Source: an uncultured archaeon (GTDB lineage Archaea; Nanobdellota; Nanobdellia; Pacearchaeales; GW2011-AR1). Taken from it: a DNA stretch of 64,000 nucleotides. The translations under genes were made by a program, and so were the position numbers. This document shows positions 1 to 64,000 of this stretch, one piece after another. Under the pieces are notes generated by a model that was not told the origin of the DNA, made no database searches, and saw only the letters and a program-made list of their open reading frames with translations. Positions within the stretch are counted from its first letter, which is position 1. Every line of letters starts with the position of its first letter. The DNA lies in contig CABMHR010000001.1 in assembly GCA_902386025.1 (NCBI GenBank), positions 99,741 through 163,740 of the forward strand, given 5' to 3'.

Positions 1-635
1 CCATCTTTTTTTGAAAGTTTATTTTTATTTATAGGAATAATAAATTCTCCTGCACAGTAAGGAAAAAAACTTAATTGATTATGGGGCAATTTAATATTCT
101 TTCCTAACATTCTGTTTTCTAAAAATTTTAATTCATTTGGATCCCCTTTATGCATTATCCCATCTGCATGTTCAAAACAGAACCTTTCTGATTTAATCTC
201 AAACTTTGGAACACCTGCTTTTTTTGCTCTTTCTAAAGTATCATAAGATTGGGATCTTATATCATATGGGAAATAAATAAAAGCTGCTCTCTTGGTTAAA
301 ATTCTAGATATTGCACTTGGCCAGTTAGGAGAAGCTCTGACAAGAACAGCGTATGGCTTTAATCTTAATGATTCAACAACTGCTTTAATTATTGTTTTTA
401 CATTTTTAGTTATAGAGAGAAATATATATTTAAAATTTTTAAAATTCATCTTGAAGAAATTAACATTAAAGTAGATAATTTTGTCAAAAGCGATATTATG
501 AAACTCCTTAGAAACCCCCTTATTTCCTAAAATTTGTATAAGGACTGTTTCATATCCTTTTTTTCTAAGCAGCATCGCCAGTTTGTATATCATAACTGTG
601 GAGTATGGCTCCACAAAAACAATTTGTTTTTTCAT
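1..635 (-). CDS. Putative glycosyltransferase (GT-B-like), partial; 3' end lies beyond window start
   Basis: Hand translation: ATG at 635-633 (minus) opens a stop-free frame to position 1 (MKKQIVFVEPYSTVMIYKLAMLLRKKGYETVLIQ...FEHADGIMHKGDPNE...). It is missing from the ORF track only because no stop falls inside the window. The family call rests on a Rossmann-like N-terminus and locus context. Confidence 0.4.
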   Translation of the reverse strand, partial: MKKQIVFVEPYSTVMIYKLAMLLRKKGYETVLIQILGNKGVSKEFHNIAFDKIIYFNVNFFKMNFKNFKYIFLSITKNVKTIIKAVVESLRLKPYAVLVRASPNWPSAISRILTKRAAFIYFPYDIRSQSYDTLERAKKAGVPKFEIKSERFCFEHADGIMHKGDPNELKFLENRMLGKNIKLPHNQLSFFPYCAGEFIIPINKNKLSKKD

Positions 636-636
636 T

Positions 637-1149
637 TTATTTATCATTTCTTGACTCCTTATTATATTTTATTATTCTGGCGGGGTTTCCACAAACAACA
701 GCATTTTCTGGAACATCTTTATTCACAACACTTCCTGCTCCAATCGTGGCATTTTTACCAATTTTTACTCCCTTAAGGATTATTGCATGTGTTCCTATCC
801 ATACCCCATCATTTATTTCTATGGGAGAGTCTATCATATCTTCTTCTCTTGGTCCCAAGGGCATTTTATGATCATTATCATATATTGAAGCGTGCGGACC
901 AATCCCCACATTTTTACCAATCTTAATTTTTTTGCGTGAACTTATTATTGCCCCCGCTCCAATACTTGTCCAATTCCCTATTTCTAAGTTGTAGGGCCTA
1001 TAAATAAAAATATTTTCATAGATTTTTACACCCTTTCCTATTTTTGCTCCAGCAATTTTATAAAATATCTTTCTAAGATTCTTCCCAATTTCCCCCCCAA
1101 TATTCCTCAGGAGAGATGCTCCTATTTGATAAAAAAAGGTATATATCAT
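637..1149 (-). CDS. Hexapeptide-repeat (left-handed beta-helix) O-acyl/acetyltransferase
   Basis: Repeated [LIV]-G-x4 turns (IGKNVGIGPHASI; IGTHAIILKGVKIGKNATIGAGSVV; C-terminal VVCGNPARI), typical of LacA/NodL/WbbJ-type sugar acetyltransferases. Confidence 0.8.
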   Translation of the reverse strand: MIYTFFYQIGASLLRNIGGEIGKNLRKIFYKIAGAKIGKGVKIYENIFIYRPYNLEIGNWTSIGAGAIISSRKKIKIGKNVGIGPHASIYDNDHKMPLGPREEDMIDSPIEINDGVWIGTHAIILKGVKIGKNATIGAGSVVNKDVPENAVVCGNPARIIKYNKESRNDK

Positions 1150-1150
1150 T

Positions 1151-1375
1151 TTATTTAGAACTAATATTTTTAACTAAATCTCCAAATGTGAAAATATCTT
1201 CAGCATTTTTGATAATTACATTAAAATTTGACTCTACTGCCGCAATAAACTGATAAAACCTCACAGAACTATGACTATTCAAATGTTCATTATCCAAAAT
1301 TAAACCATCACCGATTTCTGATTCTTTCATTCCCCAAAATTCAGAGAAAAATCTTATTAATCTTGCTCTTTCCAT
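1151..1375 (-). CDS. Small carrier-protein-like protein (ACP/PCP fold candidate)
   Basis: 74 aa and acidic. LNSHSSVRFYQFIAAVE resembles the D-S-L-x-helix phosphopantetheine site. Lies next to the FkbH/AcpS module. Confidence 0.5.
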   Translation of the reverse strand: MERARLIRFFSEFWGMKESEIGDGLILDNEHLNSHSSVRFYQFIAAVESNFNVIIKNAEDIFTFGDLVKNISSK

Positions 1376-1543
1376 CTACCATCCCTCATGACAAACAGGG
1401 CAGATATAATCTTCAGTGCCGTCTTCTTTAATTATTTTTGTCAGATAATCACAAATTTTTTCTTCTTTTAATCTTTCTAATGTAACAAGACATTTGCAGC
1501 ATCTAATCTTTTTCCCTGATTTTTTGAGCATATTCCCAAACAT
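1376..1543 (-). CDS. 55-aa zinc-ribbon-like mini-protein (below ORF-track cutoff)
   Basis: Hand translation: MFGNMLKKSGKKIRCCKCLVTLERLKEEKICDYLTKIIKEDGTEDYICPVCHEGW. Its TAG stop (1376-1378) directly abuts the ATG of the carrier protein (1375). Paired Cys motifs CCKC ... CPVC. Confidence 0.45.
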   Translation of the reverse strand: MFGNMLKKSGKKIRCCKCLVTLERLKEEKICDYLTKIIKEDGTEDYICPVCHEGW

Positions 1544-1628
1544 ATAAACATACTTAAAAAACTTCCTATTCTATCCTACATAAATCTTAAAAAACTCCCT
1601 AATTTTATCTTAAATAAGTTTAATTAAA

Positions 1629-3395
1629 ATGGGATTAGGAGAATATTTAAATCAAAGTAAGAAAATAATCCAAAATCCATCTATTAATTCCTGTAAAATA
1701 GCAATTCTCTCAAATTTTACAATCAATGGACTTGGGGAAGTTATGCAAGTTCTCTGCAATAATCAAAAAATTTACGCTGAAGTTTATACCCCTGATTACA
1801 ACCAATACATGCAAGAAATTTTTAATAAATCCAGTCGTCTATATAAATTCTCCCCAAATATAATTTTTTTACTAATCGACACAGAATATATGTTGGGGGG
1901 GGATTTTTACTCTTTCCCTTATAGGCTAACTAATAAAGAGAGAGAAAATAATATTGAAAAAAAATTTCAGGAATTAAAAAGTTTAATAATCTCTTTAGAG
2001 CAGAATACTTCCTGCAAGATAGTTATTAACAATTTTTTATATCCTCTTTATTCAAGCAGGGGTATTTTGGAAAACAAACAGGATTATGGTATTAAAAAAG
2101 CTATTATGGATTTTAATAATCAACTTGAGGATTTAGCAAAAAATGATTCACAATTATTTGTTTTCGATATTAACTCTTTTGTGATGAAAGAGGGATATAA
2201 CTCCATTATGGACAGCAAAATGGACTATCTTGCAGATATGAAATTATCTCCCTCCGCAATTGTCTCTTTAGCTAAAGAATATCTAGCGTATATCTTTCCT
2301 TTAATGTCTATGACAAAAAAGTGTATAATTCTTGATTTAGACAACACTTTATGGGGGGGGATAATCGGAGAAGAAGGAATATCAAATATCAAACTTAGCC
2401 CAGAAAAAGAGGGGAAACCTTTTTATGATTTTCAAAAAAGACTTCTTGAATTATCAGAAAGGGGAATTATTCTAGCCATTAATAGCAGGAATAATTACAA
2501 CGATGCAATAGAAGTGATTAAGAATCACCCTTATATGCTGTTGAGAGAAGATAATTTTGCTTCTATAAAGATAAATTGGGATGATAAAGTAAAAAATATA
2601 AAAGAGATTGCAAATGATTTAAATATCGGGATAGATAGTCTTGTTTTTATAGACGACGATAAAACAAATAGGGAATTTGTAAAAAAAATGCTCCCAGAAG
2701 TTTTCGTTGTAGAATTACCTGAAAGTTCCTGTGATTATGTGAAAACTCTTGAAGCATTAAAAATCTTTAATTCCTTTTCAATAACTAAAGAAGATTTGGA
2801 AAAAAAAGAGATGTATGTTTCCCAGAAGAAAAGAGATGAATTAAAGGCGAAAGTTTCTGATTTGAATTCATTCTTAAATGAATTGAAACTAGAAGGAGAG
2901 ATAATCTCTGTTAATGACTTCAATATTTCAAGAACTTCACAATTGACTCAGAAAACCAACCAATTTAATTTAACAACTAAAAGGTACTCTGAAGGGGATA
3001 TTAATAGTTTTTTAAAAGACGAAAATTATTTGCTTAAATTAATTCGAGTGAAAGATAAATTTGGCGACTATGGAATAACCGGTTTAGCAGTGTTTAAGAA
3101 AATTGATAATTCTATATCAGAACTGGATAACTTTCTTTTAAGCTGTAGAATTCTGGGGAAGAACATAGAATTTGTATTTTTGCAAAAGTTGATTGACGAA
3201 TTGGGAAAAAGAGAAATTAAAAAAATAAAAGCGAGGTTTATCCCAACATCAAAAAATGCACCTGCCGCAAATTTTTTAAGAGAAGCAGGATTTATTTTAG
3301 AAGGAAAATCTGGAGGAGAGGAAAACTATACTTTAGATATAGGGAAAGAAAATAAAAAAAACATTTTTATGGAGATAAAATATGCTGACTCTTAA
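1629..3395 (+). CDS. FkbH-like HAD-IIIC domain protein with C-terminal GNAT-like domain
   Basis: Signature LDLDNTLWGG (HAD subfamily IIIC / FkbH) plus VFIDDD. The C-terminal region (GDYGITGL...LSCRILGKNIE) is acyltransferase-like. Overlaps the downstream ACP by 14 nt. Confidence 0.8.
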   Translation: MGLGEYLNQSKKIIQNPSINSCKIAILSNFTINGLGEVMQVLCNNQKIYAEVYTPDYNQYMQEIFNKSSRLYKFSPNIIFLLIDTEYMLGGDFYSFPYRLTNKERENNIEKKFQELKSLIISLEQNTSCKIVINNFLYPLYSSRGILENKQDYGIKKAIMDFNNQLEDLAKNDSQLFVFDINSFVMKEGYNSIMDSKMDYLADMKLSPSAIVSLAKEYLAYIFPLMSMTKKCIILDLDNTLWGGIIGEEGISNIKLSPEKEGKPFYDFQKRLLELSERGIILAINSRNNYNDAIEVIKNHPYMLLREDNFASIKINWDDKVKNIKEIANDLNIGIDSLVFIDDDKTNREFVKKMLPEVFVVELPESSCDYVKTLEALKIFNSFSITKEDLEKKEMYVSQKKRDELKAKVSDLNSFLNELKLEGEIISVNDFNISRTSQLTQKTNQFNLTTKRYSEGDINSFLKDENYLLKLIRVKDKFGDYGITGLAVFKKIDNSISELDNFLLSCRILGKNIEFVFLQKLIDELGKREIKKIKARFIPTSKNAPAANFLREAGFILEGKSGGEENYTLDIGKENKKNIFMEIKYADS

Positions 3396-3624
3396 GGAAC
3401 TTGTTGCTAAAGTTTTAGATATTGATAAAAGAATAATTAATAATGAATCCTCTCCAGAAAATATTCCCTCTTGGGATTCTTTTAATGGGTTGATGATAGT
3501 TTCGGAACTTGAAACTAATTTTAATGTAAAATTTACCTTAGAAGAAGTAGTCGCCGTAAGAAATTTTAAAGACATAAAAGAAGCCTTGGAAAGACATGGG
3601 ATTAAAGAAGGATTAAATGATTAA
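3382..3624 (+). CDS. Acyl carrier protein
   Basis: 80 aa. WDSFNGLMIVSELETNF matches the DS(L/F) phosphopantetheinylation motif followed by helix II. Confidence 0.65.
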   Translation: MLTLKELVAKVLDIDKRIINNESSPENIPSWDSFNGLMIVSELETNFNVKFTLEEVVAVRNFKDIKEALERHGIKEGLND

Positions 3625-3665
3625 TTATCCTGGCTTATTAATTCAAAAATGGAGAGTAAAATTTA

Positions 3666-4088
3666 ATGGAGCTTAATGATTACAAATATGAAGAAATAAA
3701 TGTTGGAGACATTTTTGAATTTAAAAGAAACATCACGGCAGATAATCTAAACGAATACGCTAAATTAACGGGGGATTTTAATCCATTACATTGTGATGAG
3801 GAATATGCAAAAAAAACTATTTTTAAAGGAAGGATTATCCATGGCATGCTTGCAGGTAGTCTGTTTTCAACTCTTGTTGGGATGATGTGTCCAGGCAAAA
3901 GAAATCTTTATTTAAGTCAAAGTTTAAATTTCAAAAGGCATATATACCCCAATTCAGAATTAACTGTTAAGGGAGTTATAAAAAATAAGATAGATAGTAT
4001 GAAGATAATCGTGTTGGGCACCGAAATATTAGTTGATGGAAAAATAGTAATAAATGGTGAAGCGAAAGTTAAAGTTTTAGGAGATTAA
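3666..4088 (+). CDS. MaoC-like (R)-specific enoyl hydratase/dehydratase (hot-dog fold)
   Basis: DFNPLHCDEEYAKKTIFKGRIIHGM matches the MaoC hydratase motif (D-x-N-P-x-H ... H-G). Confidence 0.8.
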   Translation: MELNDYKYEEINVGDIFEFKRNITADNLNEYAKLTGDFNPLHCDEEYAKKTIFKGRIIHGMLAGSLFSTLVGMMCPGKRNLYLSQSLNFKRHIYPNSELTVKGVIKNKIDSMKIIVLGTEILVDGKIVINGEAKVKVLGD

Positions 4089-4821
4089 AATCAAAAAAAA
4101 AGTTGCATTAATAATTGGGGGATCAGGGGGGATTGGTATAGAGGTAGCTAAATTAATGTCTAAAAAAGGTATGGCTGTATGTTTAACTTGTTTTAAAGAT
4201 TTAGATAAAACAAAAGAGATAGTTCAAAGTGAAAGACTGGATAATGTAAAATTGTATAGTTTAGATTTAACTGATGAAAACAGCATTAACAATATGATTT
4301 CACTAGTATTAAACGAAAATGAAAGTTTAGATTCGGTTATCTATTGCGTTTCAAAACCAGTGATAAATAAGGGGGTAAAAGAATTGGAATGGAGTGATTT
4401 TCAAGATCATATTAATATTCAAATTAAAGGATTCTTTGATATTATTAAATTGTTGTATCCTTTAATTAATAGGGGGGACAAAATAAAATTTATAGCATTA
4501 ATAACACAATATTGTACAGGTAAACCTCCTGTAAAATTGGCTCATTATATCACTGCTAAGTATGGTTTAATGGGTTTGATGAAATGTATGGCTTCAGAAT
4601 TAGCTAAAACTCGATGTACATTTAATATGGTATCTCCGGGCATGGTTAAAACAAGATTATTATCAAACCTCCCACCAAAGTTTTTAGAAATGGCCGATTC
4701 TGAAAAAAGGTTATCAGACTCTAAGGATGTTGCAAAAATTATCTACTTCTTATCGTCTGAGGATTCTGATAATCTTAATGGGGTAAATATTTTAATAAAT
4801 AATGGTGAAATATTTACTTAA
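4084..4821 (+). CDS. Short-chain dehydrogenase/reductase (FabG-like); probable non-AUG start upstream of the track ATG (4156)
   Basis: YITAK (YxxxK) lies in the tracked ORF. The Rossmann motif KVALIIGGSGGIGIEVA is encoded in frame at 4099-4149, upstream of the first ATG. The frame is open from 4081 (stop TAG at 4078-4080) with no ATG/GTG/TTG. ATT at 4084-4086 overlaps the MaoC stop TAA (4086-4088). Confidence 0.7.
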   Translation: MKIKKKVALIIGGSGGIGIEVAKLMSKKGMAVCLTCFKDLDKTKEIVQSERLDNVKLYSLDLTDENSINNMISLVLNENESLDSVIYCVSKPVINKGVKELEWSDFQDHINIQIKGFFDIIKLLYPLINRGDKIKFIALITQYCTGKPPVKLAHYITAKYGLMGLMKCMASELAKTRCTFNMVSPGMVKTRLLSNLPPKFLEMADSEKRLSDSKDVAKIIYFLSSEDSDNLNGVNILINNGEIFT

Positions 4822-5437
4822 ATCCGTTTTCTAATTCATCTTTAACCCTATTCAAAAATTGAAGTGCTTTTTGACAATCTGCTACTCTGCTATCATATGA
4901 AAGGGTTAAATTAAATCTTTTTATAAAAAGAATTTCTGTGTCTTTACTTTCGAAATCTTCAAATTCCGAAGAAATAGAAATCATTGCGGATTGATTTTCA
5001 TAAATGGGAGGAATAATAGAATAAACTCCAAAAGAAAAGAGATTTGTTATAGAAAAACTACCATTTTGCTTCTCAGAATCTGATAATTCTCCATGAAGAT
5101 ATTTAAGAGCCATTTCCTTTATTTCTTTTGATAATTCTATCAAAGATTTTTGATCAGCATGTTTAATATTTATTATTTCTGAACCCCTCCCAATATTAAT
5201 AAAATATCCCAAATCAATTGAGGGATAGAGCATTATTCCATTATCAAATTTTGAATTAAGTTCTGGAAAATTTTTTAAATTTTTGCAAATAGAATAAATG
5301 ATAATGTCTCCGGGACTTAGATTATACTTCTCTTCGCTTTTAATCTTTTCTATTAAAGAATGGATATTCTTGCTTTTAATTTGAACCGTAAGTGTACTTG
5401 TTGGTCCAAATGATTTAAAAGATTCTTTATCTTCCAT
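4814..5437 (-). CDS. 2-oxoacid dehydrogenase E2 / CAT-fold acyltransferase catalytic-domain homologue (variant active site)
   Basis: FSITNLFSFGVYSIIPPIYENQSAMISI and LTLSYDSRVADCQKALQFLNRVKDELENG align by eye to the E2 motifs TISNlG...PIIn.Pq.AILg and LSyDHRviDGa.A..FL..lk..LE.P. DHR is DSR here. Confidence 0.6.
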   Translation of the reverse strand: MEDKESFKSFGPTSTLTVQIKSKNIHSLIEKIKSEEKYNLSPGDIIIYSICKNLKNFPELNSKFDNGIMLYPSIDLGYFINIGRGSEIINIKHADQKSLIELSKEIKEMALKYLHGELSDSEKQNGSFSITNLFSFGVYSIIPPIYENQSAMISISSEFEDFESKDTEILFIKRFNLTLSYDSRVADCQKALQFLNRVKDELENGFK

Positions 5438-5771
5438 TTTTATCTATGATTACATATGCAACTGCATATTCCCCTGAATGAGCGATGCTGCAATGTATAC
5501 TTTTGTTTAATTTGCCTTTAATATATACCTCGGGTATGCCTTTTTGATTATTTATTATCTCTATCTCCTTAAAAAAAATCTTTTTACCAAAAGCTTTTAT
5601 TACTGATTCTTTTGCACAAAATTTTCCAGCATAACTTATTATGGGTTCTTTCTTTTTCTCGCAATAATCTCTTTCTCTTTCTGTAAAGATTAATTCAAAA
5701 AAGCGTTTGTTTGCAAACTTTTTCTTAAAACGTGTTATTAGTTCAATATCCGCCCCAATTCCCGATATCAT
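5427..5771 (-). CDS. acpS: Holo-ACP synthase (4'-phosphopantetheinyl transferase, AcpS type)
   Basis: 114 aa. GIGADIELITRF ... FTERERDYC ... YAGKFCAKESVIKAFG match the AcpS family layout. Confidence 0.8.
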   Translation of the reverse strand: MISGIGADIELITRFKKKFANKRFFELIFTERERDYCEKKKEPIISYAGKFCAKESVIKAFGKKIFFKEIEIINNQKGIPEVYIKGKLNKSIHCSIAHSGEYAVAYVIIDKNGR

Positions 5772-5858
5772 TGTTTGGATTAAAATTGTTTAAAGATTTT
5801 TAAACTTTGCCTAGAACAATTAGAGATTTAAATGATTTAGATTTTTTTAATATAAAAG

Positions 5859-5868
5859 TTTAAATAAA
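5859..5868 (+). promoter_or_regulatory. TATA-box-like element (TTTAAATAAA) about 25 nt upstream of the ATG at 5888
   Basis: A/T box centred about 25 nt before the start codon. The same spacing recurs at other operon-first genes in this window. Confidence 0.35.
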
Positions 5869-5887
5869 GGGAGAACAGGAGATTACC

Positions 5888-7507
5888 ATGGAAATTTTAT
5901 TGATAATGCCCAAATATTTCTGTTCAAGCAAAGACACAAAGCCCAATTATGATTACCTCTTTCCGATTGGGCTTCCTTATATTTATTCTGTGATAAAATC
6001 TCACGGCTATAATATTGAAGCATATAATCTAAATCATGAAGAAGGTAAAATAAGTGAATTAATAAAGAAAAAATTAGATAATAAAAAATATGATTTAGTC
6101 TGCACTGGGGGGATGGCAATAGATTATTCCGTAATAGAAAAAATAATAAATACTTGCAAATCTCATAAAAGCAACCCTAAAGTGATTTTAGGTGGCCCAG
6201 TCCTAACGAGCAATAGGGAAGTTATATCAGAAAATCTTAATTTTGATATAGGGGTAATAGGGGAAGGAGAAGTAACCATAATAGAAATCTTGAACCATCT
6301 GAAGAATGATAAGAACATGGGAGACATAGATGGGATTTGTTATAAGGATAAAGATAAAAAAATAATCTTTACTCCTTCCAGAAAACAAATAGAGGATTTA
6401 GATTCCATCCCTTTCCCCGATTATGAAGCATTTGGATATGAAAAACTTCTAGGCAATACAGACCCTTTATTAACTTGTTTTGGATTGTTGGATTACCCCC
6501 GAGTTTATCCTCTTTTGGGAAGCAGAGGATGTCCATTTCAATGCACTTTTTGTCATCATTCGATTGGCTCCAAATATAGAAAAAGATCAATAAAAAATAT
6601 CACAGAGGAGATGGAATTTGCTATCAAAAAATATGATATAAATTTTTTTAATTTAAATGATGATTTATTCTCTGTTGATAAAAGTAGGCTTTATGAATTT
6701 TGCGATGAGATGCAAAGATTAGAAAAAAAATATTCAAAAAAGCTATTTTGGTGGTGTTCATTATGGGTGGGGGCAATCGATGAAAAAATGCTGAATACTC
6801 TCAAAGAATCTGGATGCCTTTATGTTTCATTTGGTTTTGAAAGTTATAGCAAGACTGTTCTTAAAAGTATGAAAAAACCTATCACTCCCGAACAGATAGA
6901 CGCTGCCATAAAATTGTGCATGAAAACAAAAATGCCGATAGTTGGAAATTTTATATTTGGAGACATTGCTGAAACCAAAGAAACTGCAAGAGAGACATTG
7001 GACTATTGGAAGAAAAATTGTAGGGGGCAAGTAAAATTATTTTTTATACACCCTTACCCTGGGAGCGAGATTTATAAAAGCTGTTTAGACAGAGGGATAA
7101 TAAAAGATGAATTAAATTTCATAAAAAATGAGATGCATCACACTTATATTAGGAATATGACTCTTAATATGGAAGATAGAGATTTTGAAGAATTAAAAAA
7201 AGAGATATATCATTTAACAAAAACAGATATCCCTTACAAAGTTCCATTTAAGATTAAGCATGTCGGAAAAGAAAAATATGAATTATCTTTAAAATGTCAT
7301 TTTTGCAAAGAGAAAATAACTCTTAAAAATTGCATTATTAAGAATAAAGGATATTTCAGTTCATTTTTAATATGTAGAAATTGCCAAATGAAATATAATG
7401 TATGCAGTAAATTATATAAATTTACTATGGACCATTATTTAAAATTGGATTTTTTCAGGAAGAATTATCTAATTCTTAGGGATAAGTTTTTGAGCAAGAG
7501 GCTTTAA
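5888..7507 (+). CDS. B12-binding-domain radical SAM enzyme (class B)
   Basis: N-terminal Rossmann-like cobalamin-domain pattern (LLIMPKY...GLPYIYSVIKSHGYNIEAYNL...LVCTGG) and GSRGCPFQCTFCHH (CX3CX2C). Confidence 0.8.
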   Translation: MEILLIMPKYFCSSKDTKPNYDYLFPIGLPYIYSVIKSHGYNIEAYNLNHEEGKISELIKKKLDNKKYDLVCTGGMAIDYSVIEKIINTCKSHKSNPKVILGGPVLTSNREVISENLNFDIGVIGEGEVTIIEILNHLKNDKNMGDIDGICYKDKDKKIIFTPSRKQIEDLDSIPFPDYEAFGYEKLLGNTDPLLTCFGLLDYPRVYPLLGSRGCPFQCTFCHHSIGSKYRKRSIKNITEEMEFAIKKYDINFFNLNDDLFSVDKSRLYEFCDEMQRLEKKYSKKLFWWCSLWVGAIDEKMLNTLKESGCLYVSFGFESYSKTVLKSMKKPITPEQIDAAIKLCMKTKMPIVGNFIFGDIAETKETARETLDYWKKNCRGQVKLFFIHPYPGSEIYKSCLDRGIIKDELNFIKNEMHHTYIRNMTLNMEDRDFEELKKEIYHLTKTDIPYKVPFKIKHVGKEKYELSLKCHFCKEKITLKNCIIKNKGYFSSFLICRNCQMKYNVCSKLYKFTMDHYLKLDFFRKNYLILRDKFLSKRL

Positions 7508-7508
7508 T

Positions 7509-8324
7509 TCATTTCTGTTTGGAAAAGAATCCTTTCCAAAATCCAAATATATTAACAAAGTGAATTGCTGGTGCCGCGGTTATCATATATATCGGGAATA
7601 AATAAAAATATTTTTTAAAAGGAAACCCGTAAATAATAAGAAGAAACCCAAAAAAAGGAAGTGCTCGAAGAAGTCTTATTCCAAGATTATCCAATCTTGT
7701 TTTATGCATTCTTACCATTTTTCCATTCCCTTCAGAATAACTAAATAATCGTTTTAGGGTATAACTAACATTTTTTTGATTATGCAGGTGAAACACCCCC
7801 ACTCCTGCATTAACAATTCTCCCTCTTTTTCTAAGCTTTATGGACAAATCTGCATCTGGAGCGAATTTTACTGCTTCGTTGATCATTCCAACTTCAATTA
7901 AATCTTTTTTTCTGTAAGCACACGCTCGTATGTCTGTGGGGGGAGCTCGCATATTCATTGTGGGGTCTTCTCTTTCTCTTTCTTTTATGATCAACAATCT
8001 CAATAAAAGAGAGTATTTTTTCCAGCGTTCTTCTGATAACAAAAGATATGAACCTGTTGCAGCAATATTTTTATCTTCTAATGGTTTAATCAATTTTTCA
8101 AGCCAAATCTCTTTTTCTGGAACACAGTCTTGTTCCAAAATTACAATAATTTCTCCCTTGGATTTTTTTATCCCAGCATTCATAGATTCCACTTCAGGCA
8201 GGTTCCAACTCTCAATAATCTCTGCATTTATTGTTTGCTTCTTTAACATTTCCTTTAATTTTTCAAAAACCTCTCTTTCAGGTTTATACAAGGGGATAAT
8301 AATAGAAACTTTTGGTATTTTCAT
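7509..8324 (-). CDS. Family 2 glycosyltransferase with C-terminal membrane segment
   Basis: VSIIIPLYKPE start, ILEQDCVP (DxD-like), hydrophobic C-terminus. Confidence 0.75.
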   Translation of the reverse strand: MKIPKVSIIIPLYKPEREVFEKLKEMLKKQTINAEIIESWNLPEVESMNAGIKKSKGEIIVILEQDCVPEKEIWLEKLIKPLEDKNIAATGSYLLLSEERWKKYSLLLRLLIIKEREREDPTMNMRAPPTDIRACAYRKKDLIEVGMINEAVKFAPDADLSIKLRKRGRIVNAGVGVFHLHNQKNVSYTLKRLFSYSEGNGKMVRMHKTRLDNLGIRLLRALPFFGFLLIIYGFPFKKYFYLFPIYMITAAPAIHFVNIFGFWKGFFSKQK

Positions 8325-8345
8325 GTTATTTGTTATTATTAAACT

Positions 8346-8810
8346 TTAATTATCTTTTACGGTCCAAACATCTCCAAAATAAAAAGGGTCTCTCCTTTGA
8401 GTAGCTTTCTCTTGAGGGTTATATTCCTTATCAATCAAATGAAGAATAACTGCCTCTTTATTCGCTAAAGGAGTGTATCCATGCCATATCTTTGGAGAAG
8501 TCTTAACAAGTATTGGATTTCTCTCTCCAATTATAAAAGTCTTAACTTCTTTTGTTCCATCTTCTTTTTCTTTTATAGACACGTACTTAATATTCCCTTT
8601 TATACAGGTGGTGCATTCTGTTTGAGTTTCATTAAGATATAATCCTTTTATTATTCCCGGATATAAAACTGAAACAAGGGCTTGTCCAACATTTCCATTA
8701 AAAATATTATTATCTTTCCTTATCGAGATTAAATATCCTTGATCATTTGCAAAAGTGTCTAATTTTTTTACGTTTTCTTCTGCAGATTTGTCTGTATTTG
8801 AATCTTCCAT
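8346..8810 (-). CDS. RmlC-like cupin (dTDP-4-dehydrorhamnose 3,5-epimerase-related / sugar ketoisomerase)
   Basis: GIIKGLYL ... KIWHGYTPLANKEAVILHLIDKEYNPQ ... RRDPF follows the RmlC pattern (RGLH ... HGF ... Y.p..e ... dp). The first motif is degenerate. Confidence 0.5.
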   Translation of the reverse strand: MEDSNTDKSAEENVKKLDTFANDQGYLISIRKDNNIFNGNVGQALVSVLYPGIIKGLYLNETQTECTTCIKGNIKYVSIKEKEDGTKEVKTFIIGERNPILVKTSPKIWHGYTPLANKEAVILHLIDKEYNPQEKATQRRDPFYFGDVWTVKDN

Positions 8811-8957
8811 AATTTCAATTCAGGAATGTTCTTTAAATAAATTATTGATTTAGAATATATAACCCTAACCAATCCCCAATAAAAATTTTTTAGAAAGGAA
8901 AAGATTCTTGAATAATATTCAAAGCGTAGTTAAAATCTATACATCCTATTAATAACA

Positions 8958-8967
8958 TTTTTAAATA
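8958..8967 (+). promoter_or_regulatory. TATA-box-like element (TTTTTAAATA) about 25 nt upstream of the ATG at 8987
   Basis: Same position relative to the ATG as the other candidate boxes; suggests a leaderless or short-leader transcript. Confidence 0.35.
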
Positions 8968-8986
8968 AAGTTTAGCACCATTTTTA

Positions 8987-9973
8987 ATGGTAAGAACAAC
9001 TTCTTGGATTGATGTTTATCCCATAAACGAATCTGGTTTAGTCAGATATAATAAATTAGAAATTGTTAATTCTGGGGCAAGAGTTCAATTAAGCAAAGAA
9101 CTTTCTGATTATTGCACTGAGCAGTGGACTCCTAAAGCAGCAAAAGGCTGGAAAAGTTCTTGGTTGGCATTTGCTGAAAATCTTAAGTATTCATCTGACG
9201 GAGAACAGACTTATGTGACTATTAAACTAGGAGCAATGCCTTTCTTTATTTGTGATGGGATTGTTAAATCAATTGAAGAACAGAAAGATTTTGCTCCCAA
9301 ACAGGGATATGCCAATAGTGTGTCTATTGGTTTTCCAACTGCAACAAAAGATGGGAAAATAATGCTTCAGAGAAGAGCTCCAGATGTTCATTGTCCTAAT
9401 ATACTAATTCATGAACCTTGTGGTTATATGGCTTCAATGAATTTTGCTCCCAGAGCAGAATGTGACTTGGGAAAATATGCAGAGGATAGCAGATTGTTTG
9501 ATTTGGTGGGGCAACTGGATTATAGAAAAGAAGAAATAGCAAAAACCTTTAGCATTCCTTCTGAATTAGTTTCTTACGAACTAAGACAGGACTTTCTTGC
9601 AGCGGGATGGATAACCAAGGAAATGTATTTTTCAACAACAGGAAGAATTGATGTTAATTCAATAGAATTGAAAATTCCAGAGAATCAGGAAATATTCTTT
9701 GTTCCATTTGAACATTTGAAAGATTTAATCTACAATCAAGGAAAACTTTCTCAAATAAATGCAAATGGCTATCGTCCTTTAGATGCAAGAGAAATCCCAT
9801 TAATTGATGAAACGCTAATTGGGCTTGTTTGGGGATATGAAAAATTAACCGGAGAGAAATTGGATGTTGAAGACACAATTGCAAGATTAAACCACGACGG
9901 AATGAACATTAAAGTTTATCCTGCTTCTTCAGATGGTTTGAGTAATGAATATCAGTTTCCAACTAGGTTTTAA
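8987..9973 (+). CDS. Hypothetical protein (328 aa, no family recognised)
   Basis: Long clean ORF with its own TATA-like box. Amino-acid usage is richer in W/C/Q/A and poorer in K than its neighbours (by eye). Confidence 0.5.
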   Translation: MVRTTSWIDVYPINESGLVRYNKLEIVNSGARVQLSKELSDYCTEQWTPKAAKGWKSSWLAFAENLKYSSDGEQTYVTIKLGAMPFFICDGIVKSIEEQKDFAPKQGYANSVSIGFPTATKDGKIMLQRRAPDVHCPNILIHEPCGYMASMNFAPRAECDLGKYAEDSRLFDLVGQLDYRKEEIAKTFSIPSELVSYELRQDFLAAGWITKEMYFSTTGRIDVNSIELKIPENQEIFFVPFEHLKDLIYNQGKLSQINANGYRPLDAREIPLIDETLIGLVWGYEKLTGEKLDVEDTIARLNHDGMNIKVYPASSDGLSNEYQFPTRF

Positions 9974-9980
9974 TTAAATT

Positions 9981-12593
9981 TTAATATCTTATGTTAGTTG
10001 TCTGAGTTATCTTATTAAACACTTCTTCACCATTCTCCTTTCCCAATCTATCTATCACACAATCATGATATCTTGCCATTGATAACATCTTGCTTGTTTC
10101 AGAATTAAAATCTGTTTCTAATGCTGCCATTAGCCACTTTCTGTCAATTGGGTTTTCAGTCAAATAATTTTTTCCTTCATTTAATAGAGCTTTCATCCAC
10201 CTTTCATCAATTTCTCCCTTAACATACAATGTCCCGAATTTACAGATATTTCTTAATTTTTTCTCTATTTCTTCTGGAAATCGCAATCCCCCAATCCCCG
10301 TATTTGTGTCCCCAGAACAACTATCATTAATTGTAAATCCTCTTTCTCTCGCTATTTTGTCTATATGAGTATGGGGGTAAATTTGAAGAGGATAGAGGGA
10401 AATAATACTCCCCTTGCCAATTCTTTTCATTCCTTCTAATGTATCTAATGCATCTTCAACAGGATCGGATATTGGAAGTCCTACGATTGCCTGCAGATTA
10501 ACCCTATAGCCAAATGAAACCAGTCGGTCATACGCTTTTTTTATTTGTTCTTCATTATCCCATTGTCTGTTAAACATTTTCAATGATTCTGGACGAATTG
10601 CTTGAACTCCCAGCCCAACACAATTCACGATACCTCTTAATTTCTTTAATATCACGTCTGATGCTTTCAAAACACTGACAGAAGTTGTTGAGACATACAT
10701 TGGAAGATTTATCTCTTTTTTCCAAGCATCAATAAATTCAGAGAGCCATTCTTCTGCATTTCTTCCAGCAAATAAATCATCATCCACCCACTCAATGTCA
10801 TCTGTAGGATACTTTTTTATTACCTTTGCTTCTTCTATAACGGTTTTAATATCTCTTCTTCCTAAGAAATAATTTATCTGTGCTTCATTTCCAAACAATT
10901 CTCTTCTGTGCAGACTTGAAGAACTGCAATAAGTGCAGGCATATGGGCAACCTAACATAGAGAGAATAATCTTTCTGTAGCGGTATCCCATTCTTGGGAT
11001 ATCTTCATAACATTTTTCTCTTGCAGGCATAGGCAAATCATTTGGATTTCCAGGAATTGTTGTGATTATTCCTCTCTCACCTCCGAGGAATCTTTCAACA
11101 GAACCATTTACCGGGCCTCTGACAACAACATCAATATTTGGCAATTCTGAAATCTCTGGAGAAGCAGTTGCATGATGCCCCCCAAAAACCGAAATTACCT
11201 GGGGATTTTTTTCCTTAATCTTATTTAAAATATCATATGCCTGTGGGAAAAAAGTAGTCATTGGGGAAAACAAAACATAATTTGGACACCATTCCAGAAT
11301 ATGTTCAATTACTTTATCATCTCCTTCTGCATCAAAGAATTTTATTTCTTGATTTAATCTCTGCAACTCTCCTCCAACAAAATACAGCCCGTATGATTCT
11401 TCATTACCAAAACATATCAGTGCATGCTTCATTTTCTCCTCTCTCTTTTGGTAGAGATTTTTCTGTTTATAAAATTCTTTTATTTTTTCACAGATATATT
11501 TAACATCTTTTTTGTTAACTGCAGGATTAATTGGCAAATAAAGATATTTTTCATGAATATAATCCATATTTGGGCAGGAGCATTTAAATTTTTTAAATAC
11601 TTCAAATAAATCATTACGCAATTGCACCATATTCACATCAATGCCATTATTCAAAAGAAATTCTGCTAATTCATCCCTATATTCTGATAAAATTCCAAAT
11701 AACCAATAAGAACCGCCTGCTATTGGAATTACTTCTTTTGGTAGTTCTTTTAGATATTCTAATGCTAAAGATTTTCTATATTCAATAATCAAATCTAAAT
11801 GGGGAAGTGATGCTAATCCAAAGCAAGCATCAATGTCTGTGGGTTGGTATTTATAGCCTGCTTCTTCAATATCAAAAGTCATTTCCCTGCGTTCCCAAGC
11901 CTGATAATTTTTTCTGGCTTTCAGCTCTCTATCAATGCCAAACCATCTTAACAATTTAGCTCTATCGTATTCTTCTTTATTTTTTAAAACTAATATCCCC
12001 CCATCTCCAGTGGTTATATGTTTGATTGCTTGAAGAGAATAACAAATATAATCCCCCTCCAAATTTTTTGGTGCATGGTGTTGCGAAGCATCAACAATAA
12101 CGGGGATATTCTTTTCCCTAGCTAATTTAAATATTTCTGGGTTTGCTTCTATTCCTCCCAAATGAACAACGACAATTGCTTTTGTATTTTCAGTTATTTT
12201 TTTTCTTACATCAATTGGGTCAATATTCAAAGTGTCTCTTTCTATATCTGCAAAAACAATTTTTACATTACGCCTCATAAGACCCATTTGTCCTGCAGTG
12301 CAGTCTAAAACAGGAACTATAACTTCATCATCTTTTTTAAGATTCAATAAATGATATGCTAGTTCAAGTGCAGAAGTCCCTGAATTCAGGAATAAAACAT
12401 GCTTATAACCAAATTTTTTGCCAAATTCTTTTTCAAATTTATCTACTTTCGGCCCTTGACCGAGCCATCTTCCTTCAAGTGTCTCTTCTATTTCTTTTAA
12501 TATTTCTTGTTTTGGAACAAATGGCCAAAAAAGAGGAATCTTTAATTTTTTTGTATCTTGAAAGATTTCCTTTAAAGTTTTATCCTCATCCAT
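9981..12593 (-). CDS. Fusion protein: DegT/DnrJ/EryC1-type PLP sugar aminotransferase/dehydratase (N) + B12-binding radical SAM domain (C)
   Basis: N-terminal half: GQGPKVDKFEKEF..., SGTSALELA, YSLQAIKHITTGDGG (PLP-Lys motif). C-terminal half starts near ...EEKMKHALICFGNEESYG with a cobalamin-domain pattern and LGCPYACTYCSSS (CX3CX2C). One uninterrupted 870-aa frame. Confidence 0.75.
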   Translation of the reverse strand: MDEDKTLKEIFQDTKKLKIPLFWPFVPKQEILKEIEETLEGRWLGQGPKVDKFEKEFGKKFGYKHVLFLNSGTSALELAYHLLNLKKDDEVIVPVLDCTAGQMGLMRRNVKIVFADIERDTLNIDPIDVRKKITENTKAIVVVHLGGIEANPEIFKLAREKNIPVIVDASQHHAPKNLEGDYICYSLQAIKHITTGDGGILVLKNKEEYDRAKLLRWFGIDRELKARKNYQAWERREMTFDIEEAGYKYQPTDIDACFGLASLPHLDLIIEYRKSLALEYLKELPKEVIPIAGGSYWLFGILSEYRDELAEFLLNNGIDVNMVQLRNDLFEVFKKFKCSCPNMDYIHEKYLYLPINPAVNKKDVKYICEKIKEFYKQKNLYQKREEKMKHALICFGNEESYGLYFVGGELQRLNQEIKFFDAEGDDKVIEHILEWCPNYVLFSPMTTFFPQAYDILNKIKEKNPQVISVFGGHHATASPEISELPNIDVVVRGPVNGSVERFLGGERGIITTIPGNPNDLPMPAREKCYEDIPRMGYRYRKIILSMLGCPYACTYCSSSSLHRRELFGNEAQINYFLGRRDIKTVIEEAKVIKKYPTDDIEWVDDDLFAGRNAEEWLSEFIDAWKKEINLPMYVSTTSVSVLKASDVILKKLRGIVNCVGLGVQAIRPESLKMFNRQWDNEEQIKKAYDRLVSFGYRVNLQAIVGLPISDPVEDALDTLEGMKRIGKGSIISLYPLQIYPHTHIDKIARERGFTINDSCSGDTNTGIGGLRFPEEIEKKLRNICKFGTLYVKGEIDERWMKALLNEGKNYLTENPIDRKWLMAALETDFNSETSKMLSMARYHDCVIDRLGKENGEEVFNKITQTTNIRY

Positions 12594-12667
12594 CCTTTTT
12601 CTCCATATCTTTATTATTCAAGTTTTTCTTTTTAAGCTTTCTCAATCTTTTGTATATATCCTTAATA

Positions 12668-13555
12668 CTAGATATTATCTTTTTTTATAAGATAATCAAG
12701 TACTTCAGATTGTTTTTTTGTTATCTGTGAAAGCTTTTCTATAATCGCTTGTTTATTATCACTTTTTGAAGGGAATTTAAATGTTTCAGAAAAATCATCG
12801 GTATCGCTCCAAAAACTTTCTTCGGTTATTTCTCTTCCCTTTGCTAAATTGCTTGCTCGGTTAAGTGATTCAAAAGTTCCTGCATCTGACCAAAATCCCT
12901 TGAGTATATCATAATAGCATTTTCCAGATTTTACATAAACATCTATAGCATCAGTAATTTCCAATTCTCCCCGTGCAGAACGCTTTAATGTTCTTATTAC
13001 ATCAAAGATTTTTGAATCAAATATGCATAATCCTGTAGAAGCCAAATTGCTCTTTGGATTTTCAGGTTTTTCTTCCACATAGATTACCTTGCTTCCCTCT
13101 ATAACTGCAATTCCAAATCTTTTGGCTGCTTTTAATCCCACTTCTTTTAAAAAAAGTTTGCATCCTCCTGTTTCTTTCATTTTATTTTCAAAATCTTTTA
13201 TCTGCTGGGAAAAATTTTCTTCAAATATATTATCCCCTAATATTTCTACTATTGGTTCTTTATTTGCAAAATCTTCTGCTAATGCTAATGCTTCAGCAAT
13301 ACCCCCAGAACCTTCTTGAACTTTGTAGGTTAGATTAACTCCAAAATCAGCACCAGAGCCAAGGAGGTTTGTAAAATCCCCAACATGTTCTCTCCCAGAG
13401 ATAATCATAATATCTTTAATTCCTGCATCAATCAGGGTAAAAAGAGGGTAATAAATCATTGGCTTATTGTAAACAGGAAGTAAATGTTTGTTTGTAACTT
13501 TCGTGCAAGGCATTAATCGTGAACCAGTCCCTCCTGCTAAGATTACCCCTTTCAT
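12668..13555 (-). CDS. rmlA: Glucose-1-phosphate thymidylyltransferase-like NDP-sugar pyrophosphorylase (long form)
   Basis: MKGVILAGGTGSRLMPCTKVTNKHLLPVYNKPMIYYPL. Start set to the internal ATG at 13555, which forms an ATGA overlap with the rmlB stop; the track start at 13576 would overlap rmlB by 25 nt. Confidence 0.8.
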   Translation of the reverse strand: MKGVILAGGTGSRLMPCTKVTNKHLLPVYNKPMIYYPLFTLIDAGIKDIMIISGREHVGDFTNLLGSGADFGVNLTYKVQEGSGGIAEALALAEDFANKEPIVEILGDNIFEENFSQQIKDFENKMKETGGCKLFLKEVGLKAAKRFGIAVIEGSKVIYVEEKPENPKSNLASTGLCIFDSKIFDVIRTLKRSARGELEITDAIDVYVKSGKCYYDILKGFWSDAGTFESLNRASNLAKGREITEESFWSDTDDFSETFKFPSKSDNKQAIIEKLSQITKKQSEVLDYLIKKDNI

Positions 13556-14544
13556 ATTTTTAATGGCCTCCACCAATCAGGATTGTTTTTATACCATTCA
13601 ATAACCTTTTCTATTTCTTCTTCTAAATTTTTATGAATGTATGTGAAACCCAGCTTTTTCAATTTGTGCCCTAAAATAGAATATCTAAAATCATGTGCCT
13701 TTCTATGAGGGACTTTTTCAATCATCTCTTCTCCAAATCCAAGGTATCTCAAAATAATTTTTGTAATCTCATAATTTGTCTTCTCATTTTCCCCTGGAAT
13801 ATTATAGATATTTCCATTTTCTCCGTTCTTTGAAATAAACCAAATTGCTCTGCAATTATCTTTGACATTCAGCCAGTCTCTTACATTTAATCCTGGATTT
13901 TCTTCACTCCACATTAAAGGGACTTTTTTTCCTTCAATAAGATTGGTAATAAATAAAGGAAGAATCTTTTCAGGAAATTGATATGGGCCATAATTATTTG
14001 CACTTCTTGTAATTATTACTGGAAGATTATGAGTTTTAAAATAAGAAAGAGCCATTATTTCTGCAGCAGCTTTACTTGAAGAATAAGGACTTGAAGGGTT
14101 CAAGAAAGATTCTTCAGAAAAATTTCCTTGATTTATGCTCCCATAAACTTCATCTGTTGAAATCTGAATAATCTTTTTTATTTTGTTATTTAACGCGGCT
14201 TTAAATATATTACATGCCCCCAAAAAATTAGACTGCTCAAAAGCATTCGAATTTTCAATACTTCTATCTACATGACTTTCTGCTGCAAAATTGAAGATTA
14301 TATCCGGCTTATTTTTTGCTATAATATAATTAACAAGTTCCATGTTTGTAATATCTCCCTCTATAAATTCATAATTTTTGTTTTGGGAAAGATTCATATG
14401 TTCAATATTTCTCCCTTTTCCTGCATAAGTCATCTTGTCTATATTGAGAATCATTACTTCTTCCCCGATTTCCTTATCTGTCAAGAGGTATTGGATGAAG
14501 TTGCTTCCAATAAATCCACAGCCTCCCGTCACCAAAATCTTCAT
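13552..14544 (-). CDS. rmlB: dTDP-glucose 4,6-dehydratase
   Basis: ILVTGGCGFIGSNF, STDEVYG, YSSSKAAAE (YxxxK). Confidence 0.85.
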   Translation of the reverse strand: MKILVTGGCGFIGSNFIQYLLTDKEIGEEVMILNIDKMTYAGKGRNIEHMNLSQNKNYEFIEGDITNMELVNYIIAKNKPDIIFNFAAESHVDRSIENSNAFEQSNFLGACNIFKAALNNKIKKIIQISTDEVYGSINQGNFSEESFLNPSSPYSSSKAAAEIMALSYFKTHNLPVIITRSANNYGPYQFPEKILPLFITNLIEGKKVPLMWSEENPGLNVRDWLNVKDNCRAIWFISKNGENGNIYNIPGENEKTNYEITKIILRYLGFGEEMIEKVPHRKAHDFRYSILGHKLKKLGFTYIHKNLEEEIEKVIEWYKNNPDWWRPLKI

Positions 14545-14644
14545 TTTAATACAATCTTCAAGTTCTTTTTAAGAATTCTTATGTTAAGATATATAGTATA
14601 AATACCCCTTCCTTTTTAGTATAAGAATTAAAGATACATAATTC

Positions 14645-14653
14645 TTATAAATA
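14645..14653 (+). promoter_or_regulatory. TATA-box-like element (TTATAAATA) about 24 nt upstream of the ATG at 14673
   Basis: Lies in the divergent intergenic region between rmlB and the GT4 gene. Confidence 0.35.
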
Positions 14654-14672
14654 TCTTATTTTCTAATCCACT

Positions 14673-15827
14673 ATGAGAATTGCTCATATAAATATGTTTT
14701 TTCTTCCGACTTTTGGAGGGGTAGAACAGGTAATGTATGAATTGGCAAAGAGGCAAGTTCAAGAAGGGCACGAGGTTCATATTTTTTGCTGTGATTCAGA
14801 CAAAAATTTAAAGATAGAAAAAAAAGAAGATATCATAGAAGGAATTTATGTTCATAGATTTCCCTACTGGTTCAGACTTTCTTTAAACACTTTTATCTGG
14901 CCTTCATTATTATGGAGATTCAGAAACTATGGGAAATTTGATGTAGTTCATACTCATGTTTCAGGACATGCATATATATTATTTGCAGGAGTTCTTTGTA
15001 AAATGAGAAAAATTAAACATATCCACACAACACACTGCCCTTGGACAGACTCTTCTTTTCGTCCATGGATATTGAAACCATTTTTATTTCTGAATGATTT
15101 ATTCTTCAATAAATTTTCATTTAGTTTTATTGACAAAATAATTGCAATCACCCCTTGGGAGATTGAAACCTTAAAGAAATATGTTGAAGATAAAGATAAA
15201 ATAACAATAATCCCCAATGGTGTAGATAAAATTTTGTATAAACAAGTTAAAAATAATGAATTTAAGAAAAAAAATAATATTAAAGAGAAATATCTTGTTT
15301 TGTTTTTTGGTAGATTAAATCCAACAAAAGGACCAGAAGTATTGGCAAGAGCAGCAATAAATATCACCAAACAAAGAAAAGACATCTTTTTTGCATGGAT
15401 TGGGCCAGATGAAGGAAAGGCAGAAGAGGTTAAGAGATTAATAAAAAACTTCCCCAATATGAGGTATTTTGGTCCGATAAAAGGAAAAGAGAACATTGCA
15501 GAAATGTATCAAGCAGCAGATGTTTATGTTCTTCCTAGTTACAGGGAAGGGCTTCCATTAACTTTATTTGAAGCAATGGCATCAGGACTTCCAATAATAG
15601 CTTCTCCAGTTAACGGAGTCCCTTATGAGATGAAAAAAGATGAAAATGGGTTCTTTTCAAACTATCAAGATATTGAATCCTTAGAAAAAAACATATTAAG
15701 AATTATAAATAATCCAAGATTAGCAGAGAAGATATCAAAAAATAATATTGTCAAATCTAAAGATTATTCTTGGGAAGATATTTATAAAAAATATATGGGA
15801 GAATATGAAAAACTTCTAAAATATTAA
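14673..15827 (+). CDS. GT-B glycosyltransferase (family 4 / group 1)
   Basis: GGVEQVMYELAKR..., C-terminal EGLPLTLFEAMASGLPIIAS (EX7E region). Confidence 0.8.
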   Translation: MRIAHINMFFLPTFGGVEQVMYELAKRQVQEGHEVHIFCCDSDKNLKIEKKEDIIEGIYVHRFPYWFRLSLNTFIWPSLLWRFRNYGKFDVVHTHVSGHAYILFAGVLCKMRKIKHIHTTHCPWTDSSFRPWILKPFLFLNDLFFNKFSFSFIDKIIAITPWEIETLKKYVEDKDKITIIPNGVDKILYKQVKNNEFKKKNNIKEKYLVLFFGRLNPTKGPEVLARAAINITKQRKDIFFAWIGPDEGKAEEVKRLIKNFPNMRYFGPIKGKENIAEMYQAADVYVLPSYREGLPLTLFEAMASGLPIIASPVNGVPYEMKKDENGFFSNYQDIESLEKNILRIINNPRLAEKISKNNIVKSKDYSWEDIYKKYMGEYEKLLKY

Positions 15828-15828
15828 A

Positions 15829-17361
15829 ATGAAGATAACTCTAATTTCTACATCAACTTATCCCTCAGACCAAGGAATAAGAACAATCTCTGCAGTTCTA
15901 AAAAAAGCAGGATATGATGTAACCCTCATTTTTATGGCTCTTTCTGAAGATTATTCTGTAAACTATTCACTATCTGAACTGAGACAGTTAGAAAATCTCT
16001 GCAAGAATAGTCAGTTAATAGGCATAAATTCCTTTGCATCTACTTCTATGAGAGCGAAACGCATAATTTCTTATCTAAAAAAATTGAAAATCCCAATTGT
16101 TTATGGGGGGGTTCATGCAACAATCGCTCCGGAAGATTGCATAAACCTCTGTGATATTATCTGCTTGGGAGAGGGAGAAGAAGCGATAATGGATTTAGCT
16201 AAATCAATAGAAAAGGAAAAATCTATAGATAAAATAAAAAATATTTGGATAAATAAAGGTGGAAAAATAATCAGAAACCCAGTAAGAAGATTAATTGATA
16301 ATATTGATAATATCCCCTTCCCAGATTATGAAACCCAAAACCATTTTATCTTAGATTCTGGCAGAATAAGAAGGTTTCAAGAAAAAGATTTAGACGGAGC
16401 AATATTCTTCCTTACGGGGAGAGGATGCCCTTATGGATGTGATTATTGCAGTAATAGCTTATTAAATGAATTATATAAGGGAAAATGCAAAAAGATAATT
16501 CGCTGGCATTCTCCAGAATACATTATTGACGGAATTTTGGAAATGAAAAAGAAGTTTCCATCACTCAGCTATTTTGATATCCGTGACGATACTTTTTCAT
16601 TGCGTCCGTTAGAAGATATAAAAAAATTTTGCAGTTTATACAAGGAAAAAGTCAATATGAGGTTTAAATGTTTGGGAGACCCAAAAACAATAACTGAAGA
16701 AAAAATATCCTTGCTGGTTGATGCAGGATGCACCGACATTATTATTGGTATTCAGGGAAGTGAAAAAACAAATTTAGAAATTTATCACCGAAATCAAAAA
16801 GATGAAAATGTTTTAAATGCTTCCAAAATACTTCATAAATATAAAGACAAATTGGCAGTAATGTATGATGTAATCACCTGTAATCCATATGAACTACCAG
16901 AAAATATAATTTTATTAATAAGACTATTGCAGAAGCTTCCAAAACCTTATTTTTTATCGGTGAATAATCTTGTATTCTTTCCAGGCTCCAAATTGGATAA
17001 AAGAGCAAGAGAAGACGGGAAGATAAAGACTGAAAAAGATGCAGCATATCAACTTAATTATTGGGACAGAAAAGCACATATTCTCCTTAAAAGGAAAAAT
17101 ATGTATCTGGTATTAATCCTGAACTTAATGAGGGGTTCAGCTACAAGAACTCGTTTTGGAATTATGCCCAATTTTTTATTAAATTATTTATTAAAAAAGA
17201 AGAGGATAAGAAGAAATTTGAAGAACAACTTCTTAACATTAACTGTTTTATATTGCATTGGTTTTTATGATTTAATAAGAGAAAAAATTATCAAACCTGC
17301 TTATAGAAGCCTTCCAATAAACTTTAAGGTTTGGTATGACCAGATAAGGTACAGATTGTGA
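15829..17361 (+). CDS. B12-binding-domain radical SAM enzyme
   Basis: MKITLISTS...AVLKKAGYDVTLIF (cobalamin-domain pattern), GRGCPYGCDYCSN (CX3CX2C). Confidence 0.8.
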   Translation: MKITLISTSTYPSDQGIRTISAVLKKAGYDVTLIFMALSEDYSVNYSLSELRQLENLCKNSQLIGINSFASTSMRAKRIISYLKKLKIPIVYGGVHATIAPEDCINLCDIICLGEGEEAIMDLAKSIEKEKSIDKIKNIWINKGGKIIRNPVRRLIDNIDNIPFPDYETQNHFILDSGRIRRFQEKDLDGAIFFLTGRGCPYGCDYCSNSLLNELYKGKCKKIIRWHSPEYIIDGILEMKKKFPSLSYFDIRDDTFSLRPLEDIKKFCSLYKEKVNMRFKCLGDPKTITEEKISLLVDAGCTDIIIGIQGSEKTNLEIYHRNQKDENVLNASKILHKYKDKLAVMYDVITCNPYELPENIILLIRLLQKLPKPYFLSVNNLVFFPGSKLDKRAREDGKIKTEKDAAYQLNYWDRKAHILLKRKNMYLVLILNLMRGSATRTRFGIMPNFLLNYLLKKKRIRRNLKNNFLTLTVLYCIGFYDLIREKIIKPAYRSLPINFKVWYDQIRYRL

Positions 17362-17420
17362 AACAGAAGGATGTTCACTTTTCATCTTATTTCTAATTTG
17401 TAATTCTTGCTACATAAATC

Positions 17421-17428
17421 TTTTTAAG
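17421..17428 (+). promoter_or_regulatory. TATA-box-like element (TTTTTAAG) about 25 nt upstream of the ATG at 17450
   Basis: Same position relative to the ATG as the other candidates. Confidence 0.3.
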
Positions 17429-17449
17429 AGCAGTTTATTTTTAGGAAAA

Positions 17450-18322
17450 ATGATATCCATTATTGTAACTGCTTTTGAATCTCCAGATTATACCAAAGAA
17501 TGTATTGAGAGGATTTTAAATCAGGATATTCAGGAAGAGTATGAATTAATCGCAGCATGCCCAGACAAACCAACAAAAAAGATTATTATGGATTATAAAA
17601 AAAATTTCCCTAAATTAATAAAATATATCCATCAGGATTATACTTGTTCAAAAAATCAGCTTATGAATAATATCCTTCAAATTGCTAAAGGGAGAATTTT
17701 AATCTGGACAGACGGAAATAAATTTTTTGAAAAAGATGCAATAAACTTACTCTTAAAACCTTTTCAGGATGAAAAAGTAGGGGTTGTTGGGGGGAGGATA
17801 ATCCCTTTAAATAATAAGGGAACCATCTACGATGTTTGGGCAAATGTTCTTACAAAAGGGCTTCATAAAATGAGAGAAAAGAGGTTTCAAAAAAGAACTT
17901 TCATAGAACATAGTTCCAACATTTTAGCTATGAGAAGCGGGATAATAAAAAAAATTCCTCTTGATGTTGCAGAAGGGTCTGTAATTTCTTTCTTAATAAC
18001 CAATAAGGGGTATAAAAATGTGTATGTTAAAGAAGCAATGGTTTTAGTTAAGTATCCAAAAGGATTAAAAGAATGTTTTAAACAAAGAGCCCGCAGTGCA
18101 AAAGCTCATATGGAACTGTTAAAATATTCCAAAAATAGCAGAATTAAATATAATAATTTTTATAATCAGGTTTTATCTCAAATACTGAAAAATATTTTTA
18201 AAGAATTTTTTCAATCTTTATTATTTGTATTCTTTATGATTTTCGTGCAGTTGAGAGCCTATTTTTCTTTAAGGATAAGAAAAAAAAATTATATAGCAAG
18301 ATGGATAGTGGAAAAGAAATAA
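17450..18322 (+). CDS. Family 2 glycosyltransferase (paralogue of 24165..25076)
   Basis: MISIIVTAFESPDYT..., WTDGNKF, GGRIIP. Colinear with the 24165 gene along its whole length. Confidence 0.7.
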   Translation: MISIIVTAFESPDYTKECIERILNQDIQEEYELIAACPDKPTKKIIMDYKKNFPKLIKYIHQDYTCSKNQLMNNILQIAKGRILIWTDGNKFFEKDAINLLLKPFQDEKVGVVGGRIIPLNNKGTIYDVWANVLTKGLHKMREKRFQKRTFIEHSSNILAMRSGIIKKIPLDVAEGSVISFLITNKGYKNVYVKEAMVLVKYPKGLKECFKQRARSAKAHMELLKYSKNSRIKYNNFYNQVLSQILKNIFKEFFQSLLFVFFMIFVQLRAYFSLRIRKKNYIARWIVEKK

Positions 18323-18334
18323 TCTCTATAGGAA

Positions 18335-18856
18335 TTAATCATTCTGGAAACTTTTTATATAATTAACGATTTCTGTTGTGGCGAGTTTTTGGTCAGCAGT
18401 ATATATTATTTCCCCCCCGACTTTTTTAATCATCTCACGCTCTTCATTTATTGCAGGAGTGTCCAGATTAATTATATCTGGTCCTTTTATGTAGCAGGAA
18501 GGTTTAATTAACTCTATAACCTCTGTTCCTTTTTCATAATCTGAAATAATCACGCAGTCTACAGATTCAAGGCTGGCAACCATATATGCTCTTAATGTTT
18601 CAGAGAATATAGGTCTTCCTGAACCTTTTCTTAAACGTATGAATTTATCTGCCGTTAGAGAAACAATTAGGTAATCACACAATCTTTTTGCCGATTCAAG
18701 ATGTATCACGTGCCCCGGATGAAGGAGGTCAAAACATCCATGACAAAGCCCCACTTTTTTACCGAATGATTTTAATTTTGAAGCAAAGACTGCTGCTTCA
18801 TTGAGTTCAACAATTTTTCCTGAAGAGAACGCTTCGGGGTTATTTACAAGCAGCAT
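18335..18856 (-). CDS. Cytidylyltransferase-family nucleotidyltransferase (RfaE domain II / heptose-1-P adenylyltransferase-like)
   Basis: GLCHGCFDLLHPGHVIHL, i.e. the (H/T)xGH motif of the cytidylyltransferase superfamily. Confidence 0.7.
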   Translation of the reverse strand: MLLVNNPEAFSSGKIVELNEAAVFASKLKSFGKKVGLCHGCFDLLHPGHVIHLESAKRLCDYLIVSLTADKFIRLRKGSGRPIFSETLRAYMVASLESVDCVIISDYEKGTEVIELIKPSCYIKGPDIINLDTPAINEEREMIKKVGGEIIYTADQKLATTEIVNYIKSFQND

Positions 18857-19954
18857 TTAAACTAATCTCCTGTGCCCCCGATCGATATTTTCAACAATCT
18901 TCTCAACATCAAATCCTTCTTCTTTAATCCAATTAACATAATCTTTAATAGATTTTTCTGGAGTGTTAATTGGCAACCATCCAATACTTTTTAGTTTAAA
19001 AATATCTGAAACTGCATTTCTTGTATCTGTTCTTCTAAATCTTCCATCAATAAGAATTTCAGAATCTGATTTGGTAATCTCTTTAACCATTATAGCAAAT
19101 TCTTTTATACTATATCCTTTTCCTCCACCAACATTAAATATTTCAAAGTCTGTTTTTGAACTTTCTATCATCAGTATATTTGCCCTGGCAACATCCTCCA
19201 CATTGACAAAATCTCTTAATTGGTTTCCATCTTCTGTAACCGTGATTGGTTTACCTGCCAGTGCCTGTGTAACAAAAATCCTTAATGCTCCAGAATAAAT
19301 GTTTCTAGGAGATTGTCTCGCCCCTTGAACAATTGAATATCTTAAAATAGAAACAGGGATATTATATGTTCTTCCAAGCCTTAATGCCATTGCTTCTGAA
19401 GCCATTTTTGATAGCCCGTATGAATTTGTGGGATTAATCTTCTGATTTTCTCTAAATGGGACAAATTTTGCTGATCTGCCTTTAATATCTGTTACTTCCC
19501 ACCCCTTATTCTTTAATTGTTCTTCACTTCTCAATTCTGGAAAAAATTCCTGCCCATCTTCTGAAATATAAATACCATCTCCGTATACAAATTGCGAACT
19601 CGAATAAACAATCTTTTTTACAGATAATTTGTATTCTAAAATTATTTCAAAGATTAATGATAAACTTACTGTATTCACCATAAAGAATCTACTAAAATCA
19701 GGCATCTGGTCCTGATATGCTGCAAGATGAATAATATAATCAACCCCTTTCATTGCTTCAATTAATTGTTTCTTATCTGTGACACTTCCTTTTATTAATT
19801 CGTAGCCTTTTCCTTGCACATAATCTGGCCATTCCCCATTATGAACGGGGGGGCTTAAATCATCCATAATCTTTATTTTATATCCTTTCTTTTTCAATAA
19901 ATCTGCAGTATGACTCCCAATAAATCCTGCACCCCCAGTTATTAATACATTCAT
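18857..19954 (-). CDS. NAD-dependent sugar-nucleotide epimerase/dehydratase (extended SDR)
   Basis: VLITGGAGFIGSH, YGLSKMASE (YxxxK). Confidence 0.75.
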   Translation of the reverse strand: MNVLITGGAGFIGSHTADLLKKKGYKIKIMDDLSPPVHNGEWPDYVQGKGYELIKGSVTDKKQLIEAMKGVDYIIHLAAYQDQMPDFSRFFMVNTVSLSLIFEIILEYKLSVKKIVYSSSQFVYGDGIYISEDGQEFFPELRSEEQLKNKGWEVTDIKGRSAKFVPFRENQKINPTNSYGLSKMASEAMALRLGRTYNIPVSILRYSIVQGARQSPRNIYSGALRIFVTQALAGKPITVTEDGNQLRDFVNVEDVARANILMIESSKTDFEIFNVGGGKGYSIKEFAIMVKEITKSDSEILIDGRFRRTDTRNAVSDIFKLKSIGWLPINTPEKSIKDYVNWIKEEGFDVEKIVENIDRGHRRLV

Positions 19955-20562
19955 TTTACTTCCTCCTTAAAAAATTCCCCTGTACTCTTTAAATCTCTCA
20001 TCTTTTCCCTCAACCAGCAGGTGATAAGGTGGGATAATATGCTATGTGAATCTTCTATCCTTCCGTAATGAGAATCTTCGTATAAAATATAATAGTCTAC
20101 CATATTTTTTACCTTCCCTCCATTAGCTCCTAAAAACCCAATAACAACCGCTTTCTTTTCCTGAGCAACTTTTACTGCTCTCACAATATTTTCACTATTC
20201 CCACTACCAGTTATAGCAATTAATATATCTCCTCTTACCATCAAATTGTTTAGTTGTTGAGAAAAAACATTATTATATGTAACATCATTTGCTAACGCGG
20301 TTAATAAAGGGGTGTTATCAGTTAAAGATACAACCCTAAATCTTTTTTCTGTAATATCATATATCTTTTTTAATGTCCCCTTTCCCAAATCACACGCTAA
20401 ATGGGAAGCAATAGCGGCACTTCCCCCATTTCCAATAATAAAAATTTGTTGATTATTTTTCCAAGCATTCAACAAAATATCCACTACTCTTTCTATATCT
20501 GACGGATTTAGCTTATCTAACCCTTCTTTTAATTTGTTAATATATTCTTTTACAAAATCCAT
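19951..20562 (-). CDS. gmhA: SIS-domain phosphoheptose isomerase-like protein
   Basis: IIGNGGSAAIASHLACDLGK and ITGSGNSENI are typical of GmhA/SIS. Context of a kinase plus nucleotidyltransferases. Confidence 0.7.
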   Translation of the reverse strand: MDFVKEYINKLKEGLDKLNPSDIERVVDILLNAWKNNQQIFIIGNGGSAAIASHLACDLGKGTLKKIYDITEKRFRVVSLTDNTPLLTALANDVTYNNVFSQQLNNLMVRGDILIAITGSGNSENIVRAVKVAQEKKAVVIGFLGANGGKVKNMVDYYILYEDSHYGRIEDSHSILSHLITCWLREKMRDLKSTGEFFKEEVK

Positions 20563-21537
20563 TTATTCTTCAACATGAACAATTTTACTTCCAAATGGCC
20601 CAAATTCTAACTCAAAGGGGATTTCTCTAAGCTCCAATGTAGCTCTTACTTTGTCTTGTTTTTCAGGTTCAACATAAAATAATAGAAATCCCCCCGTACC
20701 AGTACCGGTGCATATTTTTCCCCCTATTGCTCCTGCTTCTCTAGCAAGGGTGTAATATTTATCAATTTCCGAATTAGAGACATTTTTTATGACTTTCTTT
20801 TTAAATTCCCAATTCTCGTGTAAAAGTTCCCCAAATCTTCTTAAGTCTGATGCATATAATGCATCTCTGCTTAAGTATACAGTTTCTTTGATTTTATGAA
20901 GTATCTCTTCTCTTCTATTCTTTTCTATATCTTGCGATAGCAGTATGTCCTTTGTATCTCTTTTCACTCCCGTGTCAAAAAGTAATAAATTTTCTGATAA
21001 ATTTCTTTTTAATAATTTTGGGATTATTATGGGGTTAACAATAATCTCCTCATCTTTCCCAAATTCAATAAGATTAAGCCCCCCATGAGATACTGCATAA
21101 TAATCTTGAAACCCAAAAGGTTTTGATGTTTTTTTTCCAATTTCCACAGATTCTTTTGCAAGTTCTGCTCCAGATTTATGTTTTCCGATTAAAGCATGGA
21201 GGGCATTTAATGAACCAACAGTAAAAGCACTTGAACTCCCCAATCCTTGTCCTTTTGGGATATCTGACAAATTAACAAGTTCTACTCCCTTTGTTATTCC
21301 GGTGGATTTTAAACATTCTTTCCAAACTTCGTTTTCAACATCTTCCACATTTTTTACAATTTCATTTTTTGAATACTTTAACCAAAGTTCATTATCAATT
21401 CTTTCTTTTGCAAATACATAAGCATATCGGTTAATGGTAGCATTAAGAACAACCCCCCCATAAGTTTCCCTGTAATCTTTTATGTCTGTTGCTCCTCCGC
21501 AGAAATTTAATCTTAAAGGGGTTTTTGAGATTATCAT
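20563..21537 (-). CDS. GHMP-family sugar kinase (heptose-7-P kinase HddA-like), copy 1
   Basis: MIISKTPLRLNFCGGATD ... PKGQGLGSSSAF (GHMP motif II) ... GTGTGGF. Confidence 0.7.
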   Translation of the reverse strand: MIISKTPLRLNFCGGATDIKDYRETYGGVVLNATINRYAYVFAKERIDNELWLKYSKNEIVKNVEDVENEVWKECLKSTGITKGVELVNLSDIPKGQGLGSSSAFTVGSLNALHALIGKHKSGAELAKESVEIGKKTSKPFGFQDYYAVSHGGLNLIEFGKDEEIIVNPIIIPKLLKRNLSENLLLFDTGVKRDTKDILLSQDIEKNRREEILHKIKETVYLSRDALYASDLRRFGELLHENWEFKKKVIKNVSNSEIDKYYTLAREAGAIGGKICTGTGTGGFLLFYVEPEKQDKVRATLELREIPFELEFGPFGSKIVHVEE

Positions 21538-22220
21538 ATTTTACCCTCAATTAATTGAGAAACATTTAATTCTTTCCACCCTAAAAATATTTCATAAGCT
21601 CCTGCCTCTTTTAATCTGTTAAGTATAAATGAATTATTATACACAGGCATCCCAATTGCTTTAGAGCCAGCAGATATTGCTGCCTTAATCCCATTATGCG
21701 AGTCTTCAAATACTAATTGTTCTTCTGATTTAATCCCCATCCTCCTTGCAGTTTCTAAATAAACATCTGGGGAGGGTTTTAAGTTCTGCACATCTTCTTT
21801 CAATATAATTTTATCATTTGTGAAATAATTACAAAGCCCAGATTCTTTTAAAATAAAAATTGCTTTATCTGAAGGAGTTAGCGAACCTATAGAAAAAGGA
21901 ATTTCTAAATCTTTTATTGTTTGAAGAACTTCTAAAAATCCTTCACGGGGGAATATTTTTTTACGATATAACTGCCTTTCATATAATTCCTGATCTATTT
22001 TTAACATTTCGTCAATAGACATATATCTATAACCTAGATTCTGAACATCTTCCATTATTTTCTCACCCGGCCCACCAACAAAATGTTCAATTTTACTTAT
22101 GGCTTCTTCAATAGATAAATTTAATCCTACCCTCCTAAACAATTCTAAATGTGCGTCATGATGCAGTTTCTCCAAGTCTACTATTGTTCCTTCGAGATCA
22201 AATGCAATTCCTTTTATCAT
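21534..22220 (-). CDS. HAD-superfamily hydrolase (beta-phosphoglucomutase/phosphatase-like)
   Basis: IAFDLEGTIVD (motif I), FEDSHNGIKAA (motif IV region). Confidence 0.7.
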   Translation of the reverse strand: MIKGIAFDLEGTIVDLEKLHHDAHLELFRRVGLNLSIEEAISKIEHFVGGPGEKIMEDVQNLGYRYMSIDEMLKIDQELYERQLYRKKIFPREGFLEVLQTIKDLEIPFSIGSLTPSDKAIFILKESGLCNYFTNDKIILKEDVQNLKPSPDVYLETARRMGIKSEEQLVFEDSHNGIKAAISAGSKAIGMPVYNNSFILNRLKEAGAYEIFLGWKELNVSQLIEGKI

Positions 22221-22221
22221 C

Positions 22222-23199
22222 TTAATTGTTATAGATTATCCTGCTTCCTCGGTTTTCAAATTTAAATTTATATTCCTCTAAATCACAAAACGCATTTCTT
22301 ATTGCTTCTTGTTTTTTGTAATCAATATAAATTAAAAGGAATCCAACCCCCCCTGCCCCAGAGAGTTTTGCTCCTTCCGCCCCTAACTCCATCGCAAGGC
22401 GGTGATATTTTTCAATAAAGGGATTATTTATACTAGAAATTAACTCTTTTTTAATAACCCAATTCTCATTTAATATCTTTCCAAATTCTTCTCCTCTTCC
22501 CAATTTTATCTTTTTAGAGATATAGTCTGCAAGATTCCTCATATCTACCATTGAATTAAATACTCTTGGATTTGTTCTCATTTCTTTATCTTGTTCTTTA
22601 AGTATAGAAGAAGTTTGTCTTTGCCCACCTAAATAGAACATCATCATATTTTTTTCTATATAATCTATCATATTTTTTTCTTCTGTTAATGGAGAAACTA
22701 TAACCTTTTTGTTAATAAATTCCATTTTATTAAGTCCTCCAAGAGCAGCAACATATTGGTCCTGTCTGCCTATTGGTTCTTTTAAAATATCTATTTCTAT
22801 CTCACTTGCTTCTTCTGCTAATTTCTCAAGATTAACTGAATTGCCTTTATAGTTATGCAATGCATTTAACACACCTACTGTGAAAGAACTAGAGCCACCC
22901 AATCCTGTCCCGCTATTAACCTCTGCAATAGAATAAATTTCAATCCCTTCACAAATCCCCGCAATTTTCATCGCTTCTCTTACTCTTCCGTTTTTAATTA
23001 AATGAGGGTTGGTTACATTTTCAATTTTATTATCACAAATAATTCTAATATTCTTGTCAGAGGAAGGATGAACAATTACATAAATATATTTCTTAATTGC
23101 AGCGTTTATTATGCATCCCCTTTCTCTCTCACAAAAACTACCAATATCTGTCCCATCTCCGACTAAGTCCACTCTGTAAGGAGTTTTTGATATTATCAT
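22222..23199 (-). CDS. GHMP-family sugar kinase, copy 2 (paralogue of 20563..21537)
   Basis: MIISKTPYRVDLVGDGTD ... NSGTGLGGSSSF ... GAGGVGF. Confidence 0.7.
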   Translation of the reverse strand: MIISKTPYRVDLVGDGTDIGSFCERERGCIINAAIKKYIYVIVHPSSDKNIRIICDNKIENVTNPHLIKNGRVREAMKIAGICEGIEIYSIAEVNSGTGLGGSSSFTVGVLNALHNYKGNSVNLEKLAEEASEIEIDILKEPIGRQDQYVAALGGLNKMEFINKKVIVSPLTEEKNMIDYIEKNMMMFYLGGQRQTSSILKEQDKEMRTNPRVFNSMVDMRNLADYISKKIKLGRGEEFGKILNENWVIKKELISSINNPFIEKYHRLAMELGAEGAKLSGAGGVGFLLIYIDYKKQEAIRNAFCDLEEYKFKFENRGSRIIYNN

Positions 23200-23282
23200 C
23201 TTTTTTCTTATGAACTCAAAATTCTTTTTTAAATATTATGAAGATATAATCTCTATCTTTCATATTTTATAGGAGAAATTAA

Positions 23283-24035
23283 TTAAATCTTAGGAAGTAA
23301 ATTCCCTTGGGTATTTATAATATCTTTCTGTGCTTTTTCGTATCTTTCAAATGTTCCTATATCCTGCACGTAAGCATTTGGATTGAATGCATACATTACA
23401 CCGCTATTTTGCAATAATCTTGGGAATAAATCTGTTCCTAAATCCTCTTTTTCTTCCCTTAAATATTTTAAAACTTCTGGTTCAAGTATATAAACACATG
23501 ATGCAGATTCTCCCTTAATATTCCCAGAAATTAAATCTTCTTTTTTTGGTTTTTCCACAAAATTTAAAACTCTTCCATCATCATCCACATTCACAATCCC
23601 TCTTGTCCATGGTTCATCATGTTTGTGCAATGTTATTGTTGCAATTGAAGGGTGCTCTTTATAAAAAGAAATAACCTTCCCTAAATCCATATCGCTTAAA
23701 TTATCTGCATAAATAACTAAAAATGGTTCATTGGAACAAAAGCCAGGATAAGTTTCCTCAATTTTTTTTATTGAAGTCGCTGTTCCAAGGAGAGTTTCTT
23801 CCTTGGAATATATTATACTAACCCCAAATCTTTCCCCATCTCCAAAATAGTTCTCAATTTGTTCTCCCAAATGATAAAGATTTATTGCAATTTCTTTAAT
23901 ATTATATCTCTTTAAAAGTTCAATCCAATACTGAAGAAGAGGTTTTCCTGCTATTGGTAACATTACTTTTGGTATTTTATCTGTGAGGGGGATTAATCTT
24001 TCACCTCGTCCAGCAGAGAGCAAAATTGCTTTCAT
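23283..24035 (-). CDS. NDP-sugar pyrophosphorylase (mannose/heptose-1-P guanylyltransferase-like)
   Basis: MKAILLSAGRGERLIPLTDKIPKVMLPIAGKPLL (G-x-G-x-R-L signature). Confidence 0.75.
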   Translation of the reverse strand: MKAILLSAGRGERLIPLTDKIPKVMLPIAGKPLLQYWIELLKRYNIKEIAINLYHLGEQIENYFGDGERFGVSIIYSKEETLLGTATSIKKIEETYPGFCSNEPFLVIYADNLSDMDLGKVISFYKEHPSIATITLHKHDEPWTRGIVNVDDDGRVLNFVEKPKKEDLISGNIKGESASCVYILEPEVLKYLREEKEDLGTDLFPRLLQNSGVMYAFNPNAYVQDIGTFERYEKAQKDIINTQGNLLPKI

Positions 24036-24135
24036 TCAAAGAACTGTTAAATATCTTATTTAAAGATTGTTAAAGAACCCTATACTTTTTTATTCTGTTA
24101 ACTTTAATTAAAGAATATATCTCTAATCAATAATC

Positions 24136-24145
24136 TTTTTAAAAA
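24136..24145 (+). promoter_or_regulatory. TATA-box-like element (TTTTTAAAAA) about 25 nt upstream of the ATG at 24165
   Basis: Lies in a divergent intergenic region, with the same spacing as the other candidates. Confidence 0.35.
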
Positions 24146-24164
24146 GGTTAAATTTTCTTGATAA

Positions 24165-25076
24165 ATGATATCCATTATTGTAACTGCCTATGAAGATCCC
24201 AACTCTACAAAAGAAGCTATCTGGAGATTACTAAACCAAGATGATTTTTATGAGAAATTTGAATTAATCGCAGCATGCCCAGATAAACCAACAAAAAAGA
24301 TTATTATGGATTATAAAAAAAAATTCCCTAAATTAATAAAATATGTTAAACAAGATGATCCTGACAAAAATAAACTAATGAATAAGATATTAAGATTAAC
24401 ACGGGGGGGGATTATAGTCTGGACAGACGGGAATAAGTTTGTAGATAAAAATGCTATTCAATTGATTATCAAGGAATTTAAAGACCCTTATGTAGGTTGT
24501 GCGGGAGGAAGGCCTATCCCCCAAAATAAAAGTGATAATCTTTTTGGATTTTGGGCACATACCCTTACAAATGCTGCTCATAGATTAAGAGAAAAAAGAT
24601 TTTCTCACGGAAAATTTGTAGAACAATGTGCAAACCTCCTTGCAATGAGAACGGGGATTATTGAAGAAATACCAAAAAATGTTGCAGAAGATTCTATTAT
24701 TCCTTATTTAATTTCTAAGAAGGGATATAAAAATGTATATGTTGGAGACGCAAAAGTTTATGTGATGTATCCAAGAAATTTCAGAGATTGGGTGAAACAG
24801 AAAGTTCGTTCTGCAAAATCTCATGAAGCAATGAATAAACACATTTCTTCTAGAAAGATTAAACAAAAAACTTTATTGAATGAGTTTCTCTATGGATTTT
24901 TATTTGTATTATCTTCCCCCAAAACTCCCAGAGAATTATTCTGGACTATTTTGCTTTATCCAGCAAGGCTATATGTATGGGCATTAACTTTCTACGAGAT
25001 AAAAATTAAAAAAAGTCCCTATGTTGCAGTATGGTCTCGTTCTGAGTCAACTAAAACATTAGATTATAAAAAATGA
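24165..25076 (+). CDS. Family 2 glycosyltransferase (paralogue of 17450..18322)
   Basis: MISIIVTAYEDPNST..., WTDGNKF, GGRPIP. Contains a G8 tract at 24403-24410. Confidence 0.7.
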   Translation: MISIIVTAYEDPNSTKEAIWRLLNQDDFYEKFELIAACPDKPTKKIIMDYKKKFPKLIKYVKQDDPDKNKLMNKILRLTRGGIIVWTDGNKFVDKNAIQLIIKEFKDPYVGCAGGRPIPQNKSDNLFGFWAHTLTNAAHRLREKRFSHGKFVEQCANLLAMRTGIIEEIPKNVAEDSIIPYLISKKGYKNVYVGDAKVYVMYPRNFRDWVKQKVRSAKSHEAMNKHISSRKIKQKTLLNEFLYGFLFVLSSPKTPRELFWTILLYPARLYVWALTFYEIKIKKSPYVAVWSRSESTKTLDYKK

Positions 25077-26101
25077 GATTAAAGAGAAAACTAAACTATT
25101 TTATTAAATATGTATTATTGCATCCTTTTAGATTAATCAATCTGTTAAAAATTAATTTTTCTAAGAGATTAAAATTAACTCAAATTTGGGGATTCCCCTC
25201 AACACTTATGATAGAACCAACCAACATTTGTAATCTAAAATGTCCTTTATGCCCTACGGGAGCAGGTTTAATAAAGAGAGAAAAAGGTTTTTTGACATTT
25301 TCTAACTTTAAGAAAGTTATTGACGAATCTTTCCCTTACATTTTCCACCTTAGATTATGGAATTGGGGAGAACCTTTATTAAACAAAGAGATATTCAAAA
25401 TGATTTCTTATGCCAAAAAGAAAAATCTATTTGTTAATTTAAGCACGAATAGCAATTTTTTGGATAAGGAAATATCCCAGAAGATAATTCTATCCGGTCT
25501 TGATGAATTAATCATATCTTTAGATGGTGCTTCTGAAGAAACTTATAAAACCTACAGGAAAGGGGGGGATTTTAACAAGGTGATTAATTCAATTAGGTTT
25601 TTAATCAGCGAGAGAAAACGGCTTAATTGCAAGGTTCCTTATGTTAAATTGCAGTTTATTATTATGAAAAGCAATGAAAATGAAATTGCTAAAATAAAAT
25701 ACCTTGCTAAAAATCTTGATGTTGATGAACTTTCCTTTAAGACAGTGGGAATAATGGATTATTTTTCTAAGGAAAACATAAAAAAGTATATCCCAACAAA
25801 TAAAAAATATTCCAGATATTTATTAAATTCTGGAGAAGTTGTTTCTAAAGAAAAAGTTAAAAATGGGTGTGATTTTCTTTGGAATGAAGCAGTTGTAAAT
25901 TGGGATGGTAGTATGGTTCCCTGTTGTTTTGATATGAATAATCATCATCTTTTTGGAAATGCATTTATTACCCCTTTAAGAGAAAATTGGAATAATAAAC
26001 AATATGTTTCGTTTAGAAAAGCCATATTAACCTGCAAAAAAAATATTGCATTATGTAAAAATTGCCCTGGGACAAATAAACAGACATTTATCAAAATTTA
26101 A
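25073..26101 (+). CDS. Radical SAM enzyme with C-terminal SPASM-like Cys-rich domain
   Basis: EPTNICNLKCPLCPTG (CX3CX2C). C-terminus has GCDFLWNEAVVNWDGSMVPCCFD ... CKNCPG. Confidence 0.75.
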   Translation: MRLKRKLNYFIKYVLLHPFRLINLLKINFSKRLKLTQIWGFPSTLMIEPTNICNLKCPLCPTGAGLIKREKGFLTFSNFKKVIDESFPYIFHLRLWNWGEPLLNKEIFKMISYAKKKNLFVNLSTNSNFLDKEISQKIILSGLDELIISLDGASEETYKTYRKGGDFNKVINSIRFLISERKRLNCKVPYVKLQFIIMKSNENEIAKIKYLAKNLDVDELSFKTVGIMDYFSKENIKKYIPTNKKYSRYLLNSGEVVSKEKVKNGCDFLWNEAVVNWDGSMVPCCFDMNNHHLFGNAFITPLRENWNNKQYVSFRKAILTCKKNIALCKNCPGTNKQTFIKI

Positions 26102-26138
26102 CTATCGCAATAAATAAAAACCCTTTACCCTCTGTTTT

Positions 26139-27851
26139 ATGATGGAAGAAGGGATAGAAAAGAGGAAGTCCAAAATAAGCAAATTTCTCTTTGGATGGGT
26201 TAAAGACAATTACGACAGGATTTTTCTTGCAATACTCTTGGCAGCATTTGCACTAAGATTGTATATTTTCTTTCAGACAATGCATCAGCCATTGTGGTGG
26301 GATGAAGCAGATTATTTATCTGCAGGAAAAAGGTGGGGTTTGAGCCTTGATATAAGAGATATTTGGTATTATAGGAGGGGTTTTTTATTCCCCCTCATAA
26401 GTGCATTATTTTTTAAAACTGGATTAGGGGAGACAGGAATAAGATTTCTTGAAGTTTTATTTTCAACAGGGATTGTTGCTGTTTCCTATGCTTTGATATC
26501 CAAGATGTTCAGCAAGAAACTTGCATTGCTTACTTCCATAGCATTATCTGCATCATGGATAATCTTATTCTTTACAGGAAGAATATTAACCGATATTCCT
26601 GCAGCATTCTTCTTGCTTTTGGCTCTTCTCCTTTTCTGGAAGGGTTATGTCTTGAAAGAAGGAAATAAATTTTTGTATCTCTTCGGTTTTATATTTGTAT
26701 GTGCTGTAATGACAAGAATGCAGTCTCTTATGCTAGCCCCTCCTTTTTTGATTTATATATTTATAAAAGAAAAATTCAAAATGTTTAAGAACAAGCAGTT
26801 ATGGATTACACTGGGAATATTTTTACTCTTGCTGGTTCCTTACTTGATTATATATTCTACGCATTATGGAAATCCTATTGCAGATTTAGCTTCCCACTAT
26901 CTTGGAATAGGCAGTTCTGCTCATCCCGTCTCCTCTGGAAATGTCAGAACTTTTTCAATGGCGACATTCAATTATTTTAAAGATTTGCCCTATATGGTAA
27001 CTACTCCTATACTTATTTTATTAATAATTGGAGCAATTTATTTCCTTAATGATTTGATAATTGGTTTGGACAAAGTGAGAAAAGACGAAATCTTGAGCAA
27101 TAAGCTCTTTGTTGTATTGTGGATTCTTTCTTTGTTCCTGATAATGGGATACATCGGTTCTGTGTCTTATGTTGAACAAAGATACGTAACTGCTGCACTG
27201 CCGTTTTTATTTATGATAGCAGTTTCTCCTCTTATCCTTTTTGAGAAAATAATTTCAAAGTATCTAAAAATAAACAAAAGATTAATCTTTGTCGGGCTGT
27301 TTGTAATTTTAATTGCTATGATGATTCCCAATTTTACATTGACGAAAAATCTTACAGAAAATAAATTATATTCTTATTACTCAATTGAACAGGCAGGAAA
27401 ATTAATCAAGGCAGATTCAAATTCTACAGATATTATTATGTCTACTTCGCTTCCTCAAATTACATATTATTCTGAACGCTCAGTTTATCCATATGAAGTT
27501 CATGAAGACGGAATTAATAAAGGAGACAATTCACTCCTTAAATATTCGGAGGGAGAAAAAGGATTTGAAGAATTTCTCACAGACAAGAAGCCAAAATATT
27601 TAATGACATCTTCTATTTTTGAAGATTATCCAACCTGGATTTTAACACAAGGGCAAAAAGAGGGATATAATTTTATTGTTATGCCTTTTTTCAATTCTTC
27701 GATAGTTTATGATGCAAAAACAAACCAGATGGTCTCTTTGGATTTAAAAGGAGAGATAAAAAAGGAGAATATGACTTTAACATTATTCTTCCCCAAGTCT
27801 GTAGATGAAATAAATGGGGTATTTATCTATAAGGTAGAATATAACAACTAA
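26139..27851 (+). CDS. GT-C fold membrane glycosyltransferase (ArnT/PMT family 39-like)
   Basis: Multi-span hydrophobic N-terminal two-thirds with an early WWDEADY loop motif, followed by a soluble C-terminal domain. Confidence 0.7.
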   Translation: MMEEGIEKRKSKISKFLFGWVKDNYDRIFLAILLAAFALRLYIFFQTMHQPLWWDEADYLSAGKRWGLSLDIRDIWYYRRGFLFPLISALFFKTGLGETGIRFLEVLFSTGIVAVSYALISKMFSKKLALLTSIALSASWIILFFTGRILTDIPAAFFLLLALLLFWKGYVLKEGNKFLYLFGFIFVCAVMTRMQSLMLAPPFLIYIFIKEKFKMFKNKQLWITLGIFLLLLVPYLIIYSTHYGNPIADLASHYLGIGSSAHPVSSGNVRTFSMATFNYFKDLPYMVTTPILILLIIGAIYFLNDLIIGLDKVRKDEILSNKLFVVLWILSLFLIMGYIGSVSYVEQRYVTAALPFLFMIAVSPLILFEKIISKYLKINKRLIFVGLFVILIAMMIPNFTLTKNLTENKLYSYYSIEQAGKLIKADSNSTDIIMSTSLPQITYYSERSVYPYEVHEDGINKGDNSLLKYSEGEKGFEEFLTDKKPKYLMTSSIFEDYPTWILTQGQKEGYNFIVMPFFNSSIVYDAKTNQMVSLDLKGEIKKENMTLTLFFPKSVDEINGVFIYKVEYNN

Positions 27852-27852
27852 A

Positions 27853-28539
27853 ATGAAATTTGAATCAAATTTAGATAAAGGAATTGATTATAATAATGAA
27901 TATCATCTGGCAAAATTTGGAAAATGGCTGAAACATAGGCAAATATATGAATTAAAGGGAAAGGTTGCTAAAAAAAATATTTTTTCTTATTCTTTTGACG
28001 AAAATTCAAGAGTTTTGGAAATTGGCTGTGGCATAGGGCAGATAACCGCTTGGGTTAAGAATAAACATGGATTTGATATAAATAAAGAGTTATATCCCCC
28101 CTTGAAAAAAGAGGGATTTGTGATGCATGATTCTGTTAAAGAGATTCCAAATAATTATTTTGATGAACTTGTAATGTCTATGGTATTAGAACATATTCCA
28201 GAACCGATAAATTTTATTAATTCTCTTAAGGTTAAACTAAAAGAAAACGGAAAAATAAGACTGGCATTGCCTCGTGCATATTATCATAAAATGAAAGATA
28301 TGAATAAATCAGCAGATGGGCATTATTACTGCTGGGGATTCCCAGACATCAATTATCTTCTTAATAGGTGTGGTTTTGAAGTGTTAATCAATAAAAAGTT
28401 TTTTAGGAGGGGGATTGACAGGCTTTTTTTCATTTCAAAGATAAGTTTTCCGCTTTATATGATGATGATACAATTTCTCGGATTTCTGAAGAATGATTTT
28501 GATATAATCATTATTGCTAAAAAAAATAAACAAGTTTAA
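27853..28539 (+). CDS. Class I SAM-dependent methyltransferase
   Basis: VLEIGCGIGQ (motif I), MSMVLEHIPEP. Confidence 0.7.
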   Translation: MKFESNLDKGIDYNNEYHLAKFGKWLKHRQIYELKGKVAKKNIFSYSFDENSRVLEIGCGIGQITAWVKNKHGFDINKELYPPLKKEGFVMHDSVKEIPNNYFDELVMSMVLEHIPEPINFINSLKVKLKENGKIRLALPRAYYHKMKDMNKSADGHYYCWGFPDINYLLNRCGFEVLINKKFFRRGIDRLFFISKISFPLYMMMIQFLGFLKNDFDIIIIAKKNKQV

Positions 28540-29069
28540 ACAGTTTGCTTTGTTTCAAAAGCAAATATCTTTGTAACGCTGAAGAAATTTATTTTCCTCT
28601 TCATTTCAAAGTTCTCTTTTAATATTTTTAGAATTTCATCATAAGAAGTTATATGCTCTTTTGGAACTTCTGTCTTGCCTACAAACTTCCTCATTTTTCT
28701 TGAAATAAAATTTCCTGTGGGTATAGAGACAATAATTTCAAAATTATCATTCATCTTCTTGAAATCTCCAATTATTTTTTTTATTTCGGGAGCAGGGATG
28801 TGTTCAAGGACATCAAGGCAGAATATCTTTGTTGGTTTTACTTTCCTGTAATCTTTTACAAATGTTTTTTCTGGATTTATGTCATATCCTATAATATAAA
28901 ATTTTCTTAATTTATTTTCAAGCCATCCTGCCCCGCATCCAAAATCAAGAATTACATCCTCTTTTTTAAGATGAGCAAGCTTTACTGCAGCATTTACTTT
29001 CTGCCTGAAATATGTCTTTGTCAGCAGATTCTTGCTTTCATAAGTGTTTTCAAGAAGATTATTTTCCAT
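28536..29069 (-). CDS. Class I SAM-dependent methyltransferase
   Basis: ILDFGCGAGW (motif I), CLDVLEHIP. Confidence 0.65.
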   Translation of the reverse strand: MENNLLENTYESKNLLTKTYFRQKVNAAVKLAHLKKEDVILDFGCGAGWLENKLRKFYIIGYDINPEKTFVKDYRKVKPTKIFCLDVLEHIPAPEIKKIIGDFKKMNDNFEIIVSIPTGNFISRKMRKFVGKTEVPKEHITSYDEILKILKENFEMKRKINFFSVTKIFAFETKQTV

Positions 29070-29119
29070 TATGAAAATTCTCCTGAATTTTTATTTGTGC
29101 TGAACTTCTGTTCTGTCAT
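29067..29119 (-). promoter_or_regulatory. Hairpin + TAATG-coupled mini-ORF cassette, copy 1 (upstream of methyltransferase)
   Basis: The coding strand reads ATGACAGAACAGAAGTTCAGCACAAATAAAAATTCAGGAGAATTTTCATAATG. The mini-ORF MTEQKFSTNKNSGEFS (29119..29069) ends in a TAA that shares a base with the methyltransferase ATG. Hairpin at 29074-29091 (AAAATTC/GAATTTT stem). 38 nt are identical to 45817-45854. Confidence 0.5.
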
Positions 29120-29960
29120 TTTTTAGCTTTTCCCTGAATATTTTATTTAATTCAATAACTTTAAGGTTTTTCTTTTTTCCTTCTTCATTAAGAATATAAA
29201 TTCCATTCATTTCCCTGCATTTTGGATTATATCCATGCATAGCTTTGACAGGAATTCTTCCCTGCCAGTAATTTGGCAGTATTAAAACACTAGGATTTGC
29301 AAGAAAAATATAATCTCCGTATCTTTTGTCTTTCCAGTCAATCCATTCCCCGTCCTTTGAATTAAAATTTGGCTTCTCCCCCCAGTATCTTGCGAAGGTT
29401 GAATCAATCATGCAATCTTTTGTTTCAGGAACAGATATTATTTTTTTTATGTCTATCATTCCGTGGTCTGAAAGAATTATGTCAAATTTCAGCTTTGAAA
29501 CTCTTCTGTCTATTTCTCTTATTATTTTTTTTGTCTCTTCGCTTTTTGTTCCATATTTATGGGCAATTTTGTCAATTTCTCCTATGTAAAGATATTCTAC
29601 CCCCCTTATCTTCTCAAACGGCTTTCCTATTTCCGTATCAAATTTATAAAGTTTCTTCAGAGGGATATTTCCTGTTCTGAATAATCTTTTTCTTGACAAT
29701 AATCTCTGCAGATTGATAAGAATTTCAACAGGAAGCCTTCCCATCCATTGAACTTTTTTTGTCCATTTCAAGCGGGAATTTTCTTTCTTGTGGAAAAAAG
29801 CAAGCATATCATTTCCTCCGTAAAAAAAAGTTTTCATTCCTCCCTCAAAACCCAGAGGCATTTCAAGCTCCCCCCATTGAAATTTTTTTGTCAGATGGGA
29901 CAAATAAGGGGCATATTCAAGATACTCCGGCTTGAATGAATCAATCATTATAATCTTCAT
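29091..29960 (-). CDS. Alkaline-phosphatase-superfamily enzyme (nucleotide pyrophosphatase/phosphodiesterase- or phosphotransferase-like)
   Basis: N-terminal IIMIDSFKPEYL and later IILSDHGM resemble the metal-ligand motifs of the AP/NPP superfamily. Confidence 0.5.
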   Translation of the reverse strand: MKIIMIDSFKPEYLEYAPYLSHLTKKFQWGELEMPLGFEGGMKTFFYGGNDMLAFFHKKENSRLKWTKKVQWMGRLPVEILINLQRLLSRKRLFRTGNIPLKKLYKFDTEIGKPFEKIRGVEYLYIGEIDKIAHKYGTKSEETKKIIREIDRRVSKLKFDIILSDHGMIDIKKIISVPETKDCMIDSTFARYWGEKPNFNSKDGEWIDWKDKRYGDYIFLANPSVLILPNYWQGRIPVKAMHGYNPKCREMNGIYILNEEGKKKNLKVIELNKIFREKLKNDRTEVQHK

Positions 29961-31351
29961 TTTTTATTCAATCCTAAAAAAGCAATTCCTGCATTTAAGT
30001 ATATTTTAAATTTCTCAACGTCTCTTATGTTTTTTAATGCTTTGATAAATATCTTTGGCCTGAAATAAAATTCTCTGTATGCTTTCTTCTGCATTTCCAT
30101 CAGGGTTTTCTCATCAAGTTCTCCATGATGAAATATCACATTTCCATAGGCAATATAATCTCTGTAATTCTTTGGGTAAATTTCCCCCTCTTTTTTTATT
30201 ATTTTCCAATAATCTGTGTTTGGGAAGGGAATTGTTATATGAAATGTTGCAGTGTCCAAGTCAAGAGTTTTTGCAAAGTTTATTGTATCCTGCATTGTCC
30301 TCTCATTTTCCCCAAGATTTCCAAACATAAACAGCCCTCTTGTTTCAATTCCAGCCTCTCTGCACCAATTTACTGCCTGCCTGACTTTTTGAAGATTTAT
30401 GCTCTTTTTCATTTTATTTAAAATTTCTTCATTTCCGGATTCTATCCCAAGAGAAACCATGTAGCATCCTGCAAGTTTCATTTTTTTCAGCAAATCAGGA
30501 GTTATTCTGTCAACTCTGATTCCATTGGAGCATCTCCAGCTCATTTTTTTGTTTAACCCTTTTTTTATCATCAAATCGCAGAATTCTTCAACCCTTTCAG
30601 AAAGAAGAGTAAAATTATCGTCGACAAAATCCCAATCTCTCGCCCCCCTTCTGTAAATTTCTTCAACTTCTTTGATAATATTTTCTGGGCTTCTAAATCT
30701 GAATTTTCTCCCGTGAACTAAATGATCTGCACAGAAAATGCACTGGTAAGGGCACCCTCTTGAACTCAAAATGTAATCGCTTGGATTTTGTTTTGCTCCT
30801 GCGCTGAAATATTTTTCCATTGGAAGAAGCTCTCTTGCGGGAAGAGGAAGCTCGTCTAATTTATCATTAAGCTCTCTTTCTGAATTATGGATTATTTTTT
30901 TATTCTTTCTGTATGAAAGCCCTTTTATTTTACTCAAGGTTTTTTTCTGCACAAGTTCAAGCATTGCAAATTCCCCCTCTCCCCTTATAAGATAATCAAA
31001 TCTATCAAATTTTTCCAGAGTTTCTTGAGGCATAGAACTTGCGTGAATTCCTCCAATAACAACTTTTATATTCTTTGGACAGAGTTTTGCTATTTCATAA
31101 GCTTCTTCTATCATGCTTGTAGTTGAAGTTATTCCAACCCAATCAGGAGAATATTCTTTTATGCATCTTTCTATTTGAAAATGATTTAGATTATTTGCAT
31201 TTGCTTCCAATATCTTTACTTCAATGTTGTTATTTTTCAAGACTGAAGCAATATAAGCCAGTCCAAGCGGGGGGAAAATAGGTGTTATTTCCTTCTTTTT
31301 TGCATAAGCATAAATCTGCCGATAATTTGGCTGTATAAGCAATACTCTCAT
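29957..31351 (-). CDS. B12-binding-domain radical SAM enzyme
   Basis: MRVLLIQPNY...PPLGLAYIASVLKNNNIEVKILEAN, SSRGCPYQCIFCADH (CX3CX2C). Confidence 0.8.
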   Translation of the reverse strand: MRVLLIQPNYRQIYAYAKKKEITPIFPPLGLAYIASVLKNNNIEVKILEANANNLNHFQIERCIKEYSPDWVGITSTTSMIEEAYEIAKLCPKNIKVVIGGIHASSMPQETLEKFDRFDYLIRGEGEFAMLELVQKKTLSKIKGLSYRKNKKIIHNSERELNDKLDELPLPARELLPMEKYFSAGAKQNPSDYILSSRGCPYQCIFCADHLVHGRKFRFRSPENIIKEVEEIYRRGARDWDFVDDNFTLLSERVEEFCDLMIKKGLNKKMSWRCSNGIRVDRITPDLLKKMKLAGCYMVSLGIESGNEEILNKMKKSINLQKVRQAVNWCREAGIETRGLFMFGNLGENERTMQDTINFAKTLDLDTATFHITIPFPNTDYWKIIKKEGEIYPKNYRDYIAYGNVIFHHGELDEKTLMEMQKKAYREFYFRPKIFIKALKNIRDVEKFKIYLNAGIAFLGLNKK

Positions 31352-31392
31352 TTTATTTAACCTTTTGCCTGATTAATAAAGATTATCCTTCT

Positions 31393-32529
31393 TTAAACCA
31401 GCTTTTGCAGATAATATATAGAATACAATTTCAAAATCCTGTCCTTTAAAGGTTGGGTATTGCCGGTTAGTTTTTTTAAGTATTTTTCTGCCTCTTTTTT
31501 TTCGTTTAATGAATAAAGAATTAGAGAAATGGCTATAATTATCCCTGCGTCTCTCCAATGCATTAAACTTTTTATTAAAAATTCTTTTTTTCTTAATCCT
31601 TCAGCAAAAAATCTTAGATTTAGATAATACTGGGCTGGAAATAAAAACCTGCTTCCAAGATAATCATCAAAATAATTATAAGGCAGTTTTTTATACGCTT
31701 CTTTGCATAAAGCTTTCCAGTCTTCTGTTCTCTCATTAAGGTCTCTCTGAAGAGCTTTTTTTAATGTCCATTCAACCCATTTTTTTGATTCTTCAAAGAA
31801 AGAATTAACTTTTTCTATTTCATACCCCCCGTATAATTTTGCTTTTGTTGCTTTGCTCACAAGGCTCTTTAGCTCTTTATGAACATCTATTTCCTGAAAT
31901 GCCTTCTCTCTGTCCTGTGCTTTTGAAGAATATTTTCCTTGAAGAATTAGCAGGGCAGAGCATAAATCAATAAACCCCTTGATTGCATAAATAGATTTTA
32001 TCTTCTCTGAATTTCCTTCAGCAATTGCAAAATGATCCATCTTGTTAAAAAGAAGCCGGATAGCATCTGATTTTGATATTTTTACATCTGGTATCTTTTT
32101 GAGGATATCTTTGTCTCCGTAAACAACCAAGCTCGTCTTTAAATCAAAAGTTCTTTGTGTGGGATATAATTTTTGCAGATTTTTGTAAGGAATGCAATGC
32201 ATATCTACGTGAAAGAACTTGTTTTCATCATATGTCTGTTCAAAATTTTCAACAATCTCCAGCCCGCCCCTGCCTATTGCTGCTGAACATTTCTTTCCAA
32301 GTTCTTCTAGAATTTCATTGCTTATTTTTTTCTTGGTTATCAAGTATAAATCATAATCATTTAAGGGGGTTATTTTTCCTTTAATCTTTTTGAAACTTCC
32401 ATTCTCGTGCCCGAATCCCCCAAAAAATACAATTGCTATAGGCTTGACTTCCTTTAATACAAGATTTTTTATTATCTTCAAATCCTGTTCTATCTTTTCA
32501 TCCGCTTGTTTTGATGTTGTGTATTTCAT
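31393..32529 (-). CDS. Hypothetical protein, possible Pol-beta-type nucleotidyltransferase fold + helical domain
   Basis: VFFGGFGHENGS ... NDYDLYLIT ... HVDMH loosely fits a G-[SG] ... DxD ... D/H nucleotidyltransferase pattern. Weak. Confidence 0.45.
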   Translation of the reverse strand: MKYTTSKQADEKIEQDLKIIKNLVLKEVKPIAIVFFGGFGHENGSFKKIKGKITPLNDYDLYLITKKKISNEILEELGKKCSAAIGRGGLEIVENFEQTYDENKFFHVDMHCIPYKNLQKLYPTQRTFDLKTSLVVYGDKDILKKIPDVKISKSDAIRLLFNKMDHFAIAEGNSEKIKSIYAIKGFIDLCSALLILQGKYSSKAQDREKAFQEIDVHKELKSLVSKATKAKLYGGYEIEKVNSFFEESKKWVEWTLKKALQRDLNERTEDWKALCKEAYKKLPYNYFDDYLGSRFLFPAQYYLNLRFFAEGLRKKEFLIKSLMHWRDAGIIIAISLILYSLNEKKEAEKYLKKLTGNTQPLKDRILKLYSIYYLQKLV

Positions 32530-33508
32530 TTTTTTTGTCCAATAAGAGGATTATTATTGCAATTATGCAGGGGATTATATTTGTTATTATTATGCTAAAA
32601 ATGGACATAGAGAAAACCTTTACAGCGCTTACCTCAAGTATTCCAAATAGCCCTATCATTGTCAGTTCTCTTGTTCCAAATCCATTTATTGTGATAGGAA
32701 TTTGTGCAACAAGAGTTGCAACAGGCAGTATCATTAAGAAATAAATGAATTTGACATTTATCCCTAAGGACAATCCAACAAGGTAGATTATAACATAATT
32801 CATAATCCAAGTTATTATATTTATTAAAAATACAAATGATAAAAAAGGAAGAGAAGGGAGGTCTTCATAAAAAGAATTAAATAAAACTCTGCTTTTTTCT
32901 TTTAGCCTGTTTGGGATGAATCTTCTGTAAATAATTCTTAGGAAAAATCTGCTGTTTTCTTTCTTGTAGAAGACAAGAAAAAGGAGAATTATAACTGCAA
33001 AAATACCAATCATTAAATAAAGATATGAATCGGGAATTAATTTTTTATAGCGCAGAAATCCAAATATTGCTACGAGTGCAAACAAAGAGCAGATGTCCAT
33101 AATCTTGTCTATTACAAAATTGCTAAGCCCTTTCCCAGTTTCTGTTCCTTTTCTTTTAAGATAATCTGTTCTTATTATTGTCCCAATCTTTCCGGGGGTT
33201 ACAAAGCCGTAGAAATTGGCTATAAGATTTATTTTAAATGCTTCCCCAAAAGGCACATTTATTTTTTGTTTTCTTGCTATGACAAACCATTTCAGGGTTT
33301 GCAGTATGAAAAAAATAGCTACAAATACAAGAGAAATGGCGATATAATCCCATTTTATGCTGTTAAATTCCTGAAATACTTTTGCAACGTCTAATCTTAC
33401 TAAAAGATAGATGAATAATCCAATTCCTATAAGGGGGAGATATTTTTTGATTGTCGCCCATTTCATAAAAGACAATGATTTTTTCTCAATAAAAACCTTA
33501 TGGAACAA
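32498..33508 (-). CDS. Polytopic membrane protein, flippase-like/UPF0104 (lysyl-PG synthase TM-region-like)
   Basis: About 8 hydrophobic segments; GFVTPGKIGTIIRTDYLKR resembles the conserved P-G-x-G loop of that family. Confidence 0.45.
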   Translation of the reverse strand: MFHKVFIEKKSLSFMKWATIKKYLPLIGIGLFIYLLVRLDVAKVFQEFNSIKWDYIAISLVFVAIFFILQTLKWFVIARKQKINVPFGEAFKINLIANFYGFVTPGKIGTIIRTDYLKRKGTETGKGLSNFVIDKIMDICSLFALVAIFGFLRYKKLIPDSYLYLMIGIFAVIILLFLVFYKKENSRFFLRIIYRRFIPNRLKEKSRVLFNSFYEDLPSLPFLSFVFLINIITWIMNYVIIYLVGLSLGINVKFIYFLMILPVATLVAQIPITINGFGTRELTMIGLFGILEVSAVKVFSMSIFSIIITNIIPCIIAIIILLLDKKNEIHNIKTSG

Positions 33509-33510
33509 TG

Positions 33511-34965
33511 CTATTTCACAAAATCCTTCAAATGTCCGAAAACTGCCTTTATCCCCTTAAAATTGAATTTAAAATCATTCCAGCTTCTTATATTCCTTGC
33601 CCTCTGAAAAATATAGGCGGGGGTTAAAAATATTGTATAAATTCTGCTGCAAATTCCTGCAACATCTCTGGCATCAGAGTTTTCTGTTCTCAGAACAGGC
33701 TCTCTCATATCATATCTTTCATATTCTAACGGATTAAATAAAAACCATTTATTCTCTTTTGCCTCTTTCCATAAAGGAGTTCCAGGATAGGGAACAAGAA
33801 CAGTTGCCTGCAGTAAATCAGCTTTTCCGCTTTGCATTAATTTTTTCGCAAGCTGGAATGTCCTCAATGCATCTTCTTTGGTTTCCCAAGGATATCCCAC
33901 TATCATTGTCAAGTGCACAGTAAGTCCTGCTTTCTTCGCCATTCTGCATCCTTCAAATATATCTTTAATTTTTATCCCCTTGTTTAATCTGTCCAATGTT
34001 TTTTGATTTGCACTTTCAAGTCCAAATTTAAGAAGCCTGAATCCTGCTTTTTTCATTAAATCAAATTCTTCTTGATTCAATGCCCCAAATCTCATATTGC
34101 AGGAATATTTTATCTTCCTGCTGTACCCTCTTTTTATCAATCCTTCACATAAATCTTTCAGCCATTTTCCAGTCATCAGGGTTCCAGAATCATCAAAGAT
34201 TTCTTTTGCATTATATTTCTCTATTAATATTCCAATTTCATTTAAAACATTTTCAACACTTCTGACTCTAAAGCAGGGAAATAAAATTGGCCACGCGCAG
34301 AACTTGCATTTTCCCCACCAGCAGTCTCTTCCAGACATAATATAAAAAAAAGGCTTTCCCTGCAAATTATATTCTTTTTCATAAAGCCCCCATTTTGTCA
34401 GCTCTCTGTCAATAAACGGAAGTTCGTCCAGATTATGCTTGAGGATAATTTTTCCTGAATTGATTATTCTGTCATTTTTTCTGTAATATATTCCCTTGGG
34501 GCAGTTTTTGCTTTTTTTCTTAATCCAGCTGCATAATTCCAGAAGACTAAAATCAAAATCCCCCCCGCACAAGACAAAATCTACTTTTGAATTTTTCATG
34601 CTTTCTTCTGGGAATGAAGTTGTGTGATCTCCCAATAATGCTATTTTCATTCTTGGGAATTTTTCTTTTAATGCATTAATAATCTTCCAATGTTGTTTTA
34701 TCACAGGAGTTTTTGTCTCAAAGGCAAATAAATCTGGATTCTCTTTTTCTATTCTTGATAGAAATTCCTTCCAAGAAAGTTTTTCTGCTATTGCATCAAG
34801 CCAGCATACTTCATAATTATTTTTTTTCAAAAGAGTTGCAGCACTTCCAAGTATAACGGGAAACATATAGCTGGGATTTGAAAACCACTGAAACTGCCTG
34901 TTCTGGCTTAGCAGTGCAACTCCTTTTTTTGAGAATGTTGGGGGATATCCTATAATTATTTTCAT
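33511..34965 (-). CDS. B12-binding-domain radical SAM enzyme with atypical CX4CX2C cluster motif
   Basis: The cobalamin-domain-like N-terminus is followed by SGRDCWWGKCKFCAW (Cys215/220/223; 34297-34323). Confidence 0.7.
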   Translation of the reverse strand: MKIIIGYPPTFSKKGVALLSQNRQFQWFSNPSYMFPVILGSAATLLKKNNYEVCWLDAIAEKLSWKEFLSRIEKENPDLFAFETKTPVIKQHWKIINALKEKFPRMKIALLGDHTTSFPEESMKNSKVDFVLCGGDFDFSLLELCSWIKKKSKNCPKGIYYRKNDRIINSGKIILKHNLDELPFIDRELTKWGLYEKEYNLQGKPFFYIMSGRDCWWGKCKFCAWPILFPCFRVRSVENVLNEIGILIEKYNAKEIFDDSGTLMTGKWLKDLCEGLIKRGYSRKIKYSCNMRFGALNQEEFDLMKKAGFRLLKFGLESANQKTLDRLNKGIKIKDIFEGCRMAKKAGLTVHLTMIVGYPWETKEDALRTFQLAKKLMQSGKADLLQATVLVPYPGTPLWKEAKENKWFLFNPLEYERYDMREPVLRTENSDARDVAGICSRIYTIFLTPAYIFQRARNIRSWNDFKFNFKGIKAVFGHLKDFVK

Positions 34966-35000
34966 AATCTTATCTTATATTTGTGTTATTTAAATGTATT

Positions 35001-35783
35001 TTACAGGCGCATTTTCATTCTTTGCGGAAGTTTTCTGTAAAATCTTACTATAAATTTGAAAGGTGAATGAATAAGCCTTAATCTTATTCCTGACAGCAGC
35101 ATTCTGATAGGAGTTTTTTTTATGTTTACCTTGGAGCCGACTTCATCATGCCAGATTGTAGGTATTGCTTTTATTTTTGCTTTGCTTTCTTTTTTAAGGC
35201 AGTATAATAAGGCTATATCAAACCCCCAGTTGCTTGTAACAAGTTTGTTGATATTTTTTTCAATAATCTCTCTTTTAAACAATTTTGCCCCGCATTGAGT
35301 ATCTCTGTGATTAAATAAAAAAAGAGTCCTTACAATCCAATTATACCCTCTGCTGACAAATCTTCTGAATGTGCTTTGTTTCGGGGTAATAATGCTTCTT
35401 TTGTTCCACCTGTCTGCAATTATTCCATCATATCCATCTATTCCTTTAATCAAATCATAAAAAGCTTCAGGTGGAGTTGACATATCTCCGTCGACAAATC
35501 CTATCAAATTATTTTTTCTTTTCAGTGCATCCTTAAATCCGCAGATTATTGCAAACCCTTTTCCCCCTTCTTTAAACCGAATATGCCTTATTTCCTTATA
35601 TTTCTTTGAATATGCTTGGATTATTTCTTCTGTTCTGTCTGTTGTGTTATTTATAACGAAAAGAAGCTCAAAATCATCAATTTCTTTTTTCTTTTTCTTT
35701 TCCTCAAAAAAGACAGAATATTTTTCCAATATTTTGACAATTCTTTTTTCTTCATTGTGCACAGGAACTACAATTGAAATCAT
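35001..35783 (-). CDS. Family 2 glycosyltransferase (dolichyl-phosphate hexose synthase-like)
   Basis: MISIVVPVHNEE, FVDGDMSTP (DxD). Size and layout match Dol-P-Glc/Man synthases. Lies adjacent to aglH/aglB-type genes. Confidence 0.7.
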   Translation of the reverse strand: MISIVVPVHNEEKRIVKILEKYSVFFEEKKKKKEIDDFELLFVINNTTDRTEEIIQAYSKKYKEIRHIRFKEGGKGFAIICGFKDALKRKNNLIGFVDGDMSTPPEAFYDLIKGIDGYDGIIADRWNKRSIITPKQSTFRRFVSRGYNWIVRTLFLFNHRDTQCGAKLFKREIIEKNINKLVTSNWGFDIALLYCLKKESKAKIKAIPTIWHDEVGSKVNIKKTPIRMLLSGIRLRLIHSPFKFIVRFYRKLPQRMKMRL

Positions 35784-35849
35784 ATCTTATCTTCTGATAG
35801 AACCCTTAAAAGATTAATTATTTCATAATATATACTCTCTATAAAGTGA

Positions 35850-36860
35850 TTAAACAGCATTAAACAACTCTGTTCTGAATAAAACAAATCCTATTATAAT
35901 TATAAATATTTGAAACAAGTTTATCAGCAGAACAACATCTGTTTCATAGACTTTTTTGCTTGGTTTTATTTTCTTTAATACATTAATTGCAAGATGTTCC
36001 AGCCCGTATATTTTTTCATATGGCTGTTCCAAGCTCCCATCTGGATTAACTCTTGCAAAGCTCTGCTTTTTCAGTTTTCCTCTTGACTTGAGGATTGTTT
36101 CAAGGATATATGGAATAAAAAAGAAGACAGCAATCCCTTCTATATTTCCTAAAATTGCTATTGTTCCGATTAATGCTCCGACGCAGTAAGTAAGAATATT
36201 CCCCGGGAATACTTTGGCAGGATTTTTGTTGTATATGTAAAACGGAACAAGCGAAGCAACCATGCATAATGTGATAACACTCAGCCATTTTTGCCCCATT
36301 AGGAATGTTATTCCTGCAAGAGAAGAAAGAATTATTATTCCTTGGCTGGTTTCAAGCCCGTTATATCCTGCAAGAAAATTAAATGTTGCAGACGCTCCGA
36401 TTATCCCAATAGGAATAATAATTAACGGAAAAATCCATCCAAAGTTTATTCCCATTATTGTTGATTGTCCTGCGTTTATCACTATCAGAGGGATTGAAGC
36501 AAACAAAAGAAGAATTAATCTTGACTTTATTGTTAATCCGCCTTTTCTCCATCCAAGCAAATCATCCAGCATTCCTATAAATGCAATTACTAAAATGACG
36601 CTTAAAGATGCGAAAATTTCTATTAAATTATCCTTTGATTTAAAATAAAATGTTTTTATTGCAATATAAGATAATGTTCCTAATATAAATGCAAGAAACA
36701 TACTTATTCCTCCAGAACCGGCAACATTTTTTGGGTGCTCTGGCTTGTTCATATCTTCCCAAACAAGCCCTATATCTTTTGCTTTCCTAATCCAAAATGG
36801 AATTAAGAATAATCCTGTAAAGAAGCTTAAAAGAAGAGGGATTAACAGAATCAAATTCAT
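35850..36860 (-). CDS. MraY/WecA-family (GT4 polyprenyl-phosphate) HexNAc-1-phosphate transferase, AglH-like
   Basis: About 10 TM segments; GMLDDLLGW motif; FPGNILTY. Directly downstream of aglB. Confidence 0.75.
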   Translation of the reverse strand: MNLILLIPLLLSFFTGLFLIPFWIRKAKDIGLVWEDMNKPEHPKNVAGSGGISMFLAFILGTLSYIAIKTFYFKSKDNLIEIFASLSVILVIAFIGMLDDLLGWRKGGLTIKSRLILLLFASIPLIVINAGQSTIMGINFGWIFPLIIIPIGIIGASATFNFLAGYNGLETSQGIIILSSLAGITFLMGQKWLSVITLCMVASLVPFYIYNKNPAKVFPGNILTYCVGALIGTIAILGNIEGIAVFFFIPYILETILKSRGKLKKQSFARVNPDGSLEQPYEKIYGLEHLAINVLKKIKPSKKVYETDVVLLINLFQIFIIIIGFVLFRTELFNAV

Positions 36861-36861
36861 C

Positions 36862-39633
36862 TTAACTTACCCCACTTATTTCTTCAGGATAATCTGTACT
36901 CAAATAGGTGGAATTCAGTTTTATATCTGAAGGGTAGCTTACATTCCATATTTTAATAGGGCCCTGCAATCCGCCTGCTGGTGCATAGTATACAAATTCC
37001 CCCAAATTCAATCCCTGTTTCTTTAAATCGTCAATAATAAGGCTGTCTTCCGAATGAACCAGCTTGAAATAATTAGAATTTTCATTGAACAAATATAATC
37101 TTGTCAATTCGGAATTAATCACTCTTTTACTTAAATAAAATCCTGCTCCTGTTTTAGAGATGCTTATAGTTCCGTCTGTTTGCGATTTAATTAATGGAAA
37201 GAGAAATATTCCAGCATCCATTCCATTTTTAAAATCATATAATTGCCCCCCCATATATACATATCTAATCTCTGTTTCATATCTTTGTCCATTGTATCCA
37301 AATACTATTGTTGGTTGATTTGGTTTTCCTTCTTTAGTGAAGCTTATAATTGCCCCTGCAACACCTGTCTTTTGAGAAGGTAGTAAGGTTTCTTGTCCAT
37401 CTTTTGTGATTAAAAAATCCTCATCAAGAGCAGCCCCTATAGGGTAAACATAGGTTGTTTGATTATTTGTTTCATAAGTTTGTGCTTCATCTAAGAATAT
37501 AGTCGGAATCCAAGAATATCTGTCATAATTTGCATCAGAGCCAATGCTTGAAAAAGCTCCATATTTTCCAATGTCGGTTGAATCAATCAGAAGATTAGTT
37601 GCATTATGTGCATAAAGGAAATCCAAGGCTTCTCTTTCATCTGTTCCTGTCAGAACATTTCTTCCCATAAAATAATCCCAATATCCAATAGCATTCCCCC
37701 CGTCTAATATTGTTGCCCTCTCACCAAGCGATTGAACCCAGTATCCGTAATCCCACCAATGTGCAAATACAGCAGTTAATGAAGTATTGTCTCTAACCCA
37801 ATCCATTGCTTTCTGCCATTGTTGGGTATAACTTGTTGGAGCATAATTTTCTGCAAGGTTTTTATCACTGACATAATAAGTCCAAAGGGTAAATATTGAA
37901 GCTATTAAAACAACAAGAACAAAAATTCCCAAAAATAATTTCTTTGTATCTTCTTTTTCCCGAAGATATCTATGGCTGCTTTTTATGATTAAAAATGCAA
38001 CTGCAATAGGACTTACAGCTCCAAGCACCATTATTAATCTTACTGCTCCTCTCGCACTTATAATTCCCAATGTAAATATTATAAAATAAAGAATATAAGA
38101 GAAATCAAAGTTCTTGAATACTGAAAATTCTCCTGCTTTGTGTCTTTTATAAACAACATATGCAAAACCTGCTAGGAATAATAATGTTGCTCCGAAATAA
38201 AGCAAAATGCTGATAAAACTCTGCCCGTTGAACATGCTGCTTGAAGAATATTTGCTGAATATCATTCCGAAAAGAAGAATGACATATCCTGAAGTCAAGA
38301 TTATTTTTTCTTTTTTATTCAGCTCTTTTATTATAAAAGAGAAAATCAATACTGAACCAATAAACATAAGCCAAAAATACAGAGGGATATTTGCAACTGT
38401 TGGGCCAAACTCTCCAACCCATTCGCTTGTGAAATATGGCTGTTTATTCTCTGCAACAGTTACACTAAACCTCCCTTGGTTAATAGGATTTACAGTGTTT
38501 GATATAATATCTTCTCCAACATGAACAATAGAAGAACCTCCTGAAGTGATTAATGAGAAAATTATTCCTATGACTATTGTTATTATAAGGGCAATAATTG
38601 GTTCTGGTAATTTAATAAACTTCTTTGCTTTGGTTTCCAGATTAAATATTTTTTTCTTGAAAATTAAAAAGTCAATCAAAAGAATAAAAAATACAATTAA
38701 TACGAGCTCTGTTGTGCTTGAATTAAGAATATTGCTCAAGCTGAATCTGTCTGAAAAAGGCATTGCGCTTATCAAAAACCCAGCAATCCAGATGCAGTAA
38801 ATATAAAACTTTTTTTCATCTATTTTCCCAAGAATGAATGAAAATAAAACTGCTCCTGCAATTCCCACAAGAACAAAATCAATAAATCCAGAGATTAAAC
38901 CCAGCATTGCTGTAGAAATTCCAGCTAAAACGCTGAAGATTACTGCATTCTTTATCTTTTCTGATTTGAATGCTTTGATAAAAAAGTAAAGTCCTATAAA
39001 TATAAAGAAGAAAGCAGCTGATTCTTTTTCAGGTATTCCTGCGATTGTTCTTGTTAATAAAGAAGGTATGAGGACAAAGAAAGCAGTTGCAATTAAAGCG
39101 ATTATATTTGCTGTCTTCCCGTCTTTTTTATAAAATATTTCTCTAGCAAAAAGGAAAAATGCAATTCCCGTTAAAACAGCCATAACTACTGGAAATATTA
39201 TTGCAGCATAAGTTACTGTTACATTCTTGTCAAATATTCCCAAGAACTTGCTGAACCATGCAATCAAATAAGGGAGAAGAATAGTTTCTCCTGAAGGAGA
39301 AGCAGGAGCACAGGAACTTCCAGAACATATATTCGCAAGAGGGACATATCTCATAACATCCAATACAAACAATTTTCCGTGTTCTGCTATATATTGAGCC
39401 CACCTAAGAAATAAAAAGGGGTCTAAATCAGGCCCTAATGTCCAAGTTCCTGTAGTTACATCTTTTAATTTTGGAATATTTCTTGTTCTGATAAAAACAC
39501 TTATTGATATTATAACAGCAAGAATTGCATAAACAATTAAATTAATCTTTTTTTTGAGAAAACTAATAGCCTTCTGCTTTCTGGCTTCAATCTCTTTTTC
39601 AGACACAAACTCTTTTGTTTCTCCTTCTACCAT
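36862..39633 (-). CDS. aglB: Archaeal oligosaccharyltransferase (STT3 homologue)
   Basis: 923 aa. Polytopic N-terminal domain, the catalytic WWDYG motif (AHWWDYGYWVQ), and a DK-type motif candidate (DSTDIGKYGA). Confidence 0.9.
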   Translation of the reverse strand: MVEGETKEFVSEKEIEARKQKAISFLKKKINLIVYAILAVIISISVFIRTRNIPKLKDVTTGTWTLGPDLDPFLFLRWAQYIAEHGKLFVLDVMRYVPLANICSGSSCAPASPSGETILLPYLIAWFSKFLGIFDKNVTVTYAAIIFPVVMAVLTGIAFFLFAREIFYKKDGKTANIIALIATAFFVLIPSLLTRTIAGIPEKESAAFFFIFIGLYFFIKAFKSEKIKNAVIFSVLAGISTAMLGLISGFIDFVLVGIAGAVLFSFILGKIDEKKFYIYCIWIAGFLISAMPFSDRFSLSNILNSSTTELVLIVFFILLIDFLIFKKKIFNLETKAKKFIKLPEPIIALIITIVIGIIFSLITSGGSSIVHVGEDIISNTVNPINQGRFSVTVAENKQPYFTSEWVGEFGPTVANIPLYFWLMFIGSVLIFSFIIKELNKKEKIILTSGYVILLFGMIFSKYSSSSMFNGQSFISILLYFGATLLFLAGFAYVVYKRHKAGEFSVFKNFDFSYILYFIIFTLGIISARGAVRLIMVLGAVSPIAVAFLIIKSSHRYLREKEDTKKLFLGIFVLVVLIASIFTLWTYYVSDKNLAENYAPTSYTQQWQKAMDWVRDNTSLTAVFAHWWDYGYWVQSLGERATILDGGNAIGYWDYFMGRNVLTGTDEREALDFLYAHNATNLLIDSTDIGKYGAFSSIGSDANYDRYSWIPTIFLDEAQTYETNNQTTYVYPIGAALDEDFLITKDGQETLLPSQKTGVAGAIISFTKEGKPNQPTIVFGYNGQRYETEIRYVYMGGQLYDFKNGMDAGIFLFPLIKSQTDGTISISKTGAGFYLSKRVINSELTRLYLFNENSNYFKLVHSEDSLIIDDLKKQGLNLGEFVYYAPAGGLQGPIKIWNVSYPSDIKLNSTYLSTDYPEEISGVS

Positions 39634-39687
39634 CTTTTAAAGGAACTGGAAATCATATTTAAACATTTCTTTACAGGGGATTGTGCT

Positions 39688-40548
39688 TTATTGGAACAGC
39701 AAGGGAGTGAAGAAAACCTCAATAAACGCAGCAACAAGCAGAATGAAAATTGCAATTGCTATAAGGATTAATACATTTTTCATAATTCTTGGGAATTTTT
39801 TGTTTCCTATCCCATTTTTGATTACTCCAACTCCGAGCATTCCTCCTGCAAGAGCAGTTATGAAATAAGCCGCAATTTCAGGAAAGCCGTGAATCATATA
39901 ACGCAGTATTCCGAAAGGAATCTCGCTTAATTTATACTGCGTAAAAATTCCTATTGCTGCAGAAATAACGCTCGCATTCCAAGCAAGAATGAAAATAGCA
40001 CCTGCTCCGAAAATCAAGGAAAATATTAAAGTGAATATAAGAACTCCAAAATTATTTCCCAATATAGAAAGGAATCTTGAGCTGTTGCTTAATGCACTTG
40101 TTGAAATTACTTTGCTTGTGAAGGAATATTCAGAGATGCATTTGTCTATATCTCCGGGGTTGTTGATATTGCAGTATGTTTCTATCTGCGCATTCAGCAG
40201 ATTTGAATCCTGAAGAACTATATACCATATTGAAAATGCAAGAATAAATCCAAGGAAAAGCCACAAGAAAGCATAAATAGCGTCGCTGTGCATTCTCCAA
40301 ACTTCAAAGAATCCGTCTACTTCTTCATCTTCTTCCTCTTCATTTTTGATTATAAAATACATAAATGGGATTGAAAACATTACGCAGAAAAGAACAACAA
40401 TTAATCCAGAAGATTTTGATAATACAGAATCTCCTCTAAACATAAAATGAACAAGGAGCAGGGAAAGCGAGGCATATAGAAGCCCAATAAAAAACATTTT
40501 CCACGGCCCTTTCTCAACTCTTTTTGGATTAATCAAAGATTCTAGCAT
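39688..40548 (-). CDS. SpoIIM-like (DUF95) integral membrane protein
   Basis: YMIHGFPEIAAYFITALAG plus 5-6 TM segments resemble the stage II sporulation protein M family. Confidence 0.5.
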   Translation of the reverse strand: MLESLINPKRVEKGPWKMFFIGLLYASLSLLLVHFMFRGDSVLSKSSGLIVVLFCVMFSIPFMYFIIKNEEEEDEEVDGFFEVWRMHSDAIYAFLWLFLGFILAFSIWYIVLQDSNLLNAQIETYCNINNPGDIDKCISEYSFTSKVISTSALSNSSRFLSILGNNFGVLIFTLIFSLIFGAGAIFILAWNASVISAAIGIFTQYKLSEIPFGILRYMIHGFPEIAAYFITALAGGMLGVGVIKNGIGNKKFPRIMKNVLILIAIAIFILLVAAFIEVFFTPLLFQ

Positions 40549-40568
40549 CTATATATGTGGAAAAGAGA

Positions 40569-40578
40569 TTTTTTAAAC
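40569..40578 (+). promoter_or_regulatory. TATA-box-like element (TTTTTTAAAC) about 25 nt upstream of the ATG at 40599
   Basis: The identical 10-mer also sits about 25 nt upstream of the ATG at 60636. Supports 40599 rather than GTG 40557 as the start. Confidence 0.4.
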
Positions 40579-40598
40579 TTTCATATGCTGTTTATTAT

Positions 40599-41414
40599 AT
40601 GGATGCCAAAAAGAGGTTTGACGAAATTGCAGAAGAAATTAAGAAAGTTAAAATTCAAGGAGCAGGAAATATTGCAAAATCCGCCTTATATGCTTATTCA
40701 TTAATTCCAACAAAAGAATCAATCAAAAAACTTCTTTCTCTGCGTCCAACAGAGCCTATGCTTGAAAAAGTTCTCTCTCTTGTTGGTAAAAAATCATATA
40801 TGGAAATCTTAAGTCATTTTGATTCTGCACAAAACGGAATAAACAGATATGTTATTAAGCTGATAAAAAATAAAGACAGGATTTTCACACACTGTCATTC
40901 AACAAATGTTGTAAATGCTCTGGTATTTGCAAAAAAATCTTGGGCGAAATTTGAAGTATATAATACTGAAACTCGTCCGCTGTTTCAAGGAAGAAGAACT
41001 GCAGATGAATTAAGAAAAGCAGGGATAAAAGTCACAATGTTTGTTGATTCTGCGTCGGCAATTGCAATGGAAAAAGAGAACAGGAAAGACAAGGTTTATG
41101 TAAATAAGGTTTTTCTAGGTGCAGATGCTTTGCTTCACAACGGAATAATAAACAAAATCGGAAGCGGACTTATTTCAGAGCTTGCCTATTCTCATAAAAT
41201 TCCTGTTTATATAATTGCAGATTCTTGGAAATATTCAAGAAAAAAAGTGCCTATAGAAAACAGAAGCCTGAATGAAATCTGGAATCGTGCTCCAAAAGAC
41301 ATCAGAATAAAGAATCCTGCTTTTGAATTTGTTCCAAAGAAATATATAACCGGAATTGTGACAGAGCTCGGAATTATGAAATATGACAAGTTTGTGAAGA
41401 AAATGAGAAATTAA
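40599..41414 (+). CDS. eIF-2B alpha/beta/delta-family protein, ribose-1,5-bisphosphate isomerase-like
   Basis: IQGAGNIAKSAL, THCHSTNVVNAL, LGADALLHNGIINKIGS. The track start GTG 40557 would leave only 8 nt to the divergent gene, so the in-frame ATG at 40599 is preferred. Confidence 0.7.
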   Translation: MDAKKRFDEIAEEIKKVKIQGAGNIAKSALYAYSLIPTKESIKKLLSLRPTEPMLEKVLSLVGKKSYMEILSHFDSAQNGINRYVIKLIKNKDRIFTHCHSTNVVNALVFAKKSWAKFEVYNTETRPLFQGRRTADELRKAGIKVTMFVDSASAIAMEKENRKDKVYVNKVFLGADALLHNGIINKIGSGLISELAYSHKIPVYIIADSWKYSRKKVPIENRSLNEIWNRAPKDIRIKNPAFEFVPKKYITGIVTELGIMKYDKFVKKMRN

Positions 41415-41803
41415 TTCTCTGCTTCATCCATAATTTTATTCAATTCTTTTCCGAGCTCTTCAAGATTATTTTCTAATTCTTTTTTTATTCCTTCCAATTT
41501 TTTTATCTGCTCTTCAATCAGTTTTTTAGTGTCTGGGATGTTTTTCTTCACAAAATTTCCGTTTCCTATGTCAACATTAAGCTCTTCAGAAATCAGCTTA
41601 GCCTTGACAAAAATCCCTTTTCCAAAAGGTGCAAAAATCTCCTTGTCTTTTCCTCCAACAAGCTCATCTAATCCAAAATTAAGGCTATTAAGTTCAATTA
41701 TTCCTTTTTCAACCGCTTCTATCTGCTGCTGAATTTCCCTTATCTGCCTTTCAAACATGCTGAACTTAAAATAAAGTTCCTGCTGTTCTTGTTCATTTTT
41801 CAT
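41411..41803 (-). CDS. pfdA: Prefoldin alpha subunit
   Basis: Coiled-coil N and C termini flank beta-hairpin segments (EIFAPFGKGIFVKAKL ... NVDIGNGNFVKK); size fits. Confidence 0.7.
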   Translation of the reverse strand: MKNEQEQQELYFKFSMFERQIREIQQQIEAVEKGIIELNSLNFGLDELVGGKDKEIFAPFGKGIFVKAKLISEELNVDIGNGNFVKKNIPDTKKLIEEQIKKLEGIKKELENNLEELGKELNKIMDEAEN

Positions 41804-41899
41804 TAGAATTAGATTTAAATTCAGCTTTTAAAAGTTGTTATTGCTTTGGCACAAATTCAAGGGGAAAATCAAGCGAAGAAAACCGATTAGGTTGTCGCG

Positions 41900-42460
41900 C
41901 TAAACAACTTTTAGATATTTCTTTAGTATGCTGCTGAATATTATTGTGGCTATAAGGTAAAACCAGAACCAATTCATAAAACCCAAAAACTTAAATCCAT
42001 CTAATAACGGATTTGTAAAATAATCATTAAACCATCTGAAAAAAAGAATAAAGGGGATTCCTGTAAACAAAACTGCCCTGCTTGTAAGCTTGAAAGTTCT
42101 TGGAATAAATTCAAATTGTTTTTTTGAAAGTTCTGCCACTTTTTCAGGATTTTCCTTGAATTTTTTCATCTCTTCCTGAAGGAGTTTTTGCTCCTGCCTA
42201 AGTTCTTTCAATGCCTTTTGGTCTGTTGCATATTTTTGGATTAGAGTTGTTATTAACGCAATAATAAGAAGGATTATCAGCATTCCTATTGTTAAATTCC
42301 AATTAAGCAATGCACCTGCAGTTGGGTCCAGTGCAGCGTGAACAGAATCTTTTATCCAAGAAACTTTGTTCCAGTAAAACGCTACAGCTAAAGAAGCAAA
42401 CATTACAATAATAATAGGAAGAAAACTTCCCTTCTTTGATTTCTCTAAACTTTCCATCAA
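41900..42460 (-). CDS. DUF106 / EMC3-TMCO1-like membrane protein (archaeal YidC-like insertase candidate)
   Basis: Three TM segments with a charged coiled-coil loop (LRQEQKLLQEEMKKFKENPEK). Lies immediately downstream of secY, as in many archaea. Confidence 0.6.
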   Translation of the reverse strand: MMESLEKSKKGSFLPIIIVMFASLAVAFYWNKVSWIKDSVHAALDPTAGALLNWNLTIGMLIILLIIALITTLIQKYATDQKALKELRQEQKLLQEEMKKFKENPEKVAELSKKQFEFIPRTFKLTSRAVLFTGIPFILFFRWFNDYFTNPLLDGFKFLGFMNWFWFYLIATIIFSSILKKYLKVV

Positions 42461-42487
42461 TCTTATAGCTGAATTTTGTTTTTAAAC

Positions 42488-43930
42488 TTAAGTTTTCATG
42501 AATTTTCTGAAAGCAGGATTCATATCTTCCTGATGCTGCTGCACAATACTTTGATAGAACTGGAAGAATATCATAATTACCAAGAGAATCGCTGTTCCTG
42601 AAATTAATGCTCCCATTAAATTTGTTACCGAAGCTAAAAGTCCAATTGCGATTCCGCCCATTACTGTCAAGGGAGCAATGTATCTTTCAAGTATGCTTTC
42701 TAAAACCCTTTCATCCTGCCTGAATCCTGCAACCTGCAGTCCAGAAGAAATAATTTTATGAGCCTGTGCTTTTGCATCCATTCCAGATGTCTTAACCCAA
42801 AATACTGCAAAGAGAGTTGACAATACTACATAAAACAATGTATGGGTTAATCCCTGCAGCAAATATTTCGGAAGAAATCCTCCTCTGATTATCAAGTCAA
42901 GAAGATTATTTGAACCCATCCAGAATGACAGCCCTGAAACTGCTTGTCCGTTGCTGAAATGCCCTAAAAATCCAAGATGCGACGCGAATTTTGCAAGCCC
43001 AAAACATGCTGAACTTCCTGCAGTCAGGCACGGAGCAGCAGCATTTTCAATAATTCCCCCGAACACTTGGAAACTGACAATTAACGCAGCAGTTAAAATT
43101 ACAGGAATATTTGAAGAATAAAAAAATGCAAGAGGCCACTTTACTGCATACCCTCTTAACTTCCCATAAGACAATGGAACTTCAACTTTCAGCGACTGAG
43201 CCCAGACAATTATCAGGAAGATAATTATTGTAACAATAATTGCAGCAAGTGCAGAAATTAATTCTGTAGGATATTTGTTGATTATTGATTGTATCAAAAC
43301 AAAGACTTTTCCGGGACATGCTGTTTTTCCGAAGTCAAGAAGACAATTTGTTCCCTGCTGTGTTACAAACTGAAACATGCTTGTAATCAGCTGCCATGAA
43401 ACACCTGCTCCGATAAACAAGCTTATACCAGAGCCAAAACCCCATTTGCTGACTAAATCATCCATATAAAAAATCGCAAGCCCTCCGATTACCATCTGCA
43501 AAATTAACAGCCATTCTAATCCTGGAGTTGCCTGAAGCCCTTTCATTAAAACATAAATCAACGCTTCAAATATAATGAAAAAGAATGTAAGGATTCTCTG
43601 AATTCCCTGAAAGAATTTCTTTCCTTCTGATGTAGCTGTATCTATTTTTAATATTCCGCTTCCTGTCAGCAGCTGAAGTATAACAGAAGCCATTACTATA
43701 GGCCCAATACCCAAAGAGATAATGCTGCCAAAATCTGTTCCTAAAATTATTGCGAGATATTTGAATCTTTCAAGAGCATTATTTGAAAGCCCGAATAGCG
43801 GGATATTTGCAAGGACAAAGAATGAGACAAGAACTATCAGTGTCCATTTTAATTTTACATTAAAGCTCAGCTTTTTTTCTTCCGGATGTTTAACTTCTGG
43901 AATAAACTGAAATATCTTCCTGAAATCCAT
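42488..43930 (-). CDS. secY: Preprotein translocase subunit SecY
   Basis: 10-TM layout, GIGPIVMASVILQLL, position after rpl15. Confidence 0.95.
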   Translation of the reverse strand: MDFRKIFQFIPEVKHPEEKKLSFNVKLKWTLIVLVSFFVLANIPLFGLSNNALERFKYLAIILGTDFGSIISLGIGPIVMASVILQLLTGSGILKIDTATSEGKKFFQGIQRILTFFFIIFEALIYVLMKGLQATPGLEWLLILQMVIGGLAIFYMDDLVSKWGFGSGISLFIGAGVSWQLITSMFQFVTQQGTNCLLDFGKTACPGKVFVLIQSIINKYPTELISALAAIIVTIIIFLIIVWAQSLKVEVPLSYGKLRGYAVKWPLAFFYSSNIPVILTAALIVSFQVFGGIIENAAAPCLTAGSSACFGLAKFASHLGFLGHFSNGQAVSGLSFWMGSNNLLDLIIRGGFLPKYLLQGLTHTLFYVVLSTLFAVFWVKTSGMDAKAQAHKIISSGLQVAGFRQDERVLESILERYIAPLTVMGGIAIGLLASVTNLMGALISGTAILLVIMIFFQFYQSIVQQHQEDMNPAFRKFMKT

Positions 43931-43978
43931 CAGTTAGTTAGCAAAAAATAGTTTAAAAAGATTGGGATTATTCAATAA

Positions 43979-44431
43979 TTATTCTTCTTTTGGAAGAGAA
44001 ATTTCCCCGCCTGCACTCTTCACACTTTCAATTGCAGATTTTGATGCTTCTTTTGCTTTAATGAAAAGTTTGTTCTTCACTTTTTCATTTCCGAGTATTT
44101 TGTAATCTTCAAGATTAATTTCCCATTTGTCTCCTGATTTTTTCCCGAATGTTTCAAGATTTCTTTCTATTGTCATAAGGCTTATTCTTTTTCTTTTGTC
44201 TCTTTCTGTTCCTCGGCTTGTTACTCCCTGCTTTCCAAAATAATCATTTCCGTATAATTTGATTACAAGAGTTTTTTTCTGGTCTGCTCTTTTTCCTGTT
44301 CCTGACATTCCAACTCCTCCTCTGTGCCCTGCTTTCTTATGCTTCTTTCTTGCTCCCCAGCCGCAGCTTCCTGCCCCTCTTCCGAGCATTCTTCCTGACT
44401 TTTTACGTTTGTGTGTTTTTTTGAGTGTCAT
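43979..44431 (-). CDS. rpl15: 50S ribosomal protein uL15
   Basis: GRGAGSCGWGARKKHKKAGHRGGVGMSGTGKR; operon position. Confidence 0.9.
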   Translation of the reverse strand: MTLKKTHKRKKSGRMLGRGAGSCGWGARKKHKKAGHRGGVGMSGTGKRADQKKTLVIKLYGNDYFGKQGVTSRGTERDKRKRISLMTIERNLETFGKKSGDKWEINLEDYKILGNEKVKNKLFIKAKEASKSAIESVKSAGGEISLPKEE

Positions 44432-44432
44432 T

Positions 44433-44681
44433 TTACATTCCTGCTTCTAAAAGCATTTCATTTAACATTTTATAATAGTCGTCTCTGGGGGAATATCTTC
44501 CTCTTTCTACTTCACTAACTTCTCCGCCGCAATAGACATATTCTTTATCAACTATTTCCCAGTTGTCTCTACAAATTGTTTTTGTATGGCTTCCCCATTC
44601 TGAAGTAATTAGTTCTCTTCCTGCTTCTTTTGCTTCCTTTGTTTTAATATCAATTATTCTTTTTATAAGAATGTTTGTCAT
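44433..44681 (-). CDS. Orphan small ORF F (82 aa) inserted between rpl30 and rpl15
   Basis: MTNILIKRIIDIKTKEAKEAGRELITSEWG...; its ATG shares a base with the rpl30 stop (TAATG) and its stop lies 1 nt before the rpl15 ATG. No family recognised. Confidence 0.6.
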   Translation of the reverse strand: MTNILIKRIIDIKTKEAKEAGRELITSEWGSHTKTICRDNWEIVDKEYVYCGGEVSEVERGRYSPRDDYYKMLNEMLLEAGM

Positions 44682-45037
44682 TATAGCATCCTCTCAACTA
44701 ACTTATTTATTTCTTTTCCGTGATTGCCCAAAACTCCTTTCTTAACTCCGAAATGCAGTTTGCTGTCAATCCCTTTTCTTGGGGGATGAAGCCTGAAAAC
44801 TTTTGTCTTTTCCTTGAATTTCTTTCCTCTTGCTTCAATTAATTTTTTATAAGTTTCAGCATCTAATTCTCCGAATGCAACGAAATCTTTTATCTCTTTT
44901 ATCATCCCCATTTCAACAGGAGTTGGCTTATCAAGAACAATGCAGGAATATTTTCTTGTAAGTCCGAGCCTTCTGAATGTTTCTCTGACTTCTTCTCTGA
45001 TTTTTACATCTCCTGAAATTCTTATTATAACTATCAT
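44681..45037 (-). CDS. rpl30: 50S ribosomal protein uL30
   Basis: IVIIRISGDVKIREEVRETFRRLGLTRKYSCIVL. Confidence 0.9.
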   Translation of the reverse strand: MIVIIRISGDVKIREEVRETFRRLGLTRKYSCIVLDKPTPVEMGMIKEIKDFVAFGELDAETYKKLIEARGKKFKEKTKVFRLHPPRKGIDSKLHFGVKKGVLGNHGKEINKLVERML

Positions 45038-45819
45038 TCTTCTTTCTCCTTGTTTGTTTTCTTTAAAGCATCAATTGTCGCTCTTATAAGATTGACAGTT
45101 GTTCCCTTTGTTCCGAATGTCTTGCTGTAAACATCTTTTATTCCTGCAAGTTTCAGAACTTTTTTCATCTCCCCCGCAACTACTAATCCTGTTCCTTGAG
45201 GTGCAGGTATTAATGTTACTCTTACACTTCCTGATTTTCCTGTTATCTTGAATGGAATGCTGTGTTCTTCATTGCAAGCGCAGTCAAAACTTGCGCACGC
45301 TCTTCTTATTTTTATAATTGCTAATTTTGCCTGCCTTATTGATTTGTCTCTTGCAGGAAGAGTTTCTTTTGCATGCCCCATTCCTATTCCAACATGCCCG
45401 TTTCCGTCTCCAACAACTGCAAGCGTTGAGAAAGTAGGAACATTTCCTTCTTTTGTTTTTCTCTGCGTCTGCTTCCACGCTCTTCTTTTTCCTCCCCCGA
45501 ATTTTCCTTTTGACTGCCCTATGAAAAGCAGGTCAGACTGAACATTTATTAGGGAATCAACAATCTGCTCTTCCAAGATTTTCCTTTTTCCTTCGAGAAT
45601 TTCATCTATGTTTTTTATTTTCTTTTCCTTTACTTCTTTTCCAAGTTTTGTTTTTGGAACCCAAGAGGCAAGTTTTGATGCTGCTTCTCTTTCTGCTTCC
45701 TTTTCTCTTTCTGTTCTCTTGTCAACAGCAACCAAATCTTTTCCGATTTCCTTTTCAAGAAGTTCCTGGCTGATTTCTTCAGCTGTTCTCTTGTCAACTT
45801 TTTTTGCTTTCTCTGTCAT
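45034..45819 (-). CDS. rps5: 30S ribosomal protein uS5 (with K/E-rich N-terminal extension)
   Basis: VVGDGNGHVGIGMGHAKE, TLIPAPQGTGLV. Confidence 0.9.
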   Translation of the reverse strand: MTEKAKKVDKRTAEEISQELLEKEIGKDLVAVDKRTEREKEAEREAASKLASWVPKTKLGKEVKEKKIKNIDEILEGKRKILEEQIVDSLINVQSDLLFIGQSKGKFGGGKRRAWKQTQRKTKEGNVPTFSTLAVVGDGNGHVGIGMGHAKETLPARDKSIRQAKLAIIKIRRACASFDCACNEEHSIPFKITGKSGSVRVTLIPAPQGTGLVVAGEMKKVLKLAGIKDVYSKTFGTKGTTVNLIRATIDALKKTNKEKEE

Positions 45820-45872
45820 TATGAAAATTCTCCTGAATTTTTATTTGTGCTGAAATTTCCTATTTCTGTCAT
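45817..45872 (-). promoter_or_regulatory. Hairpin + TAATG-coupled mini-ORF cassette, copy 2 (fills the rpl18-rps5 gap)
   Basis: Mini-ORF MTEIGNFSTNKNSGEFS (45872..45819). Its ATG lies 1 nt after the rpl18 stop and its TAA overlaps the rps5 ATG. Hairpin at 45824-45841. 45817-45854 is identical to 29067-29104. Confidence 0.5.
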
Positions 45873-45873
45873 T

Positions 45874-46368
45874 TTATTTTTTCTCTATGCTTGATTTAAT
45901 TTCCTTGAATGTTTTTGAAAAGTCCTTCTTCATATTTTTCCCGCTTATTCTGTCTTCATCTGGGAAATTTTCTTCTGGACATTTTATCTTGACACCAGCG
46001 TCGTTGATTCCCTTGAGGAATGCAAATGCCTTGTTCTTGCTGATAGCTCTTATCATTCCAATATCTGCTATTGGGGCTTTTAGCTTCTTGCCGATAATTT
46101 CTTTTCCGAGCAGGAATCCTGTAAGGTATGATGCAGGGACTGATTTCAGGCTTCCGCTGAATTCATCAGGCCAACCGTATTTTTTCAGATTCTTTGAAGT
46201 TATTCCAATTTCAATCTTGTCCTGCGCTTCTCTGCTAGACACATATTGGGCTATTATGTATTTGTTGGTTTTTCTGAATACAATTCTTGGAGATTCGCCT
46301 TTAAGAAGCTTGAATCTTCTGGCATAATCTGTCTTGCTTTCTCTTCGTCTTCGTTTGTCTATTTTCAT
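45874..46368 (-). CDS. rpl18: 50S ribosomal protein uL18
   Basis: RRRRESKTDYARRFKLLKG...PRIVFRKTNKYIIAQ. Confidence 0.9.
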   Translation of the reverse strand: MKIDKRRRRESKTDYARRFKLLKGESPRIVFRKTNKYIIAQYVSSREAQDKIEIGITSKNLKKYGWPDEFSGSLKSVPASYLTGFLLGKEIIGKKLKAPIADIGMIRAISKNKAFAFLKGINDAGVKIKCPEENFPDEDRISGKNMKKDFSKTFKEIKSSIEKK

Positions 46369-46766
46369 TTCTTTATTCCTCCAATGTAATTTTTGAAATC
46401 TGATTTGCTTGTGAAAAATCTATTTCTTATCTTCTTCCTGTAATCTTCTTTTTCTTTTTTTGTCATTTTTCCGCTTATTTCCTTAAGATGTTTTCTCAGT
46501 CTTCTTGTAAGTGCAACATATTCTTTTTTTCTTCTGTTGACTTTTTTTCTCACATTTCCAGTGCTTCTTCTCTTCTTCCTGTTTTCCAGTTTCTTTCTTC
46601 CTTTAATGGGAACTATGACTATTGCCCCGTCTTTATGCAAGTCTTTCATATCCTGTTTTGTAAGCGCTTCTTTTATCTCGTTTAATCTCGGTTCCATAAA
46701 TTTGATTCTGCTTTCTCCTACTCCAAATGTTCTTGCTGCAAGCGCTTTTTTCTTTTTTAAGTTCAT
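46365..46766 (-). CDS. rpl19e: 50S ribosomal protein eL19
   Basis: KKKALAARTFGVGESRIKF; operon position. Confidence 0.9.
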   Translation of the reverse strand: MNLKKKKALAARTFGVGESRIKFMEPRLNEIKEALTKQDMKDLHKDGAIVIVPIKGRKKLENRKKRRSTGNVRKKVNRRKKEYVALTRRLRKHLKEISGKMTKKEKEDYRKKIRNRFFTSKSDFKNYIGGIKK

Positions 46767-47233
46767 TCTTTCTTTTCCTCCGCTTTCTTTTCTTCCTTCG
46801 CCTCTTTCTCTTCCTTCTTGATTTCTTTCTTTGTTTTCTTTTCTTCTGCTTTCATCTTCTGTCTTTTTTCAAATTTTTTTAATATTTTCTTTGCATTTAC
46901 ATTTGAAATTTGAATTCCTTTTTCCTCTGCTTTCTTTGCAATTTCAAGTTTTTTCTTCATTCCGATGTTTCCTATTACTGCAATTTCATTTTTTCTTATT
47001 TTCTCAAGTTCCCTTGTATTCATTACAATAACTGGTTTTTTTCCTTTAATCATATCTCTTGTCTTCTCTTCTGTTCTGTATCCAATTTTTACTATTGCAG
47101 GATATCCTTTTCTTTCATTTCTTGTTTTGCTGTGTCTTCCTTTTGGGCTTCTCCAGACTTGCTTTTTCTTTCTTCCTTTTCCAAGTCTTGATGCCTTGCT
47201 CCAGTTTCTTCTAAGGAATTTTAATTTCGCCAT
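46763..47233 (-). CDS. rpl32e: 50S ribosomal protein eL32 (with K/E-rich C-terminal tail)
   Basis: RRNWSKASRLGKGRKKKQVWRSPKGRHSKTRNERKGYP. The tail reads KKFEKRQKMKAEEKKTKKEIKKEEKEAKEEKKAEEKKE. Confidence 0.9.
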   Translation of the reverse strand: MAKLKFLRRNWSKASRLGKGRKKKQVWRSPKGRHSKTRNERKGYPAIVKIGYRTEEKTRDMIKGKKPVIVMNTRELEKIRKNEIAVIGNIGMKKKLEIAKKAEEKGIQISNVNAKKILKKFEKRQKMKAEEKKTKKEIKKEEKEAKEEKKAEEKKE

Positions 47234-47234
47234 T

Positions 47235-47777
47235 TTAGATAGGTTCTCCGCATTTACTTGTTATGAATATTCCGTCTTGAAAGATTCTTCTGTCTCTGTT
47301 GACGATTCTTGTTACATTTTCAAAATTTGCGGCTGCCTGTCCTGCTGTCTCTTTGTCAGATGCATCTATTGTTATAATTTCCTTGTCAATCTGGACATTT
47401 GCACCTGCTGGAATTTTAACTTTCCTTGGAGAACGCTCCCCCAAAAAGTTTTTGATTATTGCTTCATTCCCCTTTACTTCAACAGTTATTGGGAAATGGC
47501 TGAAGCATATCTTCAGCTTGTATTCAAATTTTTCCTGAACCCCTTTTATCATATTCTGAATATGAGAAGCAATTGTGTTAATTCTTTTTTTCTCATTCTT
47601 TGAGGATTTTTTGTTTCCTATAATTATCTCATTTCCTTTTTTTTCAAGAGCAAGATTCATCAAGTCAAATTCTCTTTCATTTTTCTTTCCATCTTTTTCA
47701 ACAATTACTCTTGCTCCGTCTATCTTTGTTTCAATTCCTTCAGGAATTTCAATTTTTTTGAATAATTCTTTTTTCAT
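47235..47777 (-). CDS. rpl6: 50S ribosomal protein uL6
   Basis: IEIPEGIETKIDGARVIVEKDGKK.... The ATG at 47777 sits 1 nt after the rps8 stop; the track start at 47795 would overlap rps8 by 17 nt. Confidence 0.85.
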   Translation of the reverse strand: MKKELFKKIEIPEGIETKIDGARVIVEKDGKKNEREFDLMNLALEKKGNEIIIGNKKSSKNEKKRINTIASHIQNMIKGVQEKFEYKLKICFSHFPITVEVKGNEAIIKNFLGERSPRKVKIPAGANVQIDKEIITIDASDKETAGQAAANFENVTRIVNRDRRIFQDGIFITSKCGEPI

Positions 47778-47778
47778 T

Positions 47779-48159
47779 TTAGTAGAAATAAGCAATTAAG
47801 CTTCCTCCAATTCCTTCCTCAACTGCTTCCTCGTGAGTCATCAAGCCCTTGTTTGTTGAGATTATCATCTCCCCTATTCCTCTTGCAGGAAGATATCTTC
47901 TGATATATTTTTCAATTTCATCTTTTCCCACTGTGAATCTTGGCTTTATTGCCTTGCATTCTGCAACGTTTCCAAGAGTTATTTCAACGCTCTTTTCTTT
48001 TGGATTAATCTTATACTTCTTTATTGCTTCTTTTTGCTTCATTATTTTTAGAATTTCAATTAGCAAATTTGAGATTTTCTTTATCTCAATTGTTTCTTTT
48101 CCTGCTTTTCTGGCGTTTTTCATCATATTTAATGCGTCAGCAACTGTGTCCTGGCTCAT
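47779..48159 (-). CDS. rps8: 30S ribosomal protein uS8
   Basis: MSQDTVADALNMMKNARKAGK... Confidence 0.9.
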   Translation of the reverse strand: MSQDTVADALNMMKNARKAGKETIEIKKISNLLIEILKIMKQKEAIKKYKINPKEKSVEITLGNVAECKAIKPRFTVGKDEIEKYIRRYLPARGIGEMIISTNKGLMTHEEAVEEGIGGSLIAYFY

Positions 48160-48329
48160 TTTAATCTATAACCTCCAAGATTATCTAAATGAATTTCTTC
48201 ATTGCATTTAAATGGGTTTATCTTTTCTTTTGCCCACATCGGAATATAATCTGTTGCTATGTCTGTTAGGATTTTGAATTCCTTCTCGCTAATCTTTCTT
48301 TCAATTCTTGTTAAATGTTGTTCTTTCAT
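48156..48329 (-). CDS. Orphan small ORF E (57 aa, not in ORF track) inserted between rps14 and rps8
   Basis: Hand translation: MKEQHLTRIERKISEKEFKILTDIATDYIPMWAKEKINPFKCNEEIHLDNLGGYRLK. Its ATG lies 1 nt after the rps14 stop and its TGA forms an ATGA overlap with the rps8 start. It exactly fills an otherwise unexplained 171-nt gap. Confidence 0.55.
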   Translation of the reverse strand: MKEQHLTRIERKISEKEFKILTDIATDYIPMWAKEKINPFKCNEEIHLDNLGGYRLK

Positions 48330-48330
48330 T

Positions 48331-48561
48331 TTAGTTGTATTTTTTGAATCCGATTTCTGTTGCGATTTCTCTGAAGCAGTGTCGGCATAAATTTAATCCG
48401 TATGATTTGATGTGAGCATTGAATCTTCCGCATCTTTCGCATTTGTCAACTGCTATTCCTGTTGTTCTTTCTTTTGGTTTGTTGTGTTTTAAAAACTTTT
48501 CAAGCACAGCTGGTTTGTTCTTCAGCTGTTTTGTTATTTTTCTCCAATCTGATGCAGTCAT
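48331..48561 (-). CDS. rps14: 30S ribosomal protein uS14 (zinc-binding type)
   Basis: [25 protein letters not shown]. Confidence 0.9.
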
Positions 48562-48562
48562 T

Positions 48563-49102
48563 TTATCTGAATTCTGTCTGGAAATTGTCTTCCATAAATT
48601 TAATTATTTCTTCCCTGCTTATTGTCTGTCTTGCGGGGATTTTTCCTCTCTTCATTTTTCTCAAGCTGACTCTTCTTCCGTTTCTCTTGAAAACGACTGT
48701 TACATCCATCCCCATAATTCCTATGTCTCTTTGATATTCCATCCCAGGAATTTCAATATATTCTTTTATTCCGAATGAAAAATTATTTGTGCTTATCTGT
48801 TTTCTTCTTAATTTATTCTCAATTGCAATAAGCATTCTCTTCAGCATTTCATTTGCATTTTTTCTTATTGTAACAACTGCCCCAACTTCAAGTTTTGGAC
48901 GAACCCCAAATGCAGGAATTCTCTTGTGTGATTTCATCTTTGCCGGATTTCTTCCTGTAATCATATTAAGAAGCTTTACTCCTTTCTCAAGCTGTTCTGC
49001 AGTCCCGCCTATGCTTAATACAACTTTCTCAATTCTTATGTTTCTCATTAGGTTGTTTTCCATATCTTTCTTTTCTTTTGCTGGTTTTATTTTGTTTTCC
49101 AT
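48563..49102 (-). CDS. rpl5: 50S ribosomal protein uL5
   Basis: [17 protein letters not shown]..., [12 protein letters not shown]. Confidence 0.9.
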
Positions 49103-49104
49103 TT

Positions 49105-49755
49105 TTATTCTACTATCATAAGCTGATTTATTAAAATATTAATTTCTTTTTCTCCTGATTTTATTGTTGCAATCTTGTCCTCAATATTTAGCTTTGTAAT
49201 TTCTCCTTTCTTTCCGATATGTTTTCCTGAAAATACAACTGCCTTTGCTTTATCTTTCAAAGGTATGCATTTTTCTATCTTTCCTTCTTTAAGGTTGATT
49301 AATACAGAATCATTTGTGTTGCATTTGATGTCCGAAATAAAATTTCTCCCGTCGCTTAAATTTAACTGCGTCTTTTTCCCTTTCAAAACTTTCTTGTTTA
49401 TTATTTTTGCAATTTTTCTTCCCGCTTCATTGTCTTTTATTTCATTAAGGAAGAATTTTCCGTTGTCAGACAATTCAACTCTGTAGCTTTTCTTCAAGGG
49501 AAGAACATTAAGCGTGTCAAAGAACAGGACATTGCTTTTTTCATCTTTTACTGCTTTTTCATTTACCAAAATTTGTCTTGCGTGGATTATTTTTTTTGCT
49601 TCCCTTCTGTTCTGCGCCAGTTTCATTATTTCTCTTAATACAATAAGCATTGGGATTCCTTCTTCCATTCCGAAGTTGGGCTTTACTATGTATGCTGTTC
49701 CTTTTCTTTCAACAGGCCATTTGTTCGGTGCACTTTCACGTTTTAGATGGCTCAT
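49105..49755 (-). CDS. rps4e: 30S ribosomal protein eS4
   Basis: MSHLKRESAPNKWPVERKGTAYIVKP. Confidence 0.9.
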   Translation of the reverse strand: MSHLKRESAPNKWPVERKGTAYIVKPNFGMEEGIPMLIVLREIMKLAQNRREAKKIIHARQILVNEKAVKDEKSNVLFFDTLNVLPLKKSYRVELSDNGKFFLNEIKDNEAGRKIAKIINKKVLKGKKTQLNLSDGRNFISDIKCNTNDSVLINLKEGKIEKCIPLKDKAKAVVFSGKHIGKKGEITKLNIEDKIATIKSGEKEINILINQLMIVE

Positions 49756-49961
49756 AGTGCGTAAACCTCCCTTATTTTTTCACTGAAAAATTTCTGGTAT
49801 CCTCTAAGGTAATCTGTGTTGTCAGAAGTGATAAGAACAATTGCTAAATTGTCTAATTGTATTTTCTTTTCTTCTGAATTTTTAGCCAGTTCAATTCTTG
49901 ACATACATTCTGCACACTGGAAAATTCTTTTTCTTCCTTCTGCTAATTCTTTATTTTTCAT
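49752..49961 (-). CDS. Orphan small ORF D (69 aa) inserted between rpl24 and rps4e
   Basis: MKNKELAEGRKRIFQCAECMSRIELAKNSEEKK.... ATGA start/stop overlaps at both ends (with the rpl24 stop and the rps4e start). Confidence 0.6.
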   Translation of the reverse strand: MKNKELAEGRKRIFQCAECMSRIELAKNSEEKKIQLDNLAIVLITSDNTDYLRGYQKFFSEKIREVYAL

Positions 49962-50374
49962 TTTTTGTTCTCCTTAACTTCTGTTTTTTTTGATTGTTCT
50001 TCTTTGCTTGTTTTCATTCGTTTTTTGTCGTCCTGATTTAATTCTATAATCTGAAGATTTGAAGGCTGCATTTTAATGTTTGCTTTGCTTCCATCCTGCT
50101 TTTTTACTTGTATTCCTTCAATCTTTACTTTTGATGTCTTGACATTTACTTCTATTACTTTTCCTGTTTTTTTCTTGAATTTTCCCCTCATAATTCTTAC
50201 GCTGTCTCCTTTTCTGACAACAATGTTTCTTTTCTTGAATTTTTTTCTTAATTCTTTTGAAAGATTCACACTTAGCAAATTTCTTTTTATGTGAAGCGGA
50301 GCGTTCGCTGAATATTTTCTCTGCTTTCTTGGCTGGGAACTTCCTTTCCAGTGTTTGCTGAATTTGTTTTTCAT
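49958..50374 (-). CDS. rpl24: 50S ribosomal protein uL24 (KOW)
   Basis: VRKGDSVRIMRGKFKKKTGKVIEVN. Confidence 0.9.
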   Translation of the reverse strand: MKNKFSKHWKGSSQPRKQRKYSANAPLHIKRNLLSVNLSKELRKKFKKRNIVVRKGDSVRIMRGKFKKKTGKVIEVNVKTSKVKIEGIQVKKQDGSKANIKMQPSNLQIIELNQDDKKRMKTSKEEQSKKTEVKENKK

Positions 50375-50616
50375 CTTAATAGTTGTGCCTCTGCCTTATG
50401 TTTTTCCCAATATTTATTAATTAAACTGAAATATCCATCTTTGTAATCTGAGATGTTGTATCCTTCATCTTCAGCAATTCTTTCTATTTCCAGCACATTG
50501 CGTGCTTCTGCCCATATCTCCCCGCCTTTCTCTACTGCTTCCTCAAGCACTCCTAATCTTTTTTCTAATAGTCCGATAAGCCCTTCTCTAATTTTCCTTT
50601 CATTTTTTCCTTTCAT
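50371..50616 (-). CDS. Orphan small ORF C (81 aa from the internal ATG) inserted between rpl14 and rpl24
   Basis: MKGKNERKIREGLIGLLEKRLGVLEEAVEKGGEIWAEARN.... The ATG at 50616 lies 1 nt after the rpl14 stop, and its TGA forms an ATGA overlap with the rpl24 start. The 116-aa track version (to 50721) would overlap rpl14 by 104 nt. Confidence 0.6.
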   Translation of the reverse strand: MKGKNERKIREGLIGLLEKRLGVLEEAVEKGGEIWAEARNVLEIERIAEDEGYNISDYKDGYFSLINKYWEKHKAEAQLLR

Positions 50617-50617
50617 C

Positions 50618-51019
50618 TTAATATACAACTGCAGCGATTTTTGCCACAGACGGCCATCGCTCCATAACCTCCCTTGCAATTGCTCCTTTAATTTGAGTTC
50701 CTTTTGGATTTCCTTTTTCATCTTTTAGAAGAGCTACGGCGTTGTCTTCAAATGCTACCCTCTCCCCGTTTAATCTTCTGTATGATTTTTTCTGCCTTAC
50801 TAATATTGCATCAAAAACTTTTCCTTTCATTTCAGGAAGTCCTTTTCTGACGCTGACTTTCACCCAGTCTGCAATCTTTGCATACTGCTGTCTCCCCTTT
50901 GTGCTTTTCCCTCTCTTGACTGAAACTAATCTAACAATCTTTGCTCCGCTATTGTCAGCAGCAACCATTGTTGCTCCCAAATTCAATCCTCGTGATGCTC
51001 TTGCAGATATTGCTTTCAT
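50618..51019 (-). CDS. rpl14: 50S ribosomal protein uL14
   Basis: LNLGATMVAADNSGAKIVRLVSV. Confidence 0.9.
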   Translation of the reverse strand: MKAISARASRGLNLGATMVAADNSGAKIVRLVSVKRGKSTKGRQQYAKIADWVKVSVRKGLPEMKGKVFDAILVRQKKSYRRLNGERVAFEDNAVALLKDEKGNPKGTQIKGAIAREVMERWPSVAKIAAVVY

Positions 51020-51065
51020 TTTACAAACTCCTGTTGGAGAACGAATGAAAATATTTTATTTGCTT

Positions 51066-51260
51066 TCATTCTCCTTCCTCCGTAATTTTCTCTCCGTAAA
51101 TTCTCATTGGTATCCTTTTTCCATTCTCAACTGAATAATCCCCGTCATTTTCTTCTGCTGTAAAATTTTCAATTGGGATGAATTCGTAATTTCTTGTTGG
51201 TTTGTTAAATTTTCTTCTTTCTCTTTCAAGTTCTTTTTGTGTCATTTCAATTCTTTCCAT
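51066..51260 (-). CDS. Orphan small ORF B (64 aa) inserted between rps17 and rpl14
   Basis: MERIEMTQKELERERRKFNKPTRNYEFIPIENFTAEENDGDYSVENGKRIPMRIYGEKITEEGE. Its ATG shares a base with the rps17 stop (TAATG). A 46-nt spacer containing GGAG precedes rpl14. Confidence 0.6.
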   Translation of the reverse strand: MERIEMTQKELERERRKFNKPTRNYEFIPIENFTAEENDGDYSVENGKRIPMRIYGEKITEEGE

Positions 51261-51616
51261 TATCTCTCTCCTGCGTTTTTTATTTTTTTAATTACAGTGA
51301 AGTGGATTATCTTGCTTAATGGACGGCATTCTTGTATTTTTATCAAATCTCCGATATTGATTTGCTTCTCCATGCATTCTGCAAGATGAGCGTGTATTTT
51401 TGTTTTTGATTTGAAGTATCTCTCGAACTTTCTTGAATATACTCTTCTTTCAAGCTCGATTGTGACTCTTGTTGGGAGTTTCTTTGTAACTCTTCCTTCA
51501 AAGGTTCTTCCTCTGATTTTCAAATCTCCGTGAAGATGGCATTTCTTGTCGCTGCACGCAGCACCGCCTATTTCTGATTTTTCTTTCTGTTTCTTTTCGT
51601 TTTCTTGTTTTTTCAT
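51260..51616 (-). CDS. rps17: 30S ribosomal protein uS17
   Basis: GRTFEGRVTKKLPTRVTIELERRVYSRKFERY... Confidence 0.9.
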   Translation of the reverse strand: MKKQENEKKQKEKSEIGGAACSDKKCHLHGDLKIRGRTFEGRVTKKLPTRVTIELERRVYSRKFERYFKSKTKIHAHLAECMEKQINIGDLIKIQECRPLSKIIHFTVIKKIKNAGER

Positions 51617-51686
51617 TTTGTTTTTGTTTATGTGTGTTTTCTTTTCTCGTTTCTACCATTGTAGGTTCTTTTTTTAAAGAACCCCA

Positions 51687-51980
51687 TTAGTCAATCGACT
51701 CTGGGTTAAATCCAAGCTTCACAAGGACTTCTTTTATCTTTTTCCTGTGATCTCCCTGAAGTTCTACCTCGCTGTCTCTGTAAGTTCCGCCGCACGCAAG
51801 CTCGTTTTTAAGGGCTTTTGCGACTTCTTTCACATCGACTCCACTTAGTCCGCTGACAATAGTGACATATTTGCCGTATCTTTTCTTCTCGGCAGTCACT
51901 TTGATATTCTGCGAACCCTTAGCGATTTTTTCACACACGCAGGCTTGTTTTGGAAGCCCGCACTTTGGACATATTTCCAT
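51687..51980 (-). CDS. Translation initiation factor aSUI1 (aIF1)
   Basis: N-terminal Zn-knuckle CPKCGLPKQACVC, then KYVTIVSGL...ELACGGTYRDSEVELQGDHRKKI (SUI1 fold signature). Confidence 0.85.
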   Translation of the reverse strand: MEICPKCGLPKQACVCEKIAKGSQNIKVTAEKKRYGKYVTIVSGLSGVDVKEVAKALKNELACGGTYRDSEVELQGDHRKKIKEVLVKLGFNPESID

Positions 51981-52039
51981 TATGAAATTTGTTCTGCAAA
52001 TTTTATTTGTGTTGAACGAATTTTAATGAGTTCTGTCAT
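51978..52039 (-). promoter_or_regulatory. Hairpin + TAATG-coupled mini-ORF cassette, copy 3 (diverged; fills the rpl29-aSUI1 gap)
   Basis: Mini-ORF MTELIKIRSTQIKFAEQIS (52039..51980). Its ATG lies 2 nt after the rpl29 stop and its TAA overlaps the aSUI1 ATG. The hairpin at 51985-52003 (AAATTTG/CAAATTT) keeps pairing through two compensatory changes relative to copies 1 and 2. Confidence 0.5.
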
Positions 52040-52041
52040 GT

Positions 52042-52254
52042 TTATTTATCGTTCCCAACCTTCTTGAAATTTTTATTTTCTAATCTGTTGAGTGTTAATA
52101 TTCGTGCAATTGTCTTCTTTATTTCTTTTGCTTTTGAAGTTCCTGACTTTGAAGCATTTGCTCTTGTTTTTATAAGTTCAAATTTCAATTCGTCTATTTT
52201 TTTCATTCTTTCTTCCTTGCTCATTTTGTTTATATCTTTTATTTTTAATTTCAT
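52042..52254 (-). CDS. rpl29: 50S ribosomal protein uL29
   Basis: KMSKEERMKKIDELKFELIKTRA. Confidence 0.85.
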   Translation of the reverse strand: MKLKIKDINKMSKEERMKKIDELKFELIKTRANASKSGTSKAKEIKKTIARILTLNRLENKNFKKVGNDK

Positions 52255-52931
52255 TCTTTCTTCCTCCTTGCTTTAACTTTCTTTTCTTCTTTTTCAATCT
52301 CAACTGCTACTGAATTCATCTTTAACTTTTCAATAATATCTTTGTTCAGGACTAATTTGTCTGTCAAAACTGCATGAGGAGAAAGTATGCTGACTTTAAC
52401 CCCGACTGTTCCTGGGCGTGTTTGTGCTACTGCTCTTGCTCTATCAACTACTTTTGCAGTATCTCCGACTTTTCTAAGATATCCCTGCGAGAATCTCCAA
52501 GTTTTTGCCCTCGCACTTGGAAGCTTTCCTCCCAAGACAATCTCTGCTCCTAATGCTCCTGCATTCATAATTCTCTGAAGATTTTTGTAAGCAACTACCT
52601 TGAATTTCAGCGGGCCAAATCTTTCCAAGCTTAATGCAATTTCATCTGCAATAATCTGCGCGTCAAATTCTGGCTGGAGTATTTCATCAATTTCTATTCT
52701 TGGATTTTCAAGCTTGAATTTTGTCTTAAGCATATCTGTCAAGCTTTCTATTTTTTCTCCTCTCTTGCCTATAACAATTCCGGGCTTGTTTGTGGAAATG
52801 ATGACTTTTTCTCCGATAGGAGTGTATTCAATTTTTACTCTGCTGATTTTTCCCTTTCCAAGTATTGTTTTGATGTATTCCTTTATAGCAAATTCATCTT
52901 TCTTGAATTTTACAGTTGCTCTTTCTTCCAT
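52251..52931 (-). CDS. rps3: 30S ribosomal protein uS3 (KH domain)
   Basis: KPGIVIGKRGEKIESLT; operon position. Confidence 0.9.
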   Translation of the reverse strand: MEERATVKFKKDEFAIKEYIKTILGKGKISRVKIEYTPIGEKVIISTNKPGIVIGKRGEKIESLTDMLKTKFKLENPRIEIDEILQPEFDAQIIADEIALSLERFGPLKFKVVAYKNLQRIMNAGALGAEIVLGGKLPSARAKTWRFSQGYLRKVGDTAKVVDRARAVAQTRPGTVGVKVSILSPHAVLTDKLVLNKDIIEKLKMNSVAVEIEKEEKKVKARRKKE

Positions 52932-52937
52932 ACTGAT

Positions 52938-53525
52938 TTACTTTTTCTCCTTGTGTTTTTTCTTTATTTTATTTTTCTCCACAGCTTTTATGTGAATGTG
53001 AGTTCTTTTTCTTTTTATTCTGCCAAATCTCCCGTATGGGCGTGATGCTCTGTTCGGAACAGCTTCTGTGATTATCGGCTCTTCCATATTGTTCATATTT
53101 GCATTTGCTTTCAGGGATTTAAGCATCTGAATGAAAAATCCAACTGGCTTTGTCATATATCTTCCAGACATCATTCCCTTCCCTTTTCTGTGGGGAATTT
53201 CTCCTGTCATTGGAATTGCTTTTTTTAATTTTTCAACTTCTTCCAAATCTGAAATTGCCTTGTCTATTGATTTTCTTTTTATGAATTTGCAGATCGCAAC
53301 AGAATCTTTTGTTGATATAGGAAGAGATATTCCGTTTACAACAGATTCATCTCTCTTTACTTTTGGAATTATTTTTCTCTCTTTCTTTCCATTCTTATTT
53401 TCTTCTGCCTTTGCTTCTTTCTTTTCTTCCTTTTTCATTTCAGCTCCGTCTATCTTTTCAACATTCTTCTGTTTTTCCATTACTTTGTTTTCTCTCTGTT
53501 TTGCGTTGTAATCTTTTTCTGTCAT
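52938..53525 (-). CDS. rpl22: 50S ribosomal protein uL22 (with K/E-rich N-terminal extension)
   Basis: GISLPISTKDSVAICKFIKRKSIDKAISDLEEV. Confidence 0.9.
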   Translation of the reverse strand: MTEKDYNAKQRENKVMEKQKNVEKIDGAEMKKEEKKEAKAEENKNGKKERKIIPKVKRDESVVNGISLPISTKDSVAICKFIKRKSIDKAISDLEEVEKLKKAIPMTGEIPHRKGKGMMSGRYMTKPVGFFIQMLKSLKANANMNNMEEPIITEAVPNRASRPYGRFGRIKRKRTHIHIKAVEKNKIKKKHKEKK

Positions 53526-53526
53526 T

Positions 53527-53934
53527 TTATTTCTTGGCTTTTGCTTTGCTTCCTTTAGTTGCTCCTACTCCTGCATTGCTGTGCTTTACTTTCATTCTTG
53601 TTGGTGCGAATTCTCCTAATCTATGCCCCAGCATTTCTTTCGTGATTTCAACAGGGAAAAATTCGTGCCCGTTGTGAATGAGTATCTTCAATCCGACTAA
53701 CTGGGGAACAATAACCAATGCTCTATTGTGAGTTTTTATCTGCTTGTTCTTTTCTGTTTTTCTTTTTGTTCTGCTAACGAAATCTTCAATTTCCTGAAAC
53801 TGCCTTAAAGCAGCTCTTCTCTGCCTTGATTTCAAGTATTTTGCAAATTCACGAACATCTAAAGTTTTCAACTCGTCAATTGATTTTCCTTTGTATGTGA
53901 ATGCTTTTTTGTTTGATGTTATTATTTCTGCCAT
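53527..53934 (-). CDS. rps19: 30S ribosomal protein uS19
   Basis: HNGHEFFPVEITKEMLGHRLGEFAPTR. Confidence 0.9.
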   Translation of the reverse strand: MAEIITSNKKAFTYKGKSIDELKTLDVREFAKYLKSRQRRAALRQFQEIEDFVSRTKRKTEKNKQIKTHNRALVIVPQLVGLKILIHNGHEFFPVEITKEMLGHRLGEFAPTRMKVKHSNAGVGATKGSKAKAKK

Positions 53935-53935
53935 T

Positions 53936-54637
53936 TTATCTCTTTCTCCTTCCTGTTCTTGCAGGGCGTATTAATCCAACTCTTGCTCCTGCAGGGGCAT
54001 TTCTCTTTGCAATCTTGCTCTTGATTCTCTTTCCTCTACCAGAACCGAATGGGTGGTCTATTGCATTCATCTTGACTGCAGAAGTTCTCGGCCACAATTT
54101 ATTTCTTGTTTTCTTGATATAAAAACTCTTACCTGCCTTCACAATCGGCTTGTCTAATCTTCCGCTTCCAGCGACGCTGCCAACGATTGCCCTGCATTTT
54201 TGGTTGAATTTCTTTTCTTTCTTTGAAGGCATTAATACGAACACATCATCTCCGAAAATTCTGTTTACAACAGCATAGCTTCCTGCTGTTTTTATGAAAA
54301 CTCCGCCGTCTCCTGGGCGGGATTCTATGTCATAAACTTTTGTCTTTATCGGAATATCTTTTAATCTCATTATGTTCCCGTCTTTTACTTCTTTTCCTTC
54401 AAAGCTTATTTTCTGCCCCTCAATCATTCCGTTGAATGCAGGGATGTGGAAACATTCGCCGTTGTATTTTATCTTCGCCAAAGGAGCAGTGTGCCCTGAA
54501 GAATTAATCAATTCAGCAACTTCCCCTTCTCCGATTAATGCTCTTGGATATTTGAGCCTGATTCTGAAAGCGCTTCTTCTTACTCTGTAGCTGAAGCTTC
54601 CGTGCCCTCGTGCCTGAACAATTATTCTTTTTCCCAT
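53936..54637 (-). CDS. rpl2: 50S ribosomal protein uL2
   Basis: MGKRIIVQARGHGSFSYR..., NAIDHPFGSGRG. Confidence 0.95.
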   Translation of the reverse strand: MGKRIIVQARGHGSFSYRVRRSAFRIRLKYPRALIGEGEVAELINSSGHTAPLAKIKYNGECFHIPAFNGMIEGQKISFEGKEVKDGNIMRLKDIPIKTKVYDIESRPGDGGVFIKTAGSYAVVNRIFGDDVFVLMPSKKEKKFNQKCRAIVGSVAGSGRLDKPIVKAGKSFYIKKTRNKLWPRTSAVKMNAIDHPFGSGRGKRIKSKIAKRNAPAGARVGLIRPARTGRRKR

Positions 54638-54641
54638 GTTA

Positions 54642-54884
54642 TTATATTAATCCCAATTTCGTTGCTACATCAATAGCAGGAAATTCTTTTTTTAATTTAA
54701 CATAAACATATTTCTTATTCCCTTGCACAAGTGTTCTAAGATTCTGAATCTTGACTTTGAAAAGATTTTCAATTTCATTTTTTATTTCTGTTTTTGTTTT
54801 CTCTTTTTCAGTTTCAAATGTAAGAACATTCTGGCTTTCTATCAGCATTACTGCTTTTTCTGTTACAATCGGCTTGATATTCAT
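54642..54884 (-). CDS. rpl23: 50S ribosomal protein uL23
   Basis: MNIKPIVTEKAVMLIESQNVLTFE.... The ATG at 54884 forms an ATGA overlap with the stop of orphan ORF A. The track start at 54929 adds 15 unlikely residues. Confidence 0.85.
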   Translation of the reverse strand: MNIKPIVTEKAVMLIESQNVLTFETEKEKTKTEIKNEIENLFKVKIQNLRTLVQGNKKYVYVKLKKEFPAIDVATKLGLI

Positions 54885-55192
54885 TTTATCTTTCCCTCCA
54901 TTGAAGCATTTTTTATTTCTCTCATGCATCTTCCCAAAAGTCCGCTGAATTTAATCTGCGTTTCATAATTTTTATTAAATTTTGCAGTTATTGATTTAAA
55001 ATATCCTCCAAACATTCTCAAATAAGTGTTTGTTAATTCAGGACGCTCTTTAACTACTTTGCATCCTTCTTTTTTAGTATAATCAACATCCACTAACAAA
55101 TCAACAAGCCCAGCAATAGTGAAGCAATCCACTTCTGGATATGTACCAAGTCTTGATTCAACAAAATTCTCTAGTTCTGCATCTTTGCTCAT
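54881..55192 (-). CDS. Orphan small ORF A (103 aa) inserted between rpl4 and rpl23
   Basis: MSKDAELENFVESRLGTYPEVDCFTIAGLVDLLVDVDYTKKEGCKVVKERPELTN.... ATGA overlaps with the rpl4 stop and the rpl23 start. No family recognised. Confidence 0.6.
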   Translation of the reverse strand: MSKDAELENFVESRLGTYPEVDCFTIAGLVDLLVDVDYTKKEGCKVVKERPELTNTYLRMFGGYFKSITAKFNKNYETQIKFSGLLGRCMREIKNASMEGKIK

Positions 55193-55986
55193 TTTATTTT
55201 TTCTCCAATTTCTTTAATTGCGTTTTCAGTATACATTGTCAATCTTCCAACTCCGCCGTTTGCCAAGTCAGTCACATTTAATCCCTTGGCTTTTTTGACA
55301 TCAATCACATTTGTCTTAAATTTTTCCTTTTCTCCTATAACCAAAAGAAGCCCTGCACTTTTCTTGTATTTTCTTCCTCTTAATTTTCCAATTCCGCTTC
55401 TTACTTTTCTCTGCTTTAATGAAACTTCAAACAAATTTTCTCCAAGTATTTTTTCAAGGCTTAATATTAAATCTTTTACCTTAAGAGAAAGAAGTTTTGG
55501 CTCTACAATAAAAGGCAGCCCTGAAATCTTTTTTCCATTCAATCTTTCATATCTTTCAGAAACAAGTTTTTCATTTCCTGTTGCGCTTAATGCAGATTTC
55601 AGTGCAATTTCTATCTCCTTTTTGTTTATTTTCTTTGTATTAATCATTGACTCAATCTTCGGAGGATGAGCCCTTCTTCCGCCTTTTGCATTTGGAATTT
55701 CTGCACCAACCCAGTTAAACTGGCTTCCTCTTCTTGACATAATTTTTCTTGGAACTCTTGAAATTCCTTTTCCCTGCATAGTCTTCCACACATTTCTTGT
55801 GTGCTGAATATTTCCGCTTGCAGAATGCTGCTTTCCTGCAACAGGCGACGGAGAATACGGCTGTCTCACTTTCTTGGCTTCCAGAACTTTTGAAACAATA
55901 TCTTCTCTTATTTTTTCAGAGAAAGCAGGAGGGAGTTCAATGCTTCCTTTTTCTTTTCCGTTAATATCTAAAATTTTTGCTTTCAT
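55189..55986 (-). CDS. rpl4: 50S ribosomal protein uL4
   Basis: RQPYSPSPVAGKQHSASGNIQHTRNVWKTMQGKGISRVPRK. Confidence 0.9.
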   Translation of the reverse strand: MKAKILDINGKEKGSIELPPAFSEKIREDIVSKVLEAKKVRQPYSPSPVAGKQHSASGNIQHTRNVWKTMQGKGISRVPRKIMSRRGSQFNWVGAEIPNAKGGRRAHPPKIESMINTKKINKKEIEIALKSALSATGNEKLVSERYERLNGKKISGLPFIVEPKLLSLKVKDLILSLEKILGENLFEVSLKQRKVRSGIGKLRGRKYKKSAGLLLVIGEKEKFKTNVIDVKKAKGLNVTDLANGGVGRLTMYTENAIKEIGEKIK

Positions 55987-56924
55987 CTTAACTCCAATAA
56001 TTCAAAATTCTTTTTTAATTGTTTTTTTGTTGCTCTCAACGGAGAAGTAACAAGCAGCTGCCTCTTTGCAGGGCCCTGAACACTTCCTGCTGTGATTATA
56101 TAATCTGTCTTGATGTCTCCGAAATTTCTTATTCCTTTAAATTTGTCCTCTGCTTTTCCTATTCCAATTATTTTGTTGTTGTAAGTAACTCTTGTGAACA
56201 TTCCAATCTGTCCTGCCATTGGCGCTCTGAAAGTTGTTCTTCCGGGATGGAATGAACCCAATGCTCCTGGGCGTCTCTGTCCTTTTTCTGACTTATGAGA
56301 TTTAAGAGTTATTCCAAATCTTTTTACAGGCCCCTGAAATCCTTTTCCCTTTGTCAGTCCTCTGAAATCAACAAGGTTCCCCTTTTCAAAAATATTTGAA
56401 ATCAAAATTTCTTTTCCTAAATTTTCCTTGATGAATTTTATCTTGTCTTCAAAATCTCCGCCGATTGCAATCTCGCTCAAATCAGGAGTTTTCTTTATGT
56501 TTGTTTTCTTTACAACAGAATAGCACAATGCTCTTGCGTCATCATAATCTCCCTTGAATTCTTCTGTCTTCTTTGCGTTCTTTGGGAATTTTACTTTTCT
56601 CTTTAATTCCTTGTCAATGTTTTCGGCAAGAACATCTTTTGCAACTTTTCCATTTTTGTATAATCTTACAGAGAATATTTTCATAGCAGGGCATTCAAGA
56701 ATTGTAACCGGAACAACAATTTTCTTCCCTTTAGTCATTGAATCAGGAGTATCATCCTTTACAAAAGCAGAAGCCATTCCTGCCTTGTAGCAGATAAATC
56801 CTTTAAGCTTTTTATTAGAATCAGACTTTACAGCATTCCAGTTAGGACTAGGCAGAATCTTTTTGGCTCGTTTTCTCGGCCAGTACTGCATGCTTCCTTT
56901 TCTTGGTGAATTTGGTGGTGCCAT
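55983..56924 (-). CDS. rpl3: 50S ribosomal protein uL3
   Basis: MAPPNSPRKGSMQYWPRKRAKK..., GKGFQGPVKRFG. Confidence 0.95.
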   Translation of the reverse strand: MAPPNSPRKGSMQYWPRKRAKKILPSPNWNAVKSDSNKKLKGFICYKAGMASAFVKDDTPDSMTKGKKIVVPVTILECPAMKIFSVRLYKNGKVAKDVLAENIDKELKRKVKFPKNAKKTEEFKGDYDDARALCYSVVKKTNIKKTPDLSEIAIGGDFEDKIKFIKENLGKEILISNIFEKGNLVDFRGLTKGKGFQGPVKRFGITLKSHKSEKGQRRPGALGSFHPGRTTFRAPMAGQIGMFTRVTYNNKIIGIGKAEDKFKGIRNFGDIKTDYIITAGSVQGPAKRQLLVTSPLRATKKQLKKNFELLELR

Positions 56925-57054
56925 ATTTTATATTTGTCAATAGCGGATATCATTTTAACTAACCCTGGATAAAATATGTAGAAAAAACAGGTTTTTAAAT
57001 GTTATGAAGACAACCGATAGACAGATTTTTAAAATATATCCTGCTTATTAAACG

Positions 57055-57219
57055 ATGGGGAGAATAGTTACAAAATACTGCTGGATTGGAGTTCCTTCTG
57101 TCATTTTTGGAGCAGTTCTCTTTGCAATAAACCCCTTTAGTTTCTTATCTGGATTGTTTTTTGCAATAGGCGGGACAATAATTACATTGAACTTATTAGG
57201 GCGATTGAAGAAGTGGTGA
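57055..57219 (+). CDS. Possible 54-aa two-TM mini-protein (below ORF-track cutoff)
   Basis: Hand translation: MGRIVTKYCWIGVPSVIFGAVLFAINPFSFLSGLFFAIGGTIITLNLLGRLKKW. Two hydrophobic helices. No other support. Confidence 0.3.
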   Translation: MGRIVTKYCWIGVPSVIFGAVLFAINPFSFLSGLFFAIGGTIITLNLLGRLKKW

Positions 57220-57236
57220 ATAAGAATAAAAATTAT

Positions 57237-57941
57237 TTATGCCTCGAACTTGGCTTCTTCCTTTGTCTCTTTCCCATCAATAACTGCTTTTCTTACAATT
57301 CTCCCTTTTCTTAAGGATTTTTCCCTGACTACTGCGAAATCTTTTTCGTTCTTTATCTCATCCGGAATTACAATTTCATCTATAAAGAAATCATGTCCTA
57401 TCTCTGCAAGTTTAAAATCTGCCTTTTCCCAGACAAAGCTTTTTGCTATTTTCTCGTCGCTTGTTGTTAATTTGCAGAAATCAGGATTTGGAGCTTCATC
57501 CTTGTTTTTCGGTTTGGCGGATTTCGGAGCCTTTGCTTTTATTTTCAAAACATCCCCGCCTGCAGAAAAACTAAGTGCAAAAAATACTTTTGGGAATTTT
57601 TTAATCAGGTTTATTATTTCATTTCCGCCCATTTCCTTGTCAATAACATATTGTTTGATTCCCATAAACTGCTTTTTATTCTGAAAATCAATTTCTTTTC
57701 CTAAATCTGTTGTGGAAATTATAGCTCCTGTAACTTTTGTCTTCTCATTCCCTAATTTTTCAGCGACTAACCCTACAAATTCGTTCGCAAATTCAGAAGT
57801 TGTTGATATTGTGTAATTATTTTTTACTTTCTTGGCTTTAATCATCGCCCTGTTTCTGAACTCCCCCCTGCTGAATTTTTGAAACTGCAGATGCACATCT
57901 TCGTCGGGAGTTTTGTCAAACACCTTTTTTATAAAATTCAT
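57237..57941 (-). CDS. Hypothetical protein (234 aa) immediately upstream of the r-protein cluster
   Basis: Clean ORF on the same strand as rpl3. No family recognised by eye. Confidence 0.55.
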   Translation of the reverse strand: MNFIKKVFDKTPDEDVHLQFQKFSRGEFRNRAMIKAKKVKNNYTISTTSEFANEFVGLVAEKLGNEKTKVTGAIISTTDLGKEIDFQNKKQFMGIKQYVIDKEMGGNEIINLIKKFPKVFFALSFSAGGDVLKIKAKAPKSAKPKNKDEAPNPDFCKLTTSDEKIAKSFVWEKADFKLAEIGHDFFIDEIVIPDEIKNEKDFAVVREKSLRKGRIVRKAVIDGKETKEEAKFEA

Positions 57942-58043
57942 AGGATATTCTGCCGATTTTTGCTTATAAACCTTTTCAAATTAATATTGTTCTGCATCAT
58001 ATATTTTAGAAGAGTTTTTAAATTTCTTTTACCACTAAATTCT

Positions 58044-59075
58044 ATGGATGAAGCATATTTTAGGAAAGCAACTACTATCGCAATTCTTGGGGTGCTGATT
58101 GTATTGTCTTTCTTTATGCTAAAACCTCTTTTATTGTCAATAATCGGAGGATTTATCCTTGCATTTATTTTTTCTCCTCTTTACAACAAATTATTCAAAT
58201 GGACAAAATCAAGAACCCTTTCTGCAATGATAATCTGCACTTCTCTGCTTTTGCTGATACTTGCCTTTATCTGGTTTTTCACTCCGACAATAGTGAATGA
58301 ATCAATCAAGATTTACAGAGCATCACAGCAGCTGAATGTTGTGGATTTGCTGAAAAAGGTGCTTCCTTTTCTGTTTAATTCCCAAGAATCTTCACAGCAG
58401 TTTGGTTCAATAATACAGACTTTCATAACTAAGATAACAAATTCTCTGATGAATTATTTTTCAAATCTAATCTTAGATTTCCCGACAATCCTTCTTAAGA
58501 TATTTGTTGTATTCTTTACATTTTATTATGCTCTTCGCGACAGGGATAAATTAACTGATTACATAAAGAACTTATTGCCTTTCTCAGACGATGTTGTCAA
58601 GAAACTATTCACTTCAACAAGAGATATAACTACCTCTGTTCTGTTCGGGCAGGTGATTATCGGAGTTGTTCAAGCATTAATTTTAGCAGCAGGATTTTTC
58701 ATATTCGGAGTTCCAAACGCTTGGGTTTTATCTATTGTTGCAATAGTAGGATGCATCCTGCCTATAATCGGCCCGACATTCATCGGACTTCCAGTAGCAG
58801 TATTTCTTTTAATAGCAGGAAACACTTTCTCTGCAGCAGGAGTTATTGTATTCACTGTCCTGTCTCATCTTTCTGACCACGTGACTCGCCCATTGTTTGT
58901 TGCAAAAAGAGCAAAGCTTCACACGGCAATAGCTTTAATAGGAATGATTGGCGGATTCTTGCTTTTCGGAGTTTTGGGATTTGTCCTTGGCCCGCTGATA
59001 ATTGCATACTTAATAATAATTATAGAGATTTACAAGAATAAATCTTCTCCTGGACTTTTAATTCAAAAAGCTTAA
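58044..59075 (+). CDS. AI-2E family transporter (PerM/UPF0118-like permease)
   Basis: About 8 TM segments. FTFYYALRD ..., PIIGPTFIGLPVAVFLL, GFLLFGVLGFVLGPLI. Start moved to the ATG at 58044, because the track start at 57879 overlaps the convergent-upstream gene and encodes a non-protein-like leader. Confidence 0.7.
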   Translation: MDEAYFRKATTIAILGVLIVLSFFMLKPLLLSIIGGFILAFIFSPLYNKLFKWTKSRTLSAMIICTSLLLLILAFIWFFTPTIVNESIKIYRASQQLNVVDLLKKVLPFLFNSQESSQQFGSIIQTFITKITNSLMNYFSNLILDFPTILLKIFVVFFTFYYALRDRDKLTDYIKNLLPFSDDVVKKLFTSTRDITTSVLFGQVIIGVVQALILAAGFFIFGVPNAWVLSIVAIVGCILPIIGPTFIGLPVAVFLLIAGNTFSAAGVIVFTVLSHLSDHVTRPLFVAKRAKLHTAIALIGMIGGFLLFGVLGFVLGPLIIAYLIIIIEIYKNKSSPGLLIQKA

Positions 59076-59117
59076 ACAAGTAAATATAAAAAATACATTT
59101 CTTTCTATATTAAAAAG

Positions 59118-60596
59118 ATGGAATTAAAAGTAAAAGTTCTAAAATGGGCTGCAGGGTTTCCTGTAGCAATGCTGAATGAAAATACTGCTAACATTATCGG
59201 AGTAAAGACAAAAGGAAGAATCTTAATTCAGACTCTTTCTAAAAATCCGTCGAGTGTTTCTACAATAATAGACACTGTCTCAACTCTTGTAGGAAAAGAT
59301 GAAATTGCAATTTCTCAAGAACTTAAAGAGAGGTTAAATCTAAAGCATCATCAAAAAGTTGATGTTGATTTGTCTCCTGTTCCAAAAAGCCTGACTTTTA
59401 TAAAGAAGAAATTAAACGGGGAAATGCTAACTCAAAGCGAAATCAATGAAATAATAAAAGATGTGATAAACAATTCTCTTTCTGAAGCTGAAATAGCACT
59501 TTTCATTTCTGCAATGTATGAAAAAGGCATGAAGCCGAAGGAAACAATTTTTCTTATAAATTCAATTTTAAATTCAGGACAGAGATTAAATCTGAAAGGG
59601 AAAAATATTGTTGACAAACATTCTATAGGAGGAATTCCTGGAAACAGAACAACTCCAATTGTTGTTTCAATCTGTGCTGCAGCAGGATTAATCTTTCCCA
59701 AATCTTCTTCAAGAGCAATAACAACAGCTGCAGGAACAGCAGATGTCATAGAGACAGTTGCAGATGTTGAATTTTCAATGAAAGAACTTAAAAATATTGT
59801 GAAGAAAACAGGAGCCTGTTTAATTTGGGGCGGTTCATTGGAGATTGTTCCTGCAGACGAGAAGATAATCTCAATAGAAAAAATGCTTAACATAGACCCA
59901 GAATCCCAGCTTCTTGCGTCAATTATGTCAAAAAAACTTGCATTGGGAGCAAAGCACATTCTTATTGATATTCCCTATGGGAAGACAGCAAAAGTAAGCA
60001 GGGAAAAAGCATTAAAACTTAAATCAAAATTTGAATATCTTGGAAATCATTTCAACAGAAATATGAAAGTTGTTCTGACAAGAGGAGATGAGCCTATCGG
60101 CAACGGAATAGGCCCAGTATTGGAAATGAGGGATATCATTAAAGTTTTAAGCAATTCTCCCAATCGCCCTCTTGATTTGGAAAAGAAATCTTTGTTCCTT
60201 GCAGGAGAGATTTTTGAAATGACAAGAAAGGTAAAAAAAGGAAAAGGAATAGAATTTGCAAAAAAGATTCTTTATTCTGGAAAAGCATTTGAAAAATTCA
60301 AGGAAATAATAAAAGCCCAGAATGGAAATCTGAAAAGATTAAAAACAGCTAAGTTCCAGAAAGATGTTTTAATGAAAAGAGAAGGAAAAATATCAGAGAT
60401 AGACAACAAAAAGATAAATTTTCTTGCAAGAATATCCGGCTGTCCAATGGATAAATCAGCAGGGCTTTATTTATACAAGCACGTTGGAGACAAGCTGGAA
60501 AAAGGAGAGAAAATACTTACAATTTATTCCGAATCAAAAGCTCGGCTTAGAGAATCATTTAACTTTTATATAAGCCAAAAACCCATAAAATTCTGA
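59118..60596 (+). CDS. deoA: AMP phosphorylase / archaeal thymidine-phosphorylase-family enzyme
   Basis: N-terminal extra domain (MELKVKVLKWAAGFPVAMLNENTA), DKHSIGGIPGNRTTPI, and TTAAGTADVIE are typical of nucleoside phosphorylase family II, archaeal AMPpase type. Confidence 0.8.
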   Translation: MELKVKVLKWAAGFPVAMLNENTANIIGVKTKGRILIQTLSKNPSSVSTIIDTVSTLVGKDEIAISQELKERLNLKHHQKVDVDLSPVPKSLTFIKKKLNGEMLTQSEINEIIKDVINNSLSEAEIALFISAMYEKGMKPKETIFLINSILNSGQRLNLKGKNIVDKHSIGGIPGNRTTPIVVSICAAAGLIFPKSSSRAITTAAGTADVIETVADVEFSMKELKNIVKKTGACLIWGGSLEIVPADEKIISIEKMLNIDPESQLLASIMSKKLALGAKHILIDIPYGKTAKVSREKALKLKSKFEYLGNHFNRNMKVVLTRGDEPIGNGIGPVLEMRDIIKVLSNSPNRPLDLEKKSLFLAGEIFEMTRKVKKGKGIEFAKKILYSGKAFEKFKEIIKAQNGNLKRLKTAKFQKDVLMKREGKISEIDNKKINFLARISGCPMDKSAGLYLYKHVGDKLEKGEKILTIYSESKARLRESFNFYISQKPIKF

Positions 60597-60605
60597 AACA
60601 ACTAA

Positions 60606-60615
60606 TTTTTTAAAC
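60606..60615 (+). promoter_or_regulatory. TATA-box-like element (TTTTTTAAAC) about 25 nt upstream of the ATG at 60636
   Basis: Same 10-mer and spacing as at 40569-40578. Confidence 0.4.
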
Positions 60616-60635
60616 CCTTTTTATGTAGAATAGGC

Positions 60636-60914
60636 ATGGTTGAAAATACTTACAAGACAAAACTTGTTGAATATGCGAAGAAAAACCTGAAAAAAGGATA
60701 CCCTGTTGACACTCTTAGAATCGCTTTGATTAATCAAGGCTACTCACGCCCTACTGTTGATGAATCAATCAAGGAAGCAATCAAACTTTTAGCATCAGAG
60801 GCTCCTGTAATCAAGGAAAAACCACAGATAGAACATGAAGTTGTTGCTGAAGATGAAGTTCCTGTTGTTGAAGTCAAGAAATCTTTCTGGAAGAAATTAT
60901 TCGGAAAGAAATAA
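60636..60914 (+). CDS. Hypothetical small protein (92 aa)
   Basis: Clean ORF with a TATA-like box upstream. No family recognised. Confidence 0.5.
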   Translation: MVENTYKTKLVEYAKKNLKKGYPVDTLRIALINQGYSRPTVDESIKEAIKLLASEAPVIKEKPQIEHEVVAEDEVPVVEVKKSFWKKLFGKK

Positions 60915-60927
60915 TTAATTATAATTA

Positions 60928-61527
60928 TTAAATAAGATATCTAAAATCTTGAATATCAATTTTAATCTTCTTACTGCAAATATTCCATAGGCGGTTTGAT
61001 AAGGTAAAAGCAGACTTCCTTCTTTTATCTGTGAAGTAAATTAAAACTAACTCTTTGTCTTTTGCAACTTCTTTCATAATTGGAGCAAAATCTGTGTCTG
61101 CAGTCATAAATAAAATTTTGTCAATTGAATTATCTATGGAAAATTTAACTAAGTCCATAGTTATCAAAGTATCTACTCCTTTTTGACAATAGTCATTTTT
61201 TATTTTTTGGCATCTGCCTTCTCTTATGATTAATTGTGGGTGCTTTATCTGTTTTAGTTTTGAAATAAATTTGTCATAATTTGCTTTTCGTTCATTTTCT
61301 TCTTTTGTTGGAATCGGATTTTGATATGGCGGAGCAGTATAGAAATAAACTAAATCACATTCACAACCTGATTTATTGGAGATATTTTTCACAAAATCTT
61401 CAATTTTAAACTTCAAATGTTTCCCGCCCCCAAGAAACTTTGTAATAAAAGATAAATATCCAGAATCTATCAAGAAAACGGCTCTTTTTTTCATATTAAA
61501 AAGCATCAGGCAACCCTTGCGGATCAC
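60928..61527 (-). CDS. NYN/LabA-like (PIN-related) domain protein
   Basis: AVFLIDSGYL ... QKGVDTLITMDLV ... ILFMTADTDFAPIM match the acidic-residue pattern of NYN/DUF88 nucleases. GTG start at 61527, or ATG at 61494. Confidence 0.65.
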   Translation of the reverse strand: MIRKGCLMLFNMKKRAVFLIDSGYLSFITKFLGGGKHLKFKIEDFVKNISNKSGCECDLVYFYTAPPYQNPIPTKEENERKANYDKFISKLKQIKHPQLIIREGRCQKIKNDYCQKGVDTLITMDLVKFSIDNSIDKILFMTADTDFAPIMKEVAKDKELVLIYFTDKRRKSAFTLSNRLWNICSKKIKIDIQDFRYLI

Positions 61528-61648
61528 CTGGGATTATGTTAATATTTTAACTATTCCCGCATTTTTAAACATTTGGCTTGCTCTTTTTAAGTTATCTGTA
61601 GAGACATAGTAAGTTTTAAAACCTATCAATTAATTTATAACCCTGTAA

Positions 61649-61728
61649 GCCTCCGTGGCACAATGGTACTGCACTCGCCTTGAGAGCGAGGCCTTTACGG
61701 CTTCCAGGTTCGATTCCTGGCGGGGGCG
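61649..61728 (+). tRNA. tRNA-Ser (anticodon UGA), long variable arm, no encoded CCA
   Basis: Hand-folded cloverleaf. Acceptor GCCTCCG/CGGGGGC (one G-U pair). Anticodon stem CTCGC/GCGAG with loop CTTGAGA. Variable arm GCC-TTTAC-GGC. T-arm CCAGG-TTCGATT-CCTGG. Discriminator G. Confidence 0.85.
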
Positions 61729-61796
61729 TTCCGTAGTTATGAGAACGCCATACCTAAAATTGCTGATTTTTTTCAGCATTTAGGTTCTATAATGGT

Positions 61797-62975
61797 ATGG
61801 ATATACATAACTACAAGAGAAGATTAGAGAGAACATTAGAGAATATTAAAAATTCTAAAGATATTTCGGATAATAATAAAAAAACTATTTTGAAGTTTCA
61901 TGATTCTTGTTTTGCCGATGGGATTAGTGTCTGCAAAATTGAAAGATATTTGTATGACTTAGCTCGATTTTCTCAAATGCTCAATAAAGATTTTGAAAAC
62001 GTGGAAAAAGATGATTTGTTAAAAGTTGCGGGAGAGATAGAGAAGAAAGAGTGGAGTCCAAACAGCAAACAGACTTTTAAGGTTATGATGAAAAAATTCT
62101 ATAAGTGGTTGGAAGGAAATGGAGAAAGCTATCCAGAAAAAATAAAATGGTTAAAAACAAATCTCAAGAATAATCATAAAAAACTACCTGATGAATTAAT
62201 TAATGAAGAGGAAATTGAGAAACTTATTAGATTTTCTAATAATATAAGGGATAGGACATTTATATCTTTGTTATATGAGACAGGTTGCAGAATCGGGGAA
62301 TTGGGTTCTCTTACAATTAAAGATATTTCTTTTGATGAATTTGGTGCTAAACTTATTGTATCAGGAAAAACAGGAGCAAGAATTGTCAGGATAGTTAATT
62401 CTGCACCATATATTCAAGAATGGATTAATAATCACCCCTTCAATAAAAATCAAAACTCATATATTTGGATTAAGAAAAATGGAGAATCAATAAGCTATGC
62501 TCGTCTTTCTTCTATAATCAAGAAAACTGCTAAGAGAGCAGGAATAACAAAAAGGATTCATCCGCATTTATTTAGACACAGCAGAGCTTCTTATCTTGCT
62601 AATTACATAACGGAGTCGCAGATGAAAAATTATCTGGGGTGGACACAATCCAGCAAAATGGCAGGAATTTATGTTCATCTTAATGATACTGATAATGCAA
62701 TATTAAGAATGAACGGACTAAAGAAAGATGAAGAAAAACAAGAGCAAAAACTAAAACCAAAAACATGTATTAGATGTAAAACAATTAATGAGACTACAAA
62801 TAGATTTTGTAAACTATGCGGTTTTATTTTAGACGCAGATACAAGCAAAGAGATATTACAAAAAGAATCTGAAAGAAATCAGATGGATGATATACTTAAT
62901 GAGGTTATGAAAGATAAGGACGTTTTAGAGTTATTGAGCCAGAAGATTAAAGAGAAAAAGTTGATTAATAAATAA
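61797..62975 (+). mobile_element. Tyrosine recombinase/integrase (phage-integrase family) with C-terminal zinc-ribbon
   Basis: ETGCRIGEL (Arg I region), HPHLFRHSRASYLA (H-x-x-R), AGIYVHL (catalytic Tyr region), CIRCKTINETTNRFCKLCG. Starts 69 nt downstream of tRNA-Ser. Confidence 0.85.
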
Positions 62976-63005
62976 TCTTATTAATATTAATAGTTCTATT
63001 CTTTT

Positions 63006-64000
63006 ATGGAGACTGAGTATGAAAGAATAGAAAGATTACTTAAACAAAATCCCAATACTTATCAGTTCTTGGAGAAGAAGTATGGATATACTCCTTTTGA
63101 TTATGATACCGACTGGCATGGTAAGACAGCCAATGGTTGGGTTCAAAGAAAAGAAAAAAGTTTAGATAAAGAGATAAAAAATATTACTAATGAAATATTA
63201 GATAAAATTTTTAATAATATAAAATTACTTGAACCAGAAAAAGATAAAATAAGAGCTTATGTGCTTAATAGTGCTTGGAATTTCCATCTATCTGGTAAAA
63301 AAAGAATAAATGAAAAAGTCTCCTACGGAAATCCTAATCTTATAGGAGAACAAAAAAGAGTGACAATACTTGCTGTAATCTATAATCTTTTAACAAATTG
63401 GGAAAAACAATTTTATGATATATTAAAAAAATCTTCTGGAGAAGATTTTATTTTATTAGAAGATGGATTGAAAGAGGTAAAGAGCATGTTAAAAATTCTT
63501 GAGGAAGATTCTGCTTTACCTAAGGCTAAAAGAAAAATTGAAAGAATTTTATTGACAAAAATTCCTAATGACTTTTTTATTCCAAAAAAAGTAGATACCC
63601 TATTTATAAAATCTAATGAAGTTGGTTTTGATAATTTATTTAAGTCAGATAAAGAAAAAATAAAGAAAAATACAATTCTAAAAAATCAAACTTATGATGA
63701 CATAATAAAAGATATTAAAGTATATAGTGAAATAATACGAACACGAGGGAAAGTGCTTTCATTGTCTATAATGAATGAATTAAGTAAAAAGAATAAGTCA
63801 AGAAGAGGTATAGCAGGAGCATGTTCTTATCTTGTTGCTACTCTTAATTATGTTGATGGGTTTTGGATTTTTCCAATAAAATCTATTTCTGCTTGGGCAA
63901 AGTTTTATGGAATAGATAGAAGCGTCTTTAAACAAAGGATAGAAGAAGTGAAGAGAAGTAAAGTGTGGGTAGATTATGTTACCAACCTTAATCTTTTGAA
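63006..64000 (+). CDS. Hypothetical protein, partial (runs off window end); element-borne candidate
   Basis: Hand translation from the ATG at 63006 is stop-free to 64000 (METEYERIERLLKQNPNTYQFLEKKYGYTPFDYD...RRGIAGACSYLVATLNYVDG...). Two segments faintly resemble TFIIB/cyclin-fold repeats. Weak. Confidence 0.5.
   Translation, partial: METEYERIERLLKQNPNTYQFLEKKYGYTPFDYDTDWHGKTANGWVQRKEKSLDKEIKNITNEILDKIFNNIKLLEPEKDKIRAYVLNSAWNFHLSGKKRINEKVSYGNPNLIGEQKRVTILAVIYNLLTNWEKQFYDILKKSSGEDFILLEDGLKEVKSMLKILEEDSALPKAKRKIERILLTKIPNDFFIPKKVDTLFIKSNEVGFDNLFKSDKEKIKKNTILKNQTYDDIIKDIKVYSEIIRTRGKVLSLSIMNELSKKNKSRRGIAGACSYLVATLNYVDGFWIFPIKSISAWAKFYGIDRSVFKQRIEEVKRSKVWVDYVTNLNLL

What the first reader, a model, noticed from the sequence alone, without database searches (positions are those of the whole stretch)
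637..5771. Bacterial-type carrier-protein pathway (FkbH, two ACPs, MaoC, SDR, E2-like acyltransferase, AcpS) inside an archaeal glycan locus
Eight or nine adjacent genes form a self-contained ACP-dependent module. They are an FkbH-like HAD-IIIC loader (DLDNTLWGG) fused to a GNAT-like domain, two small carrier proteins, a hot-dog dehydratase, a FabG-like reductase, a CAT/E2-fold acyltransferase, a dedicated AcpS, and a hexapeptide acetyltransferase. Archaea are generally regarded as lacking ACP and AcpS, so this looks horizontally acquired. Inference from FkbH chemistry (glyceryl-S-ACP from a glycolytic intermediate) and the locus context: the module probably builds a short hydroxy-acyl or glyceroyl unit that decorates a sugar of the surface or N-glycan.
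Basis: partly seen in the sequence, partly recalled or inferred. Interest (0 to 1): 0.6.

Follow-up and report, generated by a model that had tools for sequence, protein, structure and literature searches.

The report
Archaeal carrier-protein cassette for sugar acylation
A tiny-genome archaeon carries an intact, laterally acquired nine-gene cassette with its own acyl carrier proteins and activating enzyme. The cassette most likely builds a three-carbon hydroxy-acid and attaches it to a surface sugar, yet the host seems unable to make the two metabolites the cassette needs.

Summary
They are an LbH acyltransferase, two carrier proteins with the attachment Ser, a zinc-ribbon ORF, FkbH, MaoC, an SDR, an E2-fold protein and AcpS. 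The same nine genes recur in at least four other DPANN-type contigs. The FkbH-ACP core occurs in more than 580 species genomes, mostly bacterial, usually in glycan loci.

None of 16 congeners has the cassette. Its nearest relatives are other DPANN archaea, not bacteria. An AcpS gene accompanies it mainly in archaea and CPR bacteria.

My reading, which is untested, is: glyceryl-ACP, then MaoC and SDR, then lactyl- or glyceroyl-ACP, then transfer to a sugar.

Three points are new here:
- The E2-like protein lacks the catalytic His and has an invariant Cys instead. It always follows AcpS, and in relatives it is fused to AcpS or to a B12 radical-SAM enzyme.
- The SDR has no ATG, GTG or TTG start.
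- PGK is missing from the whole genus, GAPDH from 16 of its 17 genomes, and CoaB from this genome, so the supply of 1,3-bisphosphoglycerate and CoA is unexplained.

The scan has already noted FkbH-ACP glycan cassettes in about 31 other genomes. I found no paper describing them in archaea.

The parts
1..647 (-). 5' part of a 420-aa gene of unknown family. The whole gene is G000:C1:99125-100387. It is the last visible gene of the Zn-ACP1-LbH operon.
   Evidence: No Pfam, NCBIfam or PDB match. The homologue follows the LbH gene in L107, where it carries a weak Gtf3_C hit. Congener G015 has an orthologue at 59.5% aa identity.
637..1149 (-). Left-handed beta-helix (hexapeptide) acyltransferase, the proposed transferase to the sugar.
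   Evidence: Hexapep 3.7e-15; WcaF-family 1.7e-30. The closest solved relatives are maltose and galactoside O-acetyltransferases at 5e-23. It lies next to FkbH or ACP1 in 25 of 88 loci.
1151..1375 (-). ACP1, a second, divergent carrier protein. The predicted phosphopantetheine site is Ser37 (motif HSS).
   Evidence: NCBIfam ACP 8.7e-5. The model has pLDDT 78.6 and its PDB fold hits are almost all ACPs, at weak E-values. Ser37 aligns with ACP2 Ser33. Homologues occur in L102, L107, L135 and L136.
1376..1543 (-). 55-aa zinc-ribbon protein (CxxC...CxxC). Its stop abuts the ACP1 start.
   Evidence: Conserved in L102, L107, L135 and as an uncalled ORF in L136, always upstream of ACP1.
1629..3395 (+). 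FkbH-like loader with three regions: FkbH_N, a HAD-IIIC phosphatase domain (DLDNTLWGG, D236/D238) and a C-terminal transferase domain with invariant Cys506 (LLSCR).
   Evidence: TIGR01686 4e-84, 282.5 bits against a cut-off of 146.65. Invariant residues are listed. The only solved relative is 3slr, the uncharacterised B. fragilis BF1531.
3382..3624 (+). ACP2, the carrier protein coupled to FkbH. The attachment site is Ser33 in the WDS motif.
   Evidence: PP-binding 7.4e-4. W31 is conserved in 81 of 81 homologues, D32 in 76 of 81 and S33 in 80 of 81. A homologue lies immediately downstream of FkbH in 76 of 88 loci.
3666..4088 (+). MaoC-type hot-dog (R)-hydratase/dehydratase.
   Evidence: MaoC_dehydratas 3.7e-19. 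Present in 27 of 88 FkbH loci, and fused to the SDR in six bacterial loci.
4090..4821 (+). FabG-like SDR reductase. The start is probably non-canonical: ATC at 4090, or ATT at 4084. The first ATG, at 4156, lies after the GGSGGIG Rossmann motif.
   Evidence: adh_short_C2 7.9e-28. The frame is open from 4081, after a TAG. The relatives' ATG aligns with the window's ATC at 4090.
4814..5437 (-). E2*, a stand-alone E2-fold protein with DSRVADC in place of DHRxxDG. The catalytic His is lost and an invariant Cys188 is gained.
   Evidence: 2-oxoacid_dh 3.4e-34. Model pLDDT 85.5, with TM 0.85-0.89 to E2 cores. Relatives are fused to AcpS or to a B12 radical-SAM enzyme.
5427..5771 (-). AcpS-type 4'-phosphopantetheinyl transferase. 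It overlaps the E2* start by 11 nt.
   Evidence: PF01648 62.2 bits; TIGR00516 65.2 bits against 59.8. It is the only PPTase hit in the genome. GIGADIE and AKESVIKA motifs are present.
5888..7507 (+). B12-binding radical-SAM enzyme, transcribed divergently from AcpS. A conserved neighbour and possible partner of E2*.
   Evidence: B12-binding plus Radical_SAM domains. A homologue sits between E2* and MaoC in L107 and is fused to E2* in P0198. Congener G015 has an orthologue at 79%.
8346..12593 (-). Likely source of the acceptor sugar: an FdtA/WxcM-like protein (8346-8810) and a DegT aminotransferase fused to a B12 radical-SAM domain (9981-12593). An orphan 328-aa gene lies between them on the + strand.
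   Evidence: FdtA 8.8e-5. It is 83% identical in DNA to congener G004.

Best explanation
The region is an intact copy of a mobile, ACP-dependent acyl-decoration cassette that belongs to glycan loci. Nothing in the pathway below has been tested biochemically.

Proposed pathway:
1. AcpS converts the two apo carrier proteins to the holo form, using CoA.
2. The FkbH-like enzyme takes a phosphoglyceryl unit (1,3-bisphosphoglycerate in characterised relatives). It removes the phosphate with its HAD domain and passes glyceryl, through Cys506, to holo-ACP2 (Ser33).
3. MaoC dehydrates glyceryl-S-ACP to the enol of pyruvoyl-S-ACP, and the SDR reduces it to lactyl-S-ACP. Relatives that have methyltransferases instead of MaoC and SDR would make O-methyl-glyceroyl.
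4. The hexapeptide acyltransferase puts the C3 hydroxy-acyl group on a sugar made by the neighbouring FdtA-like and DegT enzymes. Its nearest solved relatives suggest an O-linkage, though an N-linkage is possible.

A sub-module found only in the close DPANN relatives (five contigs, window included) consists of ACP1, the zinc-ribbon protein and the His-less, Cys-bearing E2-fold protein. It probably shuttles or presents the carrier-bound acyl group, acting either as a thiol transacylase or as an adaptor, possibly towards the B12 radical-SAM enzyme.

The cassette entered this lineage by lateral exchange among DPANN archaea.

What is shown: gene identities, conserved residues, cassette conservation, distribution and phylogeny. 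What is inferred: substrate, product, acceptor and the role of E2*.
For: - Family assignments and thresholds.
- Catalytic and attachment residues are conserved. FkbH keeps D236, D238 and C506. ACP2 keeps WDS in 80 of 81 homologues. ACP1 Ser37 is in register and the protein has an ACP fold.
- The same nine genes occur in L102 (G355, another family of the class), L135 and L136. L107 has the same set with a B12 radical-SAM gene in the SDR's place.
- The FkbH-ACP pair is present in 76 of 88 loci. MaoC is present in 27 and the SDR in 17, and MaoC and SDR are fused in six.
- The setting is a glycan locus here and in relatives: flippase, GT2, epimerases, FdtA-like, DegT and AglB.
- AcpS accompanies the cassette in at least 13 of 17 archaeal loci and 5 of 5 CPR loci, but in only 2 of 65 other bacterial loci. 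This fits hosts that have no housekeeping PPTase.
- The FkbH and AcpS trees give the same groupings, and the window falls in a DPANN clade with 100 and 98 SH-aLRT support.
- No congener has the cassette, while the flanks are 70-83% identical in DNA.
- Precedents: N-glyceroyl and di-O-methylglyceroyl sugars exist, and in 2017 their genes were reported as unidentified (PMC5378307, PMC3068675). C. jejuni carries the FkbH gene cj1302 in its flagellin glycosylation locus (PMC7099621). FkbH loading modules are described as converting 1,3-bisphosphoglycerate to D-lactyl-ACP (PMC7901079).
Against: - No biochemical data exist for any glycan-locus FkbH cassette.
- The genus lacks PGK (0 of 17 genomes) and nearly lacks GAPDH (1 of 17). 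The genome also lacks CoaB, so neither 1,3-bisphosphoglycerate nor CoA has an evident endogenous source.
- The SDR has no ATG, GTG or TTG start.
- E2* lacks the catalytic His of its family.
- The LbH enzyme's nearest solved relatives use acetyl-CoA, not acyl-ACP.
- Both ACPs score below the curated HMM cut-offs.
Confidence: 0.6

Rival explanations
1. The cassette is a recent arrival that is non-functional or only partly functional in this host. The genes are intact, but the pathway cannot run because the host makes neither 1,3-bisphosphoglycerate nor CoA, and the reductase has lost its start codon.
For: PGK is found in 0 of 17 genomes of the genus and GAPDH in 1 of 17. No CoaB was found in G000. 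Other DPANN genomes that carry FkbH do have PGK, and in G423 it lies next to the FkbH-like gene. The SDR has ATC where relatives have ATG. The cassette is absent from 16 congeners.
Against: All nine ORFs are uninterrupted and every invariant residue of the families is kept. Start-stop coupling between the genes is preserved. ATC or ATT could act as a start by reinitiation one nucleotide after the MaoC stop. Symbiotic DPANN archaea generally rely on host metabolites (general knowledge).
Confidence: 0.15
2. The loader uses a substrate other than a glycolytic phosphoglycerate, so the product is a different small acyl group. The carrier-protein logic would be the same.
For: The genus lacks the enzymes that form 1,3-bisphosphoglycerate but has enolase. 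No glycan-locus FkbH has been characterised, and the only solved relative, 3slr, is annotated as uncharacterised. In L137 the AcpS-E2* pair works with an AMP-binding loader in place of FkbH.
Against: The protein scores well above the curated cut-off of the FkbH model, and the HAD and Cys motifs are invariant. In G423, PGK lies next to an FkbH-like gene. Glyceroyl sugars are known (PMC5378307).
Confidence: 0.15
3. The module makes a non-glycan product, such as a tetronate-like or polyketide-like metabolite, a lipid head group or a cofactor. On this reading its position in the glycan locus is incidental.
For: FkbH, ACP and an E2-like acyltransferase together form the core of the tetronate 'glycerate utilisation operon' (PMC7489565). 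B12 radical-SAM genes lie nearby.
Against: No ketosynthase or FabH-like gene, FkbI, FkbK or FkbG homologue, or hydrolase of the Agg5 type was found in 1-12.6 kb. The cassette sits among flippases, glycosyltransferases and sugar-nucleotide enzymes in unrelated taxa. It is paired with sugar-type LbH or MBOAT acyltransferases.
Confidence: 0.08
4. Assembly or binning artefact: a bacterial fragment joined to an archaeal contig.
For: The families are typical of bacteria. GC is slightly lower in the cassette than in the window as a whole (0.294 against 0.326).
Against: Both flanks, and the genes beyond them, match same-genus genomes at 70-83% DNA identity. The closest relatives of all three cassette genes searched (FkbH, AcpS, E2*) lie on DPANN contigs, one of them 705 kb long. 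The same contig carries the archaeal ribosomal operon.
Confidence: 0.02

Closest known systems
FkbH / OzmB-type glyceryl-ACP loaders of methoxymalonyl-ACP and tetronate pathways
   Same: The HAD-IIIC plus FkbH domain scores above the curated cut-off, the Cys is conserved, and a dedicated ACP is encoded immediately downstream. The published chemistry is 1,3-bisphosphoglycerate to glyceryl-ACP (PMC7489565).
   Different: There is no PKS, FabH-like, FkbI, FkbK or FkbG partner. The cassette sits in a glycan locus of an archaeon. The host lacks PGK and GAPDH.
DH-KR-FkbH-ACP loading modules of trans-AT polyketide synthases, which give a D-lactyl starter (bryostatin, FR901464 and lankacidin type; recalled from memory, plus PMC7901079)
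   Same: The same four activities are present: a hot-dog dehydratase, an SDR reductase, FkbH and an ACP. MaoC and SDR are even fused in six bacterial cassettes.
   Different: Here they are discrete small proteins. The dehydratase is MaoC-type, not a PKS DH domain. The product would go to a sugar, not to a ketosynthase.
Campylobacter jejuni NCTC 11168 flagellin glycosylation locus (FkbH gene cj1302; 5-N-(2,3-di-O-methylglyceroyl)-pseudaminic acid)
   Same: An FkbH-domain gene lies inside a glycan locus of an organism whose sugar carries a glycerate-derived acyl group (PMC7099621, PMC3068675). G-tracts also occur in its glycan genes.
   Different: In the papers I read, the link between cj1302 and the glyceroyl group is not shown. 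That locus is not reported to contain an E2-fold protein or an AcpS. It is bacterial.
E3-binding protein (protein X) of eukaryotic pyruvate dehydrogenase, a His-less E2 paralogue, and QncL-type E2 enzymes that acylate an ACP (the latter recalled from memory and from scan leads)
   Same: E2* has the E2 catalytic-domain fold (TM 0.85-0.89). E3BP (6h60) is among both the sequence and the fold matches. Like E3BP, E2* lacks the catalytic His. Like QncL, it is wired to a carrier protein.
   Different: E2* has no lipoyl or subunit-binding domain and no E1 partner. It has an invariant Cys in place of the DG glycine. It always follows AcpS, and in relatives it is fused to AcpS or to a B12 radical-SAM enzyme.
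Dlt-type pathway (carrier protein plus MBOAT) for esterifying envelope polymers
   Same: In the Woesearchaeota relative L018, an MBOAT gene sits beside FkbH, ACP and AcpS. That implies a carrier-protein-fed acylation of a surface polymer.
   Different: The window has no MBOAT. It has a cytoplasmic LbH acyltransferase instead, and its loader is FkbH rather than an adenylating enzyme.

Membership tests
FkbH-family glyceryl-ACP loader (TIGR01686) | Score above the curated cut-off of the FkbH domain model | tested here: met
   282.5 bits against a cut-off of 146.65. FkbH_N scores 44 bits against 27.
FkbH-family glyceryl-ACP loader (TIGR01686) | HAD motif I (DxDxT) and a conserved Cys in the C-terminal domain | tested here: met
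   DLDNTLW with D236 and D238, and C506 in LLSCR, are invariant in 12 homologues of 45-72% identity. That the Cys carries the glyceryl group is recalled from the OzmB literature and was not checked here.
FkbH-family glyceryl-ACP loader (TIGR01686) | A dedicated ACP with a modifiable Ser encoded alongside | tested here: met
   An ACP2 homologue is present in 76 of 88 loci. The Ser of the WDS motif is conserved in 80 of 81.
FkbH-family glyceryl-ACP loader (TIGR01686) | Uses 1,3-bisphosphoglycerate | tested here: inconclusive
   This cannot be assayed with these tools. The host genus lacks PGK (0 of 17) and nearly lacks GAPDH (1 of 17). Other DPANN genomes with FkbH have PGK, and in G423 it lies next to the FkbH-like gene.
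AcpS-type phosphopantetheinyl transferase | Single ACPS domain of about 120 aa scoring above the curated cut-offs | tested here: met
   114 aa. PF01648 scores 62.2 bits against 25; TIGR00516 scores 65.2 against 59.8.
AcpS-type phosphopantetheinyl transferase | Mg/CoA-binding Asp near the N-terminus and a Glu/Lys pair in the KEA motif | tested here: met
   GIGADIE (D8) and FCAKESVIKAFG (E55, K59) can be read directly in the translation. The roles of these residues are recalled from the B. subtilis AcpS literature.
Acyl carrier protein (PP-binding) | HMM score above threshold | tested here: not met
   ACP2 scores 20.2 bits against a cut-off of 20.8. ACP1 has no Pfam hit. NCBIfam hits are far below their cut-offs, and a PF00550 scan of the genome finds nothing.
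Acyl carrier protein (PP-binding) | Four-helix fold with a Ser at the start of helix 2 | tested here: met
   The ACP1 model matches ACP structures at TM 0.60-0.67, with weak Foldseek E-values (best 0.059). ACP2 Ser33 and ACP1 Ser37 align with each other and are conserved.
2-oxoacid dehydrogenase E2 acyltransferase | Catalytic-domain fold | tested here: met
   PF00198 scores 118.8 bits. The model gives TM 0.85-0.89 to E2 cores.
2-oxoacid dehydrogenase E2 acyltransferase | Catalytic His in DHRxxDG | tested here: not met
   DSRVADC aligns to the DHRxxDG of 3mae and 1c4t. Across about 20 subfamily clusters the His position is S, A, T, V, P or L, while the Cys is invariant.
2-oxoacid dehydrogenase E2 acyltransferase | N-terminal lipoyl and subunit-binding domains; E1 and E3 partners | tested here: not met
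   The protein is 207 aa and stand-alone. No E1 or E3 genes lie nearby. The next-best library hits, at about 360 aa, do carry lipoyl domains and DHR.
Tetronate 'glycerate utilisation operon' (FkbH, ACP, FabH-like, Agg4-like, Agg5-like) | A FabH-like ketosynthase and an Agg5-type eliminating enzyme | tested here: not met
   No thiolase/FabH or hydrolase family appears among the ORFs of 1-12.6 kb. The definition of the operon is from PMC7489565.
Methoxymalonyl-ACP pathway (FkbG/H/I/J/K) | FkbI acyl-CoA dehydrogenase, FkbK 3-hydroxyacyl-CoA dehydrogenase and FkbG O-methyltransferase | tested here: not met
   None of these families was found in the cassette. MaoC and an SDR are present instead.

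The most novel reading that the evidence does not exclude
Three linked claims make up the most novel reading.
- E2* is a new class of carrier-protein enzyme derived from the E2 core. It would use the invariant Cys188 instead of the lost His to move acyl groups between phosphopantetheine arms (ACP2 to ACP1 or CoA), or to hold them for a B12 radical-SAM methylase.
- FkbH-ACP cassettes in general are the missing genes for N- or O-glyceroyl and lactyl sugar decorations in both bacteria and archaea.
- In this host the pathway runs entirely on 1,3-bisphosphoglycerate and CoA taken from a partner cell.
Probability: 0.2. Interest if true: 0.75.

Novelty: new variant of a known kind. Interest (0 to 1): 0.55.

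Why it matters
Archaea are usually described as doing without ACP and AcpS, apart from a few cases of transfer from bacteria (PMC3533463). Here a private ACP system sits in the envelope-glycan locus of a 0.56-Mb archaeon. The same cassette family turns up in Nanoarchaeota, Nitrososphaerota, Asgard archaea, Micrarchaeota, a methanogen, CPR bacteria and many other bacteria. That points to a widespread, unstudied way of decorating surface sugars.

Glyceroyl-modified sugars are known in pathogens and commensals, and in 2017 their genes were reported as unidentified (PMC5378307). These cassettes are a concrete candidate that can be tested in vitro.

The His-less, Cys-bearing E2-fold protein tied to AcpS is a candidate new enzyme or adaptor family. 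A host that lacks PGK, GAPDH and CoaB but keeps a pathway needing their products would be a clear example of metabolic dependence in DPANN symbionts.

Tried and rejected
- **Rescuing the SDR start by a homopolymer error.** Changing the A9 run (4093-4101) by plus or minus one base gives no ATG, GTG or TTG in any frame (read). I rejected this. The ATC at 4090 aligns with the ATG of relatives.
- **Contamination or chimera.** Rejected, because the flanks match congeners and the cassette's relatives are DPANN.
- **Simple insertion with an empty site.** In congener G015 the 420-aa gene and the radical-SAM gene are adjacent with no cassette. Their relative orientation differs from the window's, so this is not a clean insertion scar.
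- **Membership in the tetronate or methoxymalonyl pathways.** Rejected, because partner genes are missing.
- **Searches that returned nothing.**
  - Pfam, NCBIfam and PDB searches of the 420-aa gene.
  - Pfam and NCBIfam searches of the 298-aa and 328-aa neighbours.
  - A PF00550 scan of the whole genome. The ACPs are too divergent for that route.
  - A literature search for FkbH in archaea, which gave only incidental co-mentions.
- **Paper not available.** PMC2888422 (oxazolomycin) is not held. The role I give to the FkbH Cys therefore rests on memory.
- **Not attempted.** dN/dS on the cassette, because synonymous sites are saturated at 72% aa identity.

Full report
**1. Is it there?**

| Coordinates | Gene | Evidence |
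|---|---|---|
| 637-1149(-) | Hexapeptide (LbH) acyltransferase | Hexapep 3.7e-15 |
| 1151-1375(-) | 74-aa carrier protein, ACP1 | Weak ACP hit, 8.7e-5 |
| 1376-1543(-) | 55-aa zinc-ribbon ORF | CxxC...CxxC |
| 1629-3395(+) | FkbH | TIGR01686 282.5 bits, cut-off 146.65 |
| 3382-3624(+) | 80-aa ACP, ACP2 | PP-binding 20.2 bits, cut-off 20.8 |
| 3666-4088(+) | MaoC | 3.7e-19 |
| 4156-4821(+) | SDR | 7.9e-28 |
| 4814-5437(-) | E2 catalytic-domain protein | 3.4e-34 |
| 5427-5771(-) | AcpS | PF01648 62.2 bits; TIGR00516 65.2, cut-off 59.8 |

The host is an archaeon. The same contig carries S4e, an STT3/AglB homologue, SecY and an archaeal ribosomal-protein operon. The genome has 558,684 bases in four contigs and is 86% complete, so it is DPANN-like. 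This AcpS is the only PPTase-family hit in the genome.

**2. Are the parts competent?**

- *FkbH.* It keeps the HAD motif DLDNTLWGG (D236, D238) and an invariant Cys506 (LLSCR) across homologues of 45-72% identity.
- *ACP2.* Among 81 homologues found next to FkbH genes, W31 is conserved in all 81, D32 in 76 and S33 in 80. S33 is the attachment Ser.
- *ACP1.* It is a divergent paralogue. Its HSS motif aligns in register, so Ser37 corresponds to Ser33. Its model (pLDDT 78.6) matches almost exclusively solved ACPs, at TM 0.60-0.67 and weak Foldseek E-values (best 0.059).
- *AcpS.* It shows GIGADIE and AKESVIKA.

Two parts are irregular.

- *The SDR.* Its Rossmann motif GGSGGIG lies upstream of the first ATG. 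The frame opens at 4081 after a TAG and contains no ATG, GTG or TTG. In relatives, an ATG sits exactly where the window has ATC at 4090, one base after the MaoC stop.
- *The E2-like protein.* It reads DSRVADC where E2 enzymes read DHRxxDG.

**3. The E2-fold protein (E2*) is a distinct subfamily.**

- A word-based search found only 11 relatives, all with His replaced and Gly changed to Cys.
- An exhaustive profile search of 1.84 billion representatives found about 20 clusters at E <= 1e-30, followed by ordinary E2s.
- Across the subfamily the His position is S, A, T, V, P or L, while the Cys is invariant (xDC[QKLN]). The next hits, about 360 aa with lipoyl domains, have DHRVxDG.
- The fold is E2: model pLDDT 85.5, TM 0.85-0.89.
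- Three relatives are fusions. P0198 joins E2* to B12-binding and Radical_SAM domains. P0204 and P0206 join AcpS to E2*.
- In every context I read, E2* directly follows AcpS (window, L102, L107, L135, L136, L137). In L137 the partner loader is an AMP-binding enzyme with its own 84-aa carrier protein, not FkbH.

E2* is therefore tied to the carrier-protein machinery and is not a canonical acyltransferase. E3BP of eukaryotic PDH is a known His-less E2 paralogue, and it appears among the matches.

**4. The cassette is conserved.**

- The nine genes recur in G355 (another family of the class; L102) and in contigs L135 and L136. They share the AcpS-E2* / SDR-MaoC-ACP2-FkbH / Zn-ACP1-LbH architecture.
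- L107 has the same set with a B12 radical-SAM gene in the SDR's place.
- G410, in the same family as the window's genome, has AcpS, SDR, MaoC, ACP2, FkbH and LbH. It lacks E2*, ACP1 and the zinc ribbon together. Those three therefore co-vary.
- A scan of one genome per species found at least 586 loci with a full-length FkbH relative.
- In 88 loci analysed by phmmer on all ORFs, an ACP2 homologue is present in 76, MaoC in 27, the SDR in 17 and an LbH gene in 25. MaoC and SDR are fused in six.
- Contexts are glycan loci. In Nitrosotalea the order is LbH-FkbH-ACP-MaoC-AcpS among glycosyltransferases and a DegT gene. In a Woesearchaeota contig it is MBOAT-x-FkbH-ACP-methyltransferase-AcpS-methyltransferase among sugar-nucleotide genes.
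- In the window the neighbours are a flippase, an epimerase, an RfaE-II-like nucleotidyltransferase, GT2, an FdtA-like protein and a DegT-radical-SAM fusion.

**5. Distribution and origin.**

- FkbH was found in none of 16 congeners, and in 8-10 of 401 genomes sampled from the class. AcpS was found in 19 of 401.
- A DNA search of congeners matches window 3-637 and everything from 5850 onward at 70-83% identity. It matches nothing in 640-5850.
- In G015 the orthologues of the two flanking genes are adjacent, though in a different relative orientation.
- In the FkbH tree the window sits in a DPANN clade with 100 SH-aLRT support. Its neighbours are a Nitrososphaerota clade, a small bacterial clade, CPR bacteria and Micrarchaeota. 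Archaea fall in at least three places among bacteria.
- The AcpS tree is short and weakly resolved, but it repeats the same pairings. The nearest named AcpS is from Pacearchaeota at 60%, followed by a drop to about 43% for Atribacteria.

So the cassette moves as a unit. The immediate donors were other DPANN archaea, not bacteria.

AcpS accompanies the cassette in at least 13 of 17 distinct archaeal loci and in 5 of 5 CPR loci. It does so in only 2 of 65 other bacterial loci. This fits a PPTase that is carried along where no housekeeping one exists. There are two caveats: some loci are truncated, and Sfp-type PPTases were not sought.

**6. Mechanism.**

Shown: gene identities, conserved residues and gene linkage.

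Inferred:
1. FkbH loads glyceryl on ACP2. The chemistry is that of characterised FkbH enzymes (PMC7489565).
2. MaoC removes the 3-OH, giving enol-pyruvoyl/pyruvoyl-ACP. The SDR reduces it to lactyl-ACP. This matches the DH-KR-FkbH-ACP logic summarised as '1,3-bpg + ACP -> D-lactate-ACP' (PMC7901079). I recall it from memory for the bryostatin, FR901464 and lankacidin loaders.
3. The LbH enzyme transfers the acyl group to a sugar. Its nearest solved relatives are maltose and galactoside O-acetyltransferases. An ester linkage is therefore at least as likely as the amide suggested by the FdtA/DegT neighbours.

The roles of ACP1, the zinc ribbon and E2* are open. I favour a thiol transacylase or adaptor between phosphopantetheine arms, possibly serving the B12 radical-SAM enzyme (fusion P0198; adjacency in L107).

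**7. A problem.**

- The genome has enolase, but no PGK, GAPDH or CoaB.
- PGK is found in 0 of 17 genomes of the genus and GAPDH in 1 of 17. These are lineage traits, not assembly gaps.
- Four of five other DPANN genomes that carry FkbH have PGK. In G423 it lies next to the FkbH-like gene.

Three explanations are possible. Both donor metabolites could come from a partner cell. The loader could use something else. Or this copy could be idle. Together with the missing SDR start, this keeps the 'not fully functional here' rival alive.

**8. Comparison with what is known.**

- ACP and AcpS in a few archaea, acquired by transfer from bacteria, have been described (PMC3533463).
- FkbH in archaea has not been described in the library I searched.
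- Glyceroyl sugars are known. T. forsythia makes Pse5Am7Gra, and C. jejuni makes di-O-methylglyceroyl-Pse. In 2017 the genes were stated to be unidentified (PMC5378307, PMC3068675). C. jejuni has the FkbH gene cj1302 in its flagellin glycosylation locus (PMC7099621).
- The cassette fails the membership tests for the tetronate and methoxymalonyl pathways.
- The scan's notebook holds 32 earlier notes, from at least 31 genomes, on FkbH-ACP glycan cassettes with the same reading. None mentions the E2* sub-module.

**9. Verdict.**

This is a new variant of a known kind of system. Its features are moderately surprising: a private ACP system in a DPANN glycan locus, the E2* subfamily, and a host that lacks the pathway's substrates. 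Interest 0.55.

Noticed in passing
window 1092-37252: Runs of seven or more G (or C) occur at 12 sites, all within 1-37.3 kb (the glycan block) and none in 37.3-64 kb. Shuffles give a mean of 1.9 against 15 overlapping matches observed. Two G8 runs lie in FkbH (1895-1902, 2353-2360) and one C7 run lies in the LbH gene. The WGG codons of the HAD motif form G7 in four relatives and G4-G5 in five.
   Followed up: partly
window 4081-4160: The SDR has no canonical start. ATC at 4090 aligns with the ATG of relatives, one base after the MaoC stop TAA (4086-4088), and GGAG lies at 4080-4083. An A9 run lies at 4093-4101.
   Followed up: yes
whole genome G000 and its genus: PGK is absent from all 17 genomes of the genus and GAPDH from 16 of 17. 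CoaB was not found in G000. Enolase is present (C2:186189-186959).
   Followed up: partly
G423:C19:951-2939: A short (357-aa) FkbH-like gene lies directly beside a PGK gene in another DPANN genome. PGK makes FkbH's known substrate.
   Followed up: no
L137:438-3294: The AcpS-E2* pair sits next to an AMP-binding (adenylating) enzyme and an 84-aa carrier protein with an LDS motif. So E2* also works with a loader other than FkbH.
   Followed up: no
L018:6389-12743: A Woesearchaeota relative shows MBOAT, a 331-aa unknown gene, FkbH, ACP, a methyltransferase, a glyoxalase-like gene, AcpS and a second methyltransferase. This looks like a Dlt-like, carrier-fed membrane acylation, probably with O-methylated glyceroyl.
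   Followed up: no
window 9981-12593: The DegT aminotransferase fused to a B12 radical-SAM domain (870 aa) is conserved at 83% DNA identity in congener G004 and 82% in G007. It is therefore a stable feature of the genus, unlike the cassette.
   Followed up: partly
window 8987-9973: A 328-aa ORF has no Pfam or NCBIfam match. Congener G007 has a homologue at 74% DNA identity.
   Followed up: partly
L027 and L028: FkbH and AcpS from a bin labelled Acidiferrobacteraceae (L027) group with strong support among thaumarchaeal sequences. FkbH groups with a Marine Group I genome (L028, 100 SH-aLRT) and AcpS with Nitrosotalea (L020, 98). This is either a recent transfer or a mis-binned contig.
   Followed up: no

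Follow-up and report, generated by a model that had tools for sequence, protein, structure and literature searches.

Radical SAM genes of the locus

The stretch of DNA analyzed here (the window, 64 kb) belongs to a DPANN archaeon placed taxonomically in the Woese-/Pacearchaeota group. Our analysis revealed six radical SAM (rSAM) ORFs, namely five proteins with a B12-binding domain (R1-R5) and one SPASM protein (S6), at the coordinates and of the types given in a preliminary description of this DNA. Radical_SAM and B12-binding domains were above the Pfam gathering cut-off at 5888-7507 (+), 9981-12593 (-; residues 401-715), 15829-17361 (+), 29957-31351 (-) and 33511-34965 (-), and Radical_SAM and SPASM domains at 25073-26101 (+), while no other rSAM was found across the 64 kb. 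All of these rSAMs except R5 carry the CxxxCxxC motif; R5 has Cx4Cx2C instead. Among the five B12-type proteins pairwise identity is just 22-30%, in line with the divergence described previously. A glycosyltransferase (GT) gene adjoins five of the six rSAMs, and the neighbor annotation confirmed that they are intermixed with GTs, NDP-sugar enzymes and two class-I methyltransferases. None of the five B12-type rSAMs reaches a curated equivalog cut-off among the NCBIfam profiles, and the family assignments of all six fall below curated cut-offs. The top NCBIfam profile of R1, R4 and R5 is HpnJ, with full-length alignments and scores of 156-228 versus a cut-off of 577.6.

At a background rSAM frequency of 1-3%, the occurrence of six rSAMs among about 31 genes corresponds to P = 6e-7 to 3e-4. 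The density, initially called exceptional, is indeed so against a generic background but not within the lineage, in which related loci carry 5–8 rSAMs per 10–20 kb (five in 21 kb in loci L022 and L031, five in 10 kb in L098 and eight in about 19 kb in L096). The richness in rSAMs is therefore a lineage trait. The six rSAMs of the window form two classes: R5 and the slot of R4 are part of a conserved operon linked to AglB, and R1, R2, R3 and S6 lie in a variable part.

The conserved AglB-linked operon

The core operon has the order AglB > AglH > GT2d > R5 > flippase-like > unk378 > R4 > AlkP-like > MT2, is tightly packed (intergenic distances of -32 to +66 bp) and faces the genes GT2c-(S6)-PMT_2-MT1. 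These features are as follows:

36862..39633, minus strand: AglB, STT3 oligosaccharyltransferase (WWDYG at residue 626)
35850..36860, minus strand: AglH-like polyprenyl-P HexNAc-1-P transferase (PF00953)
35001..35783, minus strand: GT2d, Dol-P-sugar-synthase-like GT2 immediately upstream of R5 (profile and solved relatives)
33511..34965, minus strand: R5, core class-B-type rSAM of 484 aa with the Cx4Cx2C motif CWWGKCKFC (Pfam, motif, conservation, AF2 and Foldseek)
32498..33508, minus strand: flippase-like membrane protein, LPG_synthase_TM / TIGR00374, about 8 TM segments (profile, TM prediction)
31393..32529, minus strand: unk378, conserved protein of the core whose G..G..G / DxD / D signature resembles that of nucleotidyltransferases
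29957..31351, minus strand: R4, class-B-type rSAM of 464 aa (4 bp overlap with the downstream AlkP-family gene)
29091..29960, minus strand: AlkP-like, soluble alkaline-phosphatase-superfamily protein (Phosphodiest profile)
28536..29069, minus strand: MT2, class-I SAM methyltransferase at the end of the core operon (synteny kept in L014, L016 and L017)
24165..25076, plus strand: GT2c, glycosyltransferase (PMT_2 partner in relatives)
25073..26101, plus strand: S6, rSAM/SPASM between GT2c and the PMT_2 GT-C (Pfam; start overlaps the end of GT2c)
26139..27851, plus strand: PMT_2-type GT-C glycosyltransferase, about 10 TM segments, lipid-linked sugar donors (profile, TM prediction)
27853..28539, plus strand: MT1, class-I SAM methyltransferase (profile)

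AglB carries the WWDYG motif and gives the locus a genuine oligosaccharyltransferase as its anchor; together with the DPANN placement, this upholds its earlier description as a glycosylation locus in an archaeon with a reduced genome. The core synteny is kept in L014-L016, and a rearranged form occurs in L012. Among loci with R5 identity of 60% or more, for which co-occurrence was counted, R5 is accompanied by AglH in 10/10, by AglB in 9/10, by unk378 in 10/11, by the AlkP-like gene in 10/11 and by another B12-rSAM in 8/11. In addition, PMT_2 is no more than 9 kb away from R5 in 10/10, and the flippase-like gene no more than 3 kb away in 12/13. A GT2d-like gene is found within 2.5 kb of R5 in 11 of 13 close loci, and in 13 of 19 loci of a distant clade that lacks AglB. 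In this clade the housekeeping neighbors are also gone, and the context of R5 consists of GT4, RmlB and other polysaccharide genes. Furthermore, at least nine loci (type II relatives) have a polysaccharide deacetylase and a GT2 converging on R5; no deacetylase was found in the window itself.

The closest solved relatives of GT2d are the P. furiosus Dol-P-Man synthase, ArnC and GtrB; no TM segment was predicted in GT2d, and it may thus act on a soluble acceptor. The match of the flippase-like protein to the HpnL profile is weak (30 bits versus a cut-off of 196). No family match was obtained for unk378 in profile searches, while residues G37, G40, G44, D58, D60 and D109 are invariant in 16 orthologues. 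R4 has HpnJ as its best NCBIfam match (228 bits versus 577.6), and its closest solved relative by sequence is MgmA/QCMT (6e-25). Its orthologues in L014 and L016 are 84-86% identical, and elsewhere the slot is filled by rSAMs of 31-33% identity.

R5 is separated by 35 bp from GT2d and by 2 bp from the flippase-like gene, and one flank of its neighborhood consists of housekeeping genes, among them SecY, prefoldin and aIF-2B. Its conservation exceeds that of AglB (74-80% versus 55-63%) and is comparable to that of SecY, with at least 99% identity at 170 of 484 positions in 120 clusters. The Cx4Cx2C motif is near-invariant across the family, and inteins are located within the cluster loop of some orthologues. 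The B12-binding score is borderline (32.3 versus the Pfam cut-off of 32.1). The AlphaFold model (pLDDT 85) consists of a five-stranded Rossmann domain and a TIM barrel, and Foldseek retrieved class-B enzymes with it, the best TM-score being to AprD4 (0.71/0.75); the predicted fold is class-B-like. Judging from conservation and gene context, R5 appears as an uncharacterised, near-invariant protein that accompanies the machinery of protein glycosylation throughout the lineage.

The variable part

The remaining rSAMs and their neighbors occupy the following positions:

637..5771: ACP-dependent acyl module comprising hexapeptide acyltransferase, ACP-like ORF, FkbH, ACP, MaoC dehydratase, SDR, E2-type acyltransferase and PPTase (profiles)
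5888..7507, plus strand: R1, class-B-type rSAM of 539 aa, CPFQCTFC, C-terminal 4-Cys tail (Pfam B12-binding and Radical_SAM)
7509..9973: GT2a (minus strand), RmlC/FdtA-like cupin (minus strand) and conserved unk328 (plus strand), part of the R2 module (annotation)
9981..12593, minus strand: R2, fusion of a DegT-type sugar aminotransferase (residues 28-371) with a class-B-type rSAM (Pfam, motif)
12668..14544, minus strand: RmlA-like thymidylyltransferase and dTDP-glucose 4,6-dehydratase, supply of the R2 module (RmlB 364.3 bits versus a cut-off of 365.1)
14673..15827, plus strand: GT4 glycosyltransferase, partner of R3 (annotation, synteny)
15829..17361, plus strand: R3, class-B-type rSAM of 510 aa, 2 bp downstream of the GT4 gene (Pfam)
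17450..18322, plus strand: GT2b, glycosyltransferase downstream of R3 (annotation)
18335..24035, minus strand: NDP-heptose-like pathway with RfaE-II-like adenylyltransferase, epimerase, GmhA-like isomerase, two HddA-like kinases, HAD phosphatase and NDP-sugar pyrophosphorylase (all below equivalog cut-offs)

The acyl-module end of the locus is cut by the window edge.

R1 belongs to a family of more than 120 clusters (48-81% identity) in Pace-, Woese- and Nanoarchaeota, in which C470, C473, C496 and C499 are conserved at 100%. Its relatives are found in rSAM-rich polysaccharide loci and not next to FkbH/ACP. In R2 the B12 domain (401-500) precedes the rSAM domain (546-715), which carries CPYACTYC. 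The DegT-rSAM fusion is restricted to three close clusters; in unfused relatives the two genes lie 1 bp apart in the order RmlB-RmlA-DegT-rSAM-GT2, and the fusion junction of R2 retains the start 'MKHAL[IV]CFGNEE'. The DegT half is 64-66% identical to DegT-methyltransferase fusions from other organisms, and orthologues of GT2a and unk328 adjoin R2 in relatives. The GT4>R3 pair is kept in L001, L004, L006 and L031 (51-73% identity), and the top NCBIfam profile of R3 is that of a ladderane-lipid rSAM. S6 was not found between GT2c and PMT_2 in L014, L017 and L018. Its nearest solved relatives, all weak, are BtrN, GDGT-MAS and BlsE, and its best NCBIfam matches are metalloenzyme maturases (139 bits versus a cut-off of 380).

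Comparison with known systems

The closest parallel in gene content is the bacterial hopanoid side-chain system HpnI/HpnK/HpnJ/HpnL, with which the locus shares a GT2, a B12-domain rSAM, a membrane protein of the LPG_synthase_TM/UPF0104 kind and, counting type II relatives, a deacetylase. However, the scores of the HpnJ and HpnL matches given above are far under the cut-offs, hopanoid genes are absent from this archaeon, the genes here are linked to AglB, AglH and a PMT_2 GT-C, R5 has Cx4Cx2C and the version in the window lacks the deacetylase. In the Arn (ArnC/ArnD/ArnEF/ArnT) and mycobacterial DPA pathways a polyprenyl-P-monosaccharide is likewise modified before its use by a GT-C, and the present loci repeatedly combine a GT2 related to ArnC/Dol-P-Man synthase/GtrB with a flippase-type membrane protein, a PMT_2-type GT-C and, in some cases, an enzyme of the polysaccharide deacetylase family, but the modifier here is a radical SAM protein and the similarity to Arn proteins is at the family level only. 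The calditol synthase Cds of Sulfolobus, an archaeal rSAM proposed to ring-contract a lipid-linked hexose, resembles the present case in its described reaction; its homologues have been reported mainly from acidophiles, whereas R5 is found in a DPANN archaeon and an AglB-linked operon.

AprD4, GenK/GenD1, BtrN and DesI/DesII illustrate rSAM chemistry directly on amino sugars, and BtrN is the best solved relative of the C-terminal domain of S6. The combination of DegT and rSAM in R2 recalls DesI and DesII, in which a radical deaminase acts after an aminotransferase. However, DesII lacks a B12 domain, the NCBIfam scores are low (AprD4 42-110 versus 500, PLP_DesI 83 versus 650), and these enzymes serve antibiotic biosynthesis rather than primary surface-glycan biosynthesis. 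Regarding the Agl pathways of Haloferax, Methanococcus and Sulfolobus, the shared elements are AglB with WWDYG, an AglH-type initiator, Dol-P-sugar-synthase-like GT2s, methyltransferases and GT-C addition at the external face, the last of which is carried out in Haloferax by AglD/AglS. The described Agl pathways feature no rSAM enzyme. The word 'radical' is absent from a 2024 review on the subject, and neither a paper pairing AglB with a radical SAM protein nor a description of an AglB-linked rSAM operon was found in the searchable literature, which agrees with the earlier statement that no characterised archaeal glycan pathway with this arrangement was known. Here, a tiny symbiotic-type archaeon devotes six radical-chemistry enzymes to a cluster for its surface sugar coating.

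Proposed function and alternatives

From domains, motifs, taxonomy, synteny, co-occurrence, conservation and the fold of R5, we infer substrates, an order of steps and a chemistry. GT2d would load a hexose or HexNAc onto polyprenyl phosphate at the cytoplasmic face, and R5 would transform this lipid-linked sugar by radical chemistry, in some relatives after the action of the polysaccharide deacetylase. The flippase-like protein may then carry the product across the membrane, where the PMT_2 GT-C would hand it to a glycan or protein on the outside. R4, unk378, the AlkP-like protein and MT2 may add a second, more variable decoration. The variable layer would supply strain-specific sugars through a dTDP-6-deoxy-aminohexose route ending in DegT-R2 and a second route resembling that of NDP-heptose, with an acyl group carried on ACP in addition; R1, R2, R3 and S6, each located beside a GT, probably tailor one residue each. 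Very high conservation of R5 also suits a housekeeping role outside glycans, which is a counterpoint to this scheme. Sugar tailoring is the most likely role of all six rSAMs, and we put at about even chances the full reading, in which the 0.6-39.6 kb region is a super-locus for the cell-surface (N-)glycan of this Woese-/Pacearchaeal DPANN archaeon and the rSAMs tailor sugars in two layers. By analogy, radical tailoring of lipid-linked or nucleotide sugars with an Arn-/HpnIJKL-like logic is favored; HpnI/K/J and Cds are literature precedents for the rSAM remodeling of lipid-linked sugars, and HpnJ is a putative enzyme for the ring contraction of lipid-linked glucosamine.

It is possible, though rather unlikely, that all five B12-domain proteins are cobalamin-dependent C-methyltransferases of the GenK, GenD1 and Fom3 type, resulting in a glycan with several C-methylated or branched sugars. 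All five have the required pair of domains, class-B enzymes characterised so far are mostly methylases according to reviews, MgmA/QCMT, the solved relative of R4, is a Cbl-dependent C-methylase, and the DegT-methyltransferase fusions matching R2 suggest that its rSAM could fill a methylase role. However, methylase-family cut-offs are unmet (e.g., PhpK 144 versus 600, HpnR 109 versus 650), the motif of R5 is non-canonical, Cbl-free members occur in this sequence space, Woesearchaeota seldom have a full cobalamin pathway, and sequence alone does not reveal chemistry. Since no curated cut-off is reached, HpnJ is the top profile and AprD4, a sugar dehydratase that binds no cobalamin (review), is the best structural match, C-methylation as originally proposed is unproven, even though the glycosylation locus, the reduced host and the diverged rSAMs of that proposal stand. 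Less probable still is that R5, and perhaps R4, are housekeeping enzymes or modify lipid tails of the GDGT/archaeol kind, with aglB synteny but no role in sugars. The SecY-like conservation of R5 and its housekeeping flank would suit this, as would its inteins, often a trait of essential core proteins, the modification of lipids by many archaeal class-B-like rSAMs (literature) and the ladderane-lipid profile of R3. On the other hand, R5 is intra-operonic, a GT2d-like gene still adjoins it where AglB and the housekeeping neighbors are missing, deacetylase and GT2 converge on it in type II loci, and minimal isoprenoid-precursor capacity has been reported for DPANN of this group. The lipid carrier had also been named as a target: chemistry at its level fits the conserved context of R5 better, but the probable target is the lipid-linked sugar and not the lipid.

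We consider it very improbable that some rSAMs, S6 above all, are protein or peptide maturases, acting for example on the AlkP-family protein as an anaerobic sulfatase-maturing enzyme, on a RiPP or on an S-layer protein. SPASM proteins frequently mature peptides or proteins, the best profile matches of S6 are maturases, and a gene of the AlkP/sulfatase superfamily is present in the locus. Nevertheless, the C/SxPxR formylglycine motif is missing from the AlkP-like protein, which is coupled to R4 rather than S6, S6 sits between GT2c and PMT_2, the carbohydrate enzymes BtrN and BlsE are among its nearest solved relatives, and no precursor-peptide-like ORF was noticed beside it.

Returning to sugar tailoring by the B12-type proteins, cobalamin-dependent C-methylation does not follow from a B12-binding Pfam domain. 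Cbl-free members exist in class-B sequence space (review). The absence of cobalamin-binding residues, previously suggested as a test, is not valid for this purpose, because class-B enzymes hold cobalt without a protein ligand (review). Methylation, ring contraction, dehydration and epimerisation would all be compatible with the genes observed, and gene adjacency would fit the tailoring of NDP-sugars or lipid-linked sugars alike. Complete cobalamin synthesis is rare in Woesearchaeota (literature), and thus either the cofactor is scavenged or the rSAMs do not use cobalamin.

Radical SAM genes of the glycosylation locus

The six radical SAM (rSAM) ORFs assigned to this locus in the preliminary description are all real, their domains being confirmed by Pfam, and no further rSAM was found in the 64 kb window. 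They comprise five proteins with a B12-binding domain (R1 to R5) and one rSAM/SPASM protein (S6).

Radical SAM proteins of the glycosylation locus
5888-7507, + strand: R1, B12-binding and Radical_SAM (Pfam, above gathering cut-off)
C-terminal part of 9981-12593, - strand: R2, B12-binding and Radical_SAM (Pfam, above gathering cut-off)
15829-17361, + strand: R3, B12-binding and Radical_SAM (Pfam, above gathering cut-off)
29957-31351, - strand: R4, B12-binding and Radical_SAM (Pfam, above gathering cut-off)
33511-34965, - strand: R5, B12-binding and Radical_SAM (Pfam, above gathering cut-off)
25073-26101, + strand: S6, Radical_SAM (PF04055, 54.0) and SPASM (PF13186, 50.1), both above cut-off

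The combination of AglB, an initiating polyprenyl-phosphate sugar-1-phosphate transferase and an adjoining Dol-P-Man-synthase-like glycosyltransferase (GT2d) identifies the region as an N-glycosylation locus. AglB matches PF02516 and PF21436 and carries the catalytic WWDYG at residue 626, in agreement with the WWDxG motif of STT3/AglB, and the AglH-type PF00953 transferase starts 1 bp downstream of it. Four GT2s, one GT4 and one PMT_2 GT-C represent the glycosyltransferases, and five of the six rSAM genes adjoin a gene of this kind. The locus also contains two class-I methyltransferases, an RmlA/RmlB pair (RmlB at 364.3 bits for a cut-off of 365.1), a cupin, an NDP-heptose-like set of GmhA-, HddA- and RfaE-II-like proteins, a flippase-like LPG_synthase_TM protein, a soluble alkaline-phosphatase-family (AlkP-like) protein and, at its left edge, an FkbH-ACP-MaoC-SDR-acyltransferase-PPTase module. 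On both sides lie housekeeping genes of archaeal type (SpoIIM-like, aIF-2B family, prefoldin, SecY and a ribosomal protein operon). The initial impression of a reduced genome agrees with a DPANN host, the closest named genomes being Candidatus Woesearchaeota, Nanoarchaeota and Pacearchaeota MAGs.

With six rSAMs in ~31 genes versus a background of 1-3% (P = 6e-7 to 3e-4), the density first described as exceptional is indeed so against generic genomes, but not within the lineage. The polysaccharide locus of one relative with an R1 orthologue (L096) has eight rSAM genes in ~19 kb (four of SPASM type, three of B12 type and one of another kind), five rSAMs occur in 10 kb in L098, and L022 and L031 hold five each in 21 kb. 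The fetched loci together contain 129 rSAM ORFs, which group into 32 families at ≥40% identity. What is shared throughout the lineage is a varied set of rSAMs in surface-glycan loci, arranged around one constant member. The rSAM neighbours in L096, which is denser than the window, include GT4, GT9, methyltransferases, fragments of an E1-type TPP enzyme, NUDIX and a Wzx-like flippase.

Class and family assignment

The five B12-type proteins score 39.8, 43.8, 51.3, 79.4 and 32.3 against the PF02310 B12-binding profile (cut-off 32.1). Their pairwise identity is only 22-30%, indicating old paralogues and not recent duplicates. The cluster motif is CxxxCxxC in R1-R4 and S6, and a variant Cx4Cx2C (CWWGKCKFC) in R5. 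Beyond the three cluster ligands, two extra cysteines of the rSAM core (C273 and C289 in R5) are invariant across the R5, R4, R1 and R3 families, and these could form an auxiliary site or act as H-atom donors. In S6 the motif reads CNLKCPLC, and seven cysteines at residues 266-331 conform to a SPASM/twitch protein; its best solved relatives, BtrN, GDGT-MAS and BlsE, are all weak matches.

All five B12-type proteins stay below every curated NCBIfam cut-off. HpnJ (TIGR03471) heads the profile matches of R1, R4 and R5, followed in all three by BchE, and the HpnJ scores of R4 (228.1 bits), R5 (185.0), R1 (155.9) and R3 (61.7) lie below the family cut-off of 577.6. R3 is best matched by the ladderane-lipid rSAM profile and then by MJ_1487, which is the leading profile for the rSAM half of R2. 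Membership in the AprD4 family of diol-dehydratases (NF033070, 500 bits) is not indicated either, with scores of 109.6 for R4, 71.5 for R1, 42.2 for R5 and 21.9 for R3. Among solved structures, the best relative of R4 and R5 by sequence is 9CCB (MgmA/QCMT, a cobalamin-dependent glutamine C-methylase) with AprD4 next, R3 gave only marginal matches to TokK and OxsB, and the rSAM half of R2 returned no PDB match at E ≤ 0.01. GenK, GenD1, Fom3 and GrsA/B, which the preliminary description proposed for comparison, are not among the PDB or NCBIfam matches, the libraries used containing none of their sequences or profiles.

The term "B12-type", used from the beginning for R1-R5, holds as a description of architecture, given the domains and the fold of R5, but not as proof of cobalamin use or methyl transfer, because AprD4 and ArsL are reported in a review to share this sequence space without binding cobalamin and class-B enzymes have neither a protein ligand to cobalt nor a sequence motif for cobalamin. 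For the latter reason the DxHxxG cobalamin motif was dropped as a test, and the earlier suggestion that a lack of cobalamin-binding residues would speak against these assignments turned out to be uninformative.

The conserved core around R5

The core operon has the order AglB, AglH, GT2d, R5, the flippase-like protein, unk378 (a protein with no family match), R4, the AlkP-like protein and the methyltransferase MT2, and is tightly packed, its intergenic distances running from -32 to +66 bp. A set of 80 metagenomic R5 loci was fetched, and co-occurrence was counted in those where R5 is at least 60% identical.

Genes co-occurring with R5 in metagenomic loci (R5 ≥60% identity)
AglH: 10/10 loci
AglB: 9/10 loci
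Flippase-like protein: 12/13 loci
unk378: 10/11 loci
AlkP-like protein: 10/11 loci
PMT_2: 10/10 loci
Another B12-type rSAM: 8/11 loci

In a distant R5 clade (~50-54% identity) AglB is present in 1 of 17 loci, and a GT2d-like gene lies beside R5 in 13 of 19, within GT4/RmlB polysaccharide contexts. The nearest solved relatives of GT2d are the P. furiosus Dol-P-Man synthase, ArnC and GtrB, all polyprenyl-phosphate glycosyltransferases. In at least nine loci (type II) a polysaccharide deacetylase and a GT2 converge on R5; no deacetylase was found in the window. The position between unk378 and the AlkP-like gene tends to be occupied by a class-B rSAM, the identity of which to R4 (31-86%) marks it as a semi-conserved slot.

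R5 itself belongs to a family of more than 100 cluster representatives, all full length and 72-86% identical, and every representative with a source name is from Pace-, Woese- or Nanoarchaeota. Across 120 family clusters the Cx4Cx2C motif is kept in 119, and 170 of the 484 positions are ≥99% identical. In syntenic relatives R5 (74-80% identity) and R4 (84%) are better conserved than AglB (55-63%) and AglH (61-64%). In the AlphaFold model of R5 (pLDDT 85, pTM 0.86) a Rossmann domain of five strands precedes a TIM barrel, and the model is matched in Foldseek by TsrM, MgmA, AprD4, OxsB, CysS and TokK, with the highest TM-scores for AprD4 (0.71/0.75). Its sole low-confidence part is an invariant loop at residues 19-36 (LSQNRQFQWFSNP...) after Rossmann beta-1, located where cobalamin-binding domains contact the lower face of the cofactor and thus a candidate cofactor or substrate loop. 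For distant relatives of R5, cluster look-ups yielded hardly any taxonomy, a Deltaproteobacteria MAG being the one informative case. Furthermore, the R5 orthologues P0241, P0242, P0243, P0246 and P0247 carry inteins inside the Fe-S cluster-binding loop, at two points ('GRD|C...HN|CWW' and 'CWYGKCTF|C...AN|C').

In inventory, the surroundings of R5 are similar to the HpnI/HpnK/HpnJ/HpnL cassette, comprising a GT2, a B12-domain rSAM, a flippase-like protein and, in type II relatives only, a deacetylase; the GT2 and the flippase-like protein flank R5 directly. However, the HpnL profile gave 30.5 for the flippase-like protein with a cut-off of 195.65, hopanoid genes are absent and the host is an archaeon. 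Orthology to HpnIJKL was rejected on the HpnJ and HpnL scores, and the likeness is retained only as an architectural analogy.

As for unk378 (31393-32529, - strand), G37/G40/G44, D58-x-D60 and D109 are invariant, and no family or structure match was obtained, as a PDB profile search returned noise only and the single-sequence model was unusable (pLDDT 38). When unk378, unk328 (a second protein with no family match) and the small ORFs were scanned against Pfam at permissive settings, only a marginal PP-binding match emerged, on the 80-aa ACP. From its motif, unk378 may resemble a Pol-beta-type nucleotidyltransferase, perhaps of the LicD/fukutin kind, and together with the adjacent AlkP-like protein it could take part in the transfer of a phospho-substituent.

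The more variable rSAM genes

The remaining rSAMs are found in more variable surroundings. The R2 fusion, of a DegT aminotransferase-family half with an rSAM half, is confined to three close clusters, and relatives slightly further away encode DegT and the rSAM as two ORFs, 1 bp apart, in a conserved RmlB-RmlA-DegT-rSAM-GT2 order. The start of the rSAM itself, 'MKHAL[IV]CFGNEE', is still present at the fusion junction. A DesI/DesII-type pair is not indicated for R2, which scores 82.8 against 650 bits for PLP_DesI (TIGR04427). The DegT half is 64-66% identical to DegT-methyltransferase fusions (P0013-P0017), of which only P0014 has a named source, a Patescibacteria-group MAG; this likeness hints at DPANN/CPR-type gene exchange and at interchangeable tailoring domains. 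Intein domains are frequent in homologues of the DegT half too (PF14890 in P0018-P0028). Beside the DegT/R2 module, unk328 (8987-9973, + strand) is retained at 69% identity in L005 and 53% in L006.

R3 forms a conserved pair with the upstream GT4 gene, and S6 is wedged between PMT_2 and GT2c, another GT2 of the locus; in relatives these two genes are direct neighbours. A role of S6 as an anaerobic sulfatase-maturing enzyme was considered and rejected, since the AlkP-family protein (29091-29960) has no C/SxPxR formylglycine motif. R1 represents a family that is broad in Pace- and Woesearchaea (48-81% identity), in which a C-terminal CxxC...CxxC site (C470, C473, C496 and C499; residues 470-499) is 100% conserved over 120 family clusters, a candidate zinc ribbon or auxiliary Fe-S site. 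Assignment of R1 to the neighbouring FkbH/ACP module was likewise discarded, as its orthologues in three relatives lie in other polysaccharide contexts with neither FkbH nor ACP. That ACP-dependent module (637-5771), in a locus truncated by the window edge, also contains, besides the 80-aa ACP and an acyltransferase of E2 type, a second ACP-like ORF and a hexapeptide acyltransferase, and probably supplies an amino sugar with a glyceryl or hydroxyacyl substituent. An exact look-up of the proteins at the two window edges, aimed at following the locus further, gave no record for either.

Predicted role of the rSAMs and alternative explanations

All functional statements on the locus are predictions. 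The Arn pathway (ArnC/ArnD/ArnEF/ArnT) builds a monosaccharide on a lipid carrier, modifies and flips it, and finally uses a GT-C for its transfer. The same logic is seen in the set that recurs here, which consists of a GT2 resembling Dol-P-sugar synthases, R5, a flippase-like protein, the PMT_2 GT-C and, optionally, a deacetylase. In addition, ring contraction of a lipid-linked sugar has been proposed for HpnJ and for Cds in Sulfolobus. Judging by this gene set and these precedents, R5 would most likely use radical chemistry to transform the sugar that GT2d places on a polyprenyl phosphate. R2 probably tailors a residue at the NDP-sugar stage, and R3, S6 and R1 would probably act on individual residues of lipid-linked intermediates. 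From the sequences, C-methylation, ring contraction, dehydration/deoxygenation and epimerisation are all possible chemistries. A far more specific version, in which R5, representing a hitherto unnoticed, ultra-conserved class-B-type family with a Cx4Cx2C site, performs a radical remodelling of a dolichol-phosphate-linked sugar that is obligatory for surface glycosylation throughout Pace- and Woesearchaeota, with an unusual carbocyclic, deoxy or C-branched product that is flipped by the UPF0104 protein and installed by the PMT_2 GT-C beside AglB, appears to us rather unlikely.

The preliminary description named C-methylated sugars among the possible products, and it is possible that all five B12-type proteins are C-methylases. 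This reading finds no family assignment behind it, however, as no cut-off of the methylase and P-methylase families (PhpK, Sden_1168, HpnR, KedN5, TsrM, MJ0865/QCMT and BzaD) was reached; the best scores, all of R4, were 144/600 for PhpK, 152/575 for Sden_1168, 135/360 for QCMT and 109/650 for HpnR, all others being lower. R5 and R4 might instead be housekeeping or lipid-tail enzymes that are merely syntenic with aglB, an explanation that we disfavor because the link between GT2 and R5 persists outside the aglB context. Also disfavored is the notion that some of the rSAMs mature proteins or peptides, because the AlkP-like protein has no formylglycine motif.

These rSAMs may or may not use cobalamin, since Woesearchaeota rarely encode its complete synthesis. 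The locus also raises the issue of whether organisms unable to produce this cofactor depend on cobamides. If the rSAMs truly use it, 30-plus families would imply that these reduced symbionts need host- or community-derived cobamides for building their cell surface.

Novelty and significance

Aminoglycoside pathways, as well as HpnJ and Cds, already provide examples of rSAM enzymes that tailor sugars and lipid-linked sugars. No description of such enzymes in archaeal N-glycosylation was found in the literature searched, nor any paper pairing AglB with radical SAM; the word "radical" is absent from a 2024 review of archaeal N-glycosylation, neither rSAM nor glycosylation comes up in a comparative-genomics paper on Woesearchaeota, and for DPANN or Pacearchaeota together with radical SAM only lipid papers were obtained.

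DPANN archaea need cell-surface contact with their hosts, and their glycans are almost uncharted. In a lineage with very small genomes R5 is constrained more strongly than the oligosaccharyltransferase, and at least 32 further rSAM families have diversified around it, which points to unusual radical sugar chemistry as a central element of archaeal glycosylation. GT2d, R5, the flippase-like protein and PMT_2 constitute a compact, testable cassette, and rSAM enzymology gains a large, defined family in which the Cx4Cx2C site is non-canonical and the substrate is probably a lipid-linked sugar.

Other features of the window

At 61649-62975 a tyrosine-recombinase integrase lies directly behind tRNA-Ser(TGA), and the region may be an integrated mobile element; GC falls to 0.286 at the right edge of the window. 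Finally, AT skew is strongly negative (-0.26 to -0.44) at 44000-56000, over the minus-strand ribosomal-protein operon, probably reflecting purine-rich, highly expressed coding strands.

Follow-up and report, generated by a model that had tools for sequence, protein, structure and literature searches.

Typical of one genus of Pacearchaeota/Woesearchaeota-type DPANN archaea is a small dispersed cassette that abuts the start codons of diverse genes and that appears to be an undescribed archaeal variant of start-codon-inserting, translationally coupled repeats. It measures 50 to 62 nt, or 92 to 101 nt in its long forms. We consider it probable that the cassette is inserted at start codons and kept harmless by features of its own: a mini-ORF, a Shine-Dalgarno motif, and a stop codon that overlaps the ATG of the downstream gene as TAATG. 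Full-text searches of the literature found no description of this archaeal element.

Two exact 38-mers are parts of a small cassette

The window, i.e., the whole 64,000-nt stretch of DNA analyzed here, contains two exact copies of the 38-mer CATTATGAAAATTCTCCTGAATTTTTATTTGTGCTGAA (plus strand, 29067-29104 and 45817-45854), as a sequence-only reading had claimed. With up to 3 mismatches allowed, these two remain the only matches in the window, against 0.00 expected from 100 dinucleotide-preserving shuffles. The census of the full assembly that the same reading had proposed returned them as the sole copies within 3 mismatches, too (558,684 bases in 4 contigs, 86% complete). Beyond the 38-mer, both copies share the plus-strand continuation ...TTCTGTCAT, again as noted earlier, and their 5′ extension reaches ATGACAGAA, so that the units measure 53 and 56 nt. 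On the minus strand, both run ...TTCAGCACAAATAAAAATTCAGGAGAATTTTCATAATG, where a Shine-Dalgarno GGAG is followed by ten bases and then by a terminal ATG which is the start codon of a gene. Both 38-mers are the 3′ two-thirds of a small dispersed cassette, whose copies in the window are listed in Table 1 together with the neighboring genes.

Table 1. Cassette copies, their internal elements, and adjacent genes in the window
Feature	Coordinates	Strand	Description
Cassette copy 1	29067..29119	-	53 nt, subfamily A, ATGACAGAACAGAAGTTCAGCACAAATAAAAATTCAGGAGAATTTTCATAATG; the methyltransferase starts at its last ATG (29067-29069)
Mini-ORF of copy 1	29069..29119	-	16 codons plus stop, MTEQKFSTNKNSGEFS; TAA (29069-29071) overlaps the gene ATG as TAATG
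Hairpin 1 of copy 1	29100..29115	-	Pairs C-G, G-C, A-U, A-U, C-G; loop AGAA (minimum-free-energy fold)
Hairpin 2 of copy 1	29074..29091	-	AAAAUUC-AGGA-GAAUUUU (minimum-free-energy fold)
Methyltransferase, downstream of copy 1	28536..29069	-	177 aa, SAM-dependent, Methyltransf_23
Phosphodiest/alkaline-phosphatase-superfamily gene, upstream of copy 1	29091..29960	-	289 aa
Cassette copy 2	45817..45872	-	56 nt, subfamily A, in the L18-S5 spacer; 81.5 bits
Ribosomal protein S5, downstream of copy 2	45034..45819	-	
Ribosomal protein L18, upstream of copy 2	45874..46368	-	Stop codon TAA ends 1 nt before the cassette ATG
Cassette copy 3	51978..52039	-	62 nt, diverged, 57.8 bits; before the aSUI1 gene (51687-51980)

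Copy 1 precedes the SAM methyltransferase gene with its ATG at 29069, in agreement with the sequence-only reading, and is the best match of our covariance model R1 (82.7 bits, E 1e-18), which comprises two hairpins and was built from 13 copies. The reported overlap of its mini-ORF with the upstream alkaline-phosphatase-family gene, in another frame, was likewise found: the last 10 codons of that gene and its stop codon (29091-29093) lie inside the copy. In copy 2, the mini-ORF encodes MTEIGNFSTNKNSGEFS and its stop codon overlaps the S5 start (ATG, 45817-45819) as TAATG. The diverged copy 3 has kept hairpin 2 through compensatory changes (AAAUUUG/CAAAUUU) and a mini-ORF that stays open to TAATG. 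With two more copies elsewhere in the assembly, these make up the significant copies of the host genome. A weak match of the covariance model at 34431-34475 is doubtful.

Three other readings, namely a chimeric assembly, a family of small-peptide genes, and a promoter module of archaeal type, are in our view extremely improbable. As regards the first of these, a repeat common to two loci could mislead an assembler, but independently assembled genomes of related species show the same gene pairs (phosphodiesterase-methyltransferase and L18-S5) side by side. The cassette also recurs in 54 other contigs from metagenomes and, at 53 to 56 nt, is shorter than usual reads. A chimera is therefore unlikely.

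The exact identity over 38 nt had been taken to link the glycan locus to the ribosomal operon. It does not, as each locus merely hosts one of ∼120 copies in the genus. Both loci hold members of the same widespread subfamily, and the identity need not reflect copying of one locus from the other. Indeed, the two copies in the window differ from each other at 5 positions, and for either of them a closer relative exists in a different species: over 56/56 positions, the S5 copy is identical to a copy before S14 in genome G014, and it differs by one base from a copy before L7Ae in genome G004, while the methyltransferase copy differs by 2 bases from copies in genome G010. The two were probably not copied from each other.

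A family of start-codon repeats centered on one genus

At 0 to 3 mismatches, the 38-mer is present in 8/16 other species-level genomes of the genus, always before different genes, and absent from all 44 genomes sampled outside the genus. Model R1 extends this distribution to ∼120 matches (E<0.1) in 14/17 genus genomes, the exceptions being G002, G005, and G006, with 0 to 20 per genome, counts that overstate the independent evidence because cassette copies are related by descent. Outside the genus, 5 of the 60 other genera examined in the family have matches to the model; in one genus there are 8 copies, some of them in tandem. An exact 33-mer, CACAAATAAAAATTCAGGAGAATTTTCATAATG, was counted 59 times on a total of 54 contigs, which come from many unrelated metagenomes; the copies include three-unit tandem arrays, and all 59 show the same start-codon placement as the genome copies. 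The relatives have been deposited as Candidatus Pacearchaeota, Woesearchaeota, or Nanoarchaeota MAGs.

The sequence-only reading had considered that the 38-mer might be one of a larger family of ordinary repeats that bear no relation to the starts of genes. A larger family it is; its members are strictly tied to starts, though.

At the gathering threshold, the only Rfam match in the window is a tRNA (61649-61728), with the cassette unmatched, and permissive scans of the cassette regions gave chance-level matches only (E>0.8).

Two covarying hairpins and near-invariant linkers

The cassette begins with ATG-A and continues with hairpin 1, the block CACAAATA, hairpin 2 with the GGAG in its loop, and CATA-ATG, for a family consensus of ATG-A, hairpin 1, CAC-AAATA(A/C), hairpin 2, (G)CATA, and ATG. 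Either hairpin comes in several versions. Hairpin 1 stems include CAGAA/UUCAG, GCAAA/UUUGC, GAAAAA/UUUUUC, and UUGAAAU/AUUUCAA, while hairpin 2 is found as AAAAUUC-AGGA-GAAUUUU, CAAAAC-AGGA-GUUUUG, or CAAAACC-AAGGA-GGUUUUG, with the GGAG occupying the loop and the first pair. In copy 1, this places the Shine-Dalgarno GGAG (29080-29083) in the loop and first stem pair of hairpin 2.

Both hairpins covary. In an alignment of 87 distinct copies fitted to the covariance model (A3), 95.6% of the pair cells are standard pairs, compared to 76.1% after column shuffling and at most 65% with slid partners, and changes on both sides are seen in 9/12 pairs. Hairpin 2 is paired in 98.6% of cells in the same 87 copies, with double changes in 5/7 pairs. 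A hand-made alignment of 13 copies gives the same picture. As a test of whether RNA or a DNA strand is folded, G-U outnumber A-C mismatches in hairpin 2 by 7 to 3, which are few counts. The long variants of 92 to 101 nt add one or two extra covarying hairpins, for example, TCGTT/AACGA, TCATT/AATGA, or CCGCA/TGCGG. The single-stranded segments AUGA, CACAAAUA, the AGGAG loop, and CAUAAUG are nearly invariant.

Covarying hairpins combined with near-invariant single-stranded segments are a pattern typical of functional RNAs, and the cassette could accordingly be read as a cis-regulatory RNA leader, that is, a binding site for a protein or small RNA, a thermosensor, or a processing site, which places diverse genes, most of them for translation and transcription, under common control and has spread adaptively. 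Among the genes downstream, those for ribosomal proteins, RNA polymerase, SecY, and tRNA synthetases are indeed overrepresented, and by inspection of the sequence there are two UUCAG motifs, one adjoining the Shine-Dalgarno sequence, with either of which the 5′ CAGAA could in principle pair. Yet housekeeping genes are a large share of a 0.56-Mb genome, unrelated genes such as those for methyltransferases, a phage-type metallopeptidase, and pilus proteins are preceded by the cassette as well, and no Rfam family matches it even at permissive thresholds. Together with the behavior of the cassette at orthologous sites described below, this makes a regulatory leader unlikely in our view.

Several specific RNA classes were considered and rejected. 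Neither strand has C/D and C′/D′ boxes at the ∼12-nt spacing required of a C/D-box sRNA upon inspection, and a SNORD42 match reached 18 bits against a cutoff of 39 bits (E 2.7). For an mRNA intron of the bulge-helix-bulge type, as removed by the splicing endonuclease, AUGA could pair with UCAU, but the conserved reading frame argues for translation and not excision. ARAGORN detected no tRNA-like or tmRNA element in the long variants.

A conserved open frame through the cassette

Among 90 aligned model matches, 77 have the full form from ATG to ATG. Every one of these 77 full copies is co-oriented with and abuts a start codon; none is found in reverse orientation and none in 3′ intergenic DNA. 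An ORF of at least 50 aa follows 68 of them, and most of the others precede another tandem cassette. The downstream genes are diverse and mostly of the housekeeping kind, encoding RNA polymerase subunits, ribosomal proteins (S3Ae, L22, L2, S9, S19, L7Ae, and S5), SecY, tRNA synthetases, and gyrase.

The length of the full copies is 2 mod 3 in 61/77 cases, and in 59/77 the mini-ORF is open and ends exactly at TAATG. Six more are traversed by a different open frame, whose stop codon falls on the ATG or no more than 2 nt away; twice, this frame is that of the upstream Phosphodiest gene, namely, at the orthologous counterparts of the copy 1 locus in G008 and G003. About 12/77 mini-ORFs close early or run 7 to 42 nt into the gene, so an exact TAATG relay is not obligatory. 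When all three frames are compared, frame 0 is free of stop codons in 72/77 copies, as opposed to 1/77 and 31/77 for the other two.

Most copies encode a peptide of 15 to 17 aa that ends in G-x-F-A/S, as a family of small-peptide genes might, but a conserved micropeptide was rejected upon analysis of phase. The CACAAATA block is read in phases 0, 1, and 2 in 11, 21, and 18 copies, respectively, and the three phases yield unrelated peptides (...FSTNKNSGEFS, ...SAQIQNQGGFA, and ...CHKYKTGGFA). What appears to be kept is a path that ribosomes can read from the first ATG to UAAUG, and no particular peptide. Since the nucleotides are conserved in three phases and the frame nevertheless stays open to TAATG, selection would act on structure and translatability rather than on a peptide. 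The sequence-only reading, which had argued for recent copying or selection at the RNA level over selection of the peptide, is thereby supported on both counts: the hairpins covary, the block is read in three phases, and copies come and go at starts.

An A/T-rich block, AAATAAAAAT, lies ∼20 to 27 nt before the ATG and might be taken for a promoter element. The archaeal TATA position is near -26/-27, and a promoter of leaderless mRNAs was rejected in our own reading, the A-rich block being centered too close to the start (around -21 to -24) and followed by a canonical Shine-Dalgarno sequence.

The 5′ end of the cassette has a characteristic context as well. In 40/77 copies, a long co-oriented upstream ORF stops within -7 to +4 nt of the first ATG, compared to 4% of control ATGs from the same loci; typical junctions are TAAAATG or ATGA. 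A GGAG-type motif precedes the first ATG in 26/77 copies. Judged by this context, the first ATG looks like the original start of the gene.

Empty sites and turnover

A comparison of presence and absence between relatives, as the sequence-only reading had suggested for strains, revealed orthologous sites that are filled in some species and empty in others. At the L18-S5 junction, most relatives have no cassette, and stop and start codons overlap or abut (TAATG, ATGA); genome G000 carries a cassette, and its closest relative, G007, carries a very different variant with three hairpins. At the methyltransferase site, three different variants occupy genomes G000, G008, and G003. The same site is empty in G004 and G007, where the upstream ORF runs over the start as ATGGAAAATAA. 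These orthologous empty sites fit an insertion at the ATG. A nested arrangement was seen in metagenome contig L207, where a type-A copy follows the 3′ end of an older one, both at the same gene.

Occupied orthologous sites do not preserve their copies. For 12 occupied orthologous pairs between species, the mean identity of 0.73 equals that of random inter-genome pairs, and none reaches 0.90, whereas 102 non-orthologous inter-genome pairs do and 11 reach 0.95. Among 21 copies with an occupied orthologous site elsewhere, the best foreign match was the orthologous copy in none (0/21). Near-identical copies instead precede unrelated genes in different species, from which it follows that copies turn over. 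With S5 proteins only 72 to 87% identical within the genus, neutral intergenic DNA between its species should be saturated with changes. For a regulatory leader, one would have to explain why orthologous genes carry the cassette in some species only, with no sign of constraint, and why unrelated variants are found at occupied orthologous sites.

No enzyme found for moving the cassette in five genomes

A classical DNA miniature transposon (MITE or PATE) with the transposase provided in trans would have its recognition sites in the hairpins, and the mini-ORF would reflect survival after insertion. Several observations are as expected of such an element: orthologous sites may hold the cassette or lack it, different species share near-identical copies at sites that are unrelated, some copies are in tandem or nested, the distribution over other genera is patchy, and a hairpin lies near either end. 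We still regard this explanation as highly unlikely. The Y1 transposase of the IS200/IS605 family (PF01797) was found in 0/5 genomes, including those with 16 to 20 copies, and TnpB (PF07282) gave only sub-threshold zinc-ribbon matches in these five while positive controls matched; as the genomes searched are only 82 to 88% complete, a partner may be missing from the sequences. Moreover, the ends of IS200/IS605 elements resemble each other. In contrast, hairpins 1 (CAGAA.../...UUCAG) and 2 (AAAAUUC-AGGA-GAAUUUU) of the cassette are unlike each other, and apart from ATG/CAT its ends contain no terminal inverted repeats. A PATE of IS200/IS605 was rejected on the grounds of the absent transposase and the dissimilar hairpins, and the strict placement of all 77 full copies speaks against a miniature transposon in general.

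Other vehicles fared no better. A reverse transcriptase is present in only one of the five genomes, arguing against retro-mobility, and two cassette patterns matched no viral contig in IMG/VR, which counts against a viral vector and against a transposon alike. Overall, none of the enzymes searched for as able to move the cassette (Y1 transposase, TnpB, or reverse transcriptase) was found to account for it in these five genomes, the richest included.

The cassette ends themselves resemble generic gene-junction motifs, with (TAA)AATGA forming the 5′ end and GGAG-N9/10-ATG the 3′ end. One possibility, then, is spread by recombination at the stop/start and Shine-Dalgarno-ATG junction motifs that these ends mimic.

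A putative termination-reinitiation relay

The reading that we favor, an insert made transparent by its own translation, would work as follows. The cassette lies between an "old" ATG and the gene ATG, the arrangement expected of an insertion at the start codon that duplicated the ATG. Its first ATG would replace the original start of the gene, usually right where the upstream gene stops (TAAAATG or ATGA) or else downstream of the ribosome-binding site that the gene had originally. With it come an open mini reading frame of 15 to 32 codons, a Shine-Dalgarno GGAG presented in the loop of a small hairpin, and a stop codon overlapping the gene ATG (TAATG). Ribosomes arriving from the upstream gene, or initiating at the old site, would translate the mini-ORF, opening hairpin 2 in the process, and terminate on UAAUG; the embedded Shine-Dalgarno sequence would then help them to start anew on the real gene. 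Such a termination-reinitiation relay would render the insert translationally transparent even in front of essential genes.

Both steps have precedents. Termination-reinitiation at overlapping stop and start codons works in Haloferax and E. coli (PMC6728339), and bicistronic design works through the helicase activity of the ribosome (PMC6302717). For the cassette, we infer coupling in vivo from its sequence prerequisites, i.e., the overlapping UAAUG, a Shine-Dalgarno sequence 9 to 10 nt upstream, and an open frame; mobility in the mechanistic sense is inferred likewise.

Copy 1 illustrates how the relay may vary between sites. [quoted passage not shown] Coupling decays gradually over 30 to 40 nt (PMC12548453), and with the upstream stop within that range, either route could feed the methyltransferase. 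Hairpin 1 and the invariant single-stranded linker CACAAAUA(A/C) have no role in the relay model.

If the favored reading is true, ultra-small archaeal genomes tolerate, and may even use, a repeat that lands on the starts of essential genes (those for ribosomal proteins, RNA polymerase, and SecY), and they would do so owing to a build like the bicistronic design that synthetic biologists made for reliable translation. The cassette would then offer a compact and testable system for archaeal termination-reinitiation. It also raises the question of how a 53-nt element without a visible transposase finds start codons and moves between species. A further-reaching version of the idea, which we put forward tentatively and hold to be rather less than an even bet, is a self-spreading, horizontally exchanged natural bicistronic design: a portable module for translation initiation in DPANN archaea, aimed at start codons without a conventional transposase, that might benefit its host through context-independent translation, and that would be partly domesticated rather than purely selfish.

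Relation to MIRUs, bicistronic design, and other small repeats

The closest analogues appear to be bacterial MIRUs and the engineered bicistronic design. MIRUs are mycobacterial interspersed repetitive units (Supply et al. 1997, as summarized in PMC12548453), for which no transposase is known. The cassette resembles them in its position at start codons, in the coupled layout of its mini-ORF, and in the tandem arrays that it forms (contigs L068 and L173). What characterizes a MIRU-like element is indeed found here: a dispersed short repeat at co-oriented gene starts (77/90 from ATG to ATG; 68/77 with an ORF), an internal ORF which in sequence is coupled at both ends (59/77 plus 6 for TAATG; 40/77 for the upstream stop), and variable presence and copy number (0 to 20 per genome, with tandem arrays of 2 to 3 units).

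MIRU hosts are bacterial, GC-rich Mycobacterium, whereas the cassette resides in DPANN archaea. Coupling is described at -4 nt (ATGA) in MIRUs; the cassette has its 3′ junction at -1 (TAATG) and, in many cases, ATGA or TAAAATG as its 5′ junction. Furthermore, it comes with a Shine-Dalgarno sequence of its own, placed in a covarying hairpin, and has another hairpin besides. Homology is very unlikely given the archaeal host (33% G+C) and the sequence of the unit, and the cassette is thus set apart by description, as an analogue of MIRUs and not a member. If our reading holds, it would be the first archaeal counterpart of these poorly understood mycobacterial repeats.

In bicistronic design, a short leader cistron holds the ribosome-binding site of the real gene, and the helicase activity of the ribosome frees this second site, RBS2 (Mutalik et al. 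2013, as described in PMC6302717). The layout of the cassette is the same, element by element. Bicistronic design is engineered, immobile, and bacterial, however, while the cassette is natural and adds two conserved hairpins and a conserved linker. The junctions are shared with ordinary genes: ATGA and TGATG/TAATG overlaps show strict coupling in Haloferax volcanii and E. coli (2019, PMC6728339), and the cassette uses the same junctions at both ends. The overlaps in that study are between ordinary pairs of protein genes, in contrast with the repeated, portable, non-protein adapter ORF described here.

With the PATEs and MITEs of IS200/IS605 and with REP/BIME repeats, the cassette has in common that all are small, non-coding, dispersed hairpin repeats which vary between strains. 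It departs from them in the lack of any Y1 or TnpB found, in its dissimilar hairpins, in the strict co-oriented position at start codons, and in the conserved translated frame. In DPANN genomes, spacers within ribosomal operons that are fixed otherwise, and the 16-aa ORFs called there, should in practice be annotated as cassette repeats and not as genes.

Cassettes at the methyltransferase and L18-S5 junctions in related genomes

In two related genomes of the same genus, G008 and G003, a cassette also lies at the methyltransferase orthologue (see table below), with its mini-ORF, the short reading frame that in most copies ends at TAATG on the downstream gene's ATG, out of frame or broken. There, the upstream Phosphodiest gene crosses the entire cassette in a different frame and stops at the methyltransferase ATG or 2 nt before it, so that the proposed termination-reinitiation relay would be preserved by another route. 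The window's own cassette here, copy 1, is embedded in a glycan-type locus (26139-31351). Two plus-strand genes of this locus, one for Methyltransf_23 and one for a protein resembling PMT_2 mannosyltransferases, converge with a series of minus-strand genes that encode B12-binding radical SAM, Phosphodiest and Methyltransf_23 proteins.

At the L18-S5 junction, the nearest relative by S5 identity (87%), G007, carries an insert (L018, from G007:C120) quite unlike the window copy at the same position: it spans ∼72 nt, forms three hairpins and ends AAAATCAGGAGATTTTACATAATG. Each arm of its hairpin 2 is one base shorter, which represents a compensatory double deletion.

Long and tandem cassettes

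Long cassettes of 92-101 nt contain one or two additional hairpins, which follow hairpin 1 and precede the CACAAATA linker; the stems of these extra hairpins covary (TCGTT/AACGA, TCATT/AATGA, CCGCA/TGCGG). Their mini-ORFs, 29-32 codons in length, are open to TAATG in all except one. Elsewhere, two or three cassettes stand head-to-tail, the terminal ATG of one unit being the start of the next, a layout like that of the tandem repeats (VNTRs) of the mycobacterial interspersed repetitive unit (MIRU).

Long cassettes, tandem arrays, methyltransferase-associated cassettes and start sites (L, extracted locus with positions counted within it)
Feature	Location	Positions	Strand
Long cassette	L005	1501-1598	-
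Long cassette	L011	1941-2038	+
Long cassette	L015	1944-2038	+
Long cassette	L082	1042-1142	+
Long cassette	L058	1501-1598	-
Long cassette	L103	1025-1116	-
Tandem array	L068 (G003:C3:2600-5100)	1078-1407	-
Tandem array	L069	1014-1116	+
Tandem array	L101	1039-1143	+
Tandem array	L173	2892-3030	+
Tandem array	G095:C8	18551-18739	
Methyltransferase orthologue	L088 (G008:C32)	1077-1131	-
Methyltransferase orthologue	L100 (G003:C1)	1008-1059	-
AATGACAGAA-type start	Window	53517-53526	-
AATGACAGAA-type start	Window	57096-57105	-
AATGACAGAA-type start	Window	45811-45819	-

The cassette 5′ end and gene starts

The 5′ end of the cassette, AATGACAGAA, occurs 5 times in the window versus 0.34 expected, and 14 times genome-wide. 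Outside cassettes, it mostly marks genuine gene starts (M-T-E...). The S5 gene of the window begins ATGACAGAG, and cassette-free S5 orthologues begin ATGACAGAA. The motif may be a favoured start that gave rise to the cassette 5′ end, or it may be a microhomology serving insertion or excision.

A weak match and a reverse transcriptase

The cassette model also matched window positions 34431-34475 on the minus strand weakly (21.6 bits, E 0.004). This sequence, AATGACAGAATAATCAATTCAGG...CATAATC, lacks hairpin 2 and the terminal ATG, and could be either a decayed relic or a chance match. Among the five genomes of the genus searched, the only reverse transcriptase was an RVT_1 match in G010 (C1:48478-49160, minus strand), broken by one TAA. 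Diversity-generating retroelements are known in other DPANN archaea; the G010 match could be part of such an element or a decayed gene.
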